DNA of 64,000 nt, taken from NCBI GenBank assembly GCA_963719225.1, contig CAVRAY010000001.1, forward strand, positions 2,112,001-2,176,000. Direction: 5' to 3'. The first letter of the stretch is position 1, and the number at the start of each line of letters is the position of its first letter. Of the stretch, positions 1 through 64,000 are shown in pieces. The translations under genes were made by a program, and so were the position numbers. The stretch is from Thermoanaerobaculia bacterium. Lineage in GTDB: Bacteria > Acidobacteriota > Thermoanaerobaculia > UBA5066. The notes below the pieces were generated by a model that worked only from the letters and a program-made list of their open reading frames with translations, had not been told where the DNA came from and did no database searches.

Positions 1-368
1 AGGTCGATGAACTGTTCCGGCAGGACGATGTCGGTCGGCTCGTAGGCTTCCTTCATCGAGCCGCACGCCGACGCCGACAACAGCCATGAGCAGCCCAGCT
101 TCCGGAATCCCCAGACGTTCGCGCGGTAGTTGATCTCGGAGGGGAGAAACGAATGATGCCGTCCGTGCCGGGCGAGAAACGCGACGGGGACCGAAGTGAG
201 AGTCCCGAGAACGTAGGAGTCGGACGGGGCGCCGAAGGGCGTCGAAAGCCGCCGCTCCTCGAGGATCTTTAGACCAGGCAGGTTGTAGAGCCCCGAGCCG
301 CCGATGAGGCCGATTCGCCTCTCCCCCCTCTTCCCTTTCGAAGAAATCTTCTTCTTCTCTTTCTTCAT
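1..368 (-). CDS. mtnP: S-methyl-5'-thioadenosine phosphorylase (partial, runs off window start)
   Basis: Hand translation of the minus strand from ATG 368 gives ...IGLIGGSGLY...TPFGAPS...FLARHGRHH..PSEINYRANVW...SACGSM...EQFIDL, typical of MTAP/PNP-2. The start overlaps the upstream gene's stop (ATGA). Confidence 0.9.
   Translation of the reverse strand, partial: MKKEKKKISSKGKRGERRIGLIGGSGLYNLPGLKILEERRLSTPFGAPSDSYVLGTLTSVPVAFLARHGRHHSFLPSEINYRANVWGFRKLGCSWLLSASACGSMKEAYEPTDIVLPEQFID
321..368. repeat. Single copy of the TTC-N3-GAA purine/pyrimidine-tract motif
   Basis: CCCTTTCGAAGAAATCTTCTTCTTCTCT (core 337-345); encodes the N-terminal extension MKKEKKKISSKGKRGE of MtnP. Confidence 0.6.
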
Positions 369-1309
369 CTTCCCCGCCCCATCTCCTCGAGGATGTCGAG
401 CGCGAGCTCGAGCGCCGCGCGGCCGGCTGCGCCCGTCACTTCCGGCTCGCTGCGCTCGGCGCAGGCCTTCAGGAACGCGCCGTCCTCGGCGGTGAGCGGG
501 TCCGCGGGCTCGACCGTCACGGGCCACGGCACGATGCGCGGCGGGCCGCTGAGCCGGTCGAGGCGGAAGGCCGTCACGTCGCGGTTCTGGGTGTCGATCG
601 AGAAGTACCAGTCCGGCTGGAAGAAGCGGAATTTCCGCGTCTTGTCCTGCGAGACGCGCGAGGCAGTCAGGTTCGCCACGCAACCGCCCTCGAACGAAAG
701 GCGAACCGAGGCGATGTCGATCTTCTCGCTCAGGATCGGCACGCCGACAGCCCGGATCTCCGTGACCGGCTTTCCCACGAGGTCGAGCGCGATGTCGAGG
801 TCGTGGACGAGGAGGTCCAGGACGACGTCCACGTCGAGAGCGCGCGGCACGAAGACACCGAGCCGGTGGGCCTCGATGAACTTGACGTCCGTCACGAGGG
901 GGCGCACCGCGGCCACCGCCGGATTGAAGCGCTCGATGTGCCCGACCTGCAGAACGCGCCCCTTTTCCCGCGCGAGAGCGACGAGGCGGTCGGCTTCGGC
1001 CAGAGTCACCGTGATCGGCTTCTCGACCATGACGTCGGCTCCGCCGGTGAGAAGCTCTTCGGCCACGCCGGCATGCGTGGAGGTCGGCGACGAGACGACG
1101 ACCGCCGTGGCGCCCGCGCTCAGGAGCTCCTTCACGGAGCGCCTCCGGACGAGCCCCTTCGACCCGTGCGCAGCCTCGATGGCGGACGCCGTGGCGTCGT
1201 CCGGCTCGACGAAGCCGACCGGGTCGGACCCGGCGAGCTCCGTGAGGATCCGCGCGTGGTGCCGGCCGAGATAGCCGCATCCCACGACGCCTGTCCGGAT
1301 TCTCGCCAT
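365..1309 (-). CDS. Gfo/Idh/MocA family oxidoreductase (possibly GnnA-like UDP-GlcNAc 3-dehydrogenase)
   Basis: GVVGCGYLG Rossmann motif, VEKP, QVGHIERFNP, DLLVHDLD. Confidence 0.85.
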   Translation of the reverse strand: MARIRTGVVGCGYLGRHHARILTELAGSDPVGFVEPDDATASAIEAAHGSKGLVRRRSVKELLSAGATAVVVSSPTSTHAGVAEELLTGGADVMVEKPITVTLAEADRLVALAREKGRVLQVGHIERFNPAVAAVRPLVTDVKFIEAHRLGVFVPRALDVDVVLDLLVHDLDIALDLVGKPVTEIRAVGVPILSEKIDIASVRLSFEGGCVANLTASRVSQDKTRKFRFFQPDWYFSIDTQNRDVTAFRLDRLSGPPRIVPWPVTVEPADPLTAEDGAFLKACAERSEPEVTGAAGRAALELALDILEEMGRGR

Positions 1310-1422
1310 GCGCGGCGCAGTCTAAGGGATGGTCCACGGCCGCAACATGATCAGTTGGAATCAATTGAGAGCCGGCGCCTTGCCCCGGCACGTGCTGACC
1401 GCGTAACCTCCGCGGCTTCTCC

Positions 1423-4416
1423 ATGAGCAGCCGCGACTGGAAATCCACGCTCCTCCTCCCGAAGACGGAGTTTCCGATGAAGGCGGACCTTCCGAGGCGG
1501 GAGCCCGCCCGGCTTGCCCGGTGGCAGGCGGAGGATCTCTACGGGAGGCTCCGGTCGGCGCGCGCGGGCGCTCCGCGTTTTCTGCTCCACGACGGACCGC
1601 CGTACGCGAACGGCAAGATTCACATCGGCACGGCGATGAACAAGATCCTGAAGGACCTCGTCGTGCGGACGAGGACCCTCGCGGGCCTCGACGCGCCCTA
1701 CGTGCCCGGCTGGGACTGCCACGGCCTGCCCATCGAGCTGAGCGTGGACAAGGAGCTGGGACCCAGGAAGCGCGAGATGTCCGACGTCGAGGTCCGCCAG
1801 GCCTGCCGGAAGTTCGCCGAAAAGTGGATCGACATTCAGCGCGCCGACTTCAAGCGCCTCGGGATCCTCGGCAGGTGGGACTCGCCTTATCGCACGATGG
1901 ACTTCTCCTACCAGGCCGAGATCGCGAAGGCCTTCGGCGGATTCGTGGACCGCGGACTCGTCACGTTCGGTTTCAAGAGCGTGCTCTGGTGCGTGCGCGA
2001 CCGGACCGCGCTCGCCGAAGCGGAGATCGAGTACGAGGATCGAACGGATCCATCCATCTACGTCGCGATGCCGCTGGATGAAGATTCCTCGAAAGGCGCG
2101 TGGCCGGGCCTCGCAGAGGCGGCCGGTGCGCCGCGCCTGTACGCCCTGATCTGGACCACGACGCCGTGGACGCTGCCCGCGAACAGGGCGATTACTCTTG
2201 GCAAGGAAATCGAATACATGTTTCTTAGAAGGGAATCCGAGCCAGGCGCCGCGTACATCGTCGCGGAAGCGCTCGTTCCGCAGGTGACGGCCACTCTCGG
2301 CTGGACGGACGCCTCCCCTATTCCCCTTTCTAAGAAAAGCGGCGAGGCGATTCGGGACGCCGGCCTCAAGTACAGGCGGCCGTTCGCCGAACCGTCCGAA
2401 ACCAATTTCGGATTTCTCCTCGGCGAGCACGTGTCGACGACCGACGGCACGGGCCTGGTGCACACGGCGCCCGGGCACGGCCGCGACGACTACGAGGTCG
2501 TGAGGCGGCACGGCTTCAAGGTCGACGATCCCTCCCTCTGCCCGGTCGACGAGGGCGGCTTCTACGACGTGAACGCACCGGAGTTCCTGCGCGGAAAAAG
2601 GGTGGTCATCCCGAAGACTCCCGACCAGAGCGCGAACGACGCCGTCCTGGCGGCGCTCGCCACGAGCCCGGCAGAGGCCGCTTCCTTCGCGGGACGTCCC
2701 GACAAGGATCACTCCGGCTCTCTCCTCCTTTCGAAGAAATCTCTCTCCCACTCCTATCCGCACTGCTGGCGGTGCAAGCAGCCCGTCATCTTCCGCGCGA
2801 CTCACCAGTGGTTCATCGATCTGCACGCGATCCGCGAGCAGGCGCTCCGTGAGATTCACGACCGCGTCCGTTGGGTGCCGCCCTTCGGCGAGAACCGCAT
2901 CGGCGCGATGGTCGAGAATCGCCTCGAGTGGGCGATCTCGCGCCAGCGCCGCTGGGGCTCTCCGATCACGTTCCTCCGGTGCGCGGACTGCAGGGAGAAG
3001 GGCGTGATCTCGCACTATCCCTCGGTCGAGGGAACGGTCGGAGAGAGAAAAAAGAAAGAAAGAGAAGATTTCTTTGAAAGGGTAAGAGGGACCTTCCGCG
3101 AGCACGGAGCGGACGCCTGGTACGACGACGCGTTCCCCCCGTCTTACTTTCTAAGAAAATCTTCCTCTTCTTCTTCGTCTTCCTCTGCTTCCTGCGCGCG
3201 GTGCGGCGGCAGCTCGTTCGAGAAGGTCAAGGACATCCTCGACGTCTGGTTCGACTCGGGGGTTTCGCACGCGGCCGTGCTCCGTTCGGGCGACTACGGG
3301 CTTCCGGATCCGTACACCTCCAAGCCCCCGACGCCGGTCGTCTACCTCGAAGGCCACGACCAGCATCGGGGCTGGTTCCAGTCGTCCCTCCTGACGTCCG
3401 TCGCTCTCACGGGCAGCGCGCCGTACGACGCCGTGATCACGCACGGCTTCGTCGTGGCGGGGGACGGCCGGAAGATGTCGAAATCGCTCGGAAACACGGT
3501 GGACCCGCACGACGTCATCAAGAAGGACGGCGCCGACGTGCTGCGGCTCTGGGTGGCCTCGCTCGACTACACGAACGACGATCCCGTCTCCGAGGAAATC
3601 CTCAAGCGCACGGCCGAGGCGTATCGCAAGATCCGCAATACGGCACGCTTCCTCCTGTCGAACCTCTTCGACTTCGACCCCGCGAAGGATTCCGTGGCGA
3701 AAGACCGGATCGAGCCGCTGGACCGGTACATCCTGGACGTAGCGGCGCGCGTCGCGGCGGATTGCCGGCAAGCGAACGAGGCATACGCGTTTCACGTCGG
3801 CGTGCGTCGCCTCCTCGAGTTCGTGACGTCGGATCTCTCCGCCTTCTGGTGCGACGTCCGGAAGGACGTCCTCTACATCCTCGCCGCGAACGATCCGGTC
3901 CGGCGCTCCGCGCAGACCGCCGCCCACCGCCTCGCCGAGACGATCGCGCTCGCCCTCTCACCCATCTGTCCGTTCACGGCCGAGGAAATCTGGGAAGCCA
4001 TCCCGGGGAATGCATCAGATCCGGCCGCGCTCTTCCTGAAGAGCTGGAACGACCTCGAGCTTCCCGAGATTTCTTCGCGTGAAAGAGAGGCGTGGGGACG
4101 CGTCCTCGCGCTTCGAGCGGAGTTCCTGCAGGGCCTCGAGCCGCTCCGGAGAGAGGGAAGAGTCGGTTCCGCTTCCCAGGCGACGGCGGTCGTGGGGCGA
4201 GGCGGTGCCGTCGACGAGGCGCTCGCCGCTCTTTCCTTCTCAGAAGAAAAGCTCGCTGACGTTCTTGGAACACCGTCGGTCGTGCGGGAGGGAGTGGCGG
4301 ATGCGATCGCCGTGCGTCCCGCCGAGGGCTCCAAGTGCCCGCGCTGCTGGCAGGTGCGCACGGACGTCGAGCCCGACGGAACCTGCGCGCGCTGCCGCCG
4401 TGTGGTTGGCGAGTAG
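1423..4416 (+). CDS. ileS: Isoleucine--tRNA ligase (type 1)
   Basis: LHDGPPYANGKIHIGT, PGWDCHGLPIE, WTTTPWTLP, GTGLVHTAPGHG, ISRQR, LDVWFDSG, KMSKS, C-terminal CPRC..CARC; directly upstream of lspA. Confidence 0.97.
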   Translation: MSSRDWKSTLLLPKTEFPMKADLPRREPARLARWQAEDLYGRLRSARAGAPRFLLHDGPPYANGKIHIGTAMNKILKDLVVRTRTLAGLDAPYVPGWDCHGLPIELSVDKELGPRKREMSDVEVRQACRKFAEKWIDIQRADFKRLGILGRWDSPYRTMDFSYQAEIAKAFGGFVDRGLVTFGFKSVLWCVRDRTALAEAEIEYEDRTDPSIYVAMPLDEDSSKGAWPGLAEAAGAPRLYALIWTTTPWTLPANRAITLGKEIEYMFLRRESEPGAAYIVAEALVPQVTATLGWTDASPIPLSKKSGEAIRDAGLKYRRPFAEPSETNFGFLLGEHVSTTDGTGLVHTAPGHGRDDYEVVRRHGFKVDDPSLCPVDEGGFYDVNAPEFLRGKRVVIPKTPDQSANDAVLAALATSPAEAASFAGRPDKDHSGSLLLSKKSLSHSYPHCWRCKQPVIFRATHQWFIDLHAIREQALREIHDRVRWVPPFGENRIGAMVENRLEWAISRQRRWGSPITFLRCADCREKGVISHYPSVEGTVGERKKKEREDFFERVRGTFREHGADAWYDDAFPPSYFLRKSSSSSSSSSASCARCGGSSFEKVKDILDVWFDSGVSHAAVLRSGDYGLPDPYTSKPPTPVVYLEGHDQHRGWFQSSLLTSVALTGSAPYDAVITHGFVVAGDGRKMSKSLGNTVDPHDVIKKDGADVLRLWVASLDYTNDDPVSEEILKRTAEAYRKIRNTARFLLSNLFDFDPAKDSVAKDRIEPLDRYILDVAARVAADCRQANEAYAFHVGVRRLLEFVTSDLSAFWCDVRKDVLYILAANDPVRRSAQTAAHRLAETIALALSPICPFTAEEIWEAIPGNASDPAALFLKSWNDLELPEISSREREAWGRVLALRAEFLQGLEPLRREGRVGSASQATAVVGRGGAVDEALAALSFSEEKLADVLGTPSVVREGVADAIAVRPAEGSKCPRCWQVRTDVEPDGTCARCRRVVGE
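2221..2340. repeat. Inverted pair of the TTC-N3-GAA motif inside ileS
   Basis: TTTCTTAGAAGGG (core 2222-2230) and CCCCTTTCTAAGAAAA (core 2328-2336). Confidence 0.6.
3041..3192. repeat. Inverted pair of the motif with flanking purine and pyrimidine tracts inside ileS
   Basis: GAAGATTTCTTTGAAAGGGTAAGAGGG (core 3070-3078) versus CCGTCTTACTTTCTAAGAAAATCTTC (core 3149-3157); encodes KKKEREDFFERVRG and FLRKSSSSSSSSS. Confidence 0.7.
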
Positions 4417-4425
4417 AATCCAGAC

Positions 4426-4926
4426 GTGTCGCGCCGGCTCGTCTATTTCGGAATCTCGCTTGCCGTCGTGGCCCTGGACCAGATCACCAAGGCGATCGTG
4501 GCCGCGCGGATTCCGCTCCACGACACGATTCCCGTGATCCGGGGCTTCTTCGACCTCACGCACGTGAGGAATCGGGGCACCGCGTTCGGCCTCTTCGCGC
4601 TGACCGACTCGCCGGCACGCACGTTGATCCTCACGCTCGTGGCGGCGGGGGTCTTTCTCGGCGTCCTCGCGTGGTCGCTCACCTCGCCCGTCACGCACAC
4701 GCGTCTTCAGACCGCGCTCGCGCTCGTCCTGGGCGGCGCGGTGGGGAACCTGATCGACCGCGTTCGCTTTCAGTCGGTGACGGATTTCCTGCGTTTCTAC
4801 GTGGACCGGTGGGAGTGGCCGTCCTTCAACGTCGCCGACAGCGCGATCAGCGTGGGGGTCGCGCTCCTCGCGTGGGACATCTGGCGGCATCCGCAGAAAG
4901 AGCCCGAGACGTGCACCCAGAGCTGA
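4426..4926 (+). CDS. lspA: Lipoprotein signal peptidase II
   Basis: DQITK, NRGTAFG, GNLIDR, VTDF, FNVADSAI; hydrophobic segments. Confidence 0.95.
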   Translation: MSRRLVYFGISLAVVALDQITKAIVAARIPLHDTIPVIRGFFDLTHVRNRGTAFGLFALTDSPARTLILTLVAAGVFLGVLAWSLTSPVTHTRLQTALALVLGGAVGNLIDRVRFQSVTDFLRFYVDRWEWPSFNVADSAISVGVALLAWDIWRHPQKEPETCTQS

Positions 4927-5693
4927 TCCACATCGGGAGCTTCGCTCTCCCGAGCTACGGCGTGATGATGGCGCTCGGGTTCATCGCGGCGTTGTGGCTC
5001 GTCAGAAGGCGCGCCCCCGCGTTCGGTGTCGCCCCGGATGCGGCCTCGGACATCGGCATCTGGCTCCTCCTCTCGGGCCTCGTGGGCGCGAAGCTCCTCC
5101 TCGTGATCGTGGAATGGCCGCAATACGTCTCGTCCTGGGGCGGCCTGAAAGACCTCGCACGCGCGGGCGGCGTTTTCTACGGAGGCCTGATCGGCGCGCT
5201 CGTGGCCACCGTCGTGCTCCTTCGCAGGCGCGAGATCCCGTTCTTCACCTTCGCCGATATCGCCGCGCCGGCCGTCGCGCTCGGACAGGCCCTCGGCCGC
5301 GTCGGCTGCCTCCTCGCCGGCTGTTGCTGGGGCCGCGAATGCGCGCTTCCCTGGGCGATCACCTTCACCGACCCGAAGGCGCACGAGAACGTCGGAGTCC
5401 CGCTCGACGTTCCCCTTCATCCGACCCAGGTCTACGAGGCCGTGGGCACGCTCGTCCTGTGCATCCTGCTCCTCGTCCTCGAGCGCCGCCGTTACTCGGG
5501 CGAGACGTTCGTACGCTATCTGTTCGGCTACGCGCTGCTCAGGTTCGTCATCGAGCTCTTCCGCGGCGACCCCCGCGGGTCGGTGTTCGGCGCGATGTCG
5601 ACGTCGCAGTTCATCGCTCTCTGCGGCGTGGCCGTGGCGGTCGTGCTCTGGGCCCTGCGCCGCAAAACGGCTCCGGCGCCCGCCGCCGCGTGA
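4911..5693 (+). CDS. lgt: Prolipoprotein diacylglyceryl transferase
   Basis: GTG start at 4911 (VHPELI); YGVM, GGVFYGG, GRVGC, HPTQVYE, RFVIELFRGD. Confidence 0.93.
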   Translation: MHPELIHIGSFALPSYGVMMALGFIAALWLVRRRAPAFGVAPDAASDIGIWLLLSGLVGAKLLLVIVEWPQYVSSWGGLKDLARAGGVFYGGLIGALVATVVLLRRREIPFFTFADIAAPAVALGQALGRVGCLLAGCCWGRECALPWAITFTDPKAHENVGVPLDVPLHPTQVYEAVGTLVLCILLLVLERRRYSGETFVRYLFGYALLRFVIELFRGDPRGSVFGAMSTSQFIALCGVAVAVVLWALRRKTAPAPAAA

Positions 5694-6676
5694 CCGGCGC
5701 GCCGCGCAGGATCCGCGCCGACCGGGGTGACGGGGGCGAGCGCCTCGACCGCGTACTGCTCCGGCACCTGAACGACCTGCCCGAGGCGTCGCGCACGAAG
5801 ATCCAGGAGTGGATCGAAAGCGGCTGTGTTTCGCTCGGAGGAAGAAAACCGAAGAAGATCTCCGAGAAGGTCAGGACGGGAGACGAGATCCAGATCCACC
5901 TTCCCGCTCCGCCCCCTCCTCGCCCCGACCTCGTGGCCCAGGACATCCCGCTCTCGATTCTATTCGAAGATTCCGAGATCCTCGTCCTCGACAAGCCTCC
6001 CGGCCTCGTCGTGCATCCCGCCGTCGGACACCGCGACGGCACGCTCGTGAACGCGCTTCTCCACCGCTCGAAGGATTGGGCCGGCCCCGCAGATCGACCC
6101 GGGCTCGTCCATCGGCTCGACAAGGACACGTCTGGGGTCCTCGTCGTCGCGAAAACCGAAACGGCAATGGCAGTTCTGGGGAGAGCAATAAAAGAGAGAT
6201 TCCTAGAAAAGGAATATCTGGCCGTCGTCTACGGGCACCCTGCCGTCCGCAAGGGAAAAATCGAGATGGGCATCCTGCGGGACCCGAGGGACCGCAAGCG
6301 CATGGCCGCCTCGAAAACCGAAGGACGTCCATCGACCACCTTCTATGAAATTCTTTCCGAATCCTCGGGCTCCCTCTCCGGTCTCTCTCTCCTGAAATGC
6401 ACCCTCGTCACCGGACGCACGCACCAGATCCGCGTCCACCTCAAGGCTCTTCACCTACCCATCGTGGGAGACCCGACATACGGCTCACCGCGGTGGAAGG
6501 GGATGAAGGTCGAGGCGCTCCGCGAGCTCTGCCGGACTTTTCCCCGCCAGGCGCTCCACTCCTGGCGCCTCACGCTTAAGCATCCGACGACGCGCGAAAA
6601 GATGAGTTTCGTCGCACCGGTGCCCGGCGACATCAAGAGTCTTCTCGAAGCAGCCGGGCTCCCGCCGCCGGTGTAA
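5690..6676 (+). CDS. rluD: RluA-family 23S rRNA pseudouridine synthase with S4 domain
   Basis: GTG at 5690 overlaps the lgt stop; RLDR..SRT S4 domain, KPPGLVVHP, VHRLDKDTSG, GRTHQIRVH, GDPTYG. Confidence 0.88.
   Translation: MTGAPRRIRADRGDGGERLDRVLLRHLNDLPEASRTKIQEWIESGCVSLGGRKPKKISEKVRTGDEIQIHLPAPPPPRPDLVAQDIPLSILFEDSEILVLDKPPGLVVHPAVGHRDGTLVNALLHRSKDWAGPADRPGLVHRLDKDTSGVLVVAKTETAMAVLGRAIKERFLEKEYLAVVYGHPAVRKGKIEMGILRDPRDRKRMAASKTEGRPSTTFYEILSESSGSLSGLSLLKCTLVTGRTHQIRVHLKALHLPIVGDPTYGSPRWKGMKVEALRELCRTFPRQALHSWRLTLKHPTTREKMSFVAPVPGDIKSLLEAAGLPPPV
6191..6358. repeat. Degenerate inverted pair of the motif inside rluD
   Basis: GAGAGATTCCTAGAAAAGG (core 6200-6208) and CCTTCTATGAAATTCTTTCC (core 6341-6349). 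Confidence 0.5.
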
Positions 6677-6687
6677 TCTAAACAGCG

Positions 6688-7908
6688 ATGTCCACGACGA
6701 CGATTCCAAGAGTTTCCACGCGCGGTCACGAGATGCCGCCCTCCCCCATCCGCAAGCTCATGCCGCTCGCGGACGAGGCCAAGGCGCGCGGCGTGAAGGT
6801 CTATCACCTCAACATCGGCCAGCCCGATCTCGAGACGCCCGAGCCGATGCGGCGCCGGCTCGCCGCGATCAAGGACAAGGTCTACGCCTACTCGCCTTCG
6901 AACGGAACGCCCGAGTACCTCGACTTTCTCCACGCCTATTACGGAAAGCTCGGGATCGAGCTCAAGCCGAACGAGGTTCTCGCGACGACGGGCGGGAGCG
7001 AGGCGCTGCTCTTCGCCTTCATGGCGTGCTCGGATCCGGGCGGCGAGATCCTAACGGTCGAGCCCCTCTACACGAACTACCGCTCCTTCGCCGCCATGGC
7101 GGGCCTCACCCTTCACCCCATCGTCACGCGCGGCGAGGACGGCTTTCACCTCCCGGCACGCGGCGATTGGGAGCAGGCCCTGACGCGGAAGACGCGTCTC
7201 GTCCTTCTCTGCAACCCGAACAACCCCACGGGGACGGTCTACTCGAGAGAGGAAGTCGTGCGCGCGGCGGAATTCTGCCGCGACCATGGCCTCTTCTTCG
7301 TGTCGGACGAGGTCTACCGGGAGTTTCTCTACGACGGCCGCGAATCCGTCAGCGCCCTATCGCTGCCCGGATTCGAGGACCAGGTCGTGGTGGTGGACTC
7401 TCTCTCCAAGAGGTTTTCGGCCTGCGGCATCAGGCTCGGGGCTCTCGTCACGCGCAACGCAGACGTGGCCGCCGCGTGCAACCGCATGGCACAGGGGCGC
7501 CTCTCGCCGCCGGGGCTCGCGCAGTACATCGCACCGGGTGCCCTGGAGCTCGGACCCGAGTACTACCGCGGTATCGTGACGGAATACCAGAGCAGGCGCG
7601 ACACGCTCTACGAAGGGTTGTCGAAGATCCCGGGCGTCTTCCTCCGCAAGCCCGAAGGGGCCTTTTACTTCATCGCCCGCCTGCCCGTTCAGGACAGCGA
7701 CGACTTCGCCGCCTGGCTGCTGACGAGCTTCTCGCTGGACGGGAGGACCGTCATGGTCGCCCCGGCGAGCGGCTTTTACGTGACCCCGGGGCTCGGACTC
7801 GACGAGATCCGCATCGCCTACGTCCTGAAGGAAGACGACCTGAGAGAAAGCGTACGGATTCTAGCTGCGGCGCTGCCGGTTTATCGGAAGGCGAAAGGCC
7901 TCGACTAG
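6688..7908 (+). CDS. PLP-dependent class I/II aminotransferase (aspartate aminotransferase-like)
   Basis: LNIGQPD, GGSEAL, NPNNPTG, SDEVY, SLSKRFSACGIRLG. Confidence 0.92.
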   Translation: MSTTTIPRVSTRGHEMPPSPIRKLMPLADEAKARGVKVYHLNIGQPDLETPEPMRRRLAAIKDKVYAYSPSNGTPEYLDFLHAYYGKLGIELKPNEVLATTGGSEALLFAFMACSDPGGEILTVEPLYTNYRSFAAMAGLTLHPIVTRGEDGFHLPARGDWEQALTRKTRLVLLCNPNNPTGTVYSREEVVRAAEFCRDHGLFFVSDEVYREFLYDGRESVSALSLPGFEDQVVVVDSLSKRFSACGIRLGALVTRNADVAAACNRMAQGRLSPPGLAQYIAPGALELGPEYYRGIVTEYQSRRDTLYEGLSKIPGVFLRKPEGAFYFIARLPVQDSDDFAAWLLTSFSLDGRTVMVAPASGFYVTPGLGLDEIRIAYVLKEDDLRESVRILAAALPVYRKAKGLD

Positions 7909-9125
7909 CCTCGGAAGAAGATCAGCGTGAGGAGCAGGAACAGCGGCAGCAGGACGGCCCCTGCCCGCACGGCATAGCCGAAGAACGACGGCATCGCCAC
8001 ACCGCGCGAGGCGGCAATCGAGCGAACGAGGAAGTTCGGTCCGTTCCCGATGTACGTCAGCGCCCCGAAGAAGACGGCGCCCGCGGAGATCGCTTCCAGG
8101 ATCTTCGCCGGAGCGCCAGCCACCTCGGGCCGGCCGAGGCCGCGCGCGACCGCGAGGAATGCGGCGTACGTCGGCGCGTTGTCGAGGCATGCGGAGAGCG
8201 ATCCCGTCGCCCAGAAGAATTGCCAGGGACGCGTGAGGCCGAGCGCCGGCGCCCTCTCGCGCAGCACGACGAGCGATGGCTCCATCGCGACGAAGATGCC
8301 CGCGAAGAGGATCGCGACCTCGAGGATGGGGTGCCACGAGAAACCGACCTCCTCCCTCTGGCCCTTCGGCGTCAAAGGAAAGCTCGCGACCGCGCACGCG
8401 AGGTACACCGCCTCCCGGAAAGGCGAGCCGAGCAAAGCCGTGGCGAGGACGATCCCCGCGAGGAGCAGGAAGTTCCACCACCCCGTGACGAGGATCGGCC
8501 GCCGCGTCGTCTCGTCCGCGAGGAGGGCGGCGGACGACTCCCGCGCGTGCTCGCGCCTCTCGATCAGGTAGTAAACGCCGAGGAGGAGGCCGATCGCCAC
8601 GGCCCACTCCTGGACGAGCCTGAGCGTCCAGAAGAAGGGCACGCCCGCGAGATACCCGAGGAAGAGCGGCGGATCGCCGAGCGGCGTGAGGCACCCGCCC
8701 ACGTTCGAGACCACGAGGATGAAGAACAGCACCGTGTGCGACACGTTCTTCCGCTCGGAATTGACCTCCAGGACGATCTGGATGAGGAGCATCGAAGCGC
8801 CGGTCGTGCCAATGATCGAAGCCAGGATCCCGCCCAGGAGAAGGAGCCCCGTGTTCGTGGCGGGATGCGCCGGGACGTCCCCCGTGACGCGGATCCCCGA
8901 GGCGACGACGTACAGGGAGCCGAGAAGCAGGACGAACGCCACGTACTCGTGCGCGACGTGCCCCAGACTCTCCGGCCGGCCCACGACGACCGGCAAAGCC
9001 GCGAGCAAGGCCACGATCGCCTGAAAACCGGGCCGGCTCCAGCGGTCGGGGATGGCGAGGGGCAGGATCGCGATCGAGAGGAGGAGAGCGGCGAAGGGCA
9101 GGAGCCAGAGGACGGAAGTGCCCAC
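7905..9125 (-). CDS. IT-superfamily (NhaD/ArsB/CitMHS-like) antiporter
   Basis: Multi-pass membrane protein; IGTTGASMLL, NVGGCLTPLGDPPL, LDNAPTY, TYIGNGPNF. Start estimated at GTG 9125. Confidence 0.8.
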   Translation of the reverse strand: MGTSVLWLLPFAALLLSIAILPLAIPDRWSRPGFQAIVALLAALPVVVGRPESLGHVAHEYVAFVLLLGSLYVVASGIRVTGDVPAHPATNTGLLLLGGILASIIGTTGASMLLIQIVLEVNSERKNVSHTVLFFILVVSNVGGCLTPLGDPPLFLGYLAGVPFFWTLRLVQEWAVAIGLLLGVYYLIERREHARESSAALLADETTRRPILVTGWWNFLLLAGIVLATALLGSPFREAVYLACAVASFPLTPKGQREEVGFSWHPILEVAILFAGIFVAMEPSLVVLRERAPALGLTRPWQFFWATGSLSACLDNAPTYAAFLAVARGLGRPEVAGAPAKILEAISAGAVFFGALTYIGNGPNFLVRSIAASRGVAMPSFFGYAVRAGAVLLPLFLLLTLIFFRG

Positions 9126-9139
9126 CCGCTCCCGCCCCT

Positions 9140-10669
9140 TCAGGTCTTCTTCTTCGAAGGTCTGGCGGCTCCGGCCGGGACGTCGATTTGCGCCTTCTGG
9201 ATCGTGCCCGAGTAGTCGACGTAGATCGACTTCCACTCGCTGAACACGTCCAGGGCGGCGAGGCCGGCCTCGCGGTGCCCGTTGCCGGTCTTCTTCGTTC
9301 CGCCGAACGGCAGGTGGGTCTCGGCGCCGATCGTCGGAAGGTTCACGTAGAAGATCCCGGCTTCGAGGTCGCGCATCGCGACGAACGCCTTGTTCACGTC
9401 CTGCGTGAAGATCGCCGACGAGAGACCGTAGTCGCTATCGTTCGCGACGTCGATTCCCTCTTCTAGGGACGCGATCGGCACGATGGAGGTCACGGGTCCG
9501 AAGATCTCCTCCCGCGCGACGCGCATCCGGCGGTTGCAGTCCGCGAATACGGTCGGCGCCACGAACCAGCCCTTCGCGTGCGCCTTGCCGGCGAGACGGC
9601 GGCCCCCCGCGACGCAACGGGCCCCTTCAGCCTTCCCGATGGAGATGTAGTCCAGGACCGTGTCGAGCTGGCTCTCGTTGATGGACGGGCCCATCTCGAT
9701 CCTCTCGTCGAGGCCGCTGCCGACCTTCAGGGCGTTCGCGCGCTCGGCGAGCATCGCCGTGAACTTTCGGACGACCTTCTTGTGGACGAGGAGACGCGAG
9801 GACGCCGTGCAGCGCTGGCCGCTCGTGCCGAACGCACCCCAGATCGCGCCGTCGACGGCGAGCTCGAGGTTCGCGTCGTCCATCACGAGGATGGGGTTCT
9901 TTCCGCCCATCTCGAGGTGGACGTGCTTGAACGTCGGGGCGCACGCCTCGTTGATCGTCTGCCCGACGGCCGTCGAGCCCGTGAAGGAGACGACTTTCAC
10001 GCGCGGGTCCTTGATCAGTGGCATGCCCACCTTCGAGCCGCTGCCCGTGACCACGTTGAAGACCCCGGCCGGGAGGCCGGCGTCGTCGAGGGCCTTCGCG
10101 AAGTTGACGACGGAGAGCGGCGTGTCCGTGGCCGGCTTGATGACGACCGTGTTGCCGCAGACGAGGGCCGCGGTCGTCTTCCAGGCCGGGATCGCCATCG
10201 GGAAGTTCCAGGGAGTGATAAAGGCGCAGACGCCGATCGGCGAACGCACCGACATCGCGAACTTGTTCGGCAGCTCGGAGGGCGTCGTCTGCCCGTGGAG
10301 GCGACGGCCCTCGCCGCCCATGAGGAAGGCCATGTCGATGGCCTCCTGGACGTCGCCGCGCGCCTCCTTGAGGACTTTTCCCATCTCGCGCGTCATGTCG
10401 CGCGCGTACTCCTCCTTGCGGTCCCGCAGGATCTCGCCGAGGCGGTACAGGATTTCGCCGCGCTGCGGACCCGGCACGAGACGCCACGTCCTGTAGGCCT
10501 CCGCGGCGACGTCGACCGCCTCTTTCGCGTCGCGTTCGCCGGAATCGGCGAAGCGGCCGATGAGATCCGTCACGTCGGAGGGGTTGCGGTTGTCGAATGT
10601 TCGGCCCGATCGGGCGGGGACCCATTTTCCTGCGATCCAGTTTCCGTGGACAGGGGGGGACGAAGCCAT
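9140..10669 (-). CDS. Aldehyde dehydrogenase family protein
   Basis: ITPWNFP, FTGST, LEMGGKN, GQRCT, EEIFGP, PFGG. Confidence 0.93.
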
Positions 10670-10697
10670 GTTCGGTGCGTTCCTTTCGCGTTCGGGG

Positions 10698-11096
10698 TCA
10701 GCTCGACGGCGGCGGCGCCGCTGTTCCGCCGCTCATGTCGATGCGTCCCGTGAACCGGGCTCCCTCGCCGATGACGATGCGGGGAGCCTGGATGTTGCCT
10801 TCGAGAGTCCCGGTCGACAGAAGCTCGACGCGCTCGACGGCGCTCACGTTGCCGACGACGCGGCCCGCGATCGTCACCGTGGCGGCCGCGACCTCGGCCA
10901 GGACGACGCCGTGAGCGCCGACCCGGCACGCCTTCGAGATCTTCACGCGGCCCTCCAGATAGCCTTCCACGACGACGTCTTCGTCCCCGAGGACCTCTCC
11001 CTGGAACCGGATCTTCGGCCCGATGAAAGACGCGCGGAGCTCGGGGGGTTCACGGCCCGGCGGCGCCGGACCGCCGGTCTTTCCGAACATCGCCAT
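10698..11096 (-). CDS. Bactofilin (polymer-forming cytoskeletal protein)
   Basis: Beta-helix repeats SFIG..IRFQGEV..V.G.LEG..I.G.V.GNV..LEGNI..I..GA.F.G.I.M. Confidence 0.88.
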
Positions 11097-11232
11097 CGCG
11101 CGGCGGAGAGTTTACCCGGGGCAAGGCGCGGCTGCCACCAAGGAGAGACGACGGTGCTTCGCCCGATCAGACGACGTAGCGCGGCGACAAGGCGGCATTC
11201 CCCGCAGGGATGCAGCGCGGCTTCGGAGTATT

Positions 11233-11271
11233 GCATCTTGTCGTGATGCGACACGATGCGTAGAATGATGC
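11233..11271 (+). promoter_or_regulatory. Sigma70-type promoter with GATGC boxes for the TA operon
   Basis: TTGTCG (11238)-17 bp-TAGAAT (11261); GCATC at 11233 and GATGC at 11245, 11255 and 11267 overlap it. Confidence 0.6.
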
Positions 11272-11283
11272 ACCGGAGGCGAT

Positions 11284-11541
11284 ATGAAGGCCATCACTCT
11301 GCGCAACATTCCGCCGGATGTCGCCCGGGCCGTGGAGCGCCGCGCCTCGCGGGAGGGCGAAAGCCTGAACAAAGCCGTCCTCGAGCTCGTCGCCGAGGGA
11401 GCGGGTCTCAAGAAGCGCGCGCGGAAGGTAAGACATACCGACCTCGACAGCCTCTTCGGGACGTGGTCGAAAAAGCAGGCCGACGCGTTCGACCGCCAGC
11501 TCGGAGAGCTTCGCGCCATCGACCCGGCAGTCTGGAAATGA
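11284..11541 (+). CDS. FitA-like ribbon-helix-helix antitoxin
   Basis: ITLRNIP..RA...G.SLN RHH pattern; ATGA overlap with a PIN toxin. Confidence 0.82.
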   Translation: MKAITLRNIPPDVARAVERRASREGESLNKAVLELVAEGAGLKKRARKVRHTDLDSLFGTWSKKQADAFDRQLGELRAIDPAVWK

Positions 11542-11939
11542 CCCGGATTCTGGCCGACACCTCGGCTTACTCGGCTTTCCTGCGCGGGCACGCGGGCGTT
11601 GGTGACGCTCTGCGCGCGGCGGACGAGATCCGCGTGACGCCGATCGTGCTCGGGGAGCTGATGGCCGGCCATCGTTCGGGAACGAGGCGCCGCGCGAACG
11701 AGGACCACCTGAAGTTCTTTCTTTCCTCGCCGCGAGTCGGAATCCTCCCGATCGACGAAGACACGGCTGCACGTTACGCGGCCATCGTCTCTTCGCTGAG
11801 GTCGGCCGGACTACAAATCGGCACGAACGACATCTGGATCGCCGCCAGCGCAATGCAGCACGGACTCACGGTCGTCACGACCGACGCGGACTTCCTCCGA
11901 ATCCCCCAGATACTCGTCGAACACCATTCCGTCGGCTGA
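11538..11939 (+). CDS. vapC: VapC PIN-domain toxin
   Basis: ILADTSAY, VLGEL, NDIWIAASA, TTDADF. Confidence 0.9.
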   Translation: MTRILADTSAYSAFLRGHAGVGDALRAADEIRVTPIVLGELMAGHRSGTRRRANEDHLKFFLSSPRVGILPIDEDTAARYAAIVSSLRSAGLQIGTNDIWIAASAMQHGLTVVTTDADFLRIPQILVEHHSVG

Positions 11940-12006
11940 CCTTCGGATCGGCGGTTCGGCCACAAGCAAGCGTGGCGATTCCAATCATGAGGGCTGAAGG
12001 CCCGGT

Positions 12007-13452
12007 TCACGTCGCCAGATGGATCCGCTTGATGTAGGCCATCTCCTCGAGCTTGTCCGTCGAACCGTTCAGCCCGCTGTCGCGGATTCCCTCGATCGGC
12101 AAGGAGAGGTCGCTGTAGAGCGGCCCCTCGTTGATCATGACTCTTCCGGCGGCGACGTCCCGGCCGATGCGCGTCGCTTCCGCCGGTTCTCCGAAGACGC
12201 TCGCGCCGAGCCCGTAAGGGCCGTCGTTGGCGAGAGCGACCGCCTCGTCGAGGGTGTCGAACACCACGAAAGAACGGACGGGAGCGAAACACTCCTCGGT
12301 CCAGAGGAAGGGCTTGTCCTCCTCGCTTCGCCCCAGGATCTGCGCCTTCTCGAACTCGATCAGCGTCGGGGTGAAGAACGGGGCCTCGGCACGGCCCCCG
12401 ACGAGGAGGCGACCGCCTTTTTCCAGAGCCTCGCGGACCTGGTACGTCGCGATATCCATGCTCTCGTGCTTGCCGATGGGACCGATGTCGGTGTCTTCGT
12501 CGCGCGGATCTCCCACCTTGAGCCGGCGGATCCCCTCGATGAGACGCTCGCGGAAGTCCGAGGCGACGGAGCGCTGCACGAGGTACCGCTTGGCGGCGAT
12601 GCAGAGCTGCCCGCCGTGCGCGAAGCCTCCGAGGAGACCGGCAGCCGTGGCGTCCGTCAGGTTCGCGCTTTCGAGCACGATGAACGGGTCGTTCCCGGCC
12701 AGCTCGGGGACGTATTTCTTCATGCGTCCGCCCACGTGAAGCATGCATTCACCGAGTGTATTCTTCGTCCTCCCGAGGTACGCGCCCATCTTGATGATGT
12801 TGTCCTTGCCGACCGGGCTCGACGCGTAGTGAACGAGGACGTCGACTTCCGGGTTTTCGATGAACTCCCAGGCGGCGTCTTCCCCGGAGCAGGTGGAGAC
12901 CTGGACGCTCTCGGGCGGACAGCCCGCCTCGACCGCGATCTGAACGAGCCGCTGGCAGATGAGAGGGGCCAGGCTCGAGGGCTTCTCCACGACGGCGTTC
13001 CCGGCTCCGAGGGCGCAGAGCATCGTATAGAGCGGCACGACGAGCGGAGTGTTGCGCGGCGGGAGGACTCCGACCACCCCGTACGGCTCGCGGGTGAGGA
13101 TGTTCCGCCCCGAAGCGGCCGGAAGCTCCCGAGGCTTGAGGAGCTCGAGCCGGCGCTCGAGGTTCGCCGCGCTCGCGATGGCCCGGCCCATCTCCCACCG
13201 CGCGAACTTGCGGGGTTGCCCTCCCTCTCGCACCATCAGCTCCTCGAGTTCGCTCCGGCGCTCTTCGAGGCGCACCGCGATGCGCCGCCCGAGGTCGGCA
13301 CGCTCCCGGAAGGTGGTGCTCCGGGCCGATCCCTTCGCCTGAAACGCGCGATGGATCTTCGCGCGCAGATCCCGGCGCGTGTCCTGCTGCACCTCGCCGA
13401 TCACCTCGCCCGTGTACTTGTCGCGGATCTCGGAGGTTCGAAGCGCGAGCAT
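12007..13452 (-). CDS. Divergent aldehyde dehydrogenase family protein
   Basis: REPYGVV, PELAGND, GQLCI, EECFAP, YGLGASVF; cofactor-binding motifs are non-canonical. Confidence 0.82.
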   Translation of the reverse strand: MLALRTSEIRDKYTGEVIGEVQQDTRRDLRAKIHRAFQAKGSARSTTFRERADLGRRIAVRLEERRSELEELMVREGGQPRKFARWEMGRAIASAANLERRLELLKPRELPAASGRNILTREPYGVVGVLPPRNTPLVVPLYTMLCALGAGNAVVEKPSSLAPLICQRLVQIAVEAGCPPESVQVSTCSGEDAAWEFIENPEVDVLVHYASSPVGKDNIIKMGAYLGRTKNTLGECMLHVGGRMKKYVPELAGNDPFIVLESANLTDATAAGLLGGFAHGGQLCIAAKRYLVQRSVASDFRERLIEGIRRLKVGDPRDEDTDIGPIGKHESMDIATYQVREALEKGGRLLVGGRAEAPFFTPTLIEFEKAQILGRSEEDKPFLWTEECFAPVRSFVVFDTLDEAVALANDGPYGLGASVFGEPAEATRIGRDVAAGRVMINEGPLYSDLSLPIEGIRDSGLNGSTDKLEEMAYIKRIHLAT

Positions 13453-13514
13453 CTTTTCGATCCTACTTCAGCCCCTCGACGACGTAGAGACCCGAGAGGA
13501 GCCGGACGCGAAGG

Positions 13515-16160
13515 TCATTTTGCGGCCGCGACGAGTCTTTGGAATTTCGGTTCATTTCGCAACGGGTCGAAGTTCGGGTCGATCCTGAGCCAGCCGGGCG
13601 AGAGGACGTATGGGATCTCCAGGAGCGGCTCCAGCTGGCTGAGCGCCTTTTCCCGCTCTCCGACGAGGATGTAAATGCGCACGAGCTGGTGCTCGAGATA
13701 GGGACCGAGGTACGCATCTTTGGACACGGGCAGGAGCGCGACGCCGCGTTCTCCCTCTCGGATGGCTTCGTCTTTTTGGCCGAGGTAGGCGAGTGCGAGG
13801 CCGAGCAGGATGTGAAGCTGCGGGTCCTGTGGCGCGGCGAGAAGCTGCTGCCGGAAGGCTTTTCTCGCCTTCTCGGCGTGGGAGTGTACGTTTTCCGCGT
13901 CGCCCTTCAGCGCATAGGCTTGGACGAGGCTGAGGCTCCAGGCCCCCCTGTTGTTGTCGAAGGCGCTCGGTGTCAGCCGCAGAAGCAGCTCACGCCGCTC
14001 CTCGTCGAGGACCCACACGAGATCGAAGTACGTTGCCAGATACGACACCACTGCCGTGGGCTCGACCTCCTTGGGCACGGCGTGCAACACGGACCGTGCT
14101 CCCGCAAGATTCCCCTCCCCGAGGAACGTCATGGCCTTTTGCTCGATCAGGGTGAGGTTTGTAGGCGCGAGAGCGAGCCCACGGTCGAAGGCTTCGCGCG
14201 CTTCGGGATATTGCCTCAGACGAAGCAGCGCTATGCCGAGCGTCCACTTGTTGTTGATCGACCGGGGATCGAGGCGCTCTGCCCGCTTGAAATGCTCCAC
14301 CGCCGCGTCCCAATGTCCGAGGTTCTGCTCGGTCAACGCGGTTGCCCTGAGCAAGTCGGCGTTGCCAGGCGCGACGCGCCGCCCCTTCGCGTACTGCTCC
14401 AGCGCGCGGTCGAAGTCCGAGACGACCACGCGCATGTAAGTGCCAAGGGCCAGGTATCCGTCGGGCTGGTCTGGCGCGAGGGCGACTGCCTTCTCCGCCG
14501 CGTGGCGCGCGCGTTCTGCCAGCTCCGGCGTCGGCACGCTGTTGCCGTGCAGGATCGAGTCGGCTTTGGAAATCTGCGCCCAGGACCGCGCGAAGCTTGG
14601 ATCGAGGGCCACGGCTTGCTCGTAGAGCCCGAGCGCCTTACGCAGGCTGGCCGGATCGTTGATGGCCATGCTCCTCGAGACTTCCTCGCCCTTCAGGAAG
14701 GCGTCGTAGGCGGCCAGGTTCTGCGTGGGGGGCTCCGCAAGCCGCTTCTCGTCGTTCGCCTCGAGCACGACATCGAGAGCCTGCGCGACGCGCGTCGCGA
14801 TATCTGACTGCACCTGGAAGACATCCGTCAGCGCCGCGTCGAAGGGCTGCTGCCACCTCAAGGTGGCAGCGCCGGGCCCTTTCACGTCGACCAGCTCCGG
14901 GCTGACCTGCACGCGGCTCGTGCTTCCGCTCTTCTCCCAGCGCACGGTCGCCGTCAGCAGATATCTTGCCTCGAGCTCGCGGGCGATCTGGTTCGGCGTC
15001 TTCTTCGACTTCTTGTACGGGGCCGAGCTGGCTCTGGCAATCACTTCCACGCCCGGCAGGGACGTGAGCTTGCCGCGAACGGCGTCGGCGATGCCGTCGG
15101 CGAAGTAGTCGTCCTCTGGGGCTCCAAGGTTCTCGAACGGCAGCACGGCCAGACGCTTGACGCCTGCGATCTCGCCCGATGTCTTACGAAACGAACACAG
15201 AAGGAAGGTGCCCGCGACCGCGAGAACGGCAAGGGCCGCAACGGCGAAGAGGACGATCCTCTTTCCAGCCTGTGGCGCGACCAACCGCGCGCTGGTCGTC
15301 ACGGCCGGCGACGACTGCTCGGAGAGCGCGAACACGACGTCTTTCGCCGATTGAAAGCGGTTGTCCCGGTCCTTCTCCAGGCAATGCCGGACGATGCTGT
15401 CGAGAGCGGACGAGACCTTCCGTCCCGACCCCGAGAGCTCCGGCGGCTCGTCCCGCAGGATCGCCGCCATCGTGTCGCCCGCCGTGCCTTTCTTGAACGC
15501 CTTCTTGCCCGATAGCATTTCGTACAGGATCGCCCCGAGCGAGAAGACGTCGCAGCGATGATCGACAGCGAGTCCCCGCACCTGCTCGGGCGACATGTAG
15601 CCCAGTGTGCCCATCACCGCCCCCGGGACCGTGAGATCCGAGACCGTCGGGGCTGTCGTGTCCTGCCCTGTGCTGACCGTCTCGACTCTCTTCGCCAGGC
15701 CGAAGTCGAGGATCTTCACGTGGCCGTCCTTCAGGACGAAGAGGTTCTCGGGCTTCAGGTCCCGGTGGATGATCCCCTTCTCGTGGGCGGCGGAGAGGCC
15801 CTTCGCGATCTGCACGGCGTAGTCGACGGCCTGCTTCTGCGGGATCGGTCCGGCGTCGAGTTTGCCGCGCAGCGTCTCGCCCTCAAGCAGCTCCGTGACG
15901 GCGTAGGAGATGCCCTCGTGCGTTCCGAAATCGTGAATCGCGAGGATGTTCGGATGCGAGAGTGCCGCAACCGCCTTGGCCTCCCGCTCGAACCTTGCCA
16001 GCCTGCCCGGGTCGGCAGCCACGGCCTCCGGGAGCACCTTGATCGCGACATCCCGGTCGAGCTTCTCGTCGCGCGCCCGGTAAACCTCACCCATTCCCCC
16101 CGCGCCGAGCGGCGCGAGAATCTCGTAAGGGCCGAGCTTCGTCCCGGCTGTCAGCGACAA
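13515..16160 (-). CDS. Hanks-type Ser/Thr kinase with TM segment, TolB-N-like domain and TPRs
   Basis: GAGGMGEVY, VAIK, HRDLKPEN, DFG, YMSPEQ; LAVLPFENL..YFADG; TPR helices. Confidence 0.92.
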   Translation of the reverse strand: MSLTAGTKLGPYEILAPLGAGGMGEVYRARDEKLDRDVAIKVLPEAVAADPGRLARFEREAKAVAALSHPNILAIHDFGTHEGISYAVTELLEGETLRGKLDAGPIPQKQAVDYAVQIAKGLSAAHEKGIIHRDLKPENLFVLKDGHVKILDFGLAKRVETVSTGQDTTAPTVSDLTVPGAVMGTLGYMSPEQVRGLAVDHRCDVFSLGAILYEMLSGKKAFKKGTAGDTMAAILRDEPPELSGSGRKVSSALDSIVRHCLEKDRDNRFQSAKDVVFALSEQSSPAVTTSARLVAPQAGKRIVLFAVAALAVLAVAGTFLLCSFRKTSGEIAGVKRLAVLPFENLGAPEDDYFADGIADAVRGKLTSLPGVEVIARASSAPYKKSKKTPNQIARELEARYLLTATVRWEKSGSTSRVQVSPELVDVKGPGAATLRWQQPFDAALTDVFQVQSDIATRVAQALDVVLEANDEKRLAEPPTQNLAAYDAFLKGEEVSRSMAINDPASLRKALGLYEQAVALDPSFARSWAQISKADSILHGNSVPTPELAERARHAAEKAVALAPDQPDGYLALGTYMRVVVSDFDRALEQYAKGRRVAPGNADLLRATALTEQNLGHWDAAVEHFKRAERLDPRSINNKWTLGIALLRLRQYPEAREAFDRGLALAPTNLTLIEQKAMTFLGEGNLAGARSVLHAVPKEVEPTAVVSYLATYFDLVWVLDEERRELLLRLTPSAFDNNRGAWSLSLVQAYALKGDAENVHSHAEKARKAFRQQLLAAPQDPQLHILLGLALAYLGQKDEAIREGERGVALLPVSKDAYLGPYLEHQLVRIYILVGEREKALSQLEPLLEIPYVLSPGWLRIDPNFDPLRNEPKFQRLVAAAK

Positions 16161-16206
16161 GATGTAAGAAGTTTAACGGGAATCTGCAGGGGCGGAAATG
16201 ATGCCG

Positions 16207-17067
16207 TCAGACCGGGAAGAGCGCCGCCGCGTTGTCGAAAAGGATCTTTCGGCGCACCTCGTCGGAGAGCGGAAGAGCGAGGAACTCGTCGACGTTCCGG
16301 CGCATCGAGCGGACTCCCTTCGAGGGCCAGTCGGTCCCCCAGAGGACCTTGTCCGCGATCTCGGAGATCCGCGGAAGGACCTCGAGGAGCTTGCGCGGCG
16401 GGATCCCCGAGATGTCGAGCAGGACGTTCGGGTGCCTCCTCGCGAGGAAGAAGGCGGTCTCGTACCAGAGAGGGCGGCCGGCATGACAGAGAACGAGCGT
16501 CGTCCCTGGAAAATCCACGGCGACGTCGTCGCACGCCATCGGATCGGCATAGACGTTCCGGGCGCCGGGAAAGATGGACGTTCCCGTGTGGATCAGGACC
16601 GGCCGCTTCGCTTCGCCCGCGAGGCGATAGACGTCGGCGAGGGACGGACAGTCGCTTCGGTACGCGTTCGCTGCCATCTCCATGTGGGGCGGATGCAGCT
16701 TGATCGCGCCCAGGCGGTAAACCTCGAGGAGCTTCCTCGTGTCCCCGACGACGTCGCGAGAGTGCCGGGGATGAATTCCTCCGACCGGGACGAGCCGGTC
16801 GCGGTGACCCTCGACGTAGCGGGCGACCCATGGGTTCACCATGTCCGTGATCCCCAGGGTGTCCGGTGCCACGGAGTTGATGAGGGCGGCCCGCGCGACG
16901 CCCTCGGCATCCATCGCCCGGAGGAGCTCGTCCGCGGAGCTCATGACGCGCCCGAGGAGGTCGAGATCGGTTCGCCCATCCAGCATCACGCGGCGGGCGT
17001 TCTCGTTCATCCGGTCATGCGGGCCGACATGGATGTGCGCGTCGAAAATCGGGAGGGCGGCGGACAC
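16207..17067 (-). CDS. Amidohydrolase family 2 metal-dependent hydrolase
   Basis: FDAHIH, IKLHP, LIHTG, CHAG, LWGTDWP. Confidence 0.88.
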   Translation of the reverse strand: MSAALPIFDAHIHVGPHDRMNENARRVMLDGRTDLDLLGRVMSSADELLRAMDAEGVARAALINSVAPDTLGITDMVNPWVARYVEGHRDRLVPVGGIHPRHSRDVVGDTRKLLEVYRLGAIKLHPPHMEMAANAYRSDCPSLADVYRLAGEAKRPVLIHTGTSIFPGARNVYADPMACDDVAVDFPGTTLVLCHAGRPLWYETAFFLARRHPNVLLDISGIPPRKLLEVLPRISEIADKVLWGTDWPSKGVRSMRRNVDEFLALPLSDEVRRKILFDNAAALFPV

Positions 17068-17114
17068 GCGCGGGATGATAGCGGACCGCTCCGGCCGCCT
17101 CCGCGGTTGCTAAC

Positions 17115-19943
<2,829 letters not shown>

Positions 19944-19944
19944 C

Positions 19945-20391
19945 ATGACCGAGTCCCCCGACCACGAGTGGCTCTGCCGGAGAATCCTCGAAAACAGCCC
20001 TTTGGCCATCCTGTATGCGGACCGCGAGGGAAAGATCCGCCTCTGGAACTCGGGAGCCGAGACCGTATTCGGCTACACGGCGAAAGAGGCGCTCGGACAA
20101 TCGCTGGACCTCATCGTGCCCGAGCGCCAGAGGCCGAGGCACTGGGAAGGCTGGGAGAAGGTCATGGCGAGCGGCGTCACGAAGTACGGACGCGATCCGC
20201 TCGCGGTTCCCGCGATCCGGAAGGACGGGTCGCGGATCTCCATCGAGTTCAACGTCGTCCTCGTCCGTGACGACAGCGGCGATCTCGCGGGCGTCGCCGC
20301 GATGGTTCAGGACGTCACCGCGAGATGGCAGAAGCAAAAAGAGCTGAACGCGCGCCTCGCGGCCCTCGAGGCCAAGGCGAAGGAGGGGTGA
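19945..20391 (+). CDS. Stand-alone PAS domain protein
   Basis: ATG 19945; ILYADREGKIRLWNSGAETVFGY..GQSLDLIVP..RKDG..DVT, followed by a coiled coil. Confidence 0.85.
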   Translation: MTESPDHEWLCRRILENSPLAILYADREGKIRLWNSGAETVFGYTAKEALGQSLDLIVPERQRPRHWEGWEKVMASGVTKYGRDPLAVPAIRKDGSRISIEFNVVLVRDDSGDLAGVAAMVQDVTARWQKQKELNARLAALEAKAKEG

Positions 20392-20392
20392 G

Positions 20393-21130
20393 ATGGACTT
20401 TCGAAGGGTGAGCGACCTGGCGGCGCCCGACGGCCACGCCGTGCCCGGCTTCCTTTTCTTACCGCCCTCGCCGCGCGGCGGCGTCGTCGCTTGTCCCGGC
20501 TACGGCTCCTCGAAGGAGCAGATGCTCGGGATCGCGACGGCCGTCGCCGAGAAGGGGTTCGCGGTTCTGGCGGTCGACCTCTGCGGGCACGGCGAGAACA
20601 CGGCGCCGATCGGCCCGGCGATGCGAGACGAGATGGAGGCCGCCGTCGCGTACGTCAGGCGGTTCGGCAGGACTGCGGTGATCGGGCACAGCCTCGGCGG
20701 GAGACTCGCCTTGATGTCTTCGGCAGACGTCATGGTGGCGGTGTCGCCCTCCGTCATGATGCAGATGTCCCCGCAGGGGAAGTGGATGTTCGAGAACCTC
20801 CCGAGCCCCGGCCTGCGCGAGCCGTACTCGGGATACGTCCTCGAGCTTCTCGAAAAACTCGGCCCGGTTCCTTCCCATGACCGCCCCTGTCTCCTCCTCT
20901 ACTCCGAGCGGGACATCCAGGCGCTTCTCGATGGCGCCGCGAGCCTGCAGGCGGAGCTGCCCCGCTCCGAGAAGCGGCTCGTTTCGGAGGACATCCGCCC
21001 GGACGTGCAGCACGAGAACGGCCTGATCCGGTATCTCCCGCGCTGGTTCAATCACAGCGAGCTGAGATTCAACCGTCCCGCGTGCGCCACGATCAGCTCC
21101 TGGCTCGCCGATCACCTTTCGACAGCCTGA
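20393..21130 (+). CDS. Alpha/beta-fold hydrolase
   Basis: PGYGSSKE, DLCGHGE, GHSLGG nucleophile elbow. Confidence 0.8.
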   Translation: MDFRRVSDLAAPDGHAVPGFLFLPPSPRGGVVACPGYGSSKEQMLGIATAVAEKGFAVLAVDLCGHGENTAPIGPAMRDEMEAAVAYVRRFGRTAVIGHSLGGRLALMSSADVMVAVSPSVMMQMSPQGKWMFENLPSPGLREPYSGYVLELLEKLGPVPSHDRPCLLLYSERDIQALLDGAASLQAELPRSEKRLVSEDIRPDVQHENGLIRYLPRWFNHSELRFNRPACATISSWLADHLSTA

Positions 21131-21180
21131 AGAGAGGTCGCTTGGTTCGGACCGTGTGCTAGGCTGGAAAGCGCACGGGA

Positions 21181-21405
21181 GTGATCATGCAGTGGGAGTA
21201 CTTCGATCGGATGGTCATCTTCAGCGATGGTGAAGGTGGAATGGTGAGCGGCCTGGATTCCTGGATCAACGGAGCCGGCTCCGAAGGCTGGGAGCTCGTC
21301 TCGGCCGCCCCCCTGATCGCGCCGAACAAGGACGGCGTCGCCTACGGGACGATCGGCCTGCACCTGATCTTCAAGCGGCCCGCGGTGGCTCCGCAGGAGG
21401 CGTGA
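21181..21405 (+). CDS. Small DUF4177-like protein
   Basis: QWEY...GSEGWELVS...IFKRP pattern. Confidence 0.7.
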   Translation: MIMQWEYFDRMVIFSDGEGGMVSGLDSWINGAGSEGWELVSAAPLIAPNKDGVAYGTIGLHLIFKRPAVAPQEA

Positions 21406-21734
21406 GAGCCGTGGCTGGGTTGAAAGGCCCGGCGCTGATGGAGAGCCGCTACGGCCCGCTCGGAAGCGGCGGCCAGTCCCTGACGATCAAGGGCGTCGTC
21501 TATTCGGTCCCGGACCTGCTCGTTTCGATGTCGCTCAACTTCGACGACAGCCGCGCGATCGACGCCCTGACGCTGCCGGACGGTCGGTTCGTCTTCCGGT
21601 ACTACGACGGCCAGGACCAGCGCGTCGTCGCCCTGGAATTCGACGCCGACTTCCGGCCGCTCGGCGAGGTGCGCGTCCCGTTCTGCGAGTGGACCGGGGA
21701 CGAGGAATACTTCCCGCAGCATTGCGGGCACTAG
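21402..21734 (+). CDS. Hypothetical protein, paralog of 37337-37720
   Basis: Clear alignment by eye with the 37.5 kb ORF; alternative ATG start at 21438. Confidence 0.75.
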   Translation: MRAVAGLKGPALMESRYGPLGSGGQSLTIKGVVYSVPDLLVSMSLNFDDSRAIDALTLPDGRFVFRYYDGQDQRVVALEFDADFRPLGEVRVPFCEWTGDEEYFPQHCGH

Positions 21735-21777
21735 AGGGACCTTGCTTCCCTGCCTGAAAAGCGCTGATCCACGAAGC

Positions 21778-22179
21778 TCAGAGCCAGTCTTCGACGCGCA
21801 GGCCCGGAATCCGTTCGAAGTGTCGGACGTTGTTCGTGACCACGGTGAACCCCTGCGTGAGAGCGGTCGCCGCGATGAGCACGTCCTCGACGTCGATCTT
21901 CTGCCCTGTCGACGACAGCCCCGCAAGCAGCTCGCCGGCCAGGAGCGCGTCGTCGAGGCCGACGTCGAGGATGTCGAGCCGGCCGAGGAGCTCTCTCTCG
22001 ATGCGCCGCCACAGAGCGCCGCCGTCGTCACGGCGAAGGGCGCCATGCCGCAGCTCCATGACGCAAATGCAGGATGTGGCCTTCGTGGCGCTTTCCTCGA
22101 CAGAGAGGCGCTTGAGGAGACGAGGGCTGGGAGACTTTCGAAGTACCTGGCTCAGGATATTCGTATCGAGGAGGTACAT
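21778..22179 (-). CDS. vapC: VapC PIN-domain toxin
   Basis: YLLDTNILS, VMELRHG, DVLIAATA, TNNVRHFERIPGL.VEDW. Confidence 0.92.
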   Translation of the reverse strand: MYLLDTNILSQVLRKSPSPRLLKRLSVEESATKATSCICVMELRHGALRRDDGGALWRRIERELLGRLDILDVGLDDALLAGELLAGLSSTGQKIDVEDVLIAATALTQGFTVVTNNVRHFERIPGLRVEDWL

Positions 22180-22181
22180 CT

Positions 22182-22454
22182 TCAGGTGCGGCGCCTGACG
22201 ACCCGCGCCGGCCGTGCATGCCGTTCAGCCAGAATCCGGTCCATCACCTCGAAGAACGGGTCGTCGTCGGCGAGCCAGCCCTTGAAGTCGGCGAGTGCCC
22301 CGCCGGTCTGCGGATCGACGGGCACGAGCCGCGCCATCGGCCGGCCGCGTTTCAGGATCGTGATCGACTCACGCCCGTAGGCCACGCGGCCGAGCAGCTC
22401 GGAAAGGGACCGCTTCGCCTCGGCAACGTTGACGTGGGCTTTTCGGGCCGGCAT
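22182..22454 (-). CDS. Phd/YefM family antitoxin
   Basis: VNVAEAKRSLSELLGRV..ITILKRGRPMARLVP. Confidence 0.9.
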   Translation of the reverse strand: MPARKAHVNVAEAKRSLSELLGRVAYGRESITILKRGRPMARLVPVDPQTGGALADFKGWLADDDPFFEVMDRILAERHARPARVVRRRT

Positions 22455-22472
22455 GGATGGCCTCCAGCTCCG

Positions 22473-22489
22473 ATTATAGTCATGATGAC
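22473..22489 (-). promoter_or_regulatory. -10 box and palindromic operator of phd-vapC
   Basis: TATAAT on the minus strand (22473-22478) adjacent to GTCAT-G-ATGAC (22479-22489). Confidence 0.55.
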
Positions 22490-22635
22490 CAAGTCAGGCA
22501 GAGGCCCTGCATCTGAATCATTTCCGGGCCTTCCCCCTTGAGATACAGTGAGTTCGATGCGGTCGTGGGCCGGGAGGGCATCGATGCCCTTTCCACGGTG
22601 AGCGCAGGAGGAGAGCCGCCGAAAGGAGGCGTCGG

Positions 22636-23412
22636 ATGGGATACGAGAACCTCTGCTTCGAGACGGACGGGGCCGTCGCCGTCGTGACCCTGAATCGGCC
22701 CGCGAGGCGAAACGCGCTTTCGCTCGCGCTCATGCGCGAGCTCCTGGACTGTCTGGAACGGATCGGCGAGGACAGGCAGCTCCGCGCGGTCATTCTCGCC
22801 GCCGCCGGAAACGTCTACAGCGCCGGGCACGATCTCGCAGAGCTGACCGGACGAGACATCAACGACACGCGCCGGATCTTCGACGTCTGCGCGGAGCTCA
22901 TGATGAAGATCCAGTCGATTCCGCAGCCGGTCATCGCCGAGGTCCAGGGCCTCGCCACCGCCGCCGGATGCCAGCTCGTGGCGACGTGCGATCTCGCCGT
23001 CGCCGCCGCAGGCGCCCGGTTTGCGACGCCGGGCGTGAAGATCGGGCTCTTCTGCACGACTCCGATGGTCGCCTTGACCCGCGCCATCGGGCGCAAACGC
23101 GCCCTCGGGATGCTCCTGACCGGCGATCCGATCGACGCGGAGACGGCGGCGGACTGGGGGCTCGTCAACGTCGTCGTGCCGGCGGCCGCGCTCCGCGACG
23201 AGACCCGCAAGCTCGCGGCGCGCATCACGGAGGCGAGCCCCGTCACGCTCGCCATCGGGAAGCAGGCCTTTTACTCGCAGATCGACCTCGATCAGCCGAA
23301 GGCGTACGCGTACGCCAAGGAGATCATGTCGATGAATTCCATGGCGGCCGACGCACAGGAAGGGATCTCCGCGTTCCTCGGGAAGAGGGCGGCCGTCTGG
23401 ACGGGAAAATAG
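22636..23412 (+). CDS. Enoyl-CoA hydratase/crotonase family protein
   Basis: LNRPARRNAL, SAGHDL, QPVIAEVQGLATAAGCQL, PGVKIGLFC. Confidence 0.92.
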   Translation: MGYENLCFETDGAVAVVTLNRPARRNALSLALMRELLDCLERIGEDRQLRAVILAAAGNVYSAGHDLAELTGRDINDTRRIFDVCAELMMKIQSIPQPVIAEVQGLATAAGCQLVATCDLAVAAAGARFATPGVKIGLFCTTPMVALTRAIGRKRALGMLLTGDPIDAETAADWGLVNVVVPAAALRDETRKLAARITEASPVTLAIGKQAFYSQIDLDQPKAYAYAKEIMSMNSMAADAQEGISAFLGKRAAVWTGK

Positions 23413-23430
23413 GATCAAGGAGGAAGTCTC

Positions 23431-23736
23431 ATGGTCACGTTCGAATATCGGTTCGATGTTCTCCCGGGAAAGCTGAAGGAGTACGAAAAGTACGTCAAGG
23501 GTCCCGGCAAGGACGTCTGGCTGAAGTTCAAGGGCGTCAGGAGCGTTCGCGTCTACAAGAGCATGCTGGGAGGATCGTCTCCCCAGCGGCTCGTCCAGGT
23601 CGACCTCGAGAGCCTCGCGGCGCTCGAGAACATCCTCACGGACTCGACCTTCCGCAAGCTCAAGCAGACGTTCCACGGCCTCGTCACGCACGTCAGCGAC
23701 TCCCTGCTCACGCAGGTGAGCGACAAGAAGAGGTAG
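23431..23736 (+). CDS. Small hypothetical protein (dimeric alpha+beta barrel/NIPSNAP-like)
   Basis: Strong AAGGAGG Shine-Dalgarno; FDVLPGKLKEYEKY pattern. Confidence 0.7.
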   Translation: MVTFEYRFDVLPGKLKEYEKYVKGPGKDVWLKFKGVRSVRVYKSMLGGSSPQRLVQVDLESLAALENILTDSTFRKLKQTFHGLVTHVSDSLLTQVSDKKR

Positions 23737-23740
23737 GGGC

Positions 23741-24253
23741 CTAGCGGGACGCGACTCGTTTCGGGGCGTCCGCGCGGCGCGGCCGGCGCCCGCCGGAAGA
23801 GAGTGCCTTGATGACGGCGCCCCAGTTGTCGAACCACGTCTCGAAAGCGGTGCGCAGCTGCGCTCTCCCCTGCTCGTCGGCCGCAGTGCGCAGCGCTTCC
23901 ACGACGGCGGCGGTGGACGGGCGAAGGCGGCGCTCTCCGGAGGCCGTCAGCTTCACGTAGACGAAGCGGTGATCCTTCCGGGAGCGCGTCGTGCGGACGA
24001 GGCCGGCGCGCTCCATTCGCCTGACGAGAGCGGAAGTCGTGTTCATCGTGGAAAAGGTCTCGCGCGCCAGATCGCCGATCGTCAGGGGGTCGTCCGAGGG
24101 GTTGCCCGCGAGCGTCAGGAGGGCGAACTGCTGGGCGGGAGTGAGGCCTCCGTTCGTCGGCTCGATCGTGATCGTTCTCCTCACCGACTCGAAGAAACGC
24201 CTGAGGTGCGCCATGGTCCGGTAGGTGTCCCTCAGACTGTGGCGCTCGACCAT
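23741..24253 (-). CDS. MarR family transcriptional regulator
   Basis: GLTPAQQFALL..TIGDLA..LVRRMERAGLV.....KDHR...VKLTASG; divergent from the U32 operon. Confidence 0.85.
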   Translation of the reverse strand: MVERHSLRDTYRTMAHLRRFFESVRRTITIEPTNGGLTPAQQFALLTLAGNPSDDPLTIGDLARETFSTMNTTSALVRRMERAGLVRTTRSRKDHRFVYVKLTASGERRLRPSTAAVVEALRTAADEQGRAQLRTAFETWFDNWGAVIKALSSGGRRPRRADAPKRVASR

Positions 24254-24372
24254 CGCCTGCGATTATAGGGAACGGCCGGCGCCGAGAATCCGCTTGAGAC
24301 GGGGTGCGATCGCAGCCTACAATCACTCGACGCGATGAATAGTCGACGGCACGTAGTATCTGGGTCGCGCTG

Positions 24373-25317
24373 ATGTCGGGGCCGATCCTCCTCGCTCCCG
24401 CTGGAAGTCCGGAGGCCGTCCGAGCCGCGCTCGGCGCCGGAGCGGACGCCGTCTACGTGGGCCTCGAGGGCTGGAGCCGGGGCGGGGCGCGCAGGGAACT
24501 CTCGTGGGACGAGCTCGTGGCGGCGCAGCGCGACGTCGAGTCCGCCGGCCGGACCCTGCAGGTGGCCCTGAACACGATCCCGAAGCCGGACGAGCTCGGG
24601 CGACTTTTCGCGCGCGTCCCGGCGCTGGTGGAGCTGGGGATCCGGGACGTCATCGTGAACGACATCGGAATCCTGTTCGCGCTCAAGCAGCGCTTCGAAG
24701 ACCTCCGGCTGACCGCCAGTATCGGCTGCGGCGCCCAGACGGTCGCCGACGTCGCATTCCTGAGAGACCTGGGCGCGCACGGCGTCGTCCTGCCGGGCAC
24801 GGTGAGTCCCGAGGAGATGCGCGAGATCAGGACGGTCCGGGGGATCTGCGTCGAGATCATGATTCACATGGTCGAGGAGTTCATCCTCCTCGGAAAGTGC
24901 TGGATGCCCAGCTACGTCCATCTCAAGCCGACCTCTGTTCCGGCGCCGTCCGAGACAGCCGTGGGCGAGCCGCCGGAAAGCGCCCTTCGCGGGCCGCGCC
25001 AGACCGGCAGCGTGAAGCGTGGAGGAGTCGGGGCCTGTTTCCGGATCTGCCAGCAGCCCTGGGATCTCTACGACTCCGGCCGGCGCGTCGAGGCGCGGCT
25101 GTTCCCGAGCCGGCAGATCAGCCGGATTCCGGACGTCGAGGCGTACGCCGACGCGGGCGTCGACGTCCTGAAGCTGCAGGGGCGAAGTCTTCCGGTGGAA
25201 ATGCTGGCGCCGCTCGTTCGCCGCTACCGCGACGCCATCGACGCCGGATCGATCTCGCACCCGTTCGAGCCGCCGCCCGCGACCTTGCCGGCGGCGTGGG
25301 CCGTCGTCGGGCGATGA
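24373..25317 (+). CDS. Peptidase U32 family Fe-S protein, copy A
   Basis: LLAPAGS, GADAVYVG, LKLQGR; E-x6-C...C-x3-C. Confidence 0.88.
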   Translation: MSGPILLAPAGSPEAVRAALGAGADAVYVGLEGWSRGGARRELSWDELVAAQRDVESAGRTLQVALNTIPKPDELGRLFARVPALVELGIRDVIVNDIGILFALKQRFEDLRLTASIGCGAQTVADVAFLRDLGAHGVVLPGTVSPEEMREIRTVRGICVEIMIHMVEEFILLGKCWMPSYVHLKPTSVPAPSETAVGEPPESALRGPRQTGSVKRGGVGACFRICQQPWDLYDSGRRVEARLFPSRQISRIPDVEAYADAGVDVLKLQGRSLPVEMLAPLVRRYRDAIDAGSISHPFEPPPATLPAAWAVVGR

Positions 25318-25351
25318 GAATCAGGATGGAGATCGGACGACCAATGGGGCG

Positions 25352-26311
25352 GTGCTCATGAACGGGTTCGAGCTGAACACGACGATTGCAAACCTCAAGG
25401 ACCTTCGGGCCTCGGACCTGAGTGCCTACGACGCGGTGTATCTCGGCGACATCTACTGCCGGCTCTACGAGTCCAACTTCCTCGAGCAGCTCGGCGACCT
25501 CAAGGAGGGGCTCCACATCCTTCGCGAACAGGGGAAGCGGGCATTCGTGACGACGTATGCGGCGCCGCGGAACGACTTCCTGCCGAAGGTCGGGAAGATG
25601 CTGGAAGCTTCCGCCGCCGCGGGGGCCGAGGCGGTGGAGGTCCACAACCTCGGCATCCTGAAGATCGCCCACGAGAATTTTCCGGAGCTGCCGGTGCACG
25701 TCGGCGGGTTCGCGAACATCTACACCGCGTCGGGCGCCGACGTCCTGCGCGGGTTCGGAGCGGTGCGCTTCACGCCGAACTACGAATTGAGCCTGGACGA
25801 GATCAACGAGATCACGGCGACCTGCGGAGCTCCTCTGGAGCTCCTCGTGCACGGAAAGATGCCGCTCGGCGTCTCGGACTACTGCTTCCTCCTGGATTAC
25901 GAGGAGAAGTGGGGCGTCAAGTGCCCCGATCTGTGCCAGAAGGACCTCTTCCTGAAGCAGGGCGACTGGGCGATGAAGTCCCTGGGCAAGGGCATCCTGA
26001 GCGGCAAGGACGTTTGCATGCTCGAGCACTTGCCGCGGCTGATCTCCGAGGGGCACCGGTTCTTCCGCATCGAAGCCCTCTCGGAGACTCCGGACTACCG
26101 CCGCGACGTCGCGGCGGTGTATCGGGCGGCCCTGGAGCGCGCGATCGCCGGCGAGAGCGACGTGGAAGAGGGATCGTGGGCGACGCTCCGGCGCCACGCC
26201 CACGTCGGTCTCTGCAACGGGTTCTACTTCGGCAGGAGCGGAATGGACTACTCGGGGATACGGCCGGAAGCGCTCGGATCTCTTCCGACCATTTCGCGCG
26301 CGGAGTCATAG
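25352..26311 (+). CDS. Peptidase U32 family Fe-S protein, copy B (UbiV-like)
   Basis: VYLGDIYC, ELSLDEI, HGKMPLGVSDYCF, CPDLC, CNGFYFG. Confidence 0.85.
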   Translation: MLMNGFELNTTIANLKDLRASDLSAYDAVYLGDIYCRLYESNFLEQLGDLKEGLHILREQGKRAFVTTYAAPRNDFLPKVGKMLEASAAAGAEAVEVHNLGILKIAHENFPELPVHVGGFANIYTASGADVLRGFGAVRFTPNYELSLDEINEITATCGAPLELLVHGKMPLGVSDYCFLLDYEEKWGVKCPDLCQKDLFLKQGDWAMKSLGKGILSGKDVCMLEHLPRLISEGHRFFRIEALSETPDYRRDVAAVYRAALERAIAGESDVEEGSWATLRRHAHVGLCNGFYFGRSGMDYSGIRPEALGSLPTISRAES

Positions 26312-26331
26312 GCAGGTCAAGGAGGAAGGTC

Positions 26332-27300
26332 ATGGTCGAGCTTCTGGCGCCGGCAGGCAATCTCCCGATGGTCGAAGGAGCCGTCGCGAACGGCGCCAAC
26401 GCCATTTACGTGGGTCCGCGCGGCTGGAGCCGGCGGCGCGACAAATACGAGATGTCCGACGAGGACGTCCGCGCCGCCATCGGCATCGCCCACGCGGGCG
26501 GCGCCAAGCTGCGCGTGGCCTTCAACACGAACATGCAGTCCCACGAGATCGCCCCCATGCTGGAGAAGATGGAGCGTTTCGTGTCCTGGCGCGTGGACGG
26601 AGCGATCATGACCGACATCGGCGCCATCGCCGAGGTCCACCGGAAGTTTCCGCACCTCACGATCCACGCCTCGATCGGAGCGAACATCCTCAACAACGAG
26701 GACGTGAGGTTCTACCGGTCGATCGGCGTTTCCCAGGTGGTCGCCGACACGAAACTGACTCTCCGGGAGCTCGCCTCGCGAAAGGAGAAGATCGACGTCG
26801 GGATCGAAATCCTGATCCACGCGAACAAGTGCTACACGTACCTCGGGAAATGCTGGATGTCTCCCTATCACCGCCTCGAACGCACGACGGACACCTTCGG
26901 GAAGGACCTCTTCAAGGGAAGCCCGAACCGCGGCGGTCTCGATTACCGGGTCTGCCTGGAGTCGTGGGAGCTCTATTCCGGCGACGAGAAATGGGAGGAC
27001 AGCGTGGCGCTGAAGAACGACGCGTTCTTCCTCCTGGAAGACATCCCGCATCTGATCAAGCTCGGCGTCGAGTGCCTGAAGGTGCAGGGACGCGAATACC
27101 CCGTGCCGCTCGTCGAAGGGATGGTGCGCTTCTACAGAGATCTGATCGACGCGTGCCTCGCTTCGGATTCGATCGAAACCTTCGACCTCGCGCCCTGGCG
27201 GACCCGGCTCGCCTCCATCCAGCTGGAGAGGGACACGGCCCGGTCCGACGGAACCCGGCAGCTGCTTCTCGAAGCGCGCCTGCCCCTGCCCGCGCTCTGA
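26332..27300 (+). CDS. Peptidase U32 family Fe-S protein, copy C
   Basis: ATG 26332 after AAGGAGGA; ELLAPAGN, GANAIYVG, HASIGAN, C-x6-C...NRGGLD-x3-C, LKVQGR. Confidence 0.88.
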   Translation: MVELLAPAGNLPMVEGAVANGANAIYVGPRGWSRRRDKYEMSDEDVRAAIGIAHAGGAKLRVAFNTNMQSHEIAPMLEKMERFVSWRVDGAIMTDIGAIAEVHRKFPHLTIHASIGANILNNEDVRFYRSIGVSQVVADTKLTLRELASRKEKIDVGIEILIHANKCYTYLGKCWMSPYHRLERTTDTFGKDLFKGSPNRGGLDYRVCLESWELYSGDEKWEDSVALKNDAFFLLEDIPHLIKLGVECLKVQGREYPVPLVEGMVRFYRDLIDACLASDSIETFDLAPWRTRLASIQLERDTARSDGTRQLLLEARLPLPAL

Positions 27301-27385
27301 GCACCGGCGCGGTCCGACCGTGAAGGTCCCGCGCTCCCTCGCGGTCGCGTCTTTCGTGGCGTCGGGAGCGGCCCGCCGCTCGCCT

Positions 27386-28525
27386 CTACTTCTGGAACCA
27401 GTATTGACGCGTCAAGTCCAGGAGTCGCTCGGCCACCTGCCGGTTGCGATGCGAGATCTCGTAACGGTTCGGAATGTCGGCATGGGACGGATCCGGATCG
27501 TGGAGAGTGCGCGGGAGCTCGTCCTGAGAAATGTGGCTCCACCTCCCGCGCCAGGCCTCCGGAAGGTCCCGCGCCACGGGCAGTTCGTGCAGCACGAGAT
27601 GAAGAATGGCCCACACGCGCGGCGTCGCGCGGACGGAGTACCCGCCTCCCAGCGTGAACAGGACCCGGCCCTCGGTGAACTCGTCCGCCCAGCCCAGGAT
27701 TCGCCGGAAGATGGCCTCGTAGTCGCGGGTCGTCAGCATGAGATCCGAGAGCGGATCGTCGAAATGCGCGTCCGCGCCGGCCTGGACCACGAGGACGTCG
27801 GGGCGAAAGTGCCGCAGGGCAGGCGGGATCACCTGCTCAAAAACCTCCAGGTAGCTTCCGCCTTCGGTGAACGGCTCCAGCGGCAGGTTGAGCTTCAGGC
27901 CCCGGCCCGCTCCCGAGCCGAGCTCGCGGATCTCTCCGGTTCCCGGGAACAGGTACTTGCCCGATTCGTGAAGGCTCACGGTCAGGACGCGCGGATCTTC
28001 GTAGAGGATCTCCTGGACGCCGTCGGCGTGATGGACGTCGACGTCGAGATAGGCGACTTTCAGCCCGCTTCGGGTGAGAAAGGTGATCGCGATCGCGAGA
28101 TCGTTGTAGATGCAGAAGCCCGAGGCGAACCTGCGGCGAGCGTGATGAAGGCCTCCGCCGAGCTGGAGGACGCGCTTCTCCCTCCCCTCCGAGAGCAGCC
28201 GCGCGCCGTGCAACGTACCTCCGACGAGCCACCGGGCCGCCTCGTCCATTCCAAGGAACGAGGGAGTGTCCTGCGTTCCGAGACCGTACTCCTGACCGTC
28301 GGGAACCGGTGCACCCGCGCTCAGGCTTTCCACCCGATCGACGTAAGCGGCCTCGTGCACGCCGAGGAGGTCCTCCCGCGTCGCCGGCTTCGGTTCGACC
28401 GTCTCGACGCGGTGTCCGAGCGCGCTGACGAGGTCGAGCATCATGTCGGTGCGGATCGGGCTGAAGGGATGCTCGTCGCCGAAGGAGTACTTCCGGTATG
28501 CCGAAGCGTAGATCACCGAGGGCAC
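27386..28525 (-). CDS. acuC: AcuC-type Zn-dependent protein deacetylase
   Basis: HPFSPIR, GGGLHHA, GFCIYND, DVDVHHADG, GADAH, GGGY; start is GTG 28525 or 28516. Confidence 0.9.
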   Translation of the reverse strand: MPSVIYASAYRKYSFGDEHPFSPIRTDMMLDLVSALGHRVETVEPKPATREDLLGVHEAAYVDRVESLSAGAPVPDGQEYGLGTQDTPSFLGMDEAARWLVGGTLHGARLLSEGREKRVLQLGGGLHHARRRFASGFCIYNDLAIAITFLTRSGLKVAYLDVDVHHADGVQEILYEDPRVLTVSLHESGKYLFPGTGEIRELGSGAGRGLKLNLPLEPFTEGGSYLEVFEQVIPPALRHFRPDVLVVQAGADAHFDDPLSDLMLTTRDYEAIFRRILGWADEFTEGRVLFTLGGGYSVRATPRVWAILHLVLHELPVARDLPEAWRGRWSHISQDELPRTLHDPDPSHADIPNRYEISHRNRQVAERLLDLTRQYWFQK

Positions 28526-29142
28526 GGCTTCTCCGGCGGCCAGAGGACCTCGAAACCGGCACGGCGCAGTTCTTCGGCGAGCAGCCTCGTCTCGATCGAG
28601 CCGACACGCAGGACGGTTCGGACCGAATCGGGCCCGTCGGGATAGGTCAGGATCGAATGGACGTTCAGGTGCCGGTGGCTGACGAAGGCCGTGAGCCGCG
28701 CGAGCTCGCCGGGATGGTCGGGAAGCCGCACTTCCAGGCGGCCGGAGGGCTTGTGCACACCCGTGAGGCGCATCAGCGCGTCCAGGAGATCGAGTCCCGT
28801 GACGATCCCGATCAGCTTCCCGTCCTCCAGCACCGGCAGGCACCCGATCTTCCTCTCCCGCATCGTGCGCGCCGCGTCCTCGACGGGATCCGAGGGGTCG
28901 GCGGTCAGCGGTGCCGTCGACATGACCGCCGAGACGCGGCTGTCGGGTGAGAACGGCGACGGGACGAGCGCGCTCGTCGCGAGCCTCAGGTCGCGATCCG
29001 TGACCACCCCGACGAGGTTCTCACTCTCGACGACCGGCAGGTGCCGGATGCCTCTTTCGCGCATGGTCCGGTAGGCGTCCTGGAGCGTCGTGCTGGCCGG
29101 AATGGAAACGGCCGGGCTCCGCATGATGTCTCGAATCAACAT
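28513..29142 (-). CDS. acuB: AcuB-type CBS-CBS-ACT protein
   Basis: IRHLPVV..GVVTDRDL, KIGCLPV, ACT LPDHPGEL; overlaps acuC. Confidence 0.85.
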   Translation of the reverse strand: MLIRDIMRSPAVSIPASTTLQDAYRTMRERGIRHLPVVESENLVGVVTDRDLRLATSALVPSPFSPDSRVSAVMSTAPLTADPSDPVEDAARTMRERKIGCLPVLEDGKLIGIVTGLDLLDALMRLTGVHKPSGRLEVRLPDHPGELARLTAFVSHRHLNVHSILTYPDGPDSVRTVLRVGSIETRLLAEELRRAGFEVLWPPEKPCPR

Positions 29143-29174
29143 GACCCACCTCGAAATTCACGATTCCTCGAACG

Positions 29175-29810
29175 TCATTCCAGAAAATCAGAGAGGTCCG
29201 GGACGATGAAGCCCGCGTCCTTGAGAGACTTTTTCACCGCCGCGACGTCGATCGTCGAAAGCCGGACGAAGGCCACGAATCCCTCCCCCATGGGCGACAG
29301 GATCAGGCTCCGGATCTCGCTCTTCAGCTCCCCGAGCTTGCGCACGAGGTGCATGAGCGAGGCGACCTCACGGGGGAGCAGCACTTCGATTCTCACACCC
29401 GGTTCCTCGATCCTGAGGGTCTCGCAGAACGCCGCCAGGACGTCCGCCTTCGTGATGATCCCCACCAGCTTCTTCCCCTCCACGACCGGCAGGGCGCCGA
29501 GCCTCCGCTTGTGAAAGATCAGGAGAGCGTCCTCCACGGTATCCCAGGGACTGACCGTGATGACGTCGCGCGTCATGACCTCCTCCACGGTCTTGTTCTT
29601 CACGAGGATCTTGCCGAGCTGCGTAACGGTCGACGTCTCGAACGTCGAATTGCGTATGTCGGTACCCGAGACGAAGCCGACGAGCTCTCCACGCTCGACG
29701 ACGGGAAGCTGATGAATGCGGTTCTCGTGCAGGAGATTGCTCGCGAACTTCAATGTGTCTCCCCGCGAGACCGTGATCACGTTTCGTGTCATCCTTTTTC
29801 CAACGAACAT
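29175..29810 (-). CDS. AcuB-like CBS-CBS-ACT protein
   Basis: ATG 29810 (MFVGKRMTR); IHQLPVV, LGALPVV..GIITKADV, C-terminal ACT-like domain. Confidence 0.85.
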   Translation of the reverse strand: MFVGKRMTRNVITVSRGDTLKFASNLLHENRIHQLPVVERGELVGFVSGTDIRNSTFETSTVTQLGKILVKNKTVEEVMTRDVITVSPWDTVEDALLIFHKRRLGALPVVEGKKLVGIITKADVLAAFCETLRIEEPGVRIEVLLPREVASLMHLVRKLGELKSEIRSLILSPMGEGFVAFVRLSTIDVAAVKKSLKDAGFIVPDLSDFLE

Positions 29811-31681
29811 TCGCGACTCCTTCCCTGAAGCGTCTCCAGGTGGACGAGGGCCGACGAGGCAAGGGCGGGGCCGTCGTATCCCCCTTCCAGGACCGACACG
29901 ATCCGGCCCCCGCAATATCGATCCGCAAGCTCGCAGACTCTGCGCGTCATGTAGGCAAACGACCTCTCCGTGAGATCGAGGTCGGCGATCGGGTCCCTTT
30001 CGTGCGCGTCGAAGCCCGCGGAGACCATGATGAGGCCGGGCTCGAACCGCTCGATTTCCGGGACCACTTCCCTCTCGAAGATCTCCATCAGTTCCCCGTC
30101 CTTCGTGTGCGGCTTCAGCGGCAGGTTCAGGGTCAGCCCGGCGCCCGCCCCCGTCCCTCGCTCCATCCTCCGGCCCGTACCCGGAAAGCAGAACGTCGGG
30201 TGTTCGTGGAGGCTGCAGTAGTACGTCAGAGGGTCCCCTTCGAAAATCTCCTGCGTCCCGTTGCCGTGATGGACGTCCCAGTCCAGGATGAAGATCTTCT
30301 GCACGCCGTAGACCGCCCTCGCGTAGACCGCTCCCACCGCGACGTTGTTGATGAAACAGAACCCCATCGCGGAATCCCTTCCCGCGTGATGTCCGGGGGG
30401 CCTCACCGCGCAGAAGACGTTGTCGACCCTTCCGTTCAGGACGGCGTCGATCCCCGCCATGACTCCGCCGGCCGCCAGCAGCGCGACGTCGAAGCTGGCC
30501 GCGGAAATCGAGCAGTCGGCTGTGGAGAAGATCTTCTCGCCCTTCCGGACGCTTTCGCGAAATCTCGACAGGTACTCCGTCCGATGGATCCCTTCGAGAA
30601 ACTCGAGGTCGGGAACGTAGGGCGAAAGCGTCACGAGGCTCCTCTTCAGCCCTTCCTTCTCGATCGCCTTTGTGAGCGTGCGGAGCCGCGCGGGACTCTC
30701 GACGTGGCCGCTGCGCGTCCGATGCGAAAGGTAGTCACGCGACGTCACGTAACCCGTTCTCCGCGGGGTATTCGTGTAGATCGTCTTGTATCCCTCCCAG
30801 GGCGCAGAGCACAGGAGAAACGCCTTTCCGAGGGGCAGGGAGACCTCCTCGCCGAAACGGACGTCGGCTTTCGACGAATAGTTGCCCTCCGCGTCGCGGT
30901 AGACGGGAATCCGGAGCTCTCTCCGGAAACGGGCGAAATCATAGGCGTGGTTCAGGCGTCCGATCTCGACTTCGCGGACGGAAAGGCCCCGTTTCTCCAC
31001 GAGCGCCCTCAGCTCCGCTTTGCGCTTGCCGGCCTCGGACGCGTCCGAAAAATCGAAACCCTCCTGCGCCCAGTAATACCTCCCGACCGACAGGGCGGCG
31101 CTGAGCCGGAACTGGTGGAAGCCAAGATCGTGAAACAGCCGCTCGTAATGACGGAAGAGAGCCGACGCGTATCCCGACTTCTGGGCGGTCAGGTGAATGT
31201 GCTCGATGTAGACGACTCGCAGCCGTTCGCGCGAGAAGAAACCTCGTAACCCGATCGCCGGGTCCCGAAGCGATGCGAAGCTGAGCGTGAGCTCGCCGAC
31301 GCTCTCCGCTCCATGAAAGATCTCCGTGTCGTAGATGATCCGGTCCCTGCTGAAGAGGAGGAGCCTCTCGCGATGCTCGAACTCGTGGATCCTGGCAGAG
31401 AGCGCGTCCCACAGGCCGCGCGGCGAGATCGCGTTCTCGAAGAGGCGCGCCCACCGCCTGAGCAGCGCCGCCCGGGAAGGGACCTTCCGGATGAGGAATC
31501 GGCTTCCCTTTCCTTTTTTCTTGACGACCGCGGGATCGAACTCGCCGCCGTCCATGATCGCGGGGTCGCGGTCGGCGCCCAGGAGCGCCCCCTCCCGGAT
31601 CAGCTCCTCGAAGTCCTGGAGAATCTCCTGCTTCGTCACACGAACGGGCCGCGTCTCCGCACCCTTCTGGTCGCTGATCAC
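29789..31681 (-). CDS. Histone-deacetylase family protein fused to an N-terminal GNAT-like domain
   Basis: C-terminal RPPGHHA, GFCFINN, DWDVHHGNGTQ, SAGFDAH, LEGGY; N-terminal IHLTAQKSGYASAL..VGRYYWAQEGFDF. Confidence 0.8.
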   Translation of the reverse strand: MISDQKGAETRPVRVTKQEILQDFEELIREGALLGADRDPAIMDGGEFDPAVVKKKGKGSRFLIRKVPSRAALLRRWARLFENAISPRGLWDALSARIHEFEHRERLLLFSRDRIIYDTEIFHGAESVGELTLSFASLRDPAIGLRGFFSRERLRVVYIEHIHLTAQKSGYASALFRHYERLFHDLGFHQFRLSAALSVGRYYWAQEGFDFSDASEAGKRKAELRALVEKRGLSVREVEIGRLNHAYDFARFRRELRIPVYRDAEGNYSSKADVRFGEEVSLPLGKAFLLCSAPWEGYKTIYTNTPRRTGYVTSRDYLSHRTRSGHVESPARLRTLTKAIEKEGLKRSLVTLSPYVPDLEFLEGIHRTEYLSRFRESVRKGEKIFSTADCSISAASFDVALLAAGGVMAGIDAVLNGRVDNVFCAVRPPGHHAGRDSAMGFCFINNVAVGAVYARAVYGVQKIFILDWDVHHGNGTQEIFEGDPLTYYCSLHEHPTFCFPGTGRRMERGTGAGAGLTLNLPLKPHTKDGELMEIFEREVVPEIERFEPGLIMVSAGFDAHERDPIADLDLTERSFAYMTRRVCELADRYCGGRIVSVLEGGYDGPALASSALVHLETLQGRSRECSLEKG

Positions 31682-31753
31682 CGGGAGACGAGTCTAGCCG
31701 CTGGCGGCATCCCCACGGGATAGACTTCCCCGGTTACGATCTCGAGGAGCGAC

Positions 31754-33784
31754 ATGAGTGACTCCCTGCAGGCTCTTTTTCGCCCGAATGGTCTGGCCGT
31801 CATCGGCGCCTCCGCGAAGCCCGGCAAGCTCGGCTTCACGATTTTCAAGAACATCCTCGACGCGGGATTCGGCGGCCCGGTCATTCCCGTGAACCCGAAG
31901 GGCGAGACGATTCTCGGAGTCCCGTCCGTCAAGTCGGTGGAGGACGTCCCTTCCGGCACCGACCTGGCGGTCGTCATCGTTCCGGCCGCATCCGTCCCCG
32001 CAACCATCCTCCAGCTCGGCGAACGAAAGGTTCGCGCGGCCATCGTCATCACGGGAGGATTCGCCGAATCGGGAGCGGATGGAGCCCGCTTGCAGGAAGA
32101 GGTCAAGCGAAACGCCGCTCAATGCGGCATCCGGGTGGTCGGGCCGAACTGCCAGGGCGTGAACTATCCGCACAACGGTCTCTGCGCGTCATGGCCCCTG
32201 ATCACCCGGAAGGGCGCGATGGCCATTGCCTCGCAGAGCGGAACGGTCGGGGCCGCTCTCATCGACTGGGCCGCCGAGGAGAGACTCGGCTTCTCGGCGT
32301 TCGTGAGCATGGGGAACAGGATCGACGTGGACGAGGCCGACCTGATCGAGTTCTTCGCCGCCGATCCGAACACGAAAGTGATCACGCTCTACATCGAAGG
32401 TGTGAAGGATGCTCCGCGCTTTCTGTCGGCCGTCCGGGCATGCCCGAAACCCATCGTGATCTTCAAGGCCGGGCGGACGGACCAGGGACGCAAAGCGGCC
32501 GAATCGCACACCCGCTCGCTCGCCGGGAAGGACGAGATCTACGACGCCGTCTTCCGGCAATTCGGCATCCACCGCGCGGCCTCTCTCGAGGAGCTCTACG
32601 ACTTCTCCAAGGCTCTGGCCTACGTGCCGGCTCCCGCCGGACCGCGGATGCTCATCGTCACGAGCTCGGGAGGGTCCGCGATCATCGCGACGGACGTCGC
32701 AGCGGACAATGGTTTTCGAATCAGCCCGCTGCCCGCTTCCCTTGCAGCGCGGCTACGGGAATTTCTCCCGTCTCACTTCATCGTCGGGAACCCGCTCGAT
32801 CTCACGGGGGACGGCGACGCTGAGGTCTTCCGACGCGTCATCGCGACGGCACGGGATCACTACGACGTCGTCCTGACGATCTTCGGCGATCCGATTCCCG
32901 GCGCATCGAAAGCGCTGGAGCCGGGGAACACGGACCTCGTCGCGTATCTCGGAGGCGCCGACGTCGAAAGGACCGAGCGTCTGCTCTTTCACGAAAAGGG
33001 GATTGCCGTTTTCCCGACGCCGGACCGCGCCGTGAAGGCGTATTCCTGCCATGTCCGCTTTGCCCGCGACCGGTTTCCCCGGATGCCCGAGGCGCCTGCC
33101 GCTTCCGCGGCTCCGACCTCCTCCGCAAAGTCCCTTTCGCCCGGCGACTCGATGTCTTTCCTGGCGCACGAGGGAATCAACGTCGCGCCTTCGGCGCAGG
33201 CGGGGACGGAGGACGAAGCGGTCGCGGCCGCCCGGAGAATCGGCTATCCCGTGGCAGTGAAAATGAACTCCCCGGACGTGACGCACAAGAGCGACGTGGG
33301 AGGAGTGGTCCTGAACGTGAAGGAGGAGACGGGAGTTCGCGCGGCCTTCCACGACCTCGAGCGCATCGTGCGCCAGCTGGGGGCGCGATCTGGCGGAGTC
33401 CTCGTCAGCGCGATGGCCGCGCGGGGGCTCGAGATCATCGTGGGCGTGACCCGCGATCTCCAGTTCGGCCACGCCGTGATGTTCGGCATGGGGGGAACCC
33501 TCGTCGAGGTCTTCAAGGACGTGTCGTTCCGTATCGTTCCCTTCGGTGAGGAGGACGCGGCCGAGATGATCGGGGAAACCAAGGGAGCGAAGCTGTTGGA
33601 GGGCGTGCGCGGCGGAAGGCCCGCCGACGTGGCGGCGCTCCGCCAGCTTCTCGTTCAGGTCTCCGGCCTCGTGACGCGGCACCCCGAGATCGACGAGATG
33701 GACCTGAATCCGGTCATCGTCCACGAGAAAGGCCTGACGGTCGTGGACAGCAGGGTCGTTCTGTCCGCGGAAAGAACGGGATGA
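31754..33784 (+). CDS. ADP-forming acyl-CoA synthetase (fused alpha-beta acetate--CoA ligase family)
   Basis: AVIGAS..KLG, GPNCQG, SQSG, AAESHT (phospho-His present), THKSDVGGV, MDLNP. Confidence 0.9.
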   Translation: MSDSLQALFRPNGLAVIGASAKPGKLGFTIFKNILDAGFGGPVIPVNPKGETILGVPSVKSVEDVPSGTDLAVVIVPAASVPATILQLGERKVRAAIVITGGFAESGADGARLQEEVKRNAAQCGIRVVGPNCQGVNYPHNGLCASWPLITRKGAMAIASQSGTVGAALIDWAAEERLGFSAFVSMGNRIDVDEADLIEFFAADPNTKVITLYIEGVKDAPRFLSAVRACPKPIVIFKAGRTDQGRKAAESHTRSLAGKDEIYDAVFRQFGIHRAASLEELYDFSKALAYVPAPAGPRMLIVTSSGGSAIIATDVAADNGFRISPLPASLAARLREFLPSHFIVGNPLDLTGDGDAEVFRRVIATARDHYDVVLTIFGDPIPGASKALEPGNTDLVAYLGGADVERTERLLFHEKGIAVFPTPDRAVKAYSCHVRFARDRFPRMPEAPAASAAPTSSAKSLSPGDSMSFLAHEGINVAPSAQAGTEDEAVAAARRIGYPVAVKMNSPDVTHKSDVGGVVLNVKEETGVRAAFHDLERIVRQLGARSGGVLVSAMAARGLEIIVGVTRDLQFGHAVMFGMGGTLVEVFKDVSFRIVPFGEEDAAEMIGETKGAKLLEGVRGGRPADVAALRQLLVQVSGLVTRHPEIDEMDLNPVIVHEKGLTVVDSRVVLSAERTG

Positions 33785-33880
33785 AGAGGAGATTCTCTTA
33801 GAAGGTGAGGGGACTGTCGGACGCCCGACAAACGCCCCAGCGGGTCATGGGCCCCAGCGACACTCACCCTTCTAAGAAGG
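33785..33880. repeat. Intergenic inverted pair of the motif between convergent genes
   Basis: GAGATTCTCTTAGAAGGTGAG versus CTCACCCTTCTAAGAA (core 33870-33878). Confidence 0.6.
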
Positions 33881-34666
33881 CGGCGCGTAGCGCCGCTGAC
33901 CGAACGCCTTTTTGATGAACCGCGTCGAAGCCCCGAGAACCTCCTCCGGCCGCTCCGAATGCGGGGAGTGGCCGCAACCCGGAAGGATCAGGGACTCCGC
34001 CGGCCCGCCGACCTGCGTCACGATCGCGTCCACCTGCTTTTGAGTGCCGTACTGGTCGTCCTCGCCCTGGACGACGAGCACGGGGCACTCGATCGCCGGC
34101 AAATACTCCTCGAGGTTCCACTGCCGGAACCCGGGGCTGAGCCAGACGTCGGACCACCCTCTGAACATCGAATCGGCGTTGTCGCCGTGGTGCCGGGCGA
34201 GGCGCTCTTTCAGGCGCGTCGTCTCGTAATCCGCCGTGATTCGCGTGATCCCTTCGACGCTGACAGGTTCCACGAAGACGTGCGGCGCCTCGACGACCAG
34301 CGCGCGGACCGAACGTGGATGCGCGCCCGCATGGATGAGCGCGATCGAAGCGCCGTCGCTGTGGCCGAAAAGGACGGCGTGATCGAGCTCGAAGTGATCG
34401 AGAACGGCGGGCAGCATCTCGAGGGCCTCGTCGTGCATGTAATGCACCGGTCGCGGCCCGCGCAAGGGGTCGGATCCGCCATATCCCGTCCTGCTGTACA
34501 CGAGAGCGCCGCAGCCGGTCGCGGCGGCCAGTCGATCGGGGAAGTCGCGCCACATCGCGACACATCCGAGCCCCTCGTGCAGAAAGACGATCGACGGCGC
34601 TTCGCTCGGTCGCGGCCCGACCCAGCGGTATTCCAGGTGCCGCCCGAGTATTTCGAACGTCGTCAA
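33872..34666 (-). CDS. Alpha/beta hydrolase
   Basis: TTG 34666; FLHEGLG, GHSDGASIAL, QGEDDQYG, GHSPH. Confidence 0.88.
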   Translation of the reverse strand: MTTFEILGRHLEYRWVGPRPSEAPSIVFLHEGLGCVAMWRDFPDRLAAATGCGALVYSRTGYGGSDPLRGPRPVHYMHDEALEMLPAVLDHFELDHAVLFGHSDGASIALIHAGAHPRSVRALVVEAPHVFVEPVSVEGITRITADYETTRLKERLARHHGDNADSMFRGWSDVWLSPGFRQWNLEEYLPAIECPVLVVQGEDDQYGTQKQVDAIVTQVGGPAESLILPGCGHSPHSERPEEVLGASTRFIKKAFGQRRYAPPS

Positions 34667-34673
34667 CGGGCCG

Positions 34674-35084
34674 TCAGGCCTTCGGTCCGCGGCGCGCCGC
34701 GCCCGCGACGAGCCTCTCGGTCGTGACGACGGCCCGCTTGTGCGTGCAGCGGCCGATCTCCCCCGCGTCATCCGTGGCGAGGATCTCGAACACGAAGAGC
34801 TTTCCCTCGCGTCCGAGGAACTTCGCGGTGGCCGAGACAGTGGCGCCCACGGGGGTGGCCGCGGTGTGGACGACGTCGAGGGTGACGCCGACCGAGAGCT
34901 CGCCCGGACGAAGGTGCGGCCGGAGAAGGCGCGCCGCCGCGAGCTCCATGAGAGCCACCATGCGGGACGTCGCGAAGACGGCCGGAAACGCGTCCTCGGG
35001 CTCGAGGTTGAGGGCGCTGGCGAGGTCGGAAGGCGCAACGACGAAGTGCGCCGAGGCGGTCGAGTCGGCTTCGGGTTCGCTCAT
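34674..35084 (-). CDS. Hotdog-fold thioesterase (FlK fluoroacetyl-CoA thioesterase-like)
   Basis: VFATSRMVALMELAA, SVG..DVVHTAATPVG, HKRAVV. Confidence 0.85.
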   Translation of the reverse strand: MSEPEADSTASAHFVVAPSDLASALNLEPEDAFPAVFATSRMVALMELAAARLLRPHLRPGELSVGVTLDVVHTAATPVGATVSATAKFLGREGKLFVFEILATDDAGEIGRCTHKRAVVTTERLVAGAARRGPKA

Positions 35085-35275
35085 GACGTGGCGGACTATA
35101 TGCCGCTTCGGCAGGCCTGAGTCAGAGCAACTGCCTGACGCGCGGACCCATCAGGCCCTCGGCACGGGCGGGAACCGCCGTCAGCGACCCGCCTTCGAGG
35201 CAAGACCATCGGGTTCACGGCGCGGCATGTTAGATCAGTTCCCCGACGCGTCCCGCGCGCGCCCGGGCGCTCTTC

Positions 35276-36943
35276 CTATTTCGCGGGCACCGGCTCCTTG
35301 TCGCGAAGGACCCGTCGGAGGAGCTTCCCCTGCAGCGTGCGCGGCAGCTCGGTGACGAACTCCACGATCCGCGGCAGCTTGTAGATCGCGACGTGATCCC
35401 GGCAGCTGTCGATGAGCTGCTGCTTCAGCTCCTCGCTCGGCGTGAAGCCGGGTTTCAGGATGACGGCCGCCTTGACGTTCTGCCCCCGGACGGGATCGGG
35501 AATGCCGATCACGCCGGCGTCGGCCACGGCCGGGTGCTTGAGCAGCGCGTCCTCGATCTCCTCGGGGCCGATCCGATAGCCGGAGCTCTTGATCAGGTCC
35601 TCCTGCCGCGAGACGAAGCTGAGATATCCCTCCTCGTCCATCGTGCAGAAGTCGCCGACCAGGACCCAGCCTTCGCGAATGAGCGATTTCTGTTTTTCGA
35701 GAAGGTTCCCTCCCTCCTCGAGCGGGCGCCAGTAGAGCGTTCCCGTGGGGCCGCGGGCATAGAGCCTTCCGAGCTCTCCGGTTTTCGCGACCTTGCCGTC
35801 TTCCGTGATGACCTGGATCTCGTACCCGGGCACCGCCGTGCCGATCGCCCCGGGCTTCACCTTTCGCGTGACGACGCTCGAGACGAAGACGTACATCATC
35901 TCCGTCGTCCCGAGCCCCTCGTAGATCTCCTGGCCGAAACGGGCTTTCCAGTCCAGATACGTCTTCGCGGTCAGAGACTCGCCGCCGCCCGTCAGGACGC
36001 GGAGGCTGGACAGGTCGAACTTCTTGTCGGTGCCCGCGAATTCGAGCATCTTGCGGTAGGCCGTGGGGAGCGCGCTCAGGATCGTCACCTTGTGGCTCTG
36101 GATCTGCTCGAAGAGCCCCTCGGGAGTGAACTTTGCGATCAGGGACGCGGCGGCGCCGAACCGGAACGGAATCGTCGCCACCGTCGAATAACCGCCTGCG
36201 AGCGAGATGGGCGCCGGGCCGCAGAGGACGTCCTCGGGCTGTACGTTCCATCCGTACTTTCCCATCGTGTCCGGAACGATCAGCGCCTCTTCCATGTAGT
36301 GAGCGGTTCCCTTGGGCATGCCCGTCGTCCCCGACGTGTAGAGAAGGACGGAGACCGCCGTGCGCGGACGGCGAACGGGATCGAAAGCCGGAGGCTCGTT
36401 CGCGACCAGCTCTTCGTAGCAGAGAAGCCCCTGCTCCTTCAGCTCCTCCGGCTTTCCACCGAAAACGACGACGTGCTTGGCCGTCTTGAGGTTCGGCCGG
36501 GCCTTGACGACCCCCTCCGCGAACGCCGCCGCGACGACGATCACCTTCGCCTCGGCGTTGTTGGCGATGTGGGCGATCTCGTTGGGCGAGAGCATGTGCG
36601 AGGTCGGGACCATGACGGCTCCGAGCCTCAGAACTCCGAAGTTCGTGAACAGCGCGGGCGGAACGTTCGGCGACCGGAGCATGACCCGGTCCGTCTCCTC
36701 CACCCCCAGCTTCCTCAGGGCATTGCCGATCTTGCAGGCCGCCCCCAGGAGCTGTTTGTACGTGATGACCTTGTCACCGAACAGGATTGCGGGCCTGTCG
36801 CCCCGTCCCGCGGCGATCTGCTTGTCGAGCAGCTCTTCGGTGCTGTTCAGCGGATCGGGATAGCTCGCGAACTCCTTGAGCTTGTAGATCCGCTGGGGCT
36901 GGAATTCCTTCGGGGGCAGGTAGTCCGCGGGAATCGTGCTCAA
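35276..36943 (-). CDS. AMP-forming acyl/aryl-CoA ligase (benzoate-CoA ligase-like)
   Basis: TTG 36943; YTSGTTGMPKG, YEGLGTTE, GD, IKSSGYRIGPEEIE, C-terminal PRTLQGK (PX4GK). Confidence 0.9.
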   Translation of the reverse strand: MSTIPADYLPPKEFQPQRIYKLKEFASYPDPLNSTEELLDKQIAAGRGDRPAILFGDKVITYKQLLGAACKIGNALRKLGVEETDRVMLRSPNVPPALFTNFGVLRLGAVMVPTSHMLSPNEIAHIANNAEAKVIVVAAAFAEGVVKARPNLKTAKHVVVFGGKPEELKEQGLLCYEELVANEPPAFDPVRRPRTAVSVLLYTSGTTGMPKGTAHYMEEALIVPDTMGKYGWNVQPEDVLCGPAPISLAGGYSTVATIPFRFGAAASLIAKFTPEGLFEQIQSHKVTILSALPTAYRKMLEFAGTDKKFDLSSLRVLTGGGESLTAKTYLDWKARFGQEIYEGLGTTEMMYVFVSSVVTRKVKPGAIGTAVPGYEIQVITEDGKVAKTGELGRLYARGPTGTLYWRPLEEGGNLLEKQKSLIREGWVLVGDFCTMDEEGYLSFVSRQEDLIKSSGYRIGPEEIEDALLKHPAVADAGVIGIPDPVRGQNVKAAVILKPGFTPSEELKQQLIDSCRDHVAIYKLPRIVEFVTELPRTLQGKLLRRVLRDKEPVPAK

Positions 36944-36947
36944 CGGG

Positions 36948-37325
36948 TCACCCTTCGTTCCTGGCCAGGTCGGCCAGGGCTTTTTCACATCCGACGAGGC
37001 CGCCCCGCGCCTGATCCTGCCTCGGGTAGGCATCGGTGGGGTAACGGTCCTTGGGGTCGCCGAAGACGAGAACGGCCGGCGTCACGCGGCCGAAGTCGGG
37101 CTCGAGCGCCCCCTTCATGCCGAAGACCGCCCGGACCGTGGCGGGTGGACCCGTCAGTGCCGAGTGGTAAAAGCGAAACACGTCCGGCACTCCTGAGACG
37201 TCGATCGCCTCGGCGTCGACACCCTTGGCCTTCAGCTCCTTGACTTTTTCCAAGGCGGCCGCCACGTTGCACGGGTACTGCTCGCCTGGCTTGTCCTTGG
37301 TGGAATAGTAGAACTTGACTTTCAT
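36948..37325 (-). CDS. Hypothetical protein, possibly thioredoxin-like fold
   Basis: ATG 37325 after AGGAG; KVKFYY..C..EAIDV..VTPAVLVF; in operon. Confidence 0.7.
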   Translation of the reverse strand: MKVKFYYSTKDKPGEQYPCNVAAALEKVKELKAKGVDAEAIDVSGVPDVFRFYHSALTGPPATVRAVFGMKGALEPDFGRVTPAVLVFGDPKDRYPTDAYPRQDQARGGLVGCEKALADLARNEG

Positions 37326-37336
37326 TGTGTCTCCTC

Positions 37337-37720
37337 TCAGACATCCATGGGGCAGTTCACCTGCCATTCCGTCTCGAAGTACGCGTCCCCAAGCCACTCG
37401 TGGATGTGGACGCGATGCTCCTCCAGAATCGTAAAATCCTCACCTAACTCGAGGCACACGATGGAACGAGCCTCGGCGTCGAAGTAGCGAAGGGCATACC
37501 GGCCGGCTTCGACCCGAGGGGCATCGATGAGACGAAGCCCCTCGAAGCCGAAACCGATCTTGTGCATCACCACTTCGAGCTCGTAAGTGACGTCTCCGAC
37601 GACGAGACACGAGGCGCCGGACCCGAGCTGTCCGTACCGCTTCTCGAACTCCTCCCGGAGGCTCGCCACGAAATTTTCCTGCTGTCTTACGCTTTCTTCT
37701 TGATCGGGGGCTTCGGACAC
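37337..37720 (-). CDS. Hypothetical acidic protein, paralog of 21402-21734
   Basis: GTG 37720 after GGAGG; RYGQLGSG..IDA..RYFD..EWLGD..CPMDV. Confidence 0.75.
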   Translation of the reverse strand: MSEAPDQEESVRQQENFVASLREEFEKRYGQLGSGASCLVVGDVTYELEVVMHKIGFGFEGLRLIDAPRVEAGRYALRYFDAEARSIVCLELGEDFTILEEHRVHIHEWLGDAYFETEWQVNCPMDV

Positions 37721-37881
37721 TCGCCCTCCAGGCCGCCGATCGGAACCATCACGGTGAAGGGCCACTCGCGGGCCTTGCAGTACCCGAGGTATGCCCGCAG
37801 GATGTTCGGATCCAGCGCCGCCTCGAAATACTCGCAGCACTTGTAGGTCGACCCTTCTTTCTTCTTTTCGGTCTCTGCCAC
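37687..37881 (-). CDS. Small 4-Cys hypothetical protein (64 aa)
   Basis: GTG after AGGAG; YKCCEYF..GYCK..ECP; tightly packed in operon. Confidence 0.68.
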   Translation of the reverse strand: MAETEKKKEGSTYKCCEYFEAALDPNILRAYLGYCKAREWPFTVMVPIGGLEGECPKPPIKKKA

Positions 37882-37897
37882 GGCTGTTTCTCCTTCC

Positions 37898-38296
37898 TCA
37901 GGCCTTGTGCTGGTCCACGATGAACCGAGGGCGGCTTCCGATCAGATCTTCTTTCTTGAGCGGACTGCCGCTGACCGGCTTTCCCCTGAGGCTCTGCTTG
38001 ATGTGTTTCTGCTTTCCGCTGAAGGGATCGGGCCGCGCCTGCGGTGCCGGCCGGATCTTGTCACTGGTGATGGGGGTACCGGCCTTGTCCTCGGCGTAAC
38101 CCGGCAGCAGATCGGCCTTCCCGGAGCCTGCCGTCGGTCCGCTCGTGAGCTGGCCCTTGGCGAACGTCACGGCATAGATCGTGTCGCAAGTCGCGCATTT
38201 CGTATTGCCGCTGAAGTTCCAGAACGGGTACGGGTCCAGGAAATTCTTGGTGGAGCACTTGGCGCACGTGAGCACCAGGCCCTGATTGATGGCCAT
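37898..38296 (-). CDS. Zn-ribbon/rubredoxin-like hypothetical protein
   Basis: CAKC-x19-CATC; starts 1 bp after the CoA-transferase stop, with a GGAGG Shine-Dalgarno. Confidence 0.78.
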   Translation of the reverse strand: MAINQGLVLTCAKCSTKNFLDPYPFWNFSGNTKCATCDTIYAVTFAKGQLTSGPTAGSGKADLLPGYAEDKAGTPITSDKIRPAPQARPDPFSGKQKHIKQSLRGKPVSGSPLKKEDLIGSRPRFIVDQHKA

Positions 38297-38297
38297 C

Positions 38298-39641
38298 TCA
38301 GATCACCTCCATCTCTTCCATCTTCGCGAGCTTCGCCTTCGACCACCCGAGAAGCCGGCCGTAAACCCTCTCGTTATCGGCGCCCACGGGCTTCAGCGCC
38401 CACTTGAGGCGGGGAGGCGTCTCGGACATCTTGAAGGCAGGCCCCTGATGGTGGAGGTCGCCGTAAATCGGGTCGTCGTACCACTGGACCGCGCCGCGCA
38501 TCTTCCAGTGGTCATTCTCCGACACTTCCTTGGCGTTCCAGACCGGCTGGTTGTTGATTCCCGCCTTGTCGAGGAGCTTGGCAACGTCTTCCTTGGTCTT
38601 GTCCTTCGCCCAGGCCTCGATGGCCTCGTAGACGGTGCCCTGGTTCTCGGCCTTGACGCGGTCGTCGTGCTTCGCGAACTTCGTGGCGAGGTCCTTCGCC
38701 CCGATCACGTCGCAGAGCTTCTTGAAGTCCTCGTCCGTGTGGGCCGTGACGAGGCAATAACCCACCTCGGCCTCTTGAGGATTCTTGGAGTCCGGATAGG
38801 ACGACTTGCCGCACTGGATGATCCCGTGCGCGCAGAGCTCCGTGTCCCAGTTGCCCCAGCGCTCGCGGCGAACGCCGTAGCGGCCGTAGAGAGGCAGCGA
38901 ATACTCGAGAAGCCTCTGGACGCCGTGCACCTGGGAGTACTCGATGAACGTGCCCTTGCCCGAGACCGTGTCCCGATAGTAAAGCGCCGCGAGGATCGTG
39001 ACGGCGGCCATCATGCCGCCCCAGTAGTCCGCGAGCCAGATCGTGTGCTTCGCAGGCGTTCCACCCCGGTCGGCGGCTTCACCCGTGATCCCGAACGCTC
39101 CGCCCATGGCCTGACCCAGGATGTCGTAGGACGCCCGGACGCGCCCCGGGCCCCACCCGCCGAAACCGCCGAGCCACTGGTAGATGAGGCGCGGGTTGAC
39201 CTTGGAGAGATGCTGGTAGCCCATCCCCCACCGGTCGAAAGTTCCGGGCCGGAAGTTCTGGACGAAGACGTCCGCCTTGGACGCCAGCTCCAGCATCGCG
39301 GCCTTCGCCTCCGGGCGGTGGAAGTCGAGCGTGATGAACTCCTCGTTCGTGTTCGCCCCGAAGAAACCGAGGCCCGTCCCTGCTTCCGGCACCCAGCGGG
39401 AGAGCGGGAAGAGGAGCGGCTCGTTGAACGGGGTCGTGTGGCGCATCGGCTCGCCGCGCCGAGGCGTCTCGATCTTGATGACCTCGGCTCCCAGCTCGGC
39501 CAGGTAGGCCGCGCAGGAGGGACCGAGGATGTATTGAGTGCAGGAGAGGACGCGAGTGCCCTTCAGGACTTCCGGCTTGCCGGACGCCGTCTTGTGGTCG
39601 AAGAGCTGCTGACAATAGGTTTCGAAGTCGGGTGTTGCCAT
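38298..39641 (-). CDS. Family III (CaiB/BaiF) CoA-transferase, subunit/paralog 2
   Basis: LAELGAEVIKIE..GEPMR, DVFVQNFRPG, NPRLIY, WLADYWGG (catalytic Asp position), GKGTFIE. Confidence 0.9.
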   Translation of the reverse strand: MATPDFETYCQQLFDHKTASGKPEVLKGTRVLSCTQYILGPSCAAYLAELGAEVIKIETPRRGEPMRHTTPFNEPLLFPLSRWVPEAGTGLGFFGANTNEEFITLDFHRPEAKAAMLELASKADVFVQNFRPGTFDRWGMGYQHLSKVNPRLIYQWLGGFGGWGPGRVRASYDILGQAMGGAFGITGEAADRGGTPAKHTIWLADYWGGMMAAVTILAALYYRDTVSGKGTFIEYSQVHGVQRLLEYSLPLYGRYGVRRERWGNWDTELCAHGIIQCGKSSYPDSKNPQEAEVGYCLVTAHTDEDFKKLCDVIGAKDLATKFAKHDDRVKAENQGTVYEAIEAWAKDKTKEDVAKLLDKAGINNQPVWNAKEVSENDHWKMRGAVQWYDDPIYGDLHHQGPAFKMSETPPRLKWALKPVGADNERVYGRLLGWSKAKLAKMEEMEVI

Positions 39642-39661
39642 CGTCTGTGCCTCCTAATTCC

Positions 39662-41077
39662 CTAGACCACGCCGCGCTTCTTGAGCTGCGCGAGATCCGA
39701 TGGCCCGATTCCAAGTAGACGCAGGAAGATCTCCCCGTTGTCGTAGCCGAGCGGCCGGCCGATCCACTTCAGCCGCCCCGGACACTCGCTGGCGAGCGCC
39801 GGGCTCGTGCCGTAGAGGACCTTCCCGTAGAGTCGGTCCTCGATCTCGTCGACGTGCCCGCGGTACTTGAAATGCGGGTCCTCGGCGACTTCGTCGATGT
39901 AATTGACGCCGCCGGACGCGACCTGCTGGGCCAGCAGGTGGTGCATGGCGTCAGCCCGCGAGTGGTCCTTCTGCCAGTCGGCGAGGACGGTGTAGGTCTT
40001 CACCTGGCGAAGATGCGGGAGCCTCGCCGTGACGGCGCGCAGGGACTTGTCGTCGAGAATCTCGTCCTCGAGGTCGGGTCGTGTCTGGCCCACCGTCCGC
40101 CAGATCCGGTACCAGAGGCGATCGTGTCCACCGCCCACCATGAAATAGCCGTCCTTGCAGGGATTGACGGCATAGATGTTGATCGCGAGGTCCCAGTTCC
40201 CGTAGCGCGGGCGGATGCTGCCGTCGAACCCGTACCAGCCCCAGTTGTAGTCGAGGATGCGGATGATCCCTTCGGCTGCCGTCGCCTCGATGAACTGACC
40301 CTTGCCCGAAACCTTGTCGCGGTAGAGGAGCGCGGCCAGGATTCCGATCGCCGCGGCGGTCCCGCCGACCTGGTCCGCCACCCAGAGCGCCGAGCGGGTC
40401 GGCCGTCCGCCGAATTCCTTCGGGAGGCCCGTGCCGTGGACGAACCCGCAAGCCGCCTGTGCCGTCGGGTCGAGGTTGCCCGGCTTGTCCTTGGACGGAC
40501 CCCACTGCCCCTTCTGCCCGACCCAGCAGTAGACGAGACGCGGGTTGATCTCCTTCAGCTGCCGGTAGCCGATGCCCCACGCGTCGAACTGCCCCGGCGG
40601 GTAATTCTCGATGAGAACGTCGCAGTGAACCGCCAGCTTCTTGAGGAGCTCGCGGCCCTCTTCCTTTTCGAGATTGAGGGTGATGGACTGCTTGTTCCTC
40701 ATCTCGTGGAGGAAGTGGAGGCCGATCGGCTCGCCGGTCTCGGCGTCCTTGAACATGTACTCCTTGCGGCCGAACGGTGTCTGCCACCTGAGCGGGTCGC
40801 CATCGGGCGGCTCGCACTTGATGGTGTCGGCGCCGAGCTCAGAGAGCATCGAGGAGGCCCAGTTGCCGATGATCATTCCCTTGCTCAGGTCGAGAACCCG
40901 AACCGTCGTCAGGTTCTCGGGCTTCTTGAAGTTCTCGGACTGCCTGAGATCTTTTTCGAGGGATAGGGGATATTCCTTGGCCTGGTCCGTCATCCCGGCG
41001 TAGACCTCGTCGGGTGTCGGGATCGGAACCGCCGGCCACGGCAGGACTTTGTGCTTTGGATACGTGGAATCAGCCAT
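39662..41077 (-). CDS. Family III (CaiB/BaiF) CoA-transferase, subunit/paralog 1
   Basis: LSELGADTIKCEPPDGDPLR, RNKQSITLNL, DVLIENYPPG, WVADQVGG, GKGQFIE. Confidence 0.9.
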   Translation of the reverse strand: MADSTYPKHKVLPWPAVPIPTPDEVYAGMTDQAKEYPLSLEKDLRQSENFKKPENLTTVRVLDLSKGMIIGNWASSMLSELGADTIKCEPPDGDPLRWQTPFGRKEYMFKDAETGEPIGLHFLHEMRNKQSITLNLEKEEGRELLKKLAVHCDVLIENYPPGQFDAWGIGYRQLKEINPRLVYCWVGQKGQWGPSKDKPGNLDPTAQAACGFVHGTGLPKEFGGRPTRSALWVADQVGGTAAAIGILAALLYRDKVSGKGQFIEATAAEGIIRILDYNWGWYGFDGSIRPRYGNWDLAINIYAVNPCKDGYFMVGGGHDRLWYRIWRTVGQTRPDLEDEILDDKSLRAVTARLPHLRQVKTYTVLADWQKDHSRADAMHHLLAQQVASGGVNYIDEVAEDPHFKYRGHVDEIEDRLYGKVLYGTSPALASECPGRLKWIGRPLGYDNGEIFLRLLGIGPSDLAQLKKRGVV

Positions 41078-41129
41078 TCTCTTCTCCTGTGGTTTATCGA
41101 AAAGCGTTCCGTGTCACGATCTGTGCCCG

Positions 41130-42392
41130 CTACGCGCGCGCCGACGCCGGCGGCGACGGCCGCCGCGCCAGGAACTCGGCGATAAGCGCGACCACCGCCA
41201 GCACAGCGGCCGTGTAGAAAGCTGCCTGGTAGTTCTTGTACTTGTCGAAGAGCACGCCGCCGATCCTCGGTCCGATGAAGCCCGCGACGCCCCAGGCGGT
41301 GAACAGAATGCCGTAGTTGATGCCGACGTTCTTCGTCCCCCAGAAGTCGGCGGTCGTGGAGGCGTTCACAGAAAGCTGCGTGCCGTAGCACCAGTAGACG
41401 ATGAACACCATGATGTAGAGCATCGCGACGTTGCTGCCGGTGAGGTAGAGAATGGGCATGGAAATGGCCGAAATGGCGATCATCAGGCGCAAGACGTTGA
41501 GGCGACCCATGGCGTCGGACATCCAGCCTGACAGGATTCGACCGGAGGCGTTGCCTGCTGCGCCGATGACGAGTCCGATGACGGGGAGAGCCGACCCGGG
41601 AATCCCCTCGCTCTTGGCGAACGGGATCAGCTGGCTGATGACCATGAGGCCGGCGGCGCAGCCCAGGCAGTAGGCGATCCACATGAAATACGCCGCAGGG
41701 GTTTTCCACATCTCGCCGGGGGTGAACTCGTACGTCGTCGCCAGGGACTTCGGTTTCGACGCCGGCACCCAGCCCGGCACCGTGTACCCGGCCGGAGGGT
41801 TCTTCAGCAGGAACGCTCCGACGAGGGTCATCACGAAGAAGATGACGCCGAGGATGGCGAACGTGGCGCGCCACCCGTACGTCGGGATCAGCCAAAGGTT
41901 GGCGAGCGGCCCGAAGATCGCCGAGCCGCCGCCGTAGCCGGCGACGGCAAGGCCGACGGCCAGACCGCGCTTGTCCGGGAACCATTTCGACATGACGGGG
42001 ATCGGCGTCGCGTAGCCGAATCCGTTACCGATGCCGACGAGGATTCCGAAGCAGACGATCAGGTACCCGAGGCTGCTCGTCCACATGCAAAGGATGAAGC
42101 CCGTAGTCAGGAGGATGCAGCCGATGAGCGAGACCATGAAGGGACCCAGCTTGTCCTGGAGGCGTCCGGCGACTATGAAGGCGATGGCAAAAACCACGAC
42201 GGCCCACGTGAACACGGCGGACGTGTCCGCTCGCTTCCAGCCGAACTCCTTTTCCAGAGGCGCCACGAAGACGCTCCAGGCGTAGAGCGAGCCCAGGGCC
42301 AGATTCATCAGGAGCCCGCCCACCACGCGCCACCATCGATTCAACCCGACATCCACGGCAGCGGCCCCCGGGCTTGCAGCAGCACTTGACAT
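41130..42392 (-). CDS. OFA/monocarboxylate family MFS transporter
   Basis: GSLYAWSVF, KWFPDKRGLA, GLMVISQ, NASGRILSG, FWGTKNVGINYG; about 12 TM segments. Confidence 0.9.
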   Translation of the reverse strand: MSSAAASPGAAAVDVGLNRWWRVVGGLLMNLALGSLYAWSVFVAPLEKEFGWKRADTSAVFTWAVVVFAIAFIVAGRLQDKLGPFMVSLIGCILLTTGFILCMWTSSLGYLIVCFGILVGIGNGFGYATPIPVMSKWFPDKRGLAVGLAVAGYGGGSAIFGPLANLWLIPTYGWRATFAILGVIFFVMTLVGAFLLKNPPAGYTVPGWVPASKPKSLATTYEFTPGEMWKTPAAYFMWIAYCLGCAAGLMVISQLIPFAKSEGIPGSALPVIGLVIGAAGNASGRILSGWMSDAMGRLNVLRLMIAISAISMPILYLTGSNVAMLYIMVFIVYWCYGTQLSVNASTTADFWGTKNVGINYGILFTAWGVAGFIGPRIGGVLFDKYKNYQAAFYTAAVLAVVALIAEFLARRPSPPASARA

Positions 42393-42711
42393 ACTAGAGC
42401 CTCCCTTCCTTTCGGTTCATGGCGTTCCAGAAACTGGGGAACGACGACGATCTTGTCTTAGTCTCCTTTTTCAGTTCGATCCAGCTTTTTGTGTCGCGTT
42501 AACGCAAAAGAATAAGAGCGCGCCCTGCGCGTCGAGACGGCCGGCCCGAACCTCACGACGGCCGGGTCGCCGCTACGCAATCGCGCGGAGCGGACTCCAA
42601 ATCCTGAATTCATGGCAAACAAGACTGGGCGCGAGTCTTTCACTCTGGCGTTTTAAGTCAAGTGCAAAGACCGGCTCGGGGTTAGTGCAGATGCATCACC
42701 TCGGTACGGAA

Positions 42712-42749
42712 GATTCCTGTTGACGCGGAATCCACCTAGTGACTATCGT
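42712..42749 (+). promoter_or_regulatory. Putative porin promoter with overlapping palindrome
   Basis: TTGACG (42720)-18 bp-TATCGT (42744); GATTCC-N9-GGAATC (42712-42732) spans the -35 box. Confidence 0.5.
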
Positions 42750-42812
42750 TTTCTCCATAAGATGCGCTTCAGTGTTGCCGCTCATCGGCGTGCTGACTTG
42801 AAGGAGGATGGT

Positions 42813-43949
42813 GTGCGTTCAAGGATTCTTTCGAATCGATTGACCCTCGTCTCCGTGGCTCTGCTCGTCCTGCTGCTGCCGGCCGTCGCGAATGCGCAGG
42901 CCATCGTCAAGGTGAACGACGTCGTGAACTTCCGGCTCGGCATCCTGCTGCAAGCCTGGGGCGACTGGAACGGCCAGTCCACTGCCACGGGCGATACGGC
43001 CGGCTTCCAGCAGAACCTGTTCCTGCGCCGAGCGCGCTTCTTCCTCGGCGGGCAGGTGGCGAAGGACGTCACGTTCTTCTTCATGACCGACAACCCGAAC
43101 CTCGGGAAGTCGACCCAAACGGTGGCGGGCGGCGCGGGCGGCAAAGCGCCCGGCACGGGGTTCATCGTTCAGGACGCGTTCTTGTCCTGGAAGGTCGCGA
43201 ACGAGTTCAGCCTCCAGGGAGGCCTGATCCTCATTCCGCTCTGCCGCAACTGCAACTCGAGCGCCGTGAGCCTCGTGACGATGGACTACGGGACCTGGTC
43301 GTTCCAGGAGAGCGGCTCGACGCAGTCGTCGGTCGGGCGCGATACCGGGTTCCAGGCCCTGGGCTACTTCGCGGGTGACCATCTCGAGTACCGAGCCGGC
43401 GTCTACTCCGGCTTCCGGGCTCCCGGCGTGAAGAACTCCTTCCGGTTCACGGGGCGCCTCCAGTACAACGTGTTCGACGTGGAGAAAGGCCAGTTCTACG
43501 CGGGCACGTACTTCGGCAAGAAGAAGATCCTCGCGATCGGCGGCAGCTACGACGTGCAGAGCGACTACAGCGCGTACGCCGGCGACGTCTTCTTCGACTA
43601 TCCCGTCGGCGACAACGGCATCACGGTGCAGGGCGACTTCATTCACTATGACGGCGGCGTCACGTTCAACACCGCGGCGCTCTTGAAGCAGGACGACATC
43701 TACGCCGAGGCTGGGTTCTTCATCAAATCGCTCAAGCTCATGCCGTTCGTGCGGTACGAGCAGCAGGAGTACTCGGACGACGTGAACAAGGGGCTCAACA
43801 GGCAGAAGTTCCAGGGGGGCTTCGGCTGGTACCCCTACATGTCGAACTTCAACATCAAGGCCGGGTTCACGCGCACGGAGGCTCCAGACAACAAGAACGT
43901 GGCCTCGACGAACCAGTACACGATCCAGGTTCAGGTCTTCTACTACTAA
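42813..43949 (+). CDS. Outer-membrane porin (OprO/OprP/FmdC-like)
   Basis: GTG after AAGGAGGA; signal peptide ..ANA-Q; FLRRARF, GRDTG, amphipathic beta strands, C-terminal aromatic residues (QVFYY). Confidence 0.82.
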   Translation: MRSRILSNRLTLVSVALLVLLLPAVANAQAIVKVNDVVNFRLGILLQAWGDWNGQSTATGDTAGFQQNLFLRRARFFLGGQVAKDVTFFFMTDNPNLGKSTQTVAGGAGGKAPGTGFIVQDAFLSWKVANEFSLQGGLILIPLCRNCNSSAVSLVTMDYGTWSFQESGSTQSSVGRDTGFQALGYFAGDHLEYRAGVYSGFRAPGVKNSFRFTGRLQYNVFDVEKGQFYAGTYFGKKKILAIGGSYDVQSDYSAYAGDVFFDYPVGDNGITVQGDFIHYDGGVTFNTAALLKQDDIYAEAGFFIKSLKLMPFVRYEQQEYSDDVNKGLNRQKFQGGFGWYPYMSNFNIKAGFTRTEAPDNKNVASTNQYTIQVQVFYY

Positions 43950-43967
43950 GTCCTCTCCGTGCAGCTC

Positions 43968-43990
43968 CGCGGGGCGCGATGCGCCCCGCG
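43968..43990. terminator. Hairpin between convergent genes
   Basis: Perfect 10-bp stem CGCGGGGCGC-GAT-GCGCCCCGCG; no clear U-tract. Confidence 0.55.
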
Positions 43991-44008
43991 TGAGCCCGGA
44001 GCGCCCGT

Positions 44009-46627
44009 TCAGGCGACCTTCAGGCTTCCGTCCTCGACCCACCGCGCGAGCAGTCTCCTGACCCGGAACGAGTCGGTTGCGGCCGCGGTCTCGATGGCGC
44101 GCGCGTTGAGGCCTGAAATCGCTTTCGAGAAGACCGACTGCTGGAAAGCGGAATCGGATTCTTCCGGCTCCGCCGAAGGCTCCCCGCTCCCCTGCCTGAA
44201 GATCGCTTCGTCCGGCACGAGCGCGGAACAGCGCTGGAGCTCGTCGTACCGCCGCATCCCCTCGAGAAGGACCGAGACGACCTCACGGAGCGGCTCGTTC
44301 TCGCCGCGGGGGGCGAGGTCCGCCTGCCTGACGAACGCGAACGTCGCGCCTCCCGGCCGCTCGAAGAGCTGATAGCACGCCGCGTCTCCCTGCAGCGGTC
44401 CGCTCTCGGCGGCCCGGATCCGGCCGCCCTCGAGGACGAGTCGCCCCGAGACGGCGCCGGACGCGTTTCGGAGGGTCAACGTCCCGGTAACCTCCGAAGC
44501 CGCGAGGCTCTGGAGAAGAGCCGGCAGCTCGAAGATGGCGAGGTCGCCGGAGAGGCTGGCGGCGCCCGCGCTCTCGTCGGGCCGGGGAGCGTCGAAACCC
44601 GCCAGGGCGCGCGCAGCCGCCTTCGCGAACTCGGTCCCCGGATGACGTTCGACGATGCCCTCGAACGTGCTTCTCACCTGAGGCAGCGGCGTCGAGGAAA
44701 GGGCGTCGATGATCGGCCCGATCTTGTCGTCCTTCTTCTTGAGCGTCAGGCCGAACACCTTGAACGGGAGCTCGGCTTTCAGCCCCTTGAGGAGGACGGC
44801 CACGAGGTCGACGTCCTCCGAGAGATCCTGCCCCGCGAGCTCCGTGAGGCGCGCCCGCGCGTCCCCGAGGCCTCCTTTCCGGCGCAGCCCGTGCTCGACG
44901 ACCACCCTCCTCGCGGTGGCGCTTCCGAAGCGTGCGAGAGCCGAGACCGCGCGGTCGAGAAGGGGTTGCAGCTCGGCTTCATCGAACGGGGAGTCTCCCT
45001 TCTTCACGAGCATCGACTCGAGCCCCTGGACGACCGAAACGAGCGCGGCCTCGGATCTCTCGTGCCGCGCGGTCCCGAGCCCGGCGATCGCTTCCTTCAC
45101 CAGGGGTGGAGGCAGCGCGGGGTCCGCGAGCGAAATCAGCACGTCGAGCTCGCCGCTGGTCGGCTCTTCCGTCGCGCGCGGGATGCGCCGGACGAGGTAG
45201 AGGAGGTTGCGCTTGAAGTGCCAGTCGGCCGCGAGATCGCCTCCCGGCGTTCCCTCGAGGAGGCCGAGAGCCGTCGCGCGGGCCTCCGCGCCGTGGATTT
45301 CGAGAAGCGAGAGCAGCAGGCGCCGGCGTTCGCGCTTTTCTTCGACGTGCAACTCGTCGATCAGCCTGGACGCCGTCAGGCCCGGGAAGAACGAGAGGAT
45401 CCGGGCGAGAGGCTCGTGGTTTCGGGAGTCCTCGCCGAGAGAGCGAACGCGCTCGAGGTCCACGTTCTCCTGCGCTTTTCGGCGCGCGCTTTCCGCCTGC
45501 ACGGAGTCGACCTTGTTCTCGGCGACGATCTTTTCGGCGACCGCGAACATGCGTGCCGCCCGCGCGAGCGAGCCCTGATTGAGCTGCTCCACGGCGGCGT
45601 TCACCATTTCGCCGAAGCGGCGGCCGATCTCCTCGGGATTCTCGGGCAGCGTGACGATGCGCCGCATCGCCGACGTCGGGGCGCGCGTCGACGCCATGAG
45701 CGCCTGTTCGATCGGTGCGGACGGGGCCGACACCGACCAGGGCGAAACCTGGCGTCCGAGCGTCCGAAACGCCTCGGCCGTCGGGACGTCCACACCCATG
45801 CTCCGAAGCTTGTCGAGCGCGGCGTGCAACTCGGCATCCGTACGCGCGGCCATCGCCGCCACCGAGAGAATCTGCGACAGGAGGACGTCGCGCCGCTGCG
45901 CACTCGCTCCCGGCAGCGCGGCGGCGGCCGCCCCTCCCACGAGGGCGGCCCCGGCCGCGCTGGCGGCGGCTCTCGCAGACGTGGACGCGCCCGCGACACC
46001 GCGGCTTGCGACCGGCTGTGCCGGGGGGGCAGATCCGCCCGGGGCGAGCATCGGACCGAGGCGCTCGATCAGGAACGAGAGCTCGCGCAGGTGAGAGGCG
46101 GGTTCGGGAAGCCTTTCTCCGCCCCTGCGACCGCTCGCCGTCACGGCGTCTTCGGCGAGGCCGCCCTGGCGCCGAAGGAATTCGACCGGGGCCGCCAGCA
46201 TGCTCTCCGTCATGCCCAGGCGGCCGAGATTCTGGGCGAGAAGCTCGCGGTCCGCGGCCGGACAGAGGTCGAGAACGAGCGGTTTCAGATCGTCGAGGTA
46301 GCGCTGGAGCGAGTCTTTCGGTACGAGGTGGTACTGACCCATCGCGTGCAGCTTTTCCACGGCGTGGTAGAGATAGTCCGACACCGGCACCGGCTTTCCG
46401 CTCCGAAACTGCGCCGCGGTCCAGGTCTGGATCTCGTTCGCCGCGAGGTCGACGGGATAGTCGAGCAGGAGATTGACGGAATCGGCGACCATGAGCGGCG
46501 CCAGGGTGTCGGACAGGTACCGCTGGAGCTCGAAGAGCGCCTCCCGGACGTCCGGGTCGAGCGGTTGCTGTTCCTCTTCCCTCGACACGCTGGAAAGCTC
46601 CCCCGAGGCCTCCGGTCGCCGAGGCAT
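44009..46627 (-). CDS. Large helical protein with C-terminal DUF4388 (PatA-N-like) domain
   Basis: LSGDLAIFELPALLQSL...TGTLTL..EGMRRYDE; HEAT-like helical middle region. Confidence 0.75.
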   Translation of the reverse strand: MPRRPEASGELSSVSREEEQQPLDPDVREALFELQRYLSDTLAPLMVADSVNLLLDYPVDLAANEIQTWTAAQFRSGKPVPVSDYLYHAVEKLHAMGQYHLVPKDSLQRYLDDLKPLVLDLCPAADRELLAQNLGRLGMTESMLAAPVEFLRRQGGLAEDAVTASGRRGGERLPEPASHLRELSFLIERLGPMLAPGGSAPPAQPVASRGVAGASTSARAAASAAGAALVGGAAAAALPGASAQRRDVLLSQILSVAAMAARTDAELHAALDKLRSMGVDVPTAEAFRTLGRQVSPWSVSAPSAPIEQALMASTRAPTSAMRRIVTLPENPEEIGRRFGEMVNAAVEQLNQGSLARAARMFAVAEKIVAENKVDSVQAESARRKAQENVDLERVRSLGEDSRNHEPLARILSFFPGLTASRLIDELHVEEKRERRRLLLSLLEIHGAEARATALGLLEGTPGGDLAADWHFKRNLLYLVRRIPRATEEPTSGELDVLISLADPALPPPLVKEAIAGLGTARHERSEAALVSVVQGLESMLVKKGDSPFDEAELQPLLDRAVSALARFGSATARRVVVEHGLRRKGGLGDARARLTELAGQDLSEDVDLVAVLLKGLKAELPFKVFGLTLKKKDDKIGPIIDALSSTPLPQVRSTFEGIVERHPGTEFAKAAARALAGFDAPRPDESAGAASLSGDLAIFELPALLQSLAASEVTGTLTLRNASGAVSGRLVLEGGRIRAAESGPLQGDAACYQLFERPGGATFAFVRQADLAPRGENEPLREVVSVLLEGMRRYDELQRCSALVPDEAIFRQGSGEPSAEPEESDSAFQQSVFSKAISGLNARAIETAAATDSFRVRRLLARWVEDGSLKVA

Positions 46628-46753
46628 CCGAGCTGCGTGGTGACCTTGAAGCGCAACGATCGTAGCACGCAGCGGGGGCGTGCTCGCCGATCAACCGGAG
46701 GCGCCAAGGTCCCCGCTTGGCTTCCGCCGCCGGAGAAACGTATCGTCCGGGCC

Positions 46754-48514
46754 ATGCCTCTCGAGGAATATCGCAAGAAGCGCCGCTTCTCGGTCACGAA
46801 AGAGCCCGCGGGCGGGAACGCACCTAAAAAACGGGCGGCCGGCCTCGCCTATGTCATCCAGAAGCACCGCGCCACCGCGCTGCATTACGACTTCCGCCTC
46901 GAGTGGAAAAGCGTGCTGTTGTCGTGGGCCGTGCCGAAAGGCCCGTCGCTCGACCCGTCGGTGAAGCGGTTCGCCACCCACGTGGAGGATCACCCGATCG
47001 AATACGCTGCCTTCGAGGGGATCATTCCGGCGGGCGAGTACGGCGGGGGCACCGTCATGATCTGGGACAACGGGACGTGGACTCCGGAGACGCCCGACGT
47101 GGAGGCCGCCCTGAAGAAGGGCGAGCTGAAATTCGCACTTTCCGGAAAGAAGCTGAAGGGCTCGTGGGTTCTCGTGCGGACGAAGGGCTGGGGCAGCTCG
47201 TCCAAGCCCACGTGGCTCCTCATCAAACACCGGGACGACTTCGCCTCGGTGGAGGACATCGCGGAAACCCAGCCCCGGTCCGTCGTGTCGAATCGACTGC
47301 TGACCGAGATCGCGATCGACGAGGGCGGCGACGTCGAGAAAGCCTCGACGGGCGATCCCGTGAGCGAGGTCGAGAAGCTCCTGAAGCAGCCGAAGCTCCT
47401 CGATCGGAAGAAGAAGAAAACGCCTTCGGTCTGGCATTCGAACAGGAGCGTGGCGGAAAACGTGAAGTCCGAAGAGCACGAGGAGAAGATTTCTTCGAAG
47501 GGTAAGAGGGGGAAGGAAACCGCGCAGGCGACGCCGACGCACGGCGAAAAGTCGACGCGCGCATCGAAAGCCATACCCCTTTCTAAGAGATCTTCGTCTT
47601 CCTCTTCGTCTCCCTCTTCGTCTCCCTCTTCCTCAAAATACTCGTTCCCCGTCCCCGTCTCGAACCCCGACAAGGTTTTCTGGCCCGAAGAGGGATACAC
47701 GAAGGCGGATCTCGTCGCGTTCTATCAAGGCATCTTTCCGAGCCTGAAGCCCTACGTGGACGAGCGTCCGCTCTCCCTCGAGCGGTGTCCGGACGGGATG
47801 GGGGGCCAGTGCTTCTACCAGAAGGAGAAGCCGGCCGGGATGCCGAAGGACACCCGCACGGTGCCGGTCAAGCACGGGCGCGGCGTCACGAACACCGTCG
47901 TGGGCGGGAAGCTCGAAACGCAGCTCGCCCTCGCGAACCTCGGCTGCATTGCCGTCCACGCGTGGAACAGCCGCGCCGAAGACCTCGACCGGCCCGACTG
48001 GGTGTGCTTCGACCTCGACCCGGACACGGGCGAGATGGTCGACGCCGTGAACGCCGCGCTGAAGGTGAAGCAGGCCCTGGACGCGCTCGACCTCGTGGCT
48101 TTCGTGAAGACGTCGGGAGGGAAGGGCCTGCACATCTTCCTGCCGATCAAGCCGGGCCCGGACACGAAGGAAGTCACCTGGTTCGCCAAGGAGCTGGCGA
48201 CGCGCCTCACCGCCGCGTACCCGAAGGAGCTGACCGTGGAGATGCGCATCGCGGCGCGGAAAGGCCGCGTCTTCCTCGACTCTTTCCGAAACGCGCTCGG
48301 CCAGACCGTCGTCACGCCGTACTCGGTACGCAGGCGCCCGCACGCACCGGTCTCGACGCCGCTCGAATGGTCCGAGGTGAAGACATCCCTGAAGGCGGCC
48401 GACTTCAACCTCGGCAACTACGCCGAGCGGCTCCGGAAGAGAGACCCGTGGGCCAGGTTCTTCCGAAGCCGTCAGTCGCTGAAAAAGGCGATGGGCGCGC
48501 TGAAGAAGCTCTGA
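46754..48514 (+). CDS. ligD: LigD-like 3'-phosphoesterase + primase-polymerase (no ligase domain)
   Basis: ATG 46754; VIQKHRATALHYDFRLE, SWAVPKGPS, HVEDHP; SNPDKVFWP, FDLDP, KTSGGKGLH, TPYSVR. Confidence 0.88.
   Translation: MPLEEYRKKRRFSVTKEPAGGNAPKKRAAGLAYVIQKHRATALHYDFRLEWKSVLLSWAVPKGPSLDPSVKRFATHVEDHPIEYAAFEGIIPAGEYGGGTVMIWDNGTWTPETPDVEAALKKGELKFALSGKKLKGSWVLVRTKGWGSSSKPTWLLIKHRDDFASVEDIAETQPRSVVSNRLLTEIAIDEGGDVEKASTGDPVSEVEKLLKQPKLLDRKKKKTPSVWHSNRSVAENVKSEEHEEKISSKGKRGKETAQATPTHGEKSTRASKAIPLSKRSSSSSSSPSSSPSSSKYSFPVPVSNPDKVFWPEEGYTKADLVAFYQGIFPSLKPYVDERPLSLERCPDGMGGQCFYQKEKPAGMPKDTRTVPVKHGRGVTNTVVGGKLETQLALANLGCIAVHAWNSRAEDLDRPDWVCFDLDPDTGEMVDAVNAALKVKQALDALDLVAFVKTSGGKGLHIFLPIKPGPDTKEVTWFAKELATRLTAAYPKELTVEMRIAARKGRVFLDSFRNALGQTVVTPYSVRRRPHAPVSTPLEWSEVKTSLKAADFNLGNYAERLRKRDPWARFFRSRQSLKKAMGALKKL
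47481..47633. repeat. Inverted pair of the motif in the LigD linker
   Basis: GAAGATTTCTTCGAAGGGTAAGAGGGG (core 47491-47499) versus TACCCCTTTCTAAGAGATCTTC (47581-47589), followed by a CT-rich tract. Confidence 0.7.
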
Positions 48515-48515
48515 G

Positions 48516-49163
48516 CTACTTCTTCCGGGTGTACTGGACTTCGAGCGACTTGAACATCTTGCCGTCGGGCCCCGTCGCCCACATCTGGTAGGTGTGGTGG
48601 TCGTCGTCCGTCACCGTCAGAATTCCCTTGACCTTGGTGGGCTTCTTCATGACGACGTCGTCCATCGTGGACCAGAAGGTGAACTTCTTCCCGGAGGCGT
48701 CCACGGTCCCGGTCGAGGTCATGAGCATCGTCCCCATGCTGTCCGCCCACGAGCCGACGTATTTCTTCTTGTAATTGTCGTACCCGGTCAGTCCCATGCC
48801 GTGGAACGGCTGGCCCATCGCCGTGCCTTCCACGTGCTCCTCCACGAACCGGCCGCCGAGCACCCACTTGCTCTCGGTCGTGCCGGTCGACTCCTCCGGG
48901 GGTTTCGAGGGATCCATCCACATTTTCGTCACCGCCGTGAAGGAGCCGACCATCGGCTCCAGCTTCTTGTGCGCCTCGCCGGGCGTCGCCACCGCCATCC
49001 AGGCCTTCATCATTTCGTCGTGGCTGGGCATGGACGGCTTCGCGGCAGCGGTTCCAGCGGGCTTCGCGGCTTCCTTGGGTTTCTCGTCCCCCAAAGCCGA
49101 ATAGGGGATGAGAAGTGAAAGAGCTGCTGAGAAAATAAGAGCGGAGGTTCGGAAGGGCTTCAT
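48516..49163 (-). CDS. Secreted DUF1579 family protein
   Basis: Signal peptide; PGEAHKKL..VG, GGRF, GLTGYDN..YVGSW.DSMGT. Confidence 0.82.
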   Translation of the reverse strand: MKPFRTSALIFSAALSLLIPYSALGDEKPKEAAKPAGTAAAKPSMPSHDEMMKAWMAVATPGEAHKKLEPMVGSFTAVTKMWMDPSKPPEESTGTTESKWVLGGRFVEEHVEGTAMGQPFHGMGLTGYDNYKKKYVGSWADSMGTMLMTSTGTVDASGKKFTFWSTMDDVVMKKPTKVKGILTVTDDDHHTYQMWATGPDGKMFKSLEVQYTRKK

Positions 49164-49177
49164 CGTTTTCTCCTCCT

Positions 49178-49603
49178 TTAAACCAGCTTCGCGTTCAGGT
49201 TGATCTGCGCCCCGGTGAAGAGCTTCGAAATCGGGCAGCCCTTCTTGGCGGCGGCCGCGATCTCCTGGAACTTCGCGTTGTCGATCCCGGGCACCTGGGC
49301 CTCGCAGTCGAGGTCGATCCGCGAAATCGCGAAGCCGCCTTCGCCTTTTTCGAGGTGGACCTTCGCGGTCGTGGCGACGCGAGTCGGAACGAAGCCCGCC
49401 TTGGAGAGCTCGTTCGAGAAAGCCATCGAGAAGCAGCCGGCGTGCGCTGCGCCCGCGAGCTCCTCGGGATTCGTGCCGGTGCCTTCCTCGAAGCGCGACG
49501 CGAACGAGAACTGACCTTCGAAGGCCCCGCTCCCGAGGCGCATCGTGCCCTTTCCCGACTTCAGGTCTCCCTGCCAGACGGCGCTGGCGCTGCGTGCCGG
49601 CAT
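49178..49603 (-). CDS. osmC: OsmC family peroxiredoxin
   Basis: AVWQGDLKSGKG, GTNPEEL.GAAHAGCFSMA, CPIS. Confidence 0.93.
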   Translation of the reverse strand: MPARSASAVWQGDLKSGKGTMRLGSGAFEGQFSFASRFEEGTGTNPEELAGAAHAGCFSMAFSNELSKAGFVPTRVATTAKVHLEKGEGGFAISRIDLDCEAQVPGIDNAKFQEIAAAAKKGCPISKLFTGAQINLNAKLV

Positions 49604-49641
49604 GTGACGTCTCCTTCCCGGGCGGATTCTACGAATCTCCC

Positions 49642-50400
49642 TCAGGAACGCTGCAGAAAAAGCACTATGGTGATGCCGAAACCAATCACGACGATGGCGA
49701 CCCGCGCCTTCACCTTTCCGATTCTCCGTGCGAACCCCGCGCCGATCCATCCCCCCGCGATGGCGCCCGTCATCATCAGGAGGGCGAGCGGCCAGATCAC
49801 GACGCCGTTGAAGATGAACCACGCCGAGGCGACGGTGTTGATGCAGATCCCGAAAAAGTTCTTCAGGCCGTTCATGGCGTGGATGTCCGTCAGGCCCAGG
49901 AAGCCGAGGATCACGAGCATCAGGATGCCGACGCCGGCGCCGAAATAGCCTCCGTAGACGGCGACGAAGAACTGGGCGACGGACGCGAGGGCCCACGAGG
50001 AACGCTCCCCGCCGTCCCGGGACGAGTTCCGGGGCGACCAGAGAACCTGGAAGAGAAAGAGGAGCGTTGCAAAGAGCACGAGATAGGGCGCGAGCCGGGC
50101 AAAGATCTTCTCCGGGGTCAGGAGAAGCAGGACGGAGCCGAGAGCACCCCCGAGGAGGCTCGGGACGAGGAGGCGCGAGAGCCACTGCCGGTGCGTGCTG
50201 ACTTCGCGCCGGTATCCGGCCAGGCTCGAGAGGGCGCCCGGGACGAGGGCCACGGTGGATGTCGCGTTCGCCTGGATCGCGGGTACGCCCGCGAGGAGCA
50301 AAGCGGGAAACGTGAGGATCGTGCCGCCGCCCGCGAGCGCGTTCATGATTCCGGCTGCGATCGCCGAGCCCACGAGGAGCGCGATCCGGGCGGCCGTCAC
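49642..50400 (-). CDS. TauE/SafE sulfite exporter family membrane protein
   Basis: GTG 50400; NALAGGG, YGGYFGAG.G, MNGLKN. Confidence 0.88.
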   Translation of the reverse strand: MTAARIALLVGSAIAAGIMNALAGGGTILTFPALLLAGVPAIQANATSTVALVPGALSSLAGYRREVSTHRQWLSRLLVPSLLGGALGSVLLLLTPEKIFARLAPYLVLFATLLFLFQVLWSPRNSSRDGGERSSWALASVAQFFVAVYGGYFGAGVGILMLVILGFLGLTDIHAMNGLKNFFGICINTVASAWFIFNGVVIWPLALLMMTGAIAGGWIGAGFARRIGKVKARVAIVVIGFGITIVLFLQRS

Positions 50401-51488
50401 GGCGTTCCCGGCGGTCCGGGAAGGCCCGCTCCCGAGACGAGGTAGACCGCGAACGTTCCGAGCCAGTGTCCGCCCTCGTAGTGCGCCCCCGTCACGGACC
50501 CGAGCCCGGAAGCGCGGTGCTCGGCGGCAGCAGAGCGGAGAGCCGGACGGCGCGGGTCGTTCGGCGGTAACGAGGCCGCGATGCCCTCCAGCATCCAGGC
50601 GCGGGAGAGGTTCAATCCATCGAGATGGGCGAGCTTCCCATCGGAGGGGTCGGTGACGGTGGCAACCTTCAGCCAGGACGTTCCTTCTTTGGGAATTCCG
50701 GGCAGGAAGTCCCGCAGCCACGAGGCGTACGCGGACGGCGCCAGCAGCCGGCGCATGAGATCGGCCTCCGCGAGACACGGCGAGAGGAAGTCCTGCCCGG
50801 AAGGCTCGTACGCGATGGGGCAGTTTCGATCCGCCGAATAGAGATCGAGTGTCCGGGCCGTCAGCAGGCGTTCCATCCGCGGGTCTCCCGCGGTGCGGGC
50901 CCAATCGAGAACGAGGCCGAAGGCGAACGCGGTCTGCGCGTGTTCTCCCTCGCGGATCGGATAGGCGAGCTTGGGCAGCCACTCCGCGAGACGGGATGCG
51001 GCGGCCTTTTCGAGTGGTGCGAGAGCCGCCGCCCAGGCGCGCGACTCGGGGTCGTCCCACATCCGGAGCTCGGCGCCGAGCCGCAACAGCCACGCGAGAC
51101 CGTAAGGCCGCTCGAACGTCGCGCGGCCTTTCCCTTCGAGGTACGCGACCTCCCCCGCCACCTTCTCGGGCGTGAAAGACGCGCGAAGAGCGGCCCTCGC
51201 GGGCGCGACGAACGGGGCCCCCGGGAAGCGCCGCGCGAGACGCGCGAGAAGCCAATGCCCGTGAACCGAGGAATGCCAGTCGTAGCATCCGAAGAAAACC
51301 GGCGTCAGAAGACGCGGGGGTTTCGCGTCGGCATCGCTCTCCAGCGTGTGGGCCACCTTGTTCGGGTACTCGCGCGCCAGGCAGGCGAGCGCGAGATTCG
51401 CGAATCGCTCTGCGGCGGCCTCGTCGAAGGCCGGGACCCCAGACGGAGGCCGGGGAGCCGCGAGGAGGACGAAAGCCAGGGCGAGCAC
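50397..51488 (-). CDS. DUF2891 family protein
   Basis: REYPNK, FFGCYDWHSSVHGHW, FERPYGLAW, HLDGLNLSRAW, YEGGHWL. Confidence 0.88.
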   Translation of the reverse strand: MLALAFVLLAAPRPPSGVPAFDEAAAERFANLALACLAREYPNKVAHTLESDADAKPPRLLTPVFFGCYDWHSSVHGHWLLARLARRFPGAPFVAPARAALRASFTPEKVAGEVAYLEGKGRATFERPYGLAWLLRLGAELRMWDDPESRAWAAALAPLEKAAASRLAEWLPKLAYPIREGEHAQTAFAFGLVLDWARTAGDPRMERLLTARTLDLYSADRNCPIAYEPSGQDFLSPCLAEADLMRRLLAPSAYASWLRDFLPGIPKEGTSWLKVATVTDPSDGKLAHLDGLNLSRAWMLEGIAASLPPNDPRRPALRSAAAEHRASGLGSVTGAHYEGGHWLGTFAVYLVSGAGLPGPPGTP

Positions 51489-51527
51489 GACGGGAATGCT
51501 AACGCGCCTCCGCTATCCTCTCTGGAC

Positions 51528-52529
51528 GTGCGGTTTCGAAACCCGGAGGGAAGCCTTCCCCAGATCGCAGGGGTTGCCGAGTTCGCACCCTTCTTCCTTC
51601 GCCGTCTTCGCGACCGCCATCCGCAGACGATCCCGGCGGGCCACGTCGTGCCCCTTGCTGAAGCGAAGGAGCAGCTCCGAAACGCGGGCCCGGAGTCGCT
51701 CACGTGGCTCGGCCACGCGTCGTTCCTCCTTCGAACCCGTGGCGTGACGATTCTGACCGATCCCTTCCTTTCGGACTGCGCGAGCCCCCTTCCCGGTTTC
51801 GGGCCGAGGCGATACGCGCCGCCGGGCCTGCCCCTCGAGGCGCTTCCGAAGATCGACGTCGTGCTGATCTCTCACAATCACTACGACCATCTCGATGCGA
51901 GGTCCGTAGAGGAGATTTCTTTGAAGGGAAAAGGGGAAGGAGCAGGCACGGCTGCAATCGTCCCCTCGGGGCTCGGCCGGTTCTTCGCGTCGCGGGGATA
52001 CTCGGATGTCCGCGAGCTCAGATGGGGCGAGGGCGCGCTTCTAAGAAATTCTTCATCTTCATCTTCGTCTTCCCCTGCCGTCTCCCTCTCCTGCCTCCCC
52101 TGCATCCACTTCTCCGGGCGCACGCCGTTCGACCGGAACGCGACCCTCTGGTGCTCGTGGTCGATCGTCTCCCCATCGCTCAAGCTCTTCTTCGCGGGCG
52201 ACACGGGTTACGGGCCGGTCTTCGCCCAACTCGGCGCTCGGTACGGCCCGTTCGACCTGGCCCTCGTGCCGATCGGCGCGTACGAGCCCGCGTCCATCAT
52301 GCGGCCCGTCCACTGCAATCCCGAGGAGGGCGTGGCCCTGGGCCGCGACGTGGGCGCGGCCACGCTCGTCGCGATGCACTGGGGCACGATCGTCCTGACG
52401 GACGAGCCCGCGTTCGAGCCGCCCGGCCGGTTCCGCGCCGCCGCCAGCCGCGCCGGTTTCACCGACGCCCGGACGTGGGTCATGCGGATCGGGGAGACTC
52501 GCGCGACGCCTCCTCGAGAAAAGTTTTGA
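51528..52529 (+). CDS. MBL-fold metallohydrolase (NAPE-PLD/RomA-like)
   Basis: TWLGHAS, LTDPF, SHNHYDHLD, FAGDTGY, PIGAYEP, MHWGT; start estimated at GTG 51528. Confidence 0.88.
   Translation: MRFRNPEGSLPQIAGVAEFAPFFLRRLRDRHPQTIPAGHVVPLAEAKEQLRNAGPESLTWLGHASFLLRTRGVTILTDPFLSDCASPLPGFGPRRYAPPGLPLEALPKIDVVLISHNHYDHLDARSVEEISLKGKGEGAGTAAIVPSGLGRFFASRGYSDVRELRWGEGALLRNSSSSSSSSPAVSLSCLPCIHFSGRTPFDRNATLWCSWSIVSPSLKLFFAGDTGYGPVFAQLGARYGPFDLALVPIGAYEPASIMRPVHCNPEEGVALGRDVGAATLVAMHWGTIVLTDEPAFEPPGRFRAAASRAGFTDARTWVMRIGETRATPPREKF
51911..52075. repeat. Inverted pair of the motif inside the MBL gene
   Basis: GAGATTTCTTTGAAGGGAAAAGGGG (core 51917-51925) versus CTTCTAAGAAATTCTTCATCTTC (core 52039-52047). 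Confidence 0.68.
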
Positions 52530-53130
52530 CCAGCACGACGGCCTCCGCGATGTTCTGGGCCTCGGTGCGGCCGGACGAGACACGGGGCTTGAAGGAGTGG
52601 TCGCCGTCCTCGAGGAACGCCACGCGCAGCGAAGGAGATAGGCGGTACTTCAAGACTTCGTCCCGGCCGCCGAAGGGATCGCGAGTGCCCTGAATGACGA
52701 GGCCGCGCGTCTTGAGGCTCTCGAGGTGCCGGACGCGAAGGACGTCGGGCCTTCCCGGCGGATGGAAGGGGTAGCCGAGGCAGACGAGGCCGCCCACACC
52801 GGCCTCGTCCGCCACCATGCTCGCGATACGCCCTCCGAGGGACTTTCCGCCGATGACGAGCGTGCGCGGTCCGTCGCCGCCGCTCAGCGTGCGGATCACC
52901 TCGCGCCAGCTCTCGGACAGTACGGGCCCGCGATCCGGCGGCCCCTTCTTCCCGTCCTCGCGTCGGGCGCGCATGTACGGAAACTCGAAGCGCGCGACGC
53001 GGAAGCCCGCGGCGCCGATGCCCTTCGCGACGACGTTCAGGAACGGAGAGTCCATTGGGGCTCCTGCTCCGTGGGCGAGGACGAGCGTCCGGGCCGAGCG
53101 AGCCGGGCCGTCGAAGAGAAACCGCTCCAC
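52480..53130 (-). CDS. Alpha/beta hydrolase (KANL3/Tex30-like)
   Basis: LAHGAGAPMDS, FEFPYM, GGKSLGGR, GYPFHPPG, QGTRDPFG, GDHSF. Confidence 0.88.
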   Translation of the reverse strand: MERFLFDGPARSARTLVLAHGAGAPMDSPFLNVVAKGIGAAGFRVARFEFPYMRARREDGKKGPPDRGPVLSESWREVIRTLSGGDGPRTLVIGGKSLGGRIASMVADEAGVGGLVCLGYPFHPPGRPDVLRVRHLESLKTRGLVIQGTRDPFGGRDEVLKYRLSPSLRVAFLEDGDHSFKPRVSSGRTEAQNIAEAVVLVKTFLEEASRESPRSA

Positions 53131-53143
53131 CTACAATCGCTCC

Positions 53144-53890
53144 GTGGGGAACAAGTATCTCTCTTACGACGACGAGCGTGCACCGAAGGTACGCGCGATG
53201 TTCACGCGCCTCGCGCGCCGTTACGACGTCGTGAACGACGTCATGAGCTTCGGGCTCCACAGGCGCTGGAAAAAGGACACGATCCGGCTCGCTCTCGAGG
53301 GTCGGACCGGGCCGGTCCGCATTCTCGATCTGTGTTGCGGCACTGGCGATCTCACGTTCCTCGCCGAGGCCAGCGCCGGACCCGGTTCGACGATTACGGG
53401 TCTCGATTTCACGCTGCCGATGCTCGGCATCGCGATCCGGCGCCGATCCGTCGGGCGGCGCCGGACCGCGTTCATCCAGGGCGACGCCCTTCGCCTTCCG
53501 TTCGCGGCCGCATCTTTCGACATCGTGACGGTGGGCTACGGGCTGCGCAACATCGCCGACCCGCTCGCGGCCCTTCGCGAGATGCGGCGCGTGCTCGCCC
53601 CCCGTGGACGCGTCGTCGTCCTCGACTTCGGAAAGCCGGACAGCCGGGCGGCCGATGTCCTCTATCAGACCTTCCTGCGGACGATGATGCCGTTCATGGG
53701 CTGGCTCTTCCACGGGGATCCCGAGACCTACCTTTACATTCCGGAGTCGCTCGTGCGCTATCCGGCCCAGAGAGGCGTGCAGGCCCTCATGCGCGAGGCG
53801 GGCCTCGACGGCGCGCGCTACGAGAGCCGTCTTCTGGGGACCATGGGTCTCAACGTCGCCGAAGCGCCGGCCGCGCCCCGGCCCCTATAA
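53144..53890 (+). CDS. menG: UbiE/MenG demethylmenaquinone methyltransferase
   Basis: MF..LA.RYDVVNDVMSFGLHRRWK, LDLCCGTGD, GYGLRN, YLYIPES; GTG 53144. Confidence 0.85.
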   Translation: MGNKYLSYDDERAPKVRAMFTRLARRYDVVNDVMSFGLHRRWKKDTIRLALEGRTGPVRILDLCCGTGDLTFLAEASAGPGSTITGLDFTLPMLGIAIRRRSVGRRRTAFIQGDALRLPFAAASFDIVTVGYGLRNIADPLAALREMRRVLAPRGRVVVLDFGKPDSRAADVLYQTFLRTMMPFMGWLFHGDPETYLYIPESLVRYPAQRGVQALMREAGLDGARYESRLLGTMGLNVAEAPAAPRPL

Positions 53891-53896
53891 TTCCCC

Positions 53897-56353
53897 GTGC
53901 CGAATTCGGAAAACCCGAGCGCGCCCCGCGGCCGCGCTGGAGCGGTCCCCGCCGTCGAAGCGCCGCTACCCGTGGCGCGGTGGATCGCGATCCTGGTCGT
54001 CCTCTTCCTGATCGTGATCGGCGCCATCGTGGCCCTCGGCACGTCCGGGCTGAACGTCCTGGCGGGCCTTCAGGCGTTCGTGAGCGCGGAGTCCCACTGG
54101 TCGAAGGGTCAGAAAGACGCTTCGCTCGCGCTTTCACGCTACCTCAGTTCGGGCGACGACGCCGATTACCGCCGCTTCCTCGGCCGCCTTGCCGTGCCGC
54201 TCGGAGACCGGAAGGCCCGGCTGGCGCTTCAGCAGTCACCCCCAGACGTTCGCGCGGCGCAGCAGGGATTCCTCGAGGGTCGAAACAGCCTTTCGAACGT
54301 CGAGGAGATGGCTCGGCTTTTCCTGCGCTACAAGGACCTCCCGGTCTTCACGCGCGCCATCGAGGTCTGGGAGCGCGCGGACCTTCTCATCGACGAGATG
54401 GTCGATCTCGGCACGCGGATTCACGAGTCCCCGACCCCGTTCCCTGAGGCGACTCACAACGCGTTCGCGAAGGAGATCGACAGACTCAACGAGCGCGCCA
54501 CCATCCTCGAAGACGCTTTTTCCGCGGCGATAGCTCAAGCCACGCGCTGGGCCCGCACGCGACTCATCGTCGCGATCCTCGTCATGACGTGCCTTCTCGG
54601 AGCTCTTTCCGTGGGCGCGTCGGCCCTGATCGCTCGCCTGCTCCGCCGCCACGACGAAGCGCTCCGTGCTTCCGAGCGCCGGTTCCGCCTCCTCTTCGAG
54701 CGAAATCTCGCCGGCCTTTTCCGGACGACGCTCGACGGCAGGATCCTCGACTGCAATTCGGCCTTCGCGCGGATCCTCGGCTATCCCTCCCGGGAGGACG
54801 TTCTCAAGGTTTCCGCCCTCGACCTCTATTCCGAGCCGTCCGACCGGGAGTCCTTCCTGGCTCGCCTCGCCCATCAGCGGGTGCTCGTGAACTTCGAGCT
54901 TTGTCTGAAGCGCCAGGACGGCACGATGGTCTGGGTCCTCGCGAACGAGAGCCTCCTCGAGCCGGAAGGTGGAGGCGAGCCCGTCATGGAAGGCAGCCTC
55001 ATCGACATCACCGACCGCAAGCGCGCCGAGCAGCAGCGCTGGCACCAGGCGAATCACGATGCCCTGACCGATCTGCCGAACCGGGTGCTCTTCAACGACC
55101 GGCTCTCCCTCGCGATCCTGCATGCGCAGCGCCGCCGCCAGTCGCTCGCCGTCATGTTCCTGGACCTCGACCATTTCAAGCGCGTGAACGACACGCTCGG
55201 CCACTCGGCCGGCGACGAGCTTCTCGTCAAGGCGGCCGACCGGCTCCGCCGCTGCATCCGGGCGGACGACACGGTGGCGCGCGTGGGCGGGGACGAGTTC
55301 CTGCTCCTTCTGAACGGCATCGCCCGCGAGAACGACGCCGCCACGATGGCGCGCAAGATCCTGGAGGTGCTTTCCGAACCGTTCCTCGTCCAGAAGCGCG
55401 AGCTCTTCATCGAGGCCTCCATCGGGATCGGCCTCTATCCCAGCGACGGTCTGGACGCCGAGGCGCTCGTGGCGAACGTGGACACGGCTATGTACCGCGC
55501 GAAGGAAACCGGCCGCAACTCCTTCCAGTTCTTCACGCGGAAGATGCAGGAGCAGTCACAGGCGCGCGCCGCGATGGAGAGCGGGCTGAGGCGCGCGCTG
55601 CCCCGCGGTGAATTCGTGCTCCATTACCAGCCGATCCTGCGCCTGGCCACTCGCGTTCCCATCGGCGTCGAGGCTCTCGTCCGCTGGCGCCATCCGGAGA
55701 AAGGCATCCTGTCCCCGCGCGAGTTCATTCCCCTCGCGGAGGACGTGGGTCTCATCACCCGCGTGGGCGAGTGGGTCCTGAGACGCGCCTGCGAGCAGGC
55801 GAAGTCATGGCAGGTCCGCGGCGCGACGCATCTCCGGATCTCCGTGAACGTCTCCGCGCGGCAGTTTCACCAGCGTGATTTTGCCGCGGCCGTGCGGCGC
55901 ATCGTCGAGGAGACCGGCCTTCCCCCGGCCTCCCTCGAGCTCGAGATCACCGAGAGCATCGCGATGCAGGACGTGACGCACACGGGAAAGATGCTCGCCG
56001 AGCTGTCGGAGTTCGGAGTCCAGATTTCCATGGATGATTTCGGAACCGGCCATTCCTCGCTGAACTACCTCAAGCATTTCCCAATCCGTCGCCTCAAGAT
56101 CGACCAGTCGTTCGTCGCCGGGATGACCCACGACGAGAAGGACAAGGCGATCGTCGCGACGATCATCTCGATGGCGGTCAATCTCGGCCTCGACGTGACG
56201 GCCGAGGGCGTCGAGACCGAGGAGCAGGCCGCGCTCCTCGGCGCCCTCGGATGTCCGGACGTCCAGGGCTTCCTGTTCGGCCGTCCGGCTCCCGCGGAGG
56301 AGGTCGAGCCGGCGCTCGGACTCGGCCCCGGCATCGCGGTTTCGCTCCCGTGA
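53897..56353 (+). CDS. Membrane-anchored PAS-GGDEF-EAL c-di-GMP signalling protein
   Basis: Two TM segments, PAS, RVGGDEF, VEALVRW, DDFGTG. Confidence 0.92.
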   Translation: MPNSENPSAPRGRAGAVPAVEAPLPVARWIAILVVLFLIVIGAIVALGTSGLNVLAGLQAFVSAESHWSKGQKDASLALSRYLSSGDDADYRRFLGRLAVPLGDRKARLALQQSPPDVRAAQQGFLEGRNSLSNVEEMARLFLRYKDLPVFTRAIEVWERADLLIDEMVDLGTRIHESPTPFPEATHNAFAKEIDRLNERATILEDAFSAAIAQATRWARTRLIVAILVMTCLLGALSVGASALIARLLRRHDEALRASERRFRLLFERNLAGLFRTTLDGRILDCNSAFARILGYPSREDVLKVSALDLYSEPSDRESFLARLAHQRVLVNFELCLKRQDGTMVWVLANESLLEPEGGGEPVMEGSLIDITDRKRAEQQRWHQANHDALTDLPNRVLFNDRLSLAILHAQRRRQSLAVMFLDLDHFKRVNDTLGHSAGDELLVKAADRLRRCIRADDTVARVGGDEFLLLLNGIARENDAATMARKILEVLSEPFLVQKRELFIEASIGIGLYPSDGLDAEALVANVDTAMYRAKETGRNSFQFFTRKMQEQSQARAAMESGLRRALPRGEFVLHYQPILRLATRVPIGVEALVRWRHPEKGILSPREFIPLAEDVGLITRVGEWVLRRACEQAKSWQVRGATHLRISVNVSARQFHQRDFAAAVRRIVEETGLPPASLELEITESIAMQDVTHTGKMLAELSEFGVQISMDDFGTGHSSLNYLKHFPIRRLKIDQSFVAGMTHDEKDKAIVATIISMAVNLGLDVTAEGVETEEQAALLGALGCPDVQGFLFGRPAPAEEVEPALGLGPGIAVSLP

Positions 56354-56441
56354 GACCCGTGCGTCGAGACGCCTGATTCAGGGGAATCATCGCGCCTTCC
56401 GTCGAGACCGGATTCAATTCAGGTCCCGACGGAGGTTTGCC

Positions 56442-57089
56442 ATGCGCGTCTCGAAGTGGATGTCCCCGAAGGTCGTCACGCTCCAGCCGACCGACTCGAT
56501 CTCGACCGCCATCCACCTCATGAAGGAGAAGCGCATCCGGAGAATCCCGATCGTGAACGAGACCGGTAAGCTCGTCGGGATCGTGTCCGACCGGGACCTC
56601 AAGGACGTCTCGCCTTCGCGCGCCACGACACTCGACATCTGGGAGCTGCACGCCGTCCTCGACAAGCTGAAGGTCGCCGACGTCATGACGAAGAAGCCCT
56701 GGACGGTCAACCCCGAGACCCCGATCGAGAAGGCCGCCGCCCTCATGCTCGAGAAACGCGTCGAAGGCCTTCCGGTCCTGGACGGCAAGGGCAATCTCGT
56801 CGGGATCCTGACCGAGGGCGACGTTTTCCGGGCGCTCGTCGACGTCACGGGCGCCTCCAAGAAGCGCACGCGCGTGAACCTCGTGATTCCCGACCGCGCC
56901 GGCAGCATCCGCGAGGTCGCCGATACGATCCGCGCGCAGGGAGGAACGATCTTCTCCATCCTCTCGTCGACGTCGAAGGTCCCGGCGGGAAAGCGCGAGC
57001 TCGTGATGCGCGTCGAGGGTCTCGTCCCCGAGAATCTCCGGACCGAGCTCATGAAGTCGTGGAGCGGCGTCGCCGTCGAGACGGACTGA
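56442..57089 (+). CDS. AcuB-like CBS-CBS-ACT protein (third copy)
   Basis: IRRIPIV..GIVSDRDLK..PS.ATTL, VEGLPV..GILTEGD, IPDRAGSI. Confidence 0.87.
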   Translation: MRVSKWMSPKVVTLQPTDSISTAIHLMKEKRIRRIPIVNETGKLVGIVSDRDLKDVSPSRATTLDIWELHAVLDKLKVADVMTKKPWTVNPETPIEKAAALMLEKRVEGLPVLDGKGNLVGILTEGDVFRALVDVTGASKKRTRVNLVIPDRAGSIREVADTIRAQGGTIFSILSSTSKVPAGKRELVMRVEGLVPENLRTELMKSWSGVAVETD

Positions 57090-57141
57090 CGCCCGAGCCG
57101 TCGTGGCATCCCGATTGCGTTTGGTGGATCAGGGGTGTGCC

Positions 57142-57591
57142 ATGAGAAAAAATCTCCATGTGTCGATCGCAACCATGTCCTTGCTCGTATTGACGTCGTT
57201 GCCTGCGATGGCCCAGGTCGAAGGCCGGATCGACATTCCGCTCCCGGGACTCGAGATCCACGTCGGGCGAACGGCGCCGCCCAGGCTGCGTGTCGAACGA
57301 CGGCCGGTACGGCCGGGCCGGGGCTACGTCTGGCTCCCGGGCTTCTGGCACTGGCAGGGCAACGACTGGGGATGGATTCCCGGTCGTTGGGAGCGTCCCT
57401 CGGAGCGCGGTGCCCGCTGGAGGCGCGCGCGCTACGTGCGCGAAGGCTCGGGGTGGCGTTACGAGCCCGGCCATTGGTCGAACCAGCGCGTGATCGAAGG
57501 TGACGACTATCGGCGTTGGCGGGAGGAGCACCGGCGCGGCCGGGATCACGACCGCGACCGGGATCACGACAGGGATCACGACCGCCGCTGA
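57142..57591 (+). CDS. Secreted YXWGXW-repeat protein
   Basis: Signal peptide; APP.LRVE, GYVWLPGFW.W.G..W.WIPGRW, Y..GHW; RDHD tail. Confidence 0.8.
   Translation: MRKNLHVSIATMSLLVLTSLPAMAQVEGRIDIPLPGLEIHVGRTAPPRLRVERRPVRPGRGYVWLPGFWHWQGNDWGWIPGRWERPSERGARWRRARYVREGSGWRYEPGHWSNQRVIEGDDYRRWREEHRRGRDHDRDRDHDRDHDRR
57541..57585 (+). repeat. Short tandem repeat GGGATCACGAC x3
   Basis: CGGGATCACGAC CGCGAC CGGGATCACGAC AGGGATCACGAC, encoding RDHD repeats. Confidence 0.7.
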
Positions 57592-57612
57592 AGGCCCGAG
57601 CGGTCGCCGGAT

Positions 57613-58422
57613 CTATTTTCCGAGCTCGCCCGCGACCCGCGCCGCGGTTTCGACGCCGCGCGCGAGAACCGACCGGATGCGTCCGTCCTCCAGGGCGAGG
57701 ATGCCGGCGATCGTGCAGCCGGCGGGCGTCGTCACGTCGTCCTTGAGCGCCGCGGGATGGCGGCCCGTGGTGAGAACCATCTCCGCCGCGCCGAGCGTCA
57801 TCTGGGCCACGAGAGTCGTCGCCACGCTGCGCGGGAGCCCGCGCATGACCCCTCCGTCCGCGAGAGCCTCGATGATGATGTAGATGAAAGCCGGCCCGCT
57901 CGCGGACAGCCCCGTGACGGTGTCCATGTGCTTCTCCTCGAGCTCGAGGACGCGTCCGAGGGGAGCGAAGACCTCCGTGGCGAGCGCAATGTCGTCGTCG
58001 GTCGCGTGACTGCCCTTCGCGAGAACGGTCATGCCTTTTCCGATGAGGCACGGCGTGTTCGGCATGGCCCTCAACACGGGCGTCCCCGCTTCGAAGAGGC
58101 CCTCCAGGAAAGCCGTGCTGATTCCCGCCGCGATCGAGAGGACGAGCGGACGGCTGCTGCCGCCGCGGAGGCTGTCCGCAGCCTTCGCGACGTCCTTCGG
58201 CTTGACGCACAGGATCACGAGATCGGCCCCCTCGACGGCTTCGGCGTTCACCGTCGTGCAGAAGACGGAGAGCTCCTTCGCCAGCTTCTCGGCGCTGGCT
58301 TTCGTTCGGGCCGTCGCACGCACCTGGGAGGGTTTGACCTTCCCGGATTCCAGAAGGCCGGAGGCGATGGTCCGTCCCATCGTTCCGGATCCGATGATCG
58401 CGATACGCTTGTCGGCGAGCAT
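57613..58422 (-). CDS. proC: Pyrroline-5-carboxylate reductase
   Basis: IGSGTMG, CVKP, SIAAGI, RAMPNTP, SASGPAF, VTTPAGCT. Confidence 0.95.
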   Translation of the reverse strand: MLADKRIAIIGSGTMGRTIASGLLESGKVKPSQVRATARTKASAEKLAKELSVFCTTVNAEAVEGADLVILCVKPKDVAKAADSLRGGSSRPLVLSIAAGISTAFLEGLFEAGTPVLRAMPNTPCLIGKGMTVLAKGSHATDDDIALATEVFAPLGRVLELEEKHMDTVTGLSASGPAFIYIIIEALADGGVMRGLPRSVATTLVAQMTLGAAEMVLTTGRHPAALKDDVTTPAGCTIAGILALEDGRIRSVLARGVETAARVAGELGK

Positions 58423-58527
58423 GAGAGCCACCTCCAACCGGGATTAGTTCATCCGAATCATCGCAAGACGAGGTCTCAATCGCCAAAGATGCACGGACAC
58501 GGACTAAACCCCTTACGGAGGTGGAAG

Positions 58528-59730
58528 ATGACGAAACGACGCCCTATGCAATTCGTGACGCTCGCGCTCCTCGCTGCCGGCTTGAGCGCCTTCCCCGCCC
58601 TCGCCCAGGGCAAGACCTTCAAGGTCGGCGTGCCCCTTCCGCTGACCGGCGCTGAAGCGAAGTTCGGCGAGATGGAGAAGCAGGCCTACGAGATGGCTGT
58701 GGACGAGATCAACGCGAAGGGTGGCGTGAAGGGCACGAAGATCGTGCTCGACATCCAGGATTCGGGCGGGAAGCCCGAGACGGCGACGGCGATCGTCGAG
58801 AAGTTCATCACGATCGAGAAGTACCCGATCGTCGTGGGCGAGTACACGAGCCAGTGCAGCTACGCGGTGGCCGGGATCGCCGAGAAGTACAAGGTGCCCT
58901 ATCTCGTCGTGACGGGCGCCGCCGACAAGATCACGCAGCAGGGCTGGAAGTACGTTTATCGCCTGAATCCGCCGTCGAGCCTCTACAACATGGGGATCTT
59001 CAGCTTCTTCGAGGCGGTCGCGAAGCCCAAGAGCATCGCCATCCTGTACGAGAACACCGATTTCGGGACTTCCACATCGAAGGCGATGAAGGAGTACGCC
59101 GAAGCCAAGGGGATCCAGGTCCTCCTCTACGAGGGTTATTCCGCGGGCGCGGTCGACTTCAAGCCGATCCTCCAGAAGGTCAAGTCGCTCCGTCCCGACG
59201 TCATCTACATGGTGTCGTACCTGATGGACGCTTCGATGCTCATGCGGCAGTCCAAGGAGCTCGACATCAACCCGCAGGCGTTCATCGGGGGCGCTGCCGG
59301 CTTCACGCTTCCCGAGTTCCTCCAGAACGCCGGCGAGGCCTCCGAACTCGTCATGTCGGGCACGCTCTGGACGCCCCAGGCGAAGTACCCCGGCGCGAAG
59401 GAGTTCTTCGACAACTTCAAGAAGAAATTCAACAAGGAGCCGGACTACCACGGCGTGGAGGCGTACGCCGCTGCCTACGTCCTCGCCGATACGCTGAAAC
59501 GCGCGAAGGCCTGGACCCCCGAGGACCTGCGCGCCGCGCTGGCCGAGACGAACATGATGACCGCCTTCGGACCCGTGAAGTTCGTCTCCTGGGACAAGTT
59601 CACGAACCAGAACAGGATGGACACGCTTCTCCTCCAGGTCGTCGGCAAGAAGTTCGAGACGATCTGGCCGAAAGAGGGCGCATCCGCGAAGTACGTCTTT
59701 CCGGTCCCGAAGTGGCGCGACCGCAAGTAG
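58528..59730 (+). CDS. HAAT/Liv-type ABC transporter substrate-binding protein
   Basis: ATG 58528 after GGAGG; signal peptide; PLTG, INAKGGVKG, ENTDFG, DFKPIL. Confidence 0.9.
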   Translation: MTKRRPMQFVTLALLAAGLSAFPALAQGKTFKVGVPLPLTGAEAKFGEMEKQAYEMAVDEINAKGGVKGTKIVLDIQDSGGKPETATAIVEKFITIEKYPIVVGEYTSQCSYAVAGIAEKYKVPYLVVTGAADKITQQGWKYVYRLNPPSSLYNMGIFSFFEAVAKPKSIAILYENTDFGTSTSKAMKEYAEAKGIQVLLYEGYSAGAVDFKPILQKVKSLRPDVIYMVSYLMDASMLMRQSKELDINPQAFIGGAAGFTLPEFLQNAGEASELVMSGTLWTPQAKYPGAKEFFDNFKKKFNKEPDYHGVEAYAAAYVLADTLKRAKAWTPEDLRAALAETNMMTAFGPVKFVSWDKFTNQNRMDTLLLQVVGKKFETIWPKEGASAKYVFPVPKWRDRK

Positions 59731-59755
59731 GCGCTGAGGAATCGGAACGGCTCTC

Positions 59756-60679
59756 ATGTCGCCTCAGGTCGCCGGACAAATAGAGCTGCTTTTGCAGGTC
59801 CTGATCTCGGGAGTCCTCCTGGGCGGCCTCTATGCCCTCATCGGGCTCGGGATGTCCCTGATCATGGGCGTGATGAAGATCATCAACCTCGCGCACGGCG
59901 AGCTGATGATGGTCGGGATGTACATCACTTTCTGGGGGTTCACGCTGGTGAAGCTGGACCCCTACGTCTCGATCCTGCTCGTCTTCCCGGCCCTGTTCGT
60001 CCTCGGCGCTCTCCTCCAGAAGTACCTCGTCGCCCCCGTCATGGAGGTCGACTCCATCCTTCCCGAAAACCAGGTGCTGCTGACGGTCGGCATCGGCATG
60101 GTCCTGTCCAACCTCGCGCTCCTCTTCTTCAGCGCGAACTACCGGTCGGTCCCCGTTTCCTACGCCAACAAGACGATCTACTGGGACCTGAAGGCGGGCG
60201 GGCAGACGATCTCGCTCTCCTTCAGCGTCCCGATGCTCATCGCCTTCGGCATCGCTCTCACTCTCGGCACGGCCCTGTTCCTGTTCCTGGGGCGAACCGA
60301 CCTCGGCCGGATGATCCGGGCAACCGCCCAGGACAAGCGCGCCGCCGCCCTGATGGGTGTCAACACGAAGCGAATGACCTACGTGACGTTCGGGCTGGGC
60401 TCGGCGCTCGTGGGCGCGGCGGGCGCCTTGCTCGTCCCGGTGTATTACCTCTTCCCGCAGATCGGCGGCCCGTTCACACTGAAGGCCTTCATCATCACGG
60501 TCCTCGGTGGGATGGGAAACATCCCCGGGGCCGTGCTGGGCGGCGTCGTCCTCGGGCTCGCCGAATCGCTCGGCTCGGTCTACATTTCGCTCGGCTACAA
60601 GGACGCCTTCGGCTTCATCATCTTCGTTCTCGTCCTGATCTTCCTGCCGAAGGGCCTGCTCGGAAAGGGGCGCGCGTGA
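59756..60679 (+). CDS. livH: Liv-type ABC permease (LivH-like)
   Basis: YALIGLG, NLAHGEL, GRMIRA.AQD...A.LMG, LGGMG. Confidence 0.9.
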
Positions 60680-61626
60680 AACTGGCCCCGATCCTCGGCG
60701 CGGCCGCGGTCATCCTCGTCCCGGTGGCGACGCAGAACCCGTACGTCCTTCACATGCTGATCATGGTCCTCCTGTGGGTCGTTCTCGGACAAAGCTGGAA
60801 CCTGCTCGGCGGCTACACGGGACAGGTCTCTTTTGGCCACGCCGCCTTCTTCGGCATCGGAGCGTACACGGCCGGAATCCTCATCAAGGGGGGAGCCCCT
60901 CCCGCGACCGCGTGGGCGGGCCTGCTCCTCGGCGGCCTGACGGCCACGATCGCCGCCGCCGTCATCGGCTGGATCTGCTTCCGCCTGCGCGGCCCGTATT
61001 TCGCGCTGTCGGTTCTGGCGCTGGCGGAAGTCCTGAGGCTCGTCGCGGTGAACTGGAAACAGCTCACGAACGGCGCCGAAGGGATCCTCCTGATTCCCGC
61101 ATTCAACACGAAGGCCTACTACTACTACATCGTCCTCGCGATCGCCGCCCTGAATTTCGTCGTCATCAAATCCGTCATGCGGAGCAAGCTCGGCTACTAC
61201 TTCCTCGCGATCCGTGAGGATCAGGACGCCGCCGAGTCGCTGGGCATCGACACGACGAAGTACAAGCTTTATTCGCTCCTCATCAGCGCCTTCTTCACGG
61301 GCGCGGCGGGAGCGTTCTACCTGAACTACATGGGGTTCATCGACCCGGGCATCGTCTTCTCGATCCACGACATCTCGGTCATGGTGATCCTCGTCACGAT
61401 GCTGGGGGGCGTGGCGACCTACTGGGGCCCCGCGGTGGGCGCCGTTCTCTACATCCTCGTCTCCGAGATCTTTCGTGTCTGGCTGAAGTCGGGACATCTC
61501 GTCTTTTTCGGCATTCTCATCATCATTCTCATCGTCTTCTTCCCGAACGGAATCGTCGGAACCTGGAACGAGCGGGCGGCGAAGAGGAGCCGGCGCCGTG
61601 CGCCGGCCCCTCCGGAGACGGCGTGA
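60676..61626 (+). CDS. livM: Liv-type ABC permease (LivM-like)
   Basis: [35 protein letters not shown]. Confidence 0.9.
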
Positions 61627-62342
61627 GCCTCCTCGAGCTGAAGGACGTCACGAAGCGTTTCGGCGGCCTGCAGGCCGTCGGTCACATGACGTTCTCGCTG
61701 AACAAGGGAGAGGTCCTCGGGCTCATCGGGCCCAACGGTGCCGGGAAAACGACGATCTTCAACCTCATCAACGGCTACATCCCGCCGACGTCCGGCCAGG
61801 TCCTCTTCAAGGACGAGCGCATCGACGGGCTGAAGCCGCACGTCGTCTGCCTTCGCGGGCTCGCACGGACGTTTCAGGTCGTCAAGCCCCTCGCCCGCCT
61901 CACCGTTCTCGAAAACGTCATGGCTTCCGCCTTCTGCCGGACGAACAGCCGGGAGACGGCGCGTGAAATGGCCCTGGAGGCGACGGCCTTTGCCGAGATG
62001 GAAGCCTGGCGCGATCGGTCCGCCGGAAGCCTGCCGCTCGGCATGCGAAAGCGCCTCGAGATGGCGCGCGCCCTCGCAACGAAGCCCGAGCTGCTCCTGC
62101 TCGACGAGAACTTCGCGGGTCTGAACCCCGCGGAGGTCGAGAACACGATCGAGATCGTGAAGAAGATCCATGGAAGCGGCGTGACGATCCTCATCATCGA
62201 GCACATCATGCGGGTCATCATGTCCATCTCGCACCGGCTGATCTGCATCAACTACGGCGAAAAGATCGCGGAGGGAACACCGCGCGAAGTCGCGGAGAAT
62301 CAGCAGGTCATCGACGCGTATCTGGGCGTGGCCAATGCCTGA
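61623..62342 (+). CDS. livG: Liv-type ABC ATPase (LivG-like)
   Basis: GPNGAGKTT, RTFQ, LLLDE, IEH, AYLG. Confidence 0.92.
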   Translation: MSLLELKDVTKRFGGLQAVGHMTFSLNKGEVLGLIGPNGAGKTTIFNLINGYIPPTSGQVLFKDERIDGLKPHVVCLRGLARTFQVVKPLARLTVLENVMASAFCRTNSRETAREMALEATAFAEMEAWRDRSAGSLPLGMRKRLEMARALATKPELLLLDENFAGLNPAEVENTIEIVKKIHGSGVTILIIEHIMRVIMSISHRLICINYGEKIAEGTPREVAENQQVIDAYLGVANA

Positions 62343-62350
62343 GGTGCCGC

Positions 62351-63055
62351 GTGCTTGAGGTCAAGGGTATCGACGTCTCGTATGGCGACGTGCAGGTCCT
62401 CTGGGACGTCTCCTTCGACGTGAAGAAGGGCGAGATCGTCGCCCTGATCGGGGCCAACGGCTCCGGAAAGACGACCACGCTGTCGACGATCTCTTCGCTC
62501 GTGAAACCGCGGAAGGGCTCCATCGAGTACGAAGGGCAGCCGATCCACGGCCGGGAGCCCCACGAGATGGTCGACCTCGGCATCGCGCACGTGCCCGAGG
62601 CGCGCCGTCTTTTCCCGGAGATGACCGTGAAGGAGAACCTCCTCCTCGGAGCGCTGACGCCGGCGGCGAAGAAGACCCGGCCGGAGATGCTGGAGAAGGT
62701 CTTCGCGATCTTTCCGCGCCTGAAGGAGCGCGAGAAGCAGCAAGCCGGCACCCTCTCGGGCGGCGAGCAGCAGATGGCCGCGATCGGCCGCGGGCTCATG
62801 TCCAAGCCGCGCCTTCTCATGCTGGACGAGCCGTCGCTCGGCCTGTCGCCGATCCTCGTCGCCGACATCTTCAGAGTCATCAAGGACGTCCACGAGGCGG
62901 GCGTCACGGTCCTCCTCGTCGAGCAGAACGTCTTCAAGACTCTCCAGATCGCGGACCGGGCGTACGTGCTCGGCAACGGGCGCATCGTGCTCAGCGGCAC
63001 GGGTGCCGCTCTCCTCGCGGACGACAACGTCCGCCAGGCATACCTCGGCCTCTAG
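62351..63055 (+). CDS. livF: Liv-type ABC ATPase (LivF-like)
   Basis: GANGSGKTT, LSGGEQQM, DEPSLGL, VEQN, YLG. Confidence 0.92.
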   Translation: MLEVKGIDVSYGDVQVLWDVSFDVKKGEIVALIGANGSGKTTTLSTISSLVKPRKGSIEYEGQPIHGREPHEMVDLGIAHVPEARRLFPEMTVKENLLLGALTPAAKKTRPEMLEKVFAIFPRLKEREKQQAGTLSGGEQQMAAIGRGLMSKPRLLMLDEPSLGLSPILVADIFRVIKDVHEAGVTVLLVEQNVFKTLQIADRAYVLGNGRIVLSGTGAALLADDNVRQAYLGL

Positions 63056-63512
63056 AGAGCCCGCTCAGGCTCGCCGTCGCCATCGCAAGGTGCGGTTCGG
63101 CGCCTCGTCGCGCCGAGAGCGCGATCGGATGGAGAAGAAGAAGATCTTCTGCGAATGCGTAAGAGCGGCGGATCGTCCGGCCGATACGGTTCGGGACGAA
63201 GCCGGTCTCGACGTGATGCAGGACTTCCTCCCGAGCCTCGATCACCTCCCACCGCCCCGCGTACCCGCCGTACGCGGCGCCTGCCGCCGCCAGCTCCGAG
63301 AGGGTCGGAGAGAATTCTCTGTGAAAGGGAGGACGGGAGGATCCCCGCGAAGTGGACGGACATCTCGAACCCGGAAGGCAGGTAGATCAGGATCCCCGCG
63401 GGGCGCTCGAACTCCCGAGGCGAACCCCCTCCCTTTTACCTTCGAAGGAATCTCCCTCTCTTCGATCCCCTCCAGCTCCCACACCCCGACGAACCGCTCG
63501 GAATCGCGTCAC
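63052..63512 (-). pseudogene. Frameshifted lipocalin-like domain gene (boundaries approximate)
   Basis: Pieces across frames join into RFVGVWELE..PAGILIY..MSVHFA..YGGYAGRWEV..VLHHVE..PNRIG..RRSY..DLLLL. Confidence 0.55.
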
Positions 63513-63597
63513 GACGCCTTCTTCCCACTCCGCACGCGAAATCCCTCGGGTATAGTTCCCGGCACAAATACGAAAACCTGGTCACAGGAGGCATCCG

Positions 63598-64000
63598 ATG
63601 AAGCGTACCGCGACGGTCTCGTTGCTCGCACTCGCACTCGTCCTCGGGTCTTGCCGGCCCACGCCGCGGACACGATCACTTCGGCGCCGCCGTTTCGCTC
63701 ACGGGCAAGACGGCGAAGGAAGGCGAGTACACCCGCGACGGCTACAACTTCCCATCGAGAAGGTCAACGAGAGGGCGGGATCACCGTCGGCGGAAAGAAG
63801 TACAAGGTCGGGTCAAGTACTACGACGACGAGTCGAAATCCGAGCGGACGGCCCAGCTCATCGAGAAGCTCATCAACGAGGACAAGGTCACGTTCATCCT
63901 CGGCCTTACGGCTCGGGGCCCTCGGGAACGGCTGCGCCGATCTGCGAAAATACAGGATCCCGATGATCGAGGCGAACGGCTCCGCCGAATCGATCTTCAA
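63598..64000 (+). pseudogene. Second Liv-type substrate-binding protein, frameshifted and truncated by the window end
   Basis: AGGAGG-ATG and signal peptide, then FGAAVSLTGKTAKEG, GGITVGGKKY, YYDDES, DKVTFILG and YGSG spread over different frames. Confidence 0.7.

Follow-up and report, generated by a model that had tools for sequence, protein, structure and literature searches.

Facing pairs of an asymmetric DNA word of ~35 bp lie at the centre of short-patch recombination between species of this genus, with a plateau that spans each pair and declines to either side of it within ~150-400 bp. The patch swapped around each pair, between species of the genus, measures 200-500 bp. We favour the reading, which we hold to be probable if only narrowly so, that the facing pair is an uptake-sequence-like signal biasing the exchange of short fragments. 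Below, the window denotes the whole 64-kb stretch of DNA that was analysed.

The word has the form purine tract-GATTTCTT[A/C]GAAGG[G/T]GAARRGG, and a PWM scan of the genome returned 800 sites above 14 bits. Coding sites above this threshold numbered 541, compared with 68, 83 and 72 in three synonymous-codon shuffles performed within genes across the genome, and those above 25 bits numbered 274 against 1-7; the motif thus lies far above the codon-shuffled background that an earlier note had proposed as a check. The 12-mer WTTCTTAGAADG was present in 215 exact copies, versus 5 for its reversed control. All six reading frames and both gene strands were in use, and gene-strand bias was absent. Furthermore, in an IleRS alignment the DNA motif occupied identical columns of 22 genes from the genus and was absent from 8 outgroups. 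Because six frames and both strands are used and the motif is column-fixed in IleRS of the genus, the action is on DNA and not on protein; of the earlier suggestion that selection or spread operates on DNA or RNA rather than on the protein, the DNA part has thus held up. Motif pairs were found in 28 of 28 genomes of the genus and in 7 of 8 of its sister genus, with 0 of 26 in other genomes of the family; the motif is restricted to two genera. A literature search on the element, covering few subscription journals and no supplements, yielded nothing relevant.

The sites are arranged in a single orientation. At spacings of 30-320 bp, 249 pairs face each other and 6 stand back to back, and 145 of the 249 lie within a single gene. 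The arms of facing pairs are typically 65-260 bp apart, intergenic pairs favour 73-85 bp, and 111 of the 243 'single' sites have a weak facing partner. Rayleigh tests at periods of 9-12 bp on 235 de-duplicated pairs detected no significant helical phasing of the spacing. A looping or nucleoid protein, as proposed earlier, stays among the candidate readings, but 10.5-bp phasing was absent.

Within the window, PWM scores reproduced the motif and pair positions reported earlier except at 9150, where the best score was -5.6 and no site exists, and two sites were added (Table 1). The peptides FLRRE and DFFERVRG in IleRS and ISSKGKRG in LigD were recovered as described; the label 'MtnP' found no confirmation: neither ORF 63052-63363(-) nor ORF 63598-63966(+) matched a family, and ISSKGKRG was seen in LigD only. 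The facing partner of site 341- lies ~140-150 bp leftward and scores in 17 of 20 orthologs. Among the 22 ileS orthologs of the genus, all 22 have a scoring left arm of pair 3074+/3153-, and 20 a scoring right arm. The right arm of pair 33799+/33874- overlaps a stop codon, and the degenerate arm 52043- keeps its core with the inner flank gone.

Table 1 Motif sites, facing pairs and associated genes in the 64-kb window; sites are named by centre and strand, with scores in bits
Feature	Position	Strand	Details
Motif site	324..357	-	Centre 341-, 31 bits; 5' end of gene leaving the window's left edge
ileS	1423..4416	+	Host gene; 6 sites here, 7 site columns genus-wide; mosaic across species
Facing pair in ileS, 106 bp	2210..2348	.	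2226+ 18 bits / 2332- 25 bits; read FLRRES ... PLSKKS
Single site in ileS	2717..2750	-	2734-, 25 bits; read LLSKKS
Facing pair in ileS, 79 bp	3058..3169	.	3074+ 35 bits / 3153- 34 bits
Outer pyrimidine tract of right arm, ileS	3160..3190	+	Expanded as poly-Ser; length varies between orthologs from 0 to about 20 residues
Weak site in ileS	4224..4257	-	4241-, 8 bits
lspA + lgt	4426..5693	+	Neighbours without sites, concordant with species tree; internal control outside element
Facing pair, RluA/RluD pseudouridine synthase gene, 141 bp	6188..6361	.	6204+ 26 bits / 6345- 10 bits
Facing pair between convergent genes, 75 bp	33783..33890	.	33799+ 29 bits / 33874- 10 bits
Weak site, CoA-transferase III gene	40940..40973	+	40956+, 11 bits
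Facing pair, LigD linker, 90 bp	47479..47601	.	47495+ 32 bits / 47585- 24 bits; ISSKGKRG ... PLSKRSSSS
Site added to earlier list	49113..49146	+	49129+, 15 bits
Facing pair, metallo-beta-lactamase-fold gene, 122 bp	51905..52059	.	51921+ 32 bits / 52043- -1 bits
Motif site	63135..63168	+	63151+, 18 bits
Facing pair, 124 bp	63305..63461	.	63321+ 18 bits (left arm, added) / 63445- 28 bits

The sites formed by substitution over ancestral coding sequence. In collinear ortholog alignments, the DNA under and between the arms was homologous to outgroup coding sequence, and the outer poly-Ser tracts alone were slippage expansions. As described in PMC10969869, Rickettsia palindromic elements and their kin carry inverted ends inside unrelated genes and are read in frame. 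The present pairs resemble RPE, MITE, REP and REPIN elements in their inverted ends about 70-150 bp apart, unrelated host genes and in-frame reading, but their interiors are native with none in common, and no transposase accompanies them consistently. Because substitution, not insertion, gave rise to the sites, the element is not an RPE or MITE, and the earlier notion of an RPE-like inserted coding repeat fails on the match of arm and interior DNA to outgroup genes, only the outer poly-Ser having expanded. A mobile coding repeat of RPE, MITE or REPIN type whose ends are the two arms is consequently extremely improbable: intergenic spacers near dif do vary in length with pair presence, and intergenic interiors are slightly alike (11 of 71 at a score of at least 44, versus 3 in shuffles), yet random pieces of intergenic DNA give 8 of 71, the 71 intergenic pairs hold no common interior family and the interiors of coding pairs are ancestral gene sequence. 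Moreover, Y1_Tnp/RAYT was not found in three of the four genus genomes searched, including this one, and a reverse transcriptase occurred in only one of five genomes searched. In four sequencing runs, whose contigs mix relatives, no inversion or excision at a pair appeared among the joints listed, 38 others lying outside that list; this observation speaks neither for nor against such events.

A structural role also appears highly improbable, whether the arms would form a cruciform or a long-range stem in RNA or single-stranded DNA, or the purine and pyrimidine tracts an H-DNA triplex. The arms are complementary and able to pair, with a mean duplex of about -26 kcal/mol, and true partners fared slightly better than shuffled ones (z about -1.4 and -2.4; core identity z 2.3). 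The gain specific to the true partner was nevertheless below 1 kcal/mol, flank covariation was missing (z 0.7-1.3), no mirror axis stood out, and back-to-back pairs, equally foldable, are nearly absent; an Rfam search of the window gave no match. With arm-to-arm and mirror covariation weak or absent, the cruciform or triplex proposed earlier was not supported.

The recombination signal was quantified through the retention index and linkage counts in 65 of 73 ortholog alignments, all from test regions within the terminus half; eight alignments from the addAB region were left out because site-free genes there are also discordant. Across pairs the index was 0.25-0.30 (0.25-0.28 inside), and it rose outward from 0.30 at 23-50 bp through 0.38 (51-100 bp), 0.45 (101-150 bp), 0.51 (151-250 bp) and 0.55 (251-400 bp) to 0.60 beyond 400 bp, compared with 0.62 in 38 genes without sites. 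In 16 of 17 genes the index was reduced close to sites (p=4e-4), the dip was reproduced in two regions outside the reference-tree set and without ileS and valS, and homoplasy was elevated on both flanks of sites. Linkage, computed on indel-free columns and with the same result at third positions, decayed with distance near sites only (long/short r2 of 0.64 in 18 genes versus 0.93 in 52, p=7e-8); because of this restriction, a higher mutation rate alone is insufficient.

Rare alleles and tree tests gave further evidence. Of 18 rare-allele tracts common to both sides of the deepest split, 14 lie at most 150 bp from a site, a zone holding 18% of columns, and some imports have a near donor within the sample. 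AU tests rejected the main clade in three of four segments with sites and in zero of two controls, the segments having been picked after the profiles had been seen; the tree of the segment with pair 6204+/6345- rejects the main clade. Between close relatives, fourfold-site difference was 0.36 inside pairs versus 0.21 far from sites. In the motif-free genus g13, a shallow set of nine genomes with low power, the same ileS zones were not more divergent or discordant. Imported alleles scored above resident ones in 13 cases and below in 14; since imports do not outscore residents, ongoing drive is not seen. Sites favour variable loops. One aminotransferase gene is discordant with its site lying only beyond the gene end, gene g1571, with one weak pair, lacks the dip, and in a second-organism block (C2), a saturated comparison, amino-acid divergence was 0.254 near sites versus 0.251 far from them.

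Such short tracts could also arise if a nuclease or recombinase of the recipient, Chi/AddAB-like or Type III-like, tracked along DNA and used the pairs as head-to-head targets or stop signals. It would open the chromosome at pairs, where any incoming homologous DNA could then replace a patch of a few hundred bases. Tracking enzymes behave in ways that match facing orientation and broad spacing, and both the strict orientation and the broad, unphased spacing observed here suit such an enzyme; AddAB is encoded, and very short tracts between alleles 20-25% diverged fit break-stimulated repair. Chi is a short single word, replichore-biased, that acts as a polar mark of recombination hotspots. The motif is likewise polar and marks recombination hotspots in a genome encoding AddAB, but it consists of ~35-bp facing pairs, its effect is two-sided and replichore polarity is missing, single sites dividing 108 versus 135. 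Furthermore, break-induced conversion should erode strong sites, whereas some columns keep sites in 20 of 21 genomes and imported alleles are not weaker than resident ones. We therefore regard the tracking enzyme as improbable.

Under the favoured uptake reading, short DNA fragments carrying both arms would be likelier to be taken up or integrated, and molecular drive would carry the signal from gene to gene, as in uptake sequences. DNA would enter by the competence route, the exchanged tract would carry the arms along, as drive requires, and one protein would read both arms, with two footprints suggested by the single orientation and by a minimum spacing of ~65 bp. ComEC, ComEA, DprA, pilins and a secretin are encoded; competence machinery is widespread and so constitutes weak evidence for this reading. 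The best, if imperfect, lead for a reader is a secreted ComEA paralogue with two tandem domains, encoded at C1:1007226-1007921. Its orthologue occurs in 20 of 24 g1 genomes, 4 of 5 g11 genomes and 2 of 23 other genomes of the family; it was not found in four genomes rich in the motif, of which two are 99% complete, and families that lack the motif have distant homologues with two domains. ParB2 (C1, about 2037870-2038740), ComEA and AddA were rejected as motif-tracking factors, all being family-wide, and a small basic protein at window positions 23431-23736, considered as a DNA binder, resembles ABM-fold clusters instead. Genes for HU/IHF (four copies), gyrase/topo IV and Xer were also located in the genome.

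The host genes of the sites are housekeeping genes. Three of four non-Xer integrase loci, a small sample, lie in site-free gaps of 44-48 kb; gaps of at least 43 kb cover 20% of the genome. A 20-mer search of viral contigs gave 0 matches, and 31 matches to the pair pattern, at GC of at most 0.52 and with at most two scoring sites each, were judged to be chance; there is no credible phage carrier of the motif.

According to PMC2817400 and PMC2397512, DUS and USS occur in hundreds of lineage-limited copies, mainly in core-gene coding DNA and in several frames, reshape the proteome, are scarce in acquired DNA, and are tied to recombination and more divergent flanks. The motif is similarly over-represented and lineage-limited, accumulates in situ within the coding sequence of core genes, across several frames and on both strands, is scarce in recently acquired DNA (small sample) and linked to recombination tracts, and its host encodes competence machinery. 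The inverted DUS/USS pairs described in PMC2397512 and PMC7811141 form terminators within about 21 nt, and uptake gains nothing from pairing. In H. influenzae, uptake does not increase when two USS lie within 100 bp, and short fragments are as a rule degraded before they can recombine (PMC7811141); in Neisseria, the mean length of conversion tracts is 1.1-1.7 kb (PMC2397512). Because pairs bring no gain in H. influenzae and Neisseria tracts are longer, the geometry here differs from known uptake systems: the single site is not the working unit, pairs in one orientation at 65-260 bp are the rule, and tracts span hundreds of bases, not thousands. In addition, fourfold-site divergence in the flanks of close relatives is raised by about 70%, against 15% more divergence near DUS, sites show a threefold terminus bias, and the receptor is only a candidate.

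The motif is about threefold denser in the terminus half (coding, 18.3 versus 6.6; intergenic, 84.6 versus 28.4 per 100 kb) and, with dnaA, parS and dif mapped, rises from 7-12 per 100 kb at the origin to 21-29 at the terminus (rho 0.59); a partial list from a second genome has a similar excess near dif. Origin-proximal pairs exist as well, for example that of mnmE. Uptake leaves the terminus bias unexplained. The sites of matS/MatP, NBS/Noc and parS/ParB are few and palindromic. The motif shares with them a dispersal graded along the origin-terminus axis, and with parS a similar core, one base shorter (TTTC-N3-GAA versus TTTC-N4-GAAA), as well as a ParB paralogue at dif; it differs in its ~800 asymmetric copies in facing pairs and in a ParB paralogue that extends beyond the motif lineage. 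The pairs might be bound by a protein that organises or segregates the chromosome and works chiefly in the terminus half, such as the ParB paralogue at dif or a factor that loads topoisomerase, with local recombination as a by-product either of nicking or stalling or of shielding ~100-300 bp pieces in released DNA.

Besides the origin-to-terminus rise and the core, a chromosomal protein accords with a second parAB operon adjoining dif, with two pairs flanking dif in this genome, with the 73-85 bp preference of intergenic pairs, and with fourteen kinase paralogues that keep the pair while one origin-proximal paralogue retains a peptide scar without a DNA score. Strong sites are, however, also kept in two origin-side kinase paralogues, and the dif-flanking pairs are absent from several genus members and from the two g11 loci examined. 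ParB2 is family-wide, including motif-free genera, with a near-identical recognition helix; its diagnostic helix residue is A in 34 of 34 motif-genus proteins and T in 15 of 16 others, but A is also found in ordinary parS-binding ParBs (ParB/Noc site specificity is treated in PMC7383237). The dif-linked paralogue is accordingly an imperfect lead as a candidate reader. Given also the absent phasing, and since a role confined to chromosome architecture would not lead one to expect a recombination plateau spanning each pair, we consider the chromosomal protein unlikely, though a serious contender.

Returning to the uptake-like signal, a protein that reads two facing sites may make the enclosed ~100-300 bp and its flanks a unit of transfer between species 20-30% diverged, an undescribed patch-exchange system that we advance tentatively, as possible rather than probable. 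Each genome would then hold about 300 small windows in one genus-wide pool, the remainder being vertical, and the signal would self-propagate, rewriting its host proteins. Sequence-directed DNA exchange signals are established in two proteobacterial families only (PMC7811141, 10.1101/2025.10.24.684340); the uptake reading, if true, would add a third such system, in Acidobacteriota, one that follows a pair rule and exchanges very short tracts. Species borders could then be permeable at marked places that span a few hundred bases, and the poly-Ser and K/E/R-rich inserts in housekeeping enzymes would be scars of DNA-level selection. A chromosomal protein would instead imply an ~800-site terminus-graded code; under either reading, the reader should be findable by pull-down using the motif. 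In the motif genus, ileS, valS and similar markers yield scrambled trees.

We iterated a motif weight matrix over the whole genome and scored sites above 14 bits, obtaining the genome-wide consensus purine tract-GA(A/T)TTTCTT(A/C)GAA(G/A)G(G/T)GAARRGG, with a near-palindromic core (TTCT-T-AGAA), asymmetric flanks and a C-poor tract that extends ~25 bp outward and 15-20 bp inward. The genome contains 800 such sites, and our own gene calls place 541 in coding DNA. The recurrence in coding DNA described in the earlier note was borne out as an excess over background, since three synonymous shufflings gave 68-83 coding sites. In the window, every copy that note had listed scores except the one at 9150, that at 52043 being degenerate, and two further sites were found, one of which makes a new pair. 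Host genes there comprise ileS, an RluA/RluD gene, ligD, a metallo-beta-lactamase-fold gene and a CoA-transferase; a proposed MtnP host could not be confirmed (Table).

The sites are arranged predominantly as facing pairs. Genome-wide, 249 facing neighbours lie 30-320 bp apart, compared with six back-to-back pairs under 260 bp. Moreover, among the 243 strong sites that lack a partner, a weak opposite one occurs on the inner side in 111 cases and on the outer side in nine, indicating that facing pairs are the home of most sites. Spacing begins at ~65-68 bp, is commonest at 73-79 bp and extends in a tail up to ~260 bp (median 85 bp for intergenic and 119 bp for coding pairs); neither 10.5-bp phasing nor a mirror axis was detected, and the arms covary only weakly. 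Within genes, 270 sites are sense and 271 antisense, and the three reading frames noted previously extend to all six, with coding sites giving the same matrix as intergenic ones. Divergent promoter regions showed no enrichment.

Sites arose by substitution. In IleRS, 22 genus orthologs carry them at the same alignment columns and eight outgroups lack them; they grew out of Phe-Phe-Glu codons and similar seeds, and the sister genus g11 shows intermediate states. The check for lineage-specific insertions proposed in the earlier note found the DNA between the arms to be ancestral gene sequence; expansion is confined to the outer tract, as poly-Ser. Kinase paralogues at ~47% identity retain the pair, pair interiors share no family, and neither RAYT nor reverse transcriptase was consistently present in the genomes searched. 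Given the substitution origin, the ancestral and unrelated interiors and this inconsistent enzyme record, we excluded RPE, MITE, REPIN or a retro-element as the main cause, contradicting the Rickettsia-palindromic-element-like repeat suggested earlier.

That the pairs are recombination hotspots is well supported. We built 73 codon alignments (12-21 genus genomes each, five regions, all in the terminus half), leaving out eight addAB-region alignments where site-free genes are discordant too, and based the reference tree on genes of the valS and ileS regions that lack sites. The retention index was 0.25-0.28 across pair interiors and 0.30 just outside; more than 400 bp away it had risen to 0.60, and 38 site-free genes gave 0.62. 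Sixteen of 17 genes showed lower values close to sites. The dip was reproduced in the his/trp and fmt regions, which lie outside the reference tree, and persisted in the first set without ileS and valS. Furthermore, polymorphism linkage, measured in indel-free columns and holding at third positions, dropped near sites, over ~100-200 bp, from 0.20 to 0.12; elsewhere it remained at 0.21-0.23, so that a faster clock alone is insufficient. Cross-clade rare-allele tracts lay near sites in 14 of 18 cases, and close relatives (93-97% identity) fell to 60-75% over 200-400 bp around sites. In AU tests on segments picked after the profiles were seen, the deepest clade was rejected in three of four site-bearing segments (p = 3e-5, 3e-5 and 0.03; 0.07 in the fourth) and in neither of two controls. 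In the motif-free sister genus g13 (nine shallow genomes), the homologous ileS zones were not more divergent or discordant than the remaining gene. Against the hotspot reading, discordance away from sites was seen in the addAB block and in one aminotransferase gene, and one weak pair lacked the dip. Fourfold sites, being saturated between clades, could not separate the models.

The exchange plateau takes in both arms before fading on either side, and transferred tracts would therefore carry the motif signal; such carriage is what molecular drive would require. Together with the housekeeping nature of the host genes, the location of three of four non-Xer integrase loci in long site-free gaps, and the encoded ComEC, ComEA, DprA, pilins and secretin, this plateau leads us to lean towards a paired signal that biases uptake or integration of short fragments. 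Imported alleles were not stronger than resident ones, which counts against drive, as does the terminus bias, which such a signal leaves unexplained. A tracking nuclease on the recipient side would fit the orientation rule of the pairs; it would also be expected to erode its sites, and we regard it as very improbable. As a putative reader of the uptake or integration signal, a secreted two-domain ComEA paralogue (20/24 host-genus, 4/5 g11 and 2/23 other family genomes) is a lead only, because four motif-rich genomes lack it and distant homologues turn up in motif-free families.

The terminus half carries sites at about three times the density of the other half, and this holds for coding as well as intergenic DNA; there is no replichore polarity. 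The chief rival, a terminus-biased chromosome protein binding the sites, draws on a parAB paralogue abutting dif and on pairs flanking dif in the host genome. However, the ParB paralogue occurs at dif family-wide with a conserved recognition helix, its sole diagnostic helix residue (numbered after PMC7383237) also occurs in ordinary ParBs, and the dif-flanking pairs come and go among relatives; we regard this explanation as the less likely one.

Table. Coordinates of features in the window and in the host genome (G000; contigs C1 and C2; L044 and L148, alternative coordinates)
Feature	Location	Remarks
New facing pair	window 63321/63445	
Segment without called gene	window 63056-64000	~900 bp; three motif sites; no family match
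ligD and neighbour	window 44009-48514	ligD (46754-48514; phosphoesterase and polymerase domains) adjoins opposite-strand 859-aa DUF4388 protein
1290-aa ORF	window 44642-48514	over-long read-through in ligD frame
dnaA and parS	C2:326-334 kb	
dif	C1:2,037,574	
Second parA-parB operon	C1:2037865-2039524 (L044:9865-11524)	beside dif, separate from origin parAB; ParB2 in most of 62 family genomes searched
addA	C1:1934774-1941162	two deep allele groups (~52% identity) not following species tree; breakpoint around residue 850; discordance extends to addB and adjacent genes
Two-domain ComEA paralogue	C1:1007226-1007921 (L148:1000-1695)	N-terminal signal-like segment, two ComEA-type helix-hairpin-helix domains; length-variable Ser/Lys/Ala linker, where motif-type peptides recur across homologs
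Kinase array	C1:2293328-2319750	tandem; ~nine Ser/Thr kinase-WD40(PD40) genes, ~47% protein identity; 93-bp motif pair in each
Lone reverse transcriptase	C2:869298-869993	near contig end, within 120 kb free of sites; searches of four relatives found none
Duplicate block	C2:~590-745 kb	origin-region genes, tmRNA, tRNA-Pro, ~75% protein identity; probably from a second organism included in the assembly of this contig (recorded contamination 6.2%)

The element is real, limited to two genera and absent from the literature searched. A motif 12-mer is abundant in all 24 genus relatives and nearly absent in 16 genomes from other families; no genome other than those of the host genus g1 and g11 had more than four matches among the 250 examined for the class. 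The pair pattern occurs in 28/28 g1 and 7/8 g11 genomes (1-8 copies in the latter) and in 0/26 others of the family. These counts include an unpublished outgroup genome, G025, on which no conclusion depends. In 30 of the 64 parts of an all-species collection, we found 121 loci, every one in Acidobacteriota and 67 labelled Thermoanaerobaculia. Matches in viral sequences look like chance.

The motif lacks the tested features of Chi and, apart from a shared bias along the origin-terminus axis, those of matS, NBS and parS. Nor does it show the features tested for RPE/MITE (PMC10969869). Nearest in working are DUS/USS, as portrayed in PMC2397512, PMC2817400, PMC7811141 and 10.1101/2025.10.24.684340; because the pairs break their single-site rule and differ in tract size and terminus bias, we did not file the motif among them. 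A categorically new patch-exchange system is a tentative possibility. Separately from the motif, GGGNAGGG shows a genome-wide leading-strand bias (505 vs 326) with KOPS-like polarity.

What the first reader, a model, noticed from the sequence alone, without database searches (positions are those of the whole stretch)
22636..43949. Candidate undescribed anaerobic carboxylate/acyl-CoA pathway: triple U32 Fe-S proteins, paired family III CoA-transferases and unknown small proteins
Seen: one block encodes uptake (porin, monocarboxylate MFS), CoA activation and transfer (AMP-forming ligase, ADP-forming ligase, two family III CoA-transferases), a thioesterase, a crotonase, four co-operonic unknown Cys-containing proteins and three tandem U32 genes under a MarR regulator. 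Established: characterised U32 proteins (RlhA, TrhP, UbiU/UbiV) are [4Fe-4S], prephenate-dependent, O2-independent hydroxylation factors acting on RNA or ubiquinone precursors. No UbiT, UbiA or RNA-modification context is adjacent here. Inference: U32 chemistry may be repurposed for a small-molecule CoA-thioester substrate, or for maturing the small proteins or transferases. I know of no described pathway with this composition.
Basis: partly seen in the sequence, partly recalled or inferred. Interest (0 to 1): 0.88.

Follow-up and report, generated by a model that had tools for sequence, protein, structure and literature searches.

The report
Acid-oxidising pathway with three U32 proteins
Uncultured soil bacteria share a gene cluster with transporters, a CoA ligase, a predicted three-part CoA-transferase and three iron-sulfur U32 proteins, which likely take up an unknown organic acid and hydroxylate it without oxygen, a job not yet described for this enzyme family.

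Summary
The genes are there, and the cluster extends left to 16207. It holds two conserved modules. (1) Two family III CoA-transferases, a Zn-ribbon protein, a Cys-rich/thioredoxin-fold pair and an aryl-type CoA ligase, kept in order in 69-78 of 80 related loci. The Zn-ribbon protein is predicted to be a third transferase subunit (0.86, best control 0.00). (2) A U32 trio, sister to UbiU/UbiV but outside them, two members with one Cys ligand replaced by Glu or Asp. The trio occurs in at least 37 of 80 genomes with module 1, against 3 of 351 sampled from the phylum, but each module also occurs alone. An O2-using R2lox-type oxidase occurs in 10 of 50 cluster genomes (0 of 201 background), mostly those lacking the trio. 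Best reading (0.45): inducible uptake, CoA activation and O2-independent hydroxylation of an unknown, probably aromatic, acid. No substrate or activity is shown, and no downstream ring-cleavage route was found. Not found in print in six searches. This scan noted both modules before on other DNA; the predicted third subunit and the R2lox link were not in the notes I saw.

The parts
16207..17067 (-).
   Evidence: PF04909; in 29 of 80 related loci
17115..19943 (+). GNAT + NDP-forming-ligase-fold protein (Pat-like acetyltransferase by domain order; name recalled)
   Evidence: Pfam; conserved beside the trio
19939..20391 (+). stand-alone PAS protein
   Evidence: Pfam; 48 of 80 loci
20393..21130 (+). 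alpha/beta hydrolase 1 (GxSLG)
   Evidence: Pfam; 48 of 80 loci; motif
21181..21405 (+). DUF4177-like small protein
   Evidence: Pfam (below cut-off); 45 of 80 loci
21402..21734 (+). unknown protein B, paralog (39%) of 37337-37669
   Evidence: model pLDDT 86, best Z 5.1, no clear fold match
22636..23412 (+). crotonase, PRK08139 type
   Evidence: NF006008 above cut-off
23431..23736 (+). small unknown protein (dimeric alpha+beta barrel by my reading of the sequence, not tested)
   Evidence: no Pfam hit; conserved
23741..24253 (-). MarR regulator, divergent from the trio
   Evidence: PF12802
24294..24359 (+). sigma-70-like promoter (TTGAGA..TACAAT) and a conserved imperfect inverted repeat just behind it, candidate operator
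   Evidence: conserved in aligned upstream regions of relatives (output partly cut)
24373..25317 (+). U32a, UbiU-sister clade, E-x6-C ... C-x3-C
25352..26311 (+). U32b, UbiV-sister clade, C-xn-C-x12-C-x3-C
26332..27300 (+). U32c, paralog of U32a, C-x6-C ... D-x3-C
27386..31681 (-). acetylation-control unit: deacetylase with N-terminal extension, two CBS proteins, AcuC-like deacetylase; lineage-restricted
   Evidence: Pfam; in 1-5 of 80 loci within 10 kb of the Zn-ribbon gene, beside the trio in close relatives
31754..33784 (+). ADP-forming acyl-CoA ligase (alpha+beta fused)
   Evidence: 12 of 80 loci
33872..34680 (-). alpha/beta hydrolase 2 (start approximate)
   Evidence: Pfam; 10 of 80 loci
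34674..35084 (-). FlK-type hotdog thioesterase
   Evidence: PF22636; FlK-like gene in 32 of 80 loci
35276..36943 (-). AMP-forming CoA ligase of the aryl/medium-chain group
   Evidence: best PDB match anthranilate-CoA ligase 4wv3, E 2e-77; 69 of 80 loci
36948..37325 (-). sD, thioredoxin-fold domain with one conserved Cys; fused to sB in most other lineages
   Evidence: fold search Z 6.3, rmsd 3.4, 87 aligned to thioredoxin 6mos
37337..37669 (-). sC, unknown protein B family
37687..37881 (-). sB, Cys-rich 64-residue protein
   Evidence: 77 of 80 loci
37898..38296 (-). sA, CxxC..CxxC Zn-ribbon protein, predicted third subunit of the transferase
   Evidence: 231 homologs; alignment; complex prediction
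38298..39641 (-). family III CoA-transferase CT2, catalytic Asp kept
   Evidence: PF02515; Asp in 75 of 76
39662..41077 (-). family III CoA-transferase CT1, catalytic Asp kept
   Evidence: PF02515; Asp in 67 of 67
41130..42392 (-). SfMCT-type monocarboxylate MFS transporter
   Evidence: NF049980 above cut-off; 6g9x E 3.5e-68; 29 of 80 loci
42720..43949 (+). porin, divergent
   Evidence: NF040900 below cut-off; 10 of 80 loci

Best explanation
The cluster is likely an inducible pathway that imports a small organic acid, attaches it to coenzyme A and hydroxylates it without oxygen. Shown: the gene set, its conservation and the residues named below. Predicted by a structure model: CT1, CT2 and the Zn-ribbon protein form one transferase complex. 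Inferred: the ligase primes the acid with ATP; the transferase passes CoA from product to incoming acid through its aspartate; U32a, b and c form a UbiU-UbiV-like Fe-S complex with a duplicated U subunit whose Glu/Asp-ligated clusters bind substrate or prephenate; the Cys-rich/thioredoxin-fold pair carries electrons; the thioesterase or ADP-forming ligase frees the product; the acetyltransferase and deacetylases switch the ligase. The acid is more likely a benzoate-sized aromatic acid than an aliphatic one (about 55:45, my estimate). An R2lox-type oxidase in relatives would do a comparable step with O2.
For: Core order CT1-CT2-sA-sB-sD-ligase: CT1 73, CT2 78, sB 77, sD 74, ligase 69 of 80 loci. 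Trio within 10 kb in 13 of 80 loci, elsewhere in 24 of 50 further genomes, 13-41 kb away on the same contig in 10 of 11 genomes measured; background 3 of 351. In a second phylum 23 of 42 genomes with CT2 have U32c against 12 of 177 without (two unpublished genomes left out). Three different arrangements (window; L034-type, trio upstream; L166/L236-type, trio behind the ligase under IclR). Trees: a/c clade sister to UbiU, b clade sister to UbiV; UbiU-UbiV is a heterodimer with one 4Fe-4S each (PMC6747719) and uses prephenate (PMC10990095). Complex score 0.86, best of 3 controls 0.00; mark reached by 116 of 157 solved and 2 of 215 mismatched pairs; runs agree in at least 93% of contacts, partner pLDDT at least 87. 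Ligase closest to anthranilate- and benzoate-CoA ligases and has Gly where acetate ligases have Trp. DAHP synthase/chorismate mutase fusion beside the trio in 6 of 13 loci. R2lox-type gene in 10 of 50 cluster genomes, 0 of 201 background, metal-ligand motifs intact in 13 of 13 full copies.
Against: No substrate, activity or U32-transferase contact is shown. The operon exists without the trio in 26 of 50 genomes, among them near-complete ones (G190, G273), and 14 of 23 trio-less genomes have no R2lox either. Divergent trios stand without the operon (13 of 17 genomes with only 37-43% hits have no CT2); G403, G404 and G466 have the trio without CT2. In G027 the modules are 1.9 Mb apart. The ligase pocket differs from benzoate ligases (Tyr to Gly/Ala, His to Tyr). 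Neighbouring channels point to small aliphatic acids. No benzoyl-CoA reductase family gene in the genome; true BoxB in only 1 of 42 relatives; no acyl-CoA dehydrogenase or thiolase among the conserved neighbours I listed. The six chorismate-mutase loci are close kin (CT2 91-98% alike). R2lox and trio sit side by side in L050, L056, L079, L084 and others, and within Terriglobia-type genomes the exclusion is not significant (8 of 16 against 1 of 5, p 0.34). Kin are not independent, so all tallies overstate.
Confidence: 0.45

Rival explanations
1. The trio is a separate O2-independent hydroxylase for RNA, a quinone or another cofactor and only travels on the same island as the CoA module.
For: All characterised U32 proteins act on RNA or ubiquinone (PMC11574389). 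Own regulator and promoter. Stand-alone trios (L081-L086, L227-L231, L239). A four-gene sister cluster with a different neighbourhood (L223, L232, L241).
Against: Adjacency recurs in three arrangements and two phyla; 3 of 351 background. No U32_C or DUF3656 domain hit, no SCP2 protein in the genome. MarR or IclR control suits an inducible substrate (inference).
Confidence: 0.2
2. The substrate is a short aliphatic monocarboxylate (propionate, lactate, glycolate, a branched or halogenated acid), and the trio and R2lox oxidise its CoA ester at an sp3 carbon or serve as electron carriers.
For: SfMCT-type MFS here, SatP-type acetate channel before CT1 in L022, FNT channel before the trio in L224 and L226, haloacid dehalogenase in 13 and citrate synthase in 10 of 80 loci, AcuB/AcuC-like control, ADP-forming ligase, FlK thioesterase.
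Against: The ligase lacks the Trp wall of acetate ligases and ranks aryl ligases first; U32 precedent is ring C-H hydroxylation.
Confidence: 0.2
3. The cluster is biosynthetic or maturing: it builds a small hydroxylated metabolite or cofactor for export, or the U32 proteins modify the small proteins or transferases.
For: No downstream catabolic route found; ligase, crotonase, hydrolase, thioesterase and hydroxylase folds also make up menaquinone and ubiquinone synthesis (own knowledge).
Against: Importer-type genes recur (porin, TonB receptor in 18 and Liv-type ABC in 11 of 80 loci); the operon persists without the trio, so its proteins do not need U32 maturation; no precursor-like peptide seen.
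Confidence: 0.15

Closest known systems
UbiU-UbiV (E. coli), O2-independent prephenate-dependent ubiquinone hydroxylase (PMC6747719, PMC10990095)
   Same: PF01136 fold; U32b has the UbiV-type Cys pattern; trees place a/c next to UbiU and b next to UbiV; tandem genes.
   Different: 22-30% identity; three genes, not two; Glu or Asp replaces one Cys in a and c; no UbiT/SCP2; CoA-metabolism neighbours.
PepU32#6 of Kimura et al. 2017 (PMC5727448, Table S2), function unknown
   Same: The table lists four near-consecutive Methylomirabilis oxyfera proteins with one gap as PepU32#6; the sister cluster L223 has that pattern and nests in the a/c and b clades. Pelosi 2019 notes poor Cys conservation in this group.
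   Different: I could not compare the listed sequences. The sister cluster has four genes, other Cys spacing, a binding protein and a PEP-utilising enzyme, and no CoA genes.
TrhP, TrhP1/TrhP2 and RlhA, RNA hydroxylation factors (PMC6599085, PMC5727448)
   Same: PF01136; conserved Glu eight residues before the first ligand; B. subtilis needs two tandem paralogs.
   Different: Separate clades; canonical CX6C..CX3C absent; no C-terminal accessory domain hit.
BbsEF, succinyl-CoA:benzylsuccinate CoA-transferase (PDB 9fn0), and other family III transferases
   Same: Two different PF02515 subunits encoded in tandem; catalytic Asp.
   Different: Distant (E 2e-26; all NCBIfam models far below cut-off); both subunits keep Asp; a third Zn-ribbon subunit is predicted, for which I know no precedent (own knowledge; searches showed none).
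Anthranilate- and benzoate-CoA ligases (PDB 4wv3, 2v7b, 4eat)
   Same: Best structural relatives; Gly at the acetate-ligase Trp position.
   Different: Pocket residues changed (F-F-A/T-Y/F-G to L/F/M-A/G-G/A-G; H-I-F to Y-V-F); TIGR02262 288 bits, cut-off 375.
[quoted passage not shown]
   Same: Gene in relatives' clusters matches NF006200 (E 5e-37) with GEERV, DExRH twice and YHLxVEG motifs.
   Different: Below the model's cut-off (128 of 194 bits); absent from this genome.

Membership tests
Peptidase U32 family (PF01136) | Pfam domain above cut-off | tested here: met
   89, 125, 125 bits against 22.4
UbiU/UbiV | NCBIfam equivalog score; place inside the UbiU or UbiV clade | tested here: not met
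   88-121 of 440 and 78 of 275 bits; sister, not nested (quick trees, two reference sequences each)
UbiU/UbiV | four-Cys ligand set | tested here: inconclusive
   met for U32b (UbiV pattern; 70 of 89 matched the strict spacing); U32a has Glu in 77 of 78, U32c Asp in 120 of 120
UbiU/UbiV | ubiT (SCP2) partner and ubiquinone pathway context | tested here: not met
   no PF02036 in the genome, 97% complete; futalosine-type genes present
UbiU/UbiV | heteromer with 4Fe-4S clusters, prephenate dependence | not testable with these tools
TrhP / RlhA | clade, CX6CX15CX3C and accessory C-terminal domain | tested here: not met
PepU32#6 | clade membership in the Kimura tree | tested here: inconclusive
   only gene pattern and table rows compared; listed sequences not fetched
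Family III CoA-transferases | PF02515 domain and catalytic Asp | tested here: met
Family III CoA-transferases | CoA transfer activity | not testable with these tools
   the fold also holds racemases
Formyl-CoA transferase / oxalate system | Frc score, OxlT-type transporter, oxalyl-CoA decarboxylase neighbour | tested here: not met
   190 of 442 bits; MFS 201 of 335 for the oxalate antiporter and above cut-off for SfMCT; no decarboxylase among neighbours
Benzoate/anthranilate-CoA ligases | family score and pocket residues | tested here: inconclusive
   nearest relatives, but below cut-off and pocket changed
Thioredoxin fold (sD) | structural match | tested here: inconclusive
   most of the top 50 rows are thioredoxin-fold, best Z 6.4 and 6.3, under the tool's mark of 8; no CxxC
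R2lox (relatives only) | six metal ligands and the Val/Tyr crosslink pair (positions recalled) | tested here: met
   motifs in 13 of 13 full copies; family score below cut-off

The most novel reading that the evidence does not exclude
A three-subunit U32 enzyme with carboxylate-ligated Fe-S clusters uses prephenate to hydroxylate a soluble acyl-CoA in catabolism, fed by a heterotrimeric Zn-ribbon CoA-transferase, and R2lox is its O2-dependent counterpart, so that one pathway gives the first soluble substrate for U32 chemistry and a physiological substrate for R2lox.
Probability: 0.25. Interest if true: 0.9.

Novelty: new variant of a known kind. Interest (0 to 1): 0.7.

Why it matters
Direct catalysis by any U32 hydroxylase has not been shown, partly because the known substrates are RNA or hydrophobic quinones (PMC10990095, PMC11574389, PMC6747719, passages). 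A U32 complex tied to a ligase that makes a soluble CoA ester would make the mechanism testable in vitro, and would add a route for activating an organic acid without O2 or molybdenum in soil bacteria. The R2lox neighbour may point to the substrate class of an oxidase whose physiological role is open (own knowledge). A third subunit on a family III transferase would be a new architecture.

Tried and rejected
Literature searches showed no description of this cluster (listings only; the library lacks most subscription papers); 137 was for R2lox. PDB sequence search with U32c: 0 hits; with the sA profile only a weak zinc-finger hit, E 0.23. Pfam scan of the sB-sD alignment: nothing significant. 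Atlas: only own clusters, thioredoxin lead at 0.79; unknown protein B under 0.9. The sB part of the fusion model is below pLDDT 50. Benzoyl-CoA funnel: no HGD-D gene; the BoxB on contig 2 lies among genes that look foreign in a genome with 6.2% contamination (inference). No exact FNR or CRP box; only two-mismatch matches. Oxalate pathway rejected (membership test). The Amidohydro_2 protein as a PtmU3/AibH2-type oxygenase: it has a DxHxH start, not tested further. One search used a wrong accession and tells nothing. RNA libraries: four runs of three studies hold contigs mostly 85-99% alike over the operon and parts of the U32 genes; contigs show presence only and the runs were found with the operon, so I draw no expression claim. 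The MarR query was the antisense frame: positions hold, strands are flipped. The careful tree did not finish (one search is the quick one); one search dropped 19 rows (5 distant, 14 redundant) and added 10.
Full report
Observation. The nearest related loci are labelled Thermoanaerobaculia, so the host is probably of that class. The block consists of several transcription units on both strands. MarR is on the minus strand and faces only the U32 trio across 119 bp with a conserved promoter and inverted repeat. The trio are the only PF01136 genes in the genome. A PIN/Phd toxin-antitoxin pair (21778-22454) is an insertion absent from the same place in L087, L089 and L091.

Module 1. The 132-residue Zn-ribbon protein sA has 231 homologs. 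A scan of GTDB genomes found 115 relatives and kept 80 loci, labelled Thermoanaerobaculia, Terriglobia, Rokubacteria/Methylomirabilota and single Chloroflexota, Dormiibacterota, Gemmataceae, Acidithiobacillales and Alphaproteobacteria bins (single labels may be binning errors). CT1 is found in 73, CT2 in 78, sB in 77, sD in 74 and the ligase in 69 of 80, in the same order; many misses are contig ends, but L065 shows no ligase behind sD. sB and sD are one protein in Terriglobia and Rokubacteria loci. Further recurring genes, of 80: PAS 48, hydrolase 48, unknown protein B in 47 (downstream type) and 22 (sC type), DUF4177 45, FlK-like 32, MFS 29, amidohydrolase 29, ABM protein 22. Both transferases keep the Asp that aligns with the family's catalytic one (67 of 67, 75 of 76). 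A model of CT1, CT2 and sA scored 0.86 against a best control of 0.00; the mark was reached by 116 of 157 solved and 2 of 215 mismatched pairs, counts that hold only roughly for three chains with my own alignments; runs agreed in at least 93% of contacts, partner pLDDT at least 87; sA touches both chains and the score fell to 0.00 when CT1 was replaced. This supports binding and does not show it. sD is probably a thioredoxin fold with one conserved Cys (Z 6.3, rmsd 3.4, 87 residues). Unknown protein B folds with confidence but has no clear match.

Module 2. U32c has C-x6-C and D-x3-C in 120 of 120 listed homologs (these are 72-92% alike). U32a has Glu at the first ligand in 77 of 78 and C-x3-C in 76 of 78; U32b has the upstream Cys in 89 of 89 and C-x12-C-x3-C in 70 of 89 by a strict pattern, the UbiV arrangement described in PMC6747719 (passages and section 15). 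Identity to E. coli UbiU, UbiV, TrhP and RlhA is 22-28%. Two quick trees (55 and 46 rows) give an a/c clade (99) and a b clade; the second puts a/c beside UbiU (95) and b beside UbiV (83). The closest named group is probably PepU32#6, by gene pattern only (supplement rows of PMC5727448).

Are the modules linked? The trio lies within 10 kb of sA in 13 of 80 loci, upstream and on the same strand. I searched 50 of the other 67 genomes: 24 hold U32c at 73% or more, so at least 37 of 80; 17 were not searched. Among 351 well-assembled genomes of the phylum, U32c is in 3 and CT2 in 4, both in 2, this genome included; the U32-only genome has the left cassette on a short contig (L087). In 10 of 11 genomes measured the modules are 13-41 kb apart on one contig, in G027 1.9 Mb. 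In the phylum of G045, leaving out two unpublished genomes, 35 of 219 have U32c at 65% or more, 42 have CT2, 23 both. There the trio follows the ligase behind an IclR gene (L236-L238, L166). A metagenome scan kept 80 of 250 loci, many short: U32b in 74, U32a in 61, ligase-like gene in 18, sA in 11, CT2 in 8. Against a strict link: 26 of 50 operon genomes show no full ortholog; six Terriglobia or Rokubacteria trios stand apart from the operon (L081-L086); 13 of 17 genomes with only a 37-43% hit lack CT2, and six such trios have a third subunit with all four Cys and no CoA genes nearby (L227-L231, L239); L224 and L226 keep ligase, an FNT channel and the trio without transferases. Kin are not independent. 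The trio is a frequent accessory, not an obligatory part.

An O2-using neighbour. An R2lox-like gene (NF006200, E 5e-37, below cut-off) lies in the cluster in L037, L041, L053 and L075 without a trio nearby, and beside U32c in L050, L056, L079, L084, L163 and L169-L173. It is in 10 of 50 cluster genomes and 0 of 201 background genomes; in 9 of 23 without and 1 of 27 with the trio (p 0.003, inflated by lineage; within Terriglobia-type genomes 8 of 16 and 1 of 5, p 0.34). It is absent here. R2lox uses O2 for C-H activation (PMC10401708, passage). E. coli pairs O2-dependent and prephenate-dependent routes for ubiquinone and ho5U (PMC10990095, PMC6599085, passages). I infer that the pathway has an oxidative step that either enzyme type may serve; 14 of 23 trio-less genomes have neither, so the step may be optional or served by a third enzyme.

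Substrate. The ligase ranks anthranilate-CoA ligase first (E 2e-77), then an acetyl-CoA synthetase and benzoate ligases; it has Gly where the acetate enzyme has Trp, and a pocket changed against benzoate ligases, conserved in type across 50 homologs; the C-terminal Lys motif is kept in 49 of 50, a likely target of the acetyltransferase and deacetylases (own knowledge). A paralog of hydrolase 2 lies beside boxB and a benzoate-type ligase on contig 2. A DAHP synthase/chorismate mutase fusion adjoins the trio in six related loci; this genome has chorismate mutase elsewhere. These favour an aromatic acid. SfMCT, SatP and FNT transporters, haloacid dehalogenase and citrate synthase neighbours favour a short aliphatic acid. 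No reductase or BoxB route is generally present, so the fate of the product is unexplained.

Novelty. Six literature searches listed no account of this cluster; I read passages of six papers, one section, and rows of one supplement; bioRxiv supplements and most subscription papers were out of reach. Earlier notes of this scan describe the transferase module (two) and the trio with a similar hypothesis (three) on other DNA; I met them after reaching my reading, and they are not independent evidence. The enzymes are variants of known kinds; the pathway is undescribed. Verdict: real, conserved, mechanism inferred; best reading 0.45, interest 0.7.

Noticed in passing
L223:6296-15868 (also L232, L241): Four-gene U32 sister cluster (one V-like, three U-like with C-x3-C..C-x3-C) with an NMT1-type binding protein, a PPDK_N/PEP-utilising enzyme and an aminotransferase; pattern like the four M. 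oxyfera PepU32#6 entries.
   Followed up: partly
L227-L231, L239; L222:9171-10136: Rokubacteria-type trios whose third subunit is 38-41% alike and has all four Cys; in L222 that gene alone stands directly before CT1.
   Followed up: partly
L236:810-7049, L167, L138, L142, L168, L222, L238: In Methylomirabilota-type loci the cluster carries further unknown genes: a 450-460 aa protein, a TPR protein, a CxxC..CxxC 80-87 aa protein, a TusA-like protein, and genes that look E2-like and ubiquitin-like to me (no Pfam hit).
   Followed up: partly
L234:7984-11503: A more distant CT1-CT2-sA set (48, 48, 39%) behind an IclR gene, with unknown genes after it.
   Followed up: no
L069:177-6016: Four family III transferases in a row around sA.
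   Followed up: no
   Followed up: no
window 21778-22454: PIN/Phd toxin-antitoxin pair inserted into the conserved operon.
   Followed up: partly
window 12007-13452 and 9140-10669: Two aldehyde dehydrogenases; a related ALDH type recurs in 12 of 80 loci, at 61-67% to the L040 copy inside some clusters but only about 35% for the window's copy.
   Followed up: partly
G000 C2:803148-810754: boxB, a benzoate-type ligase and a hydrolase-2 paralog among genes that look foreign to this genome; possibly contamination.
   Followed up: partly
window 44642-48514 and 56442-63055: LigD-like genes (by my reading) and, at the right end, a third CBS protein and a Liv-type ABC transporter like those found in other copies of the cluster.
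   Followed up: no
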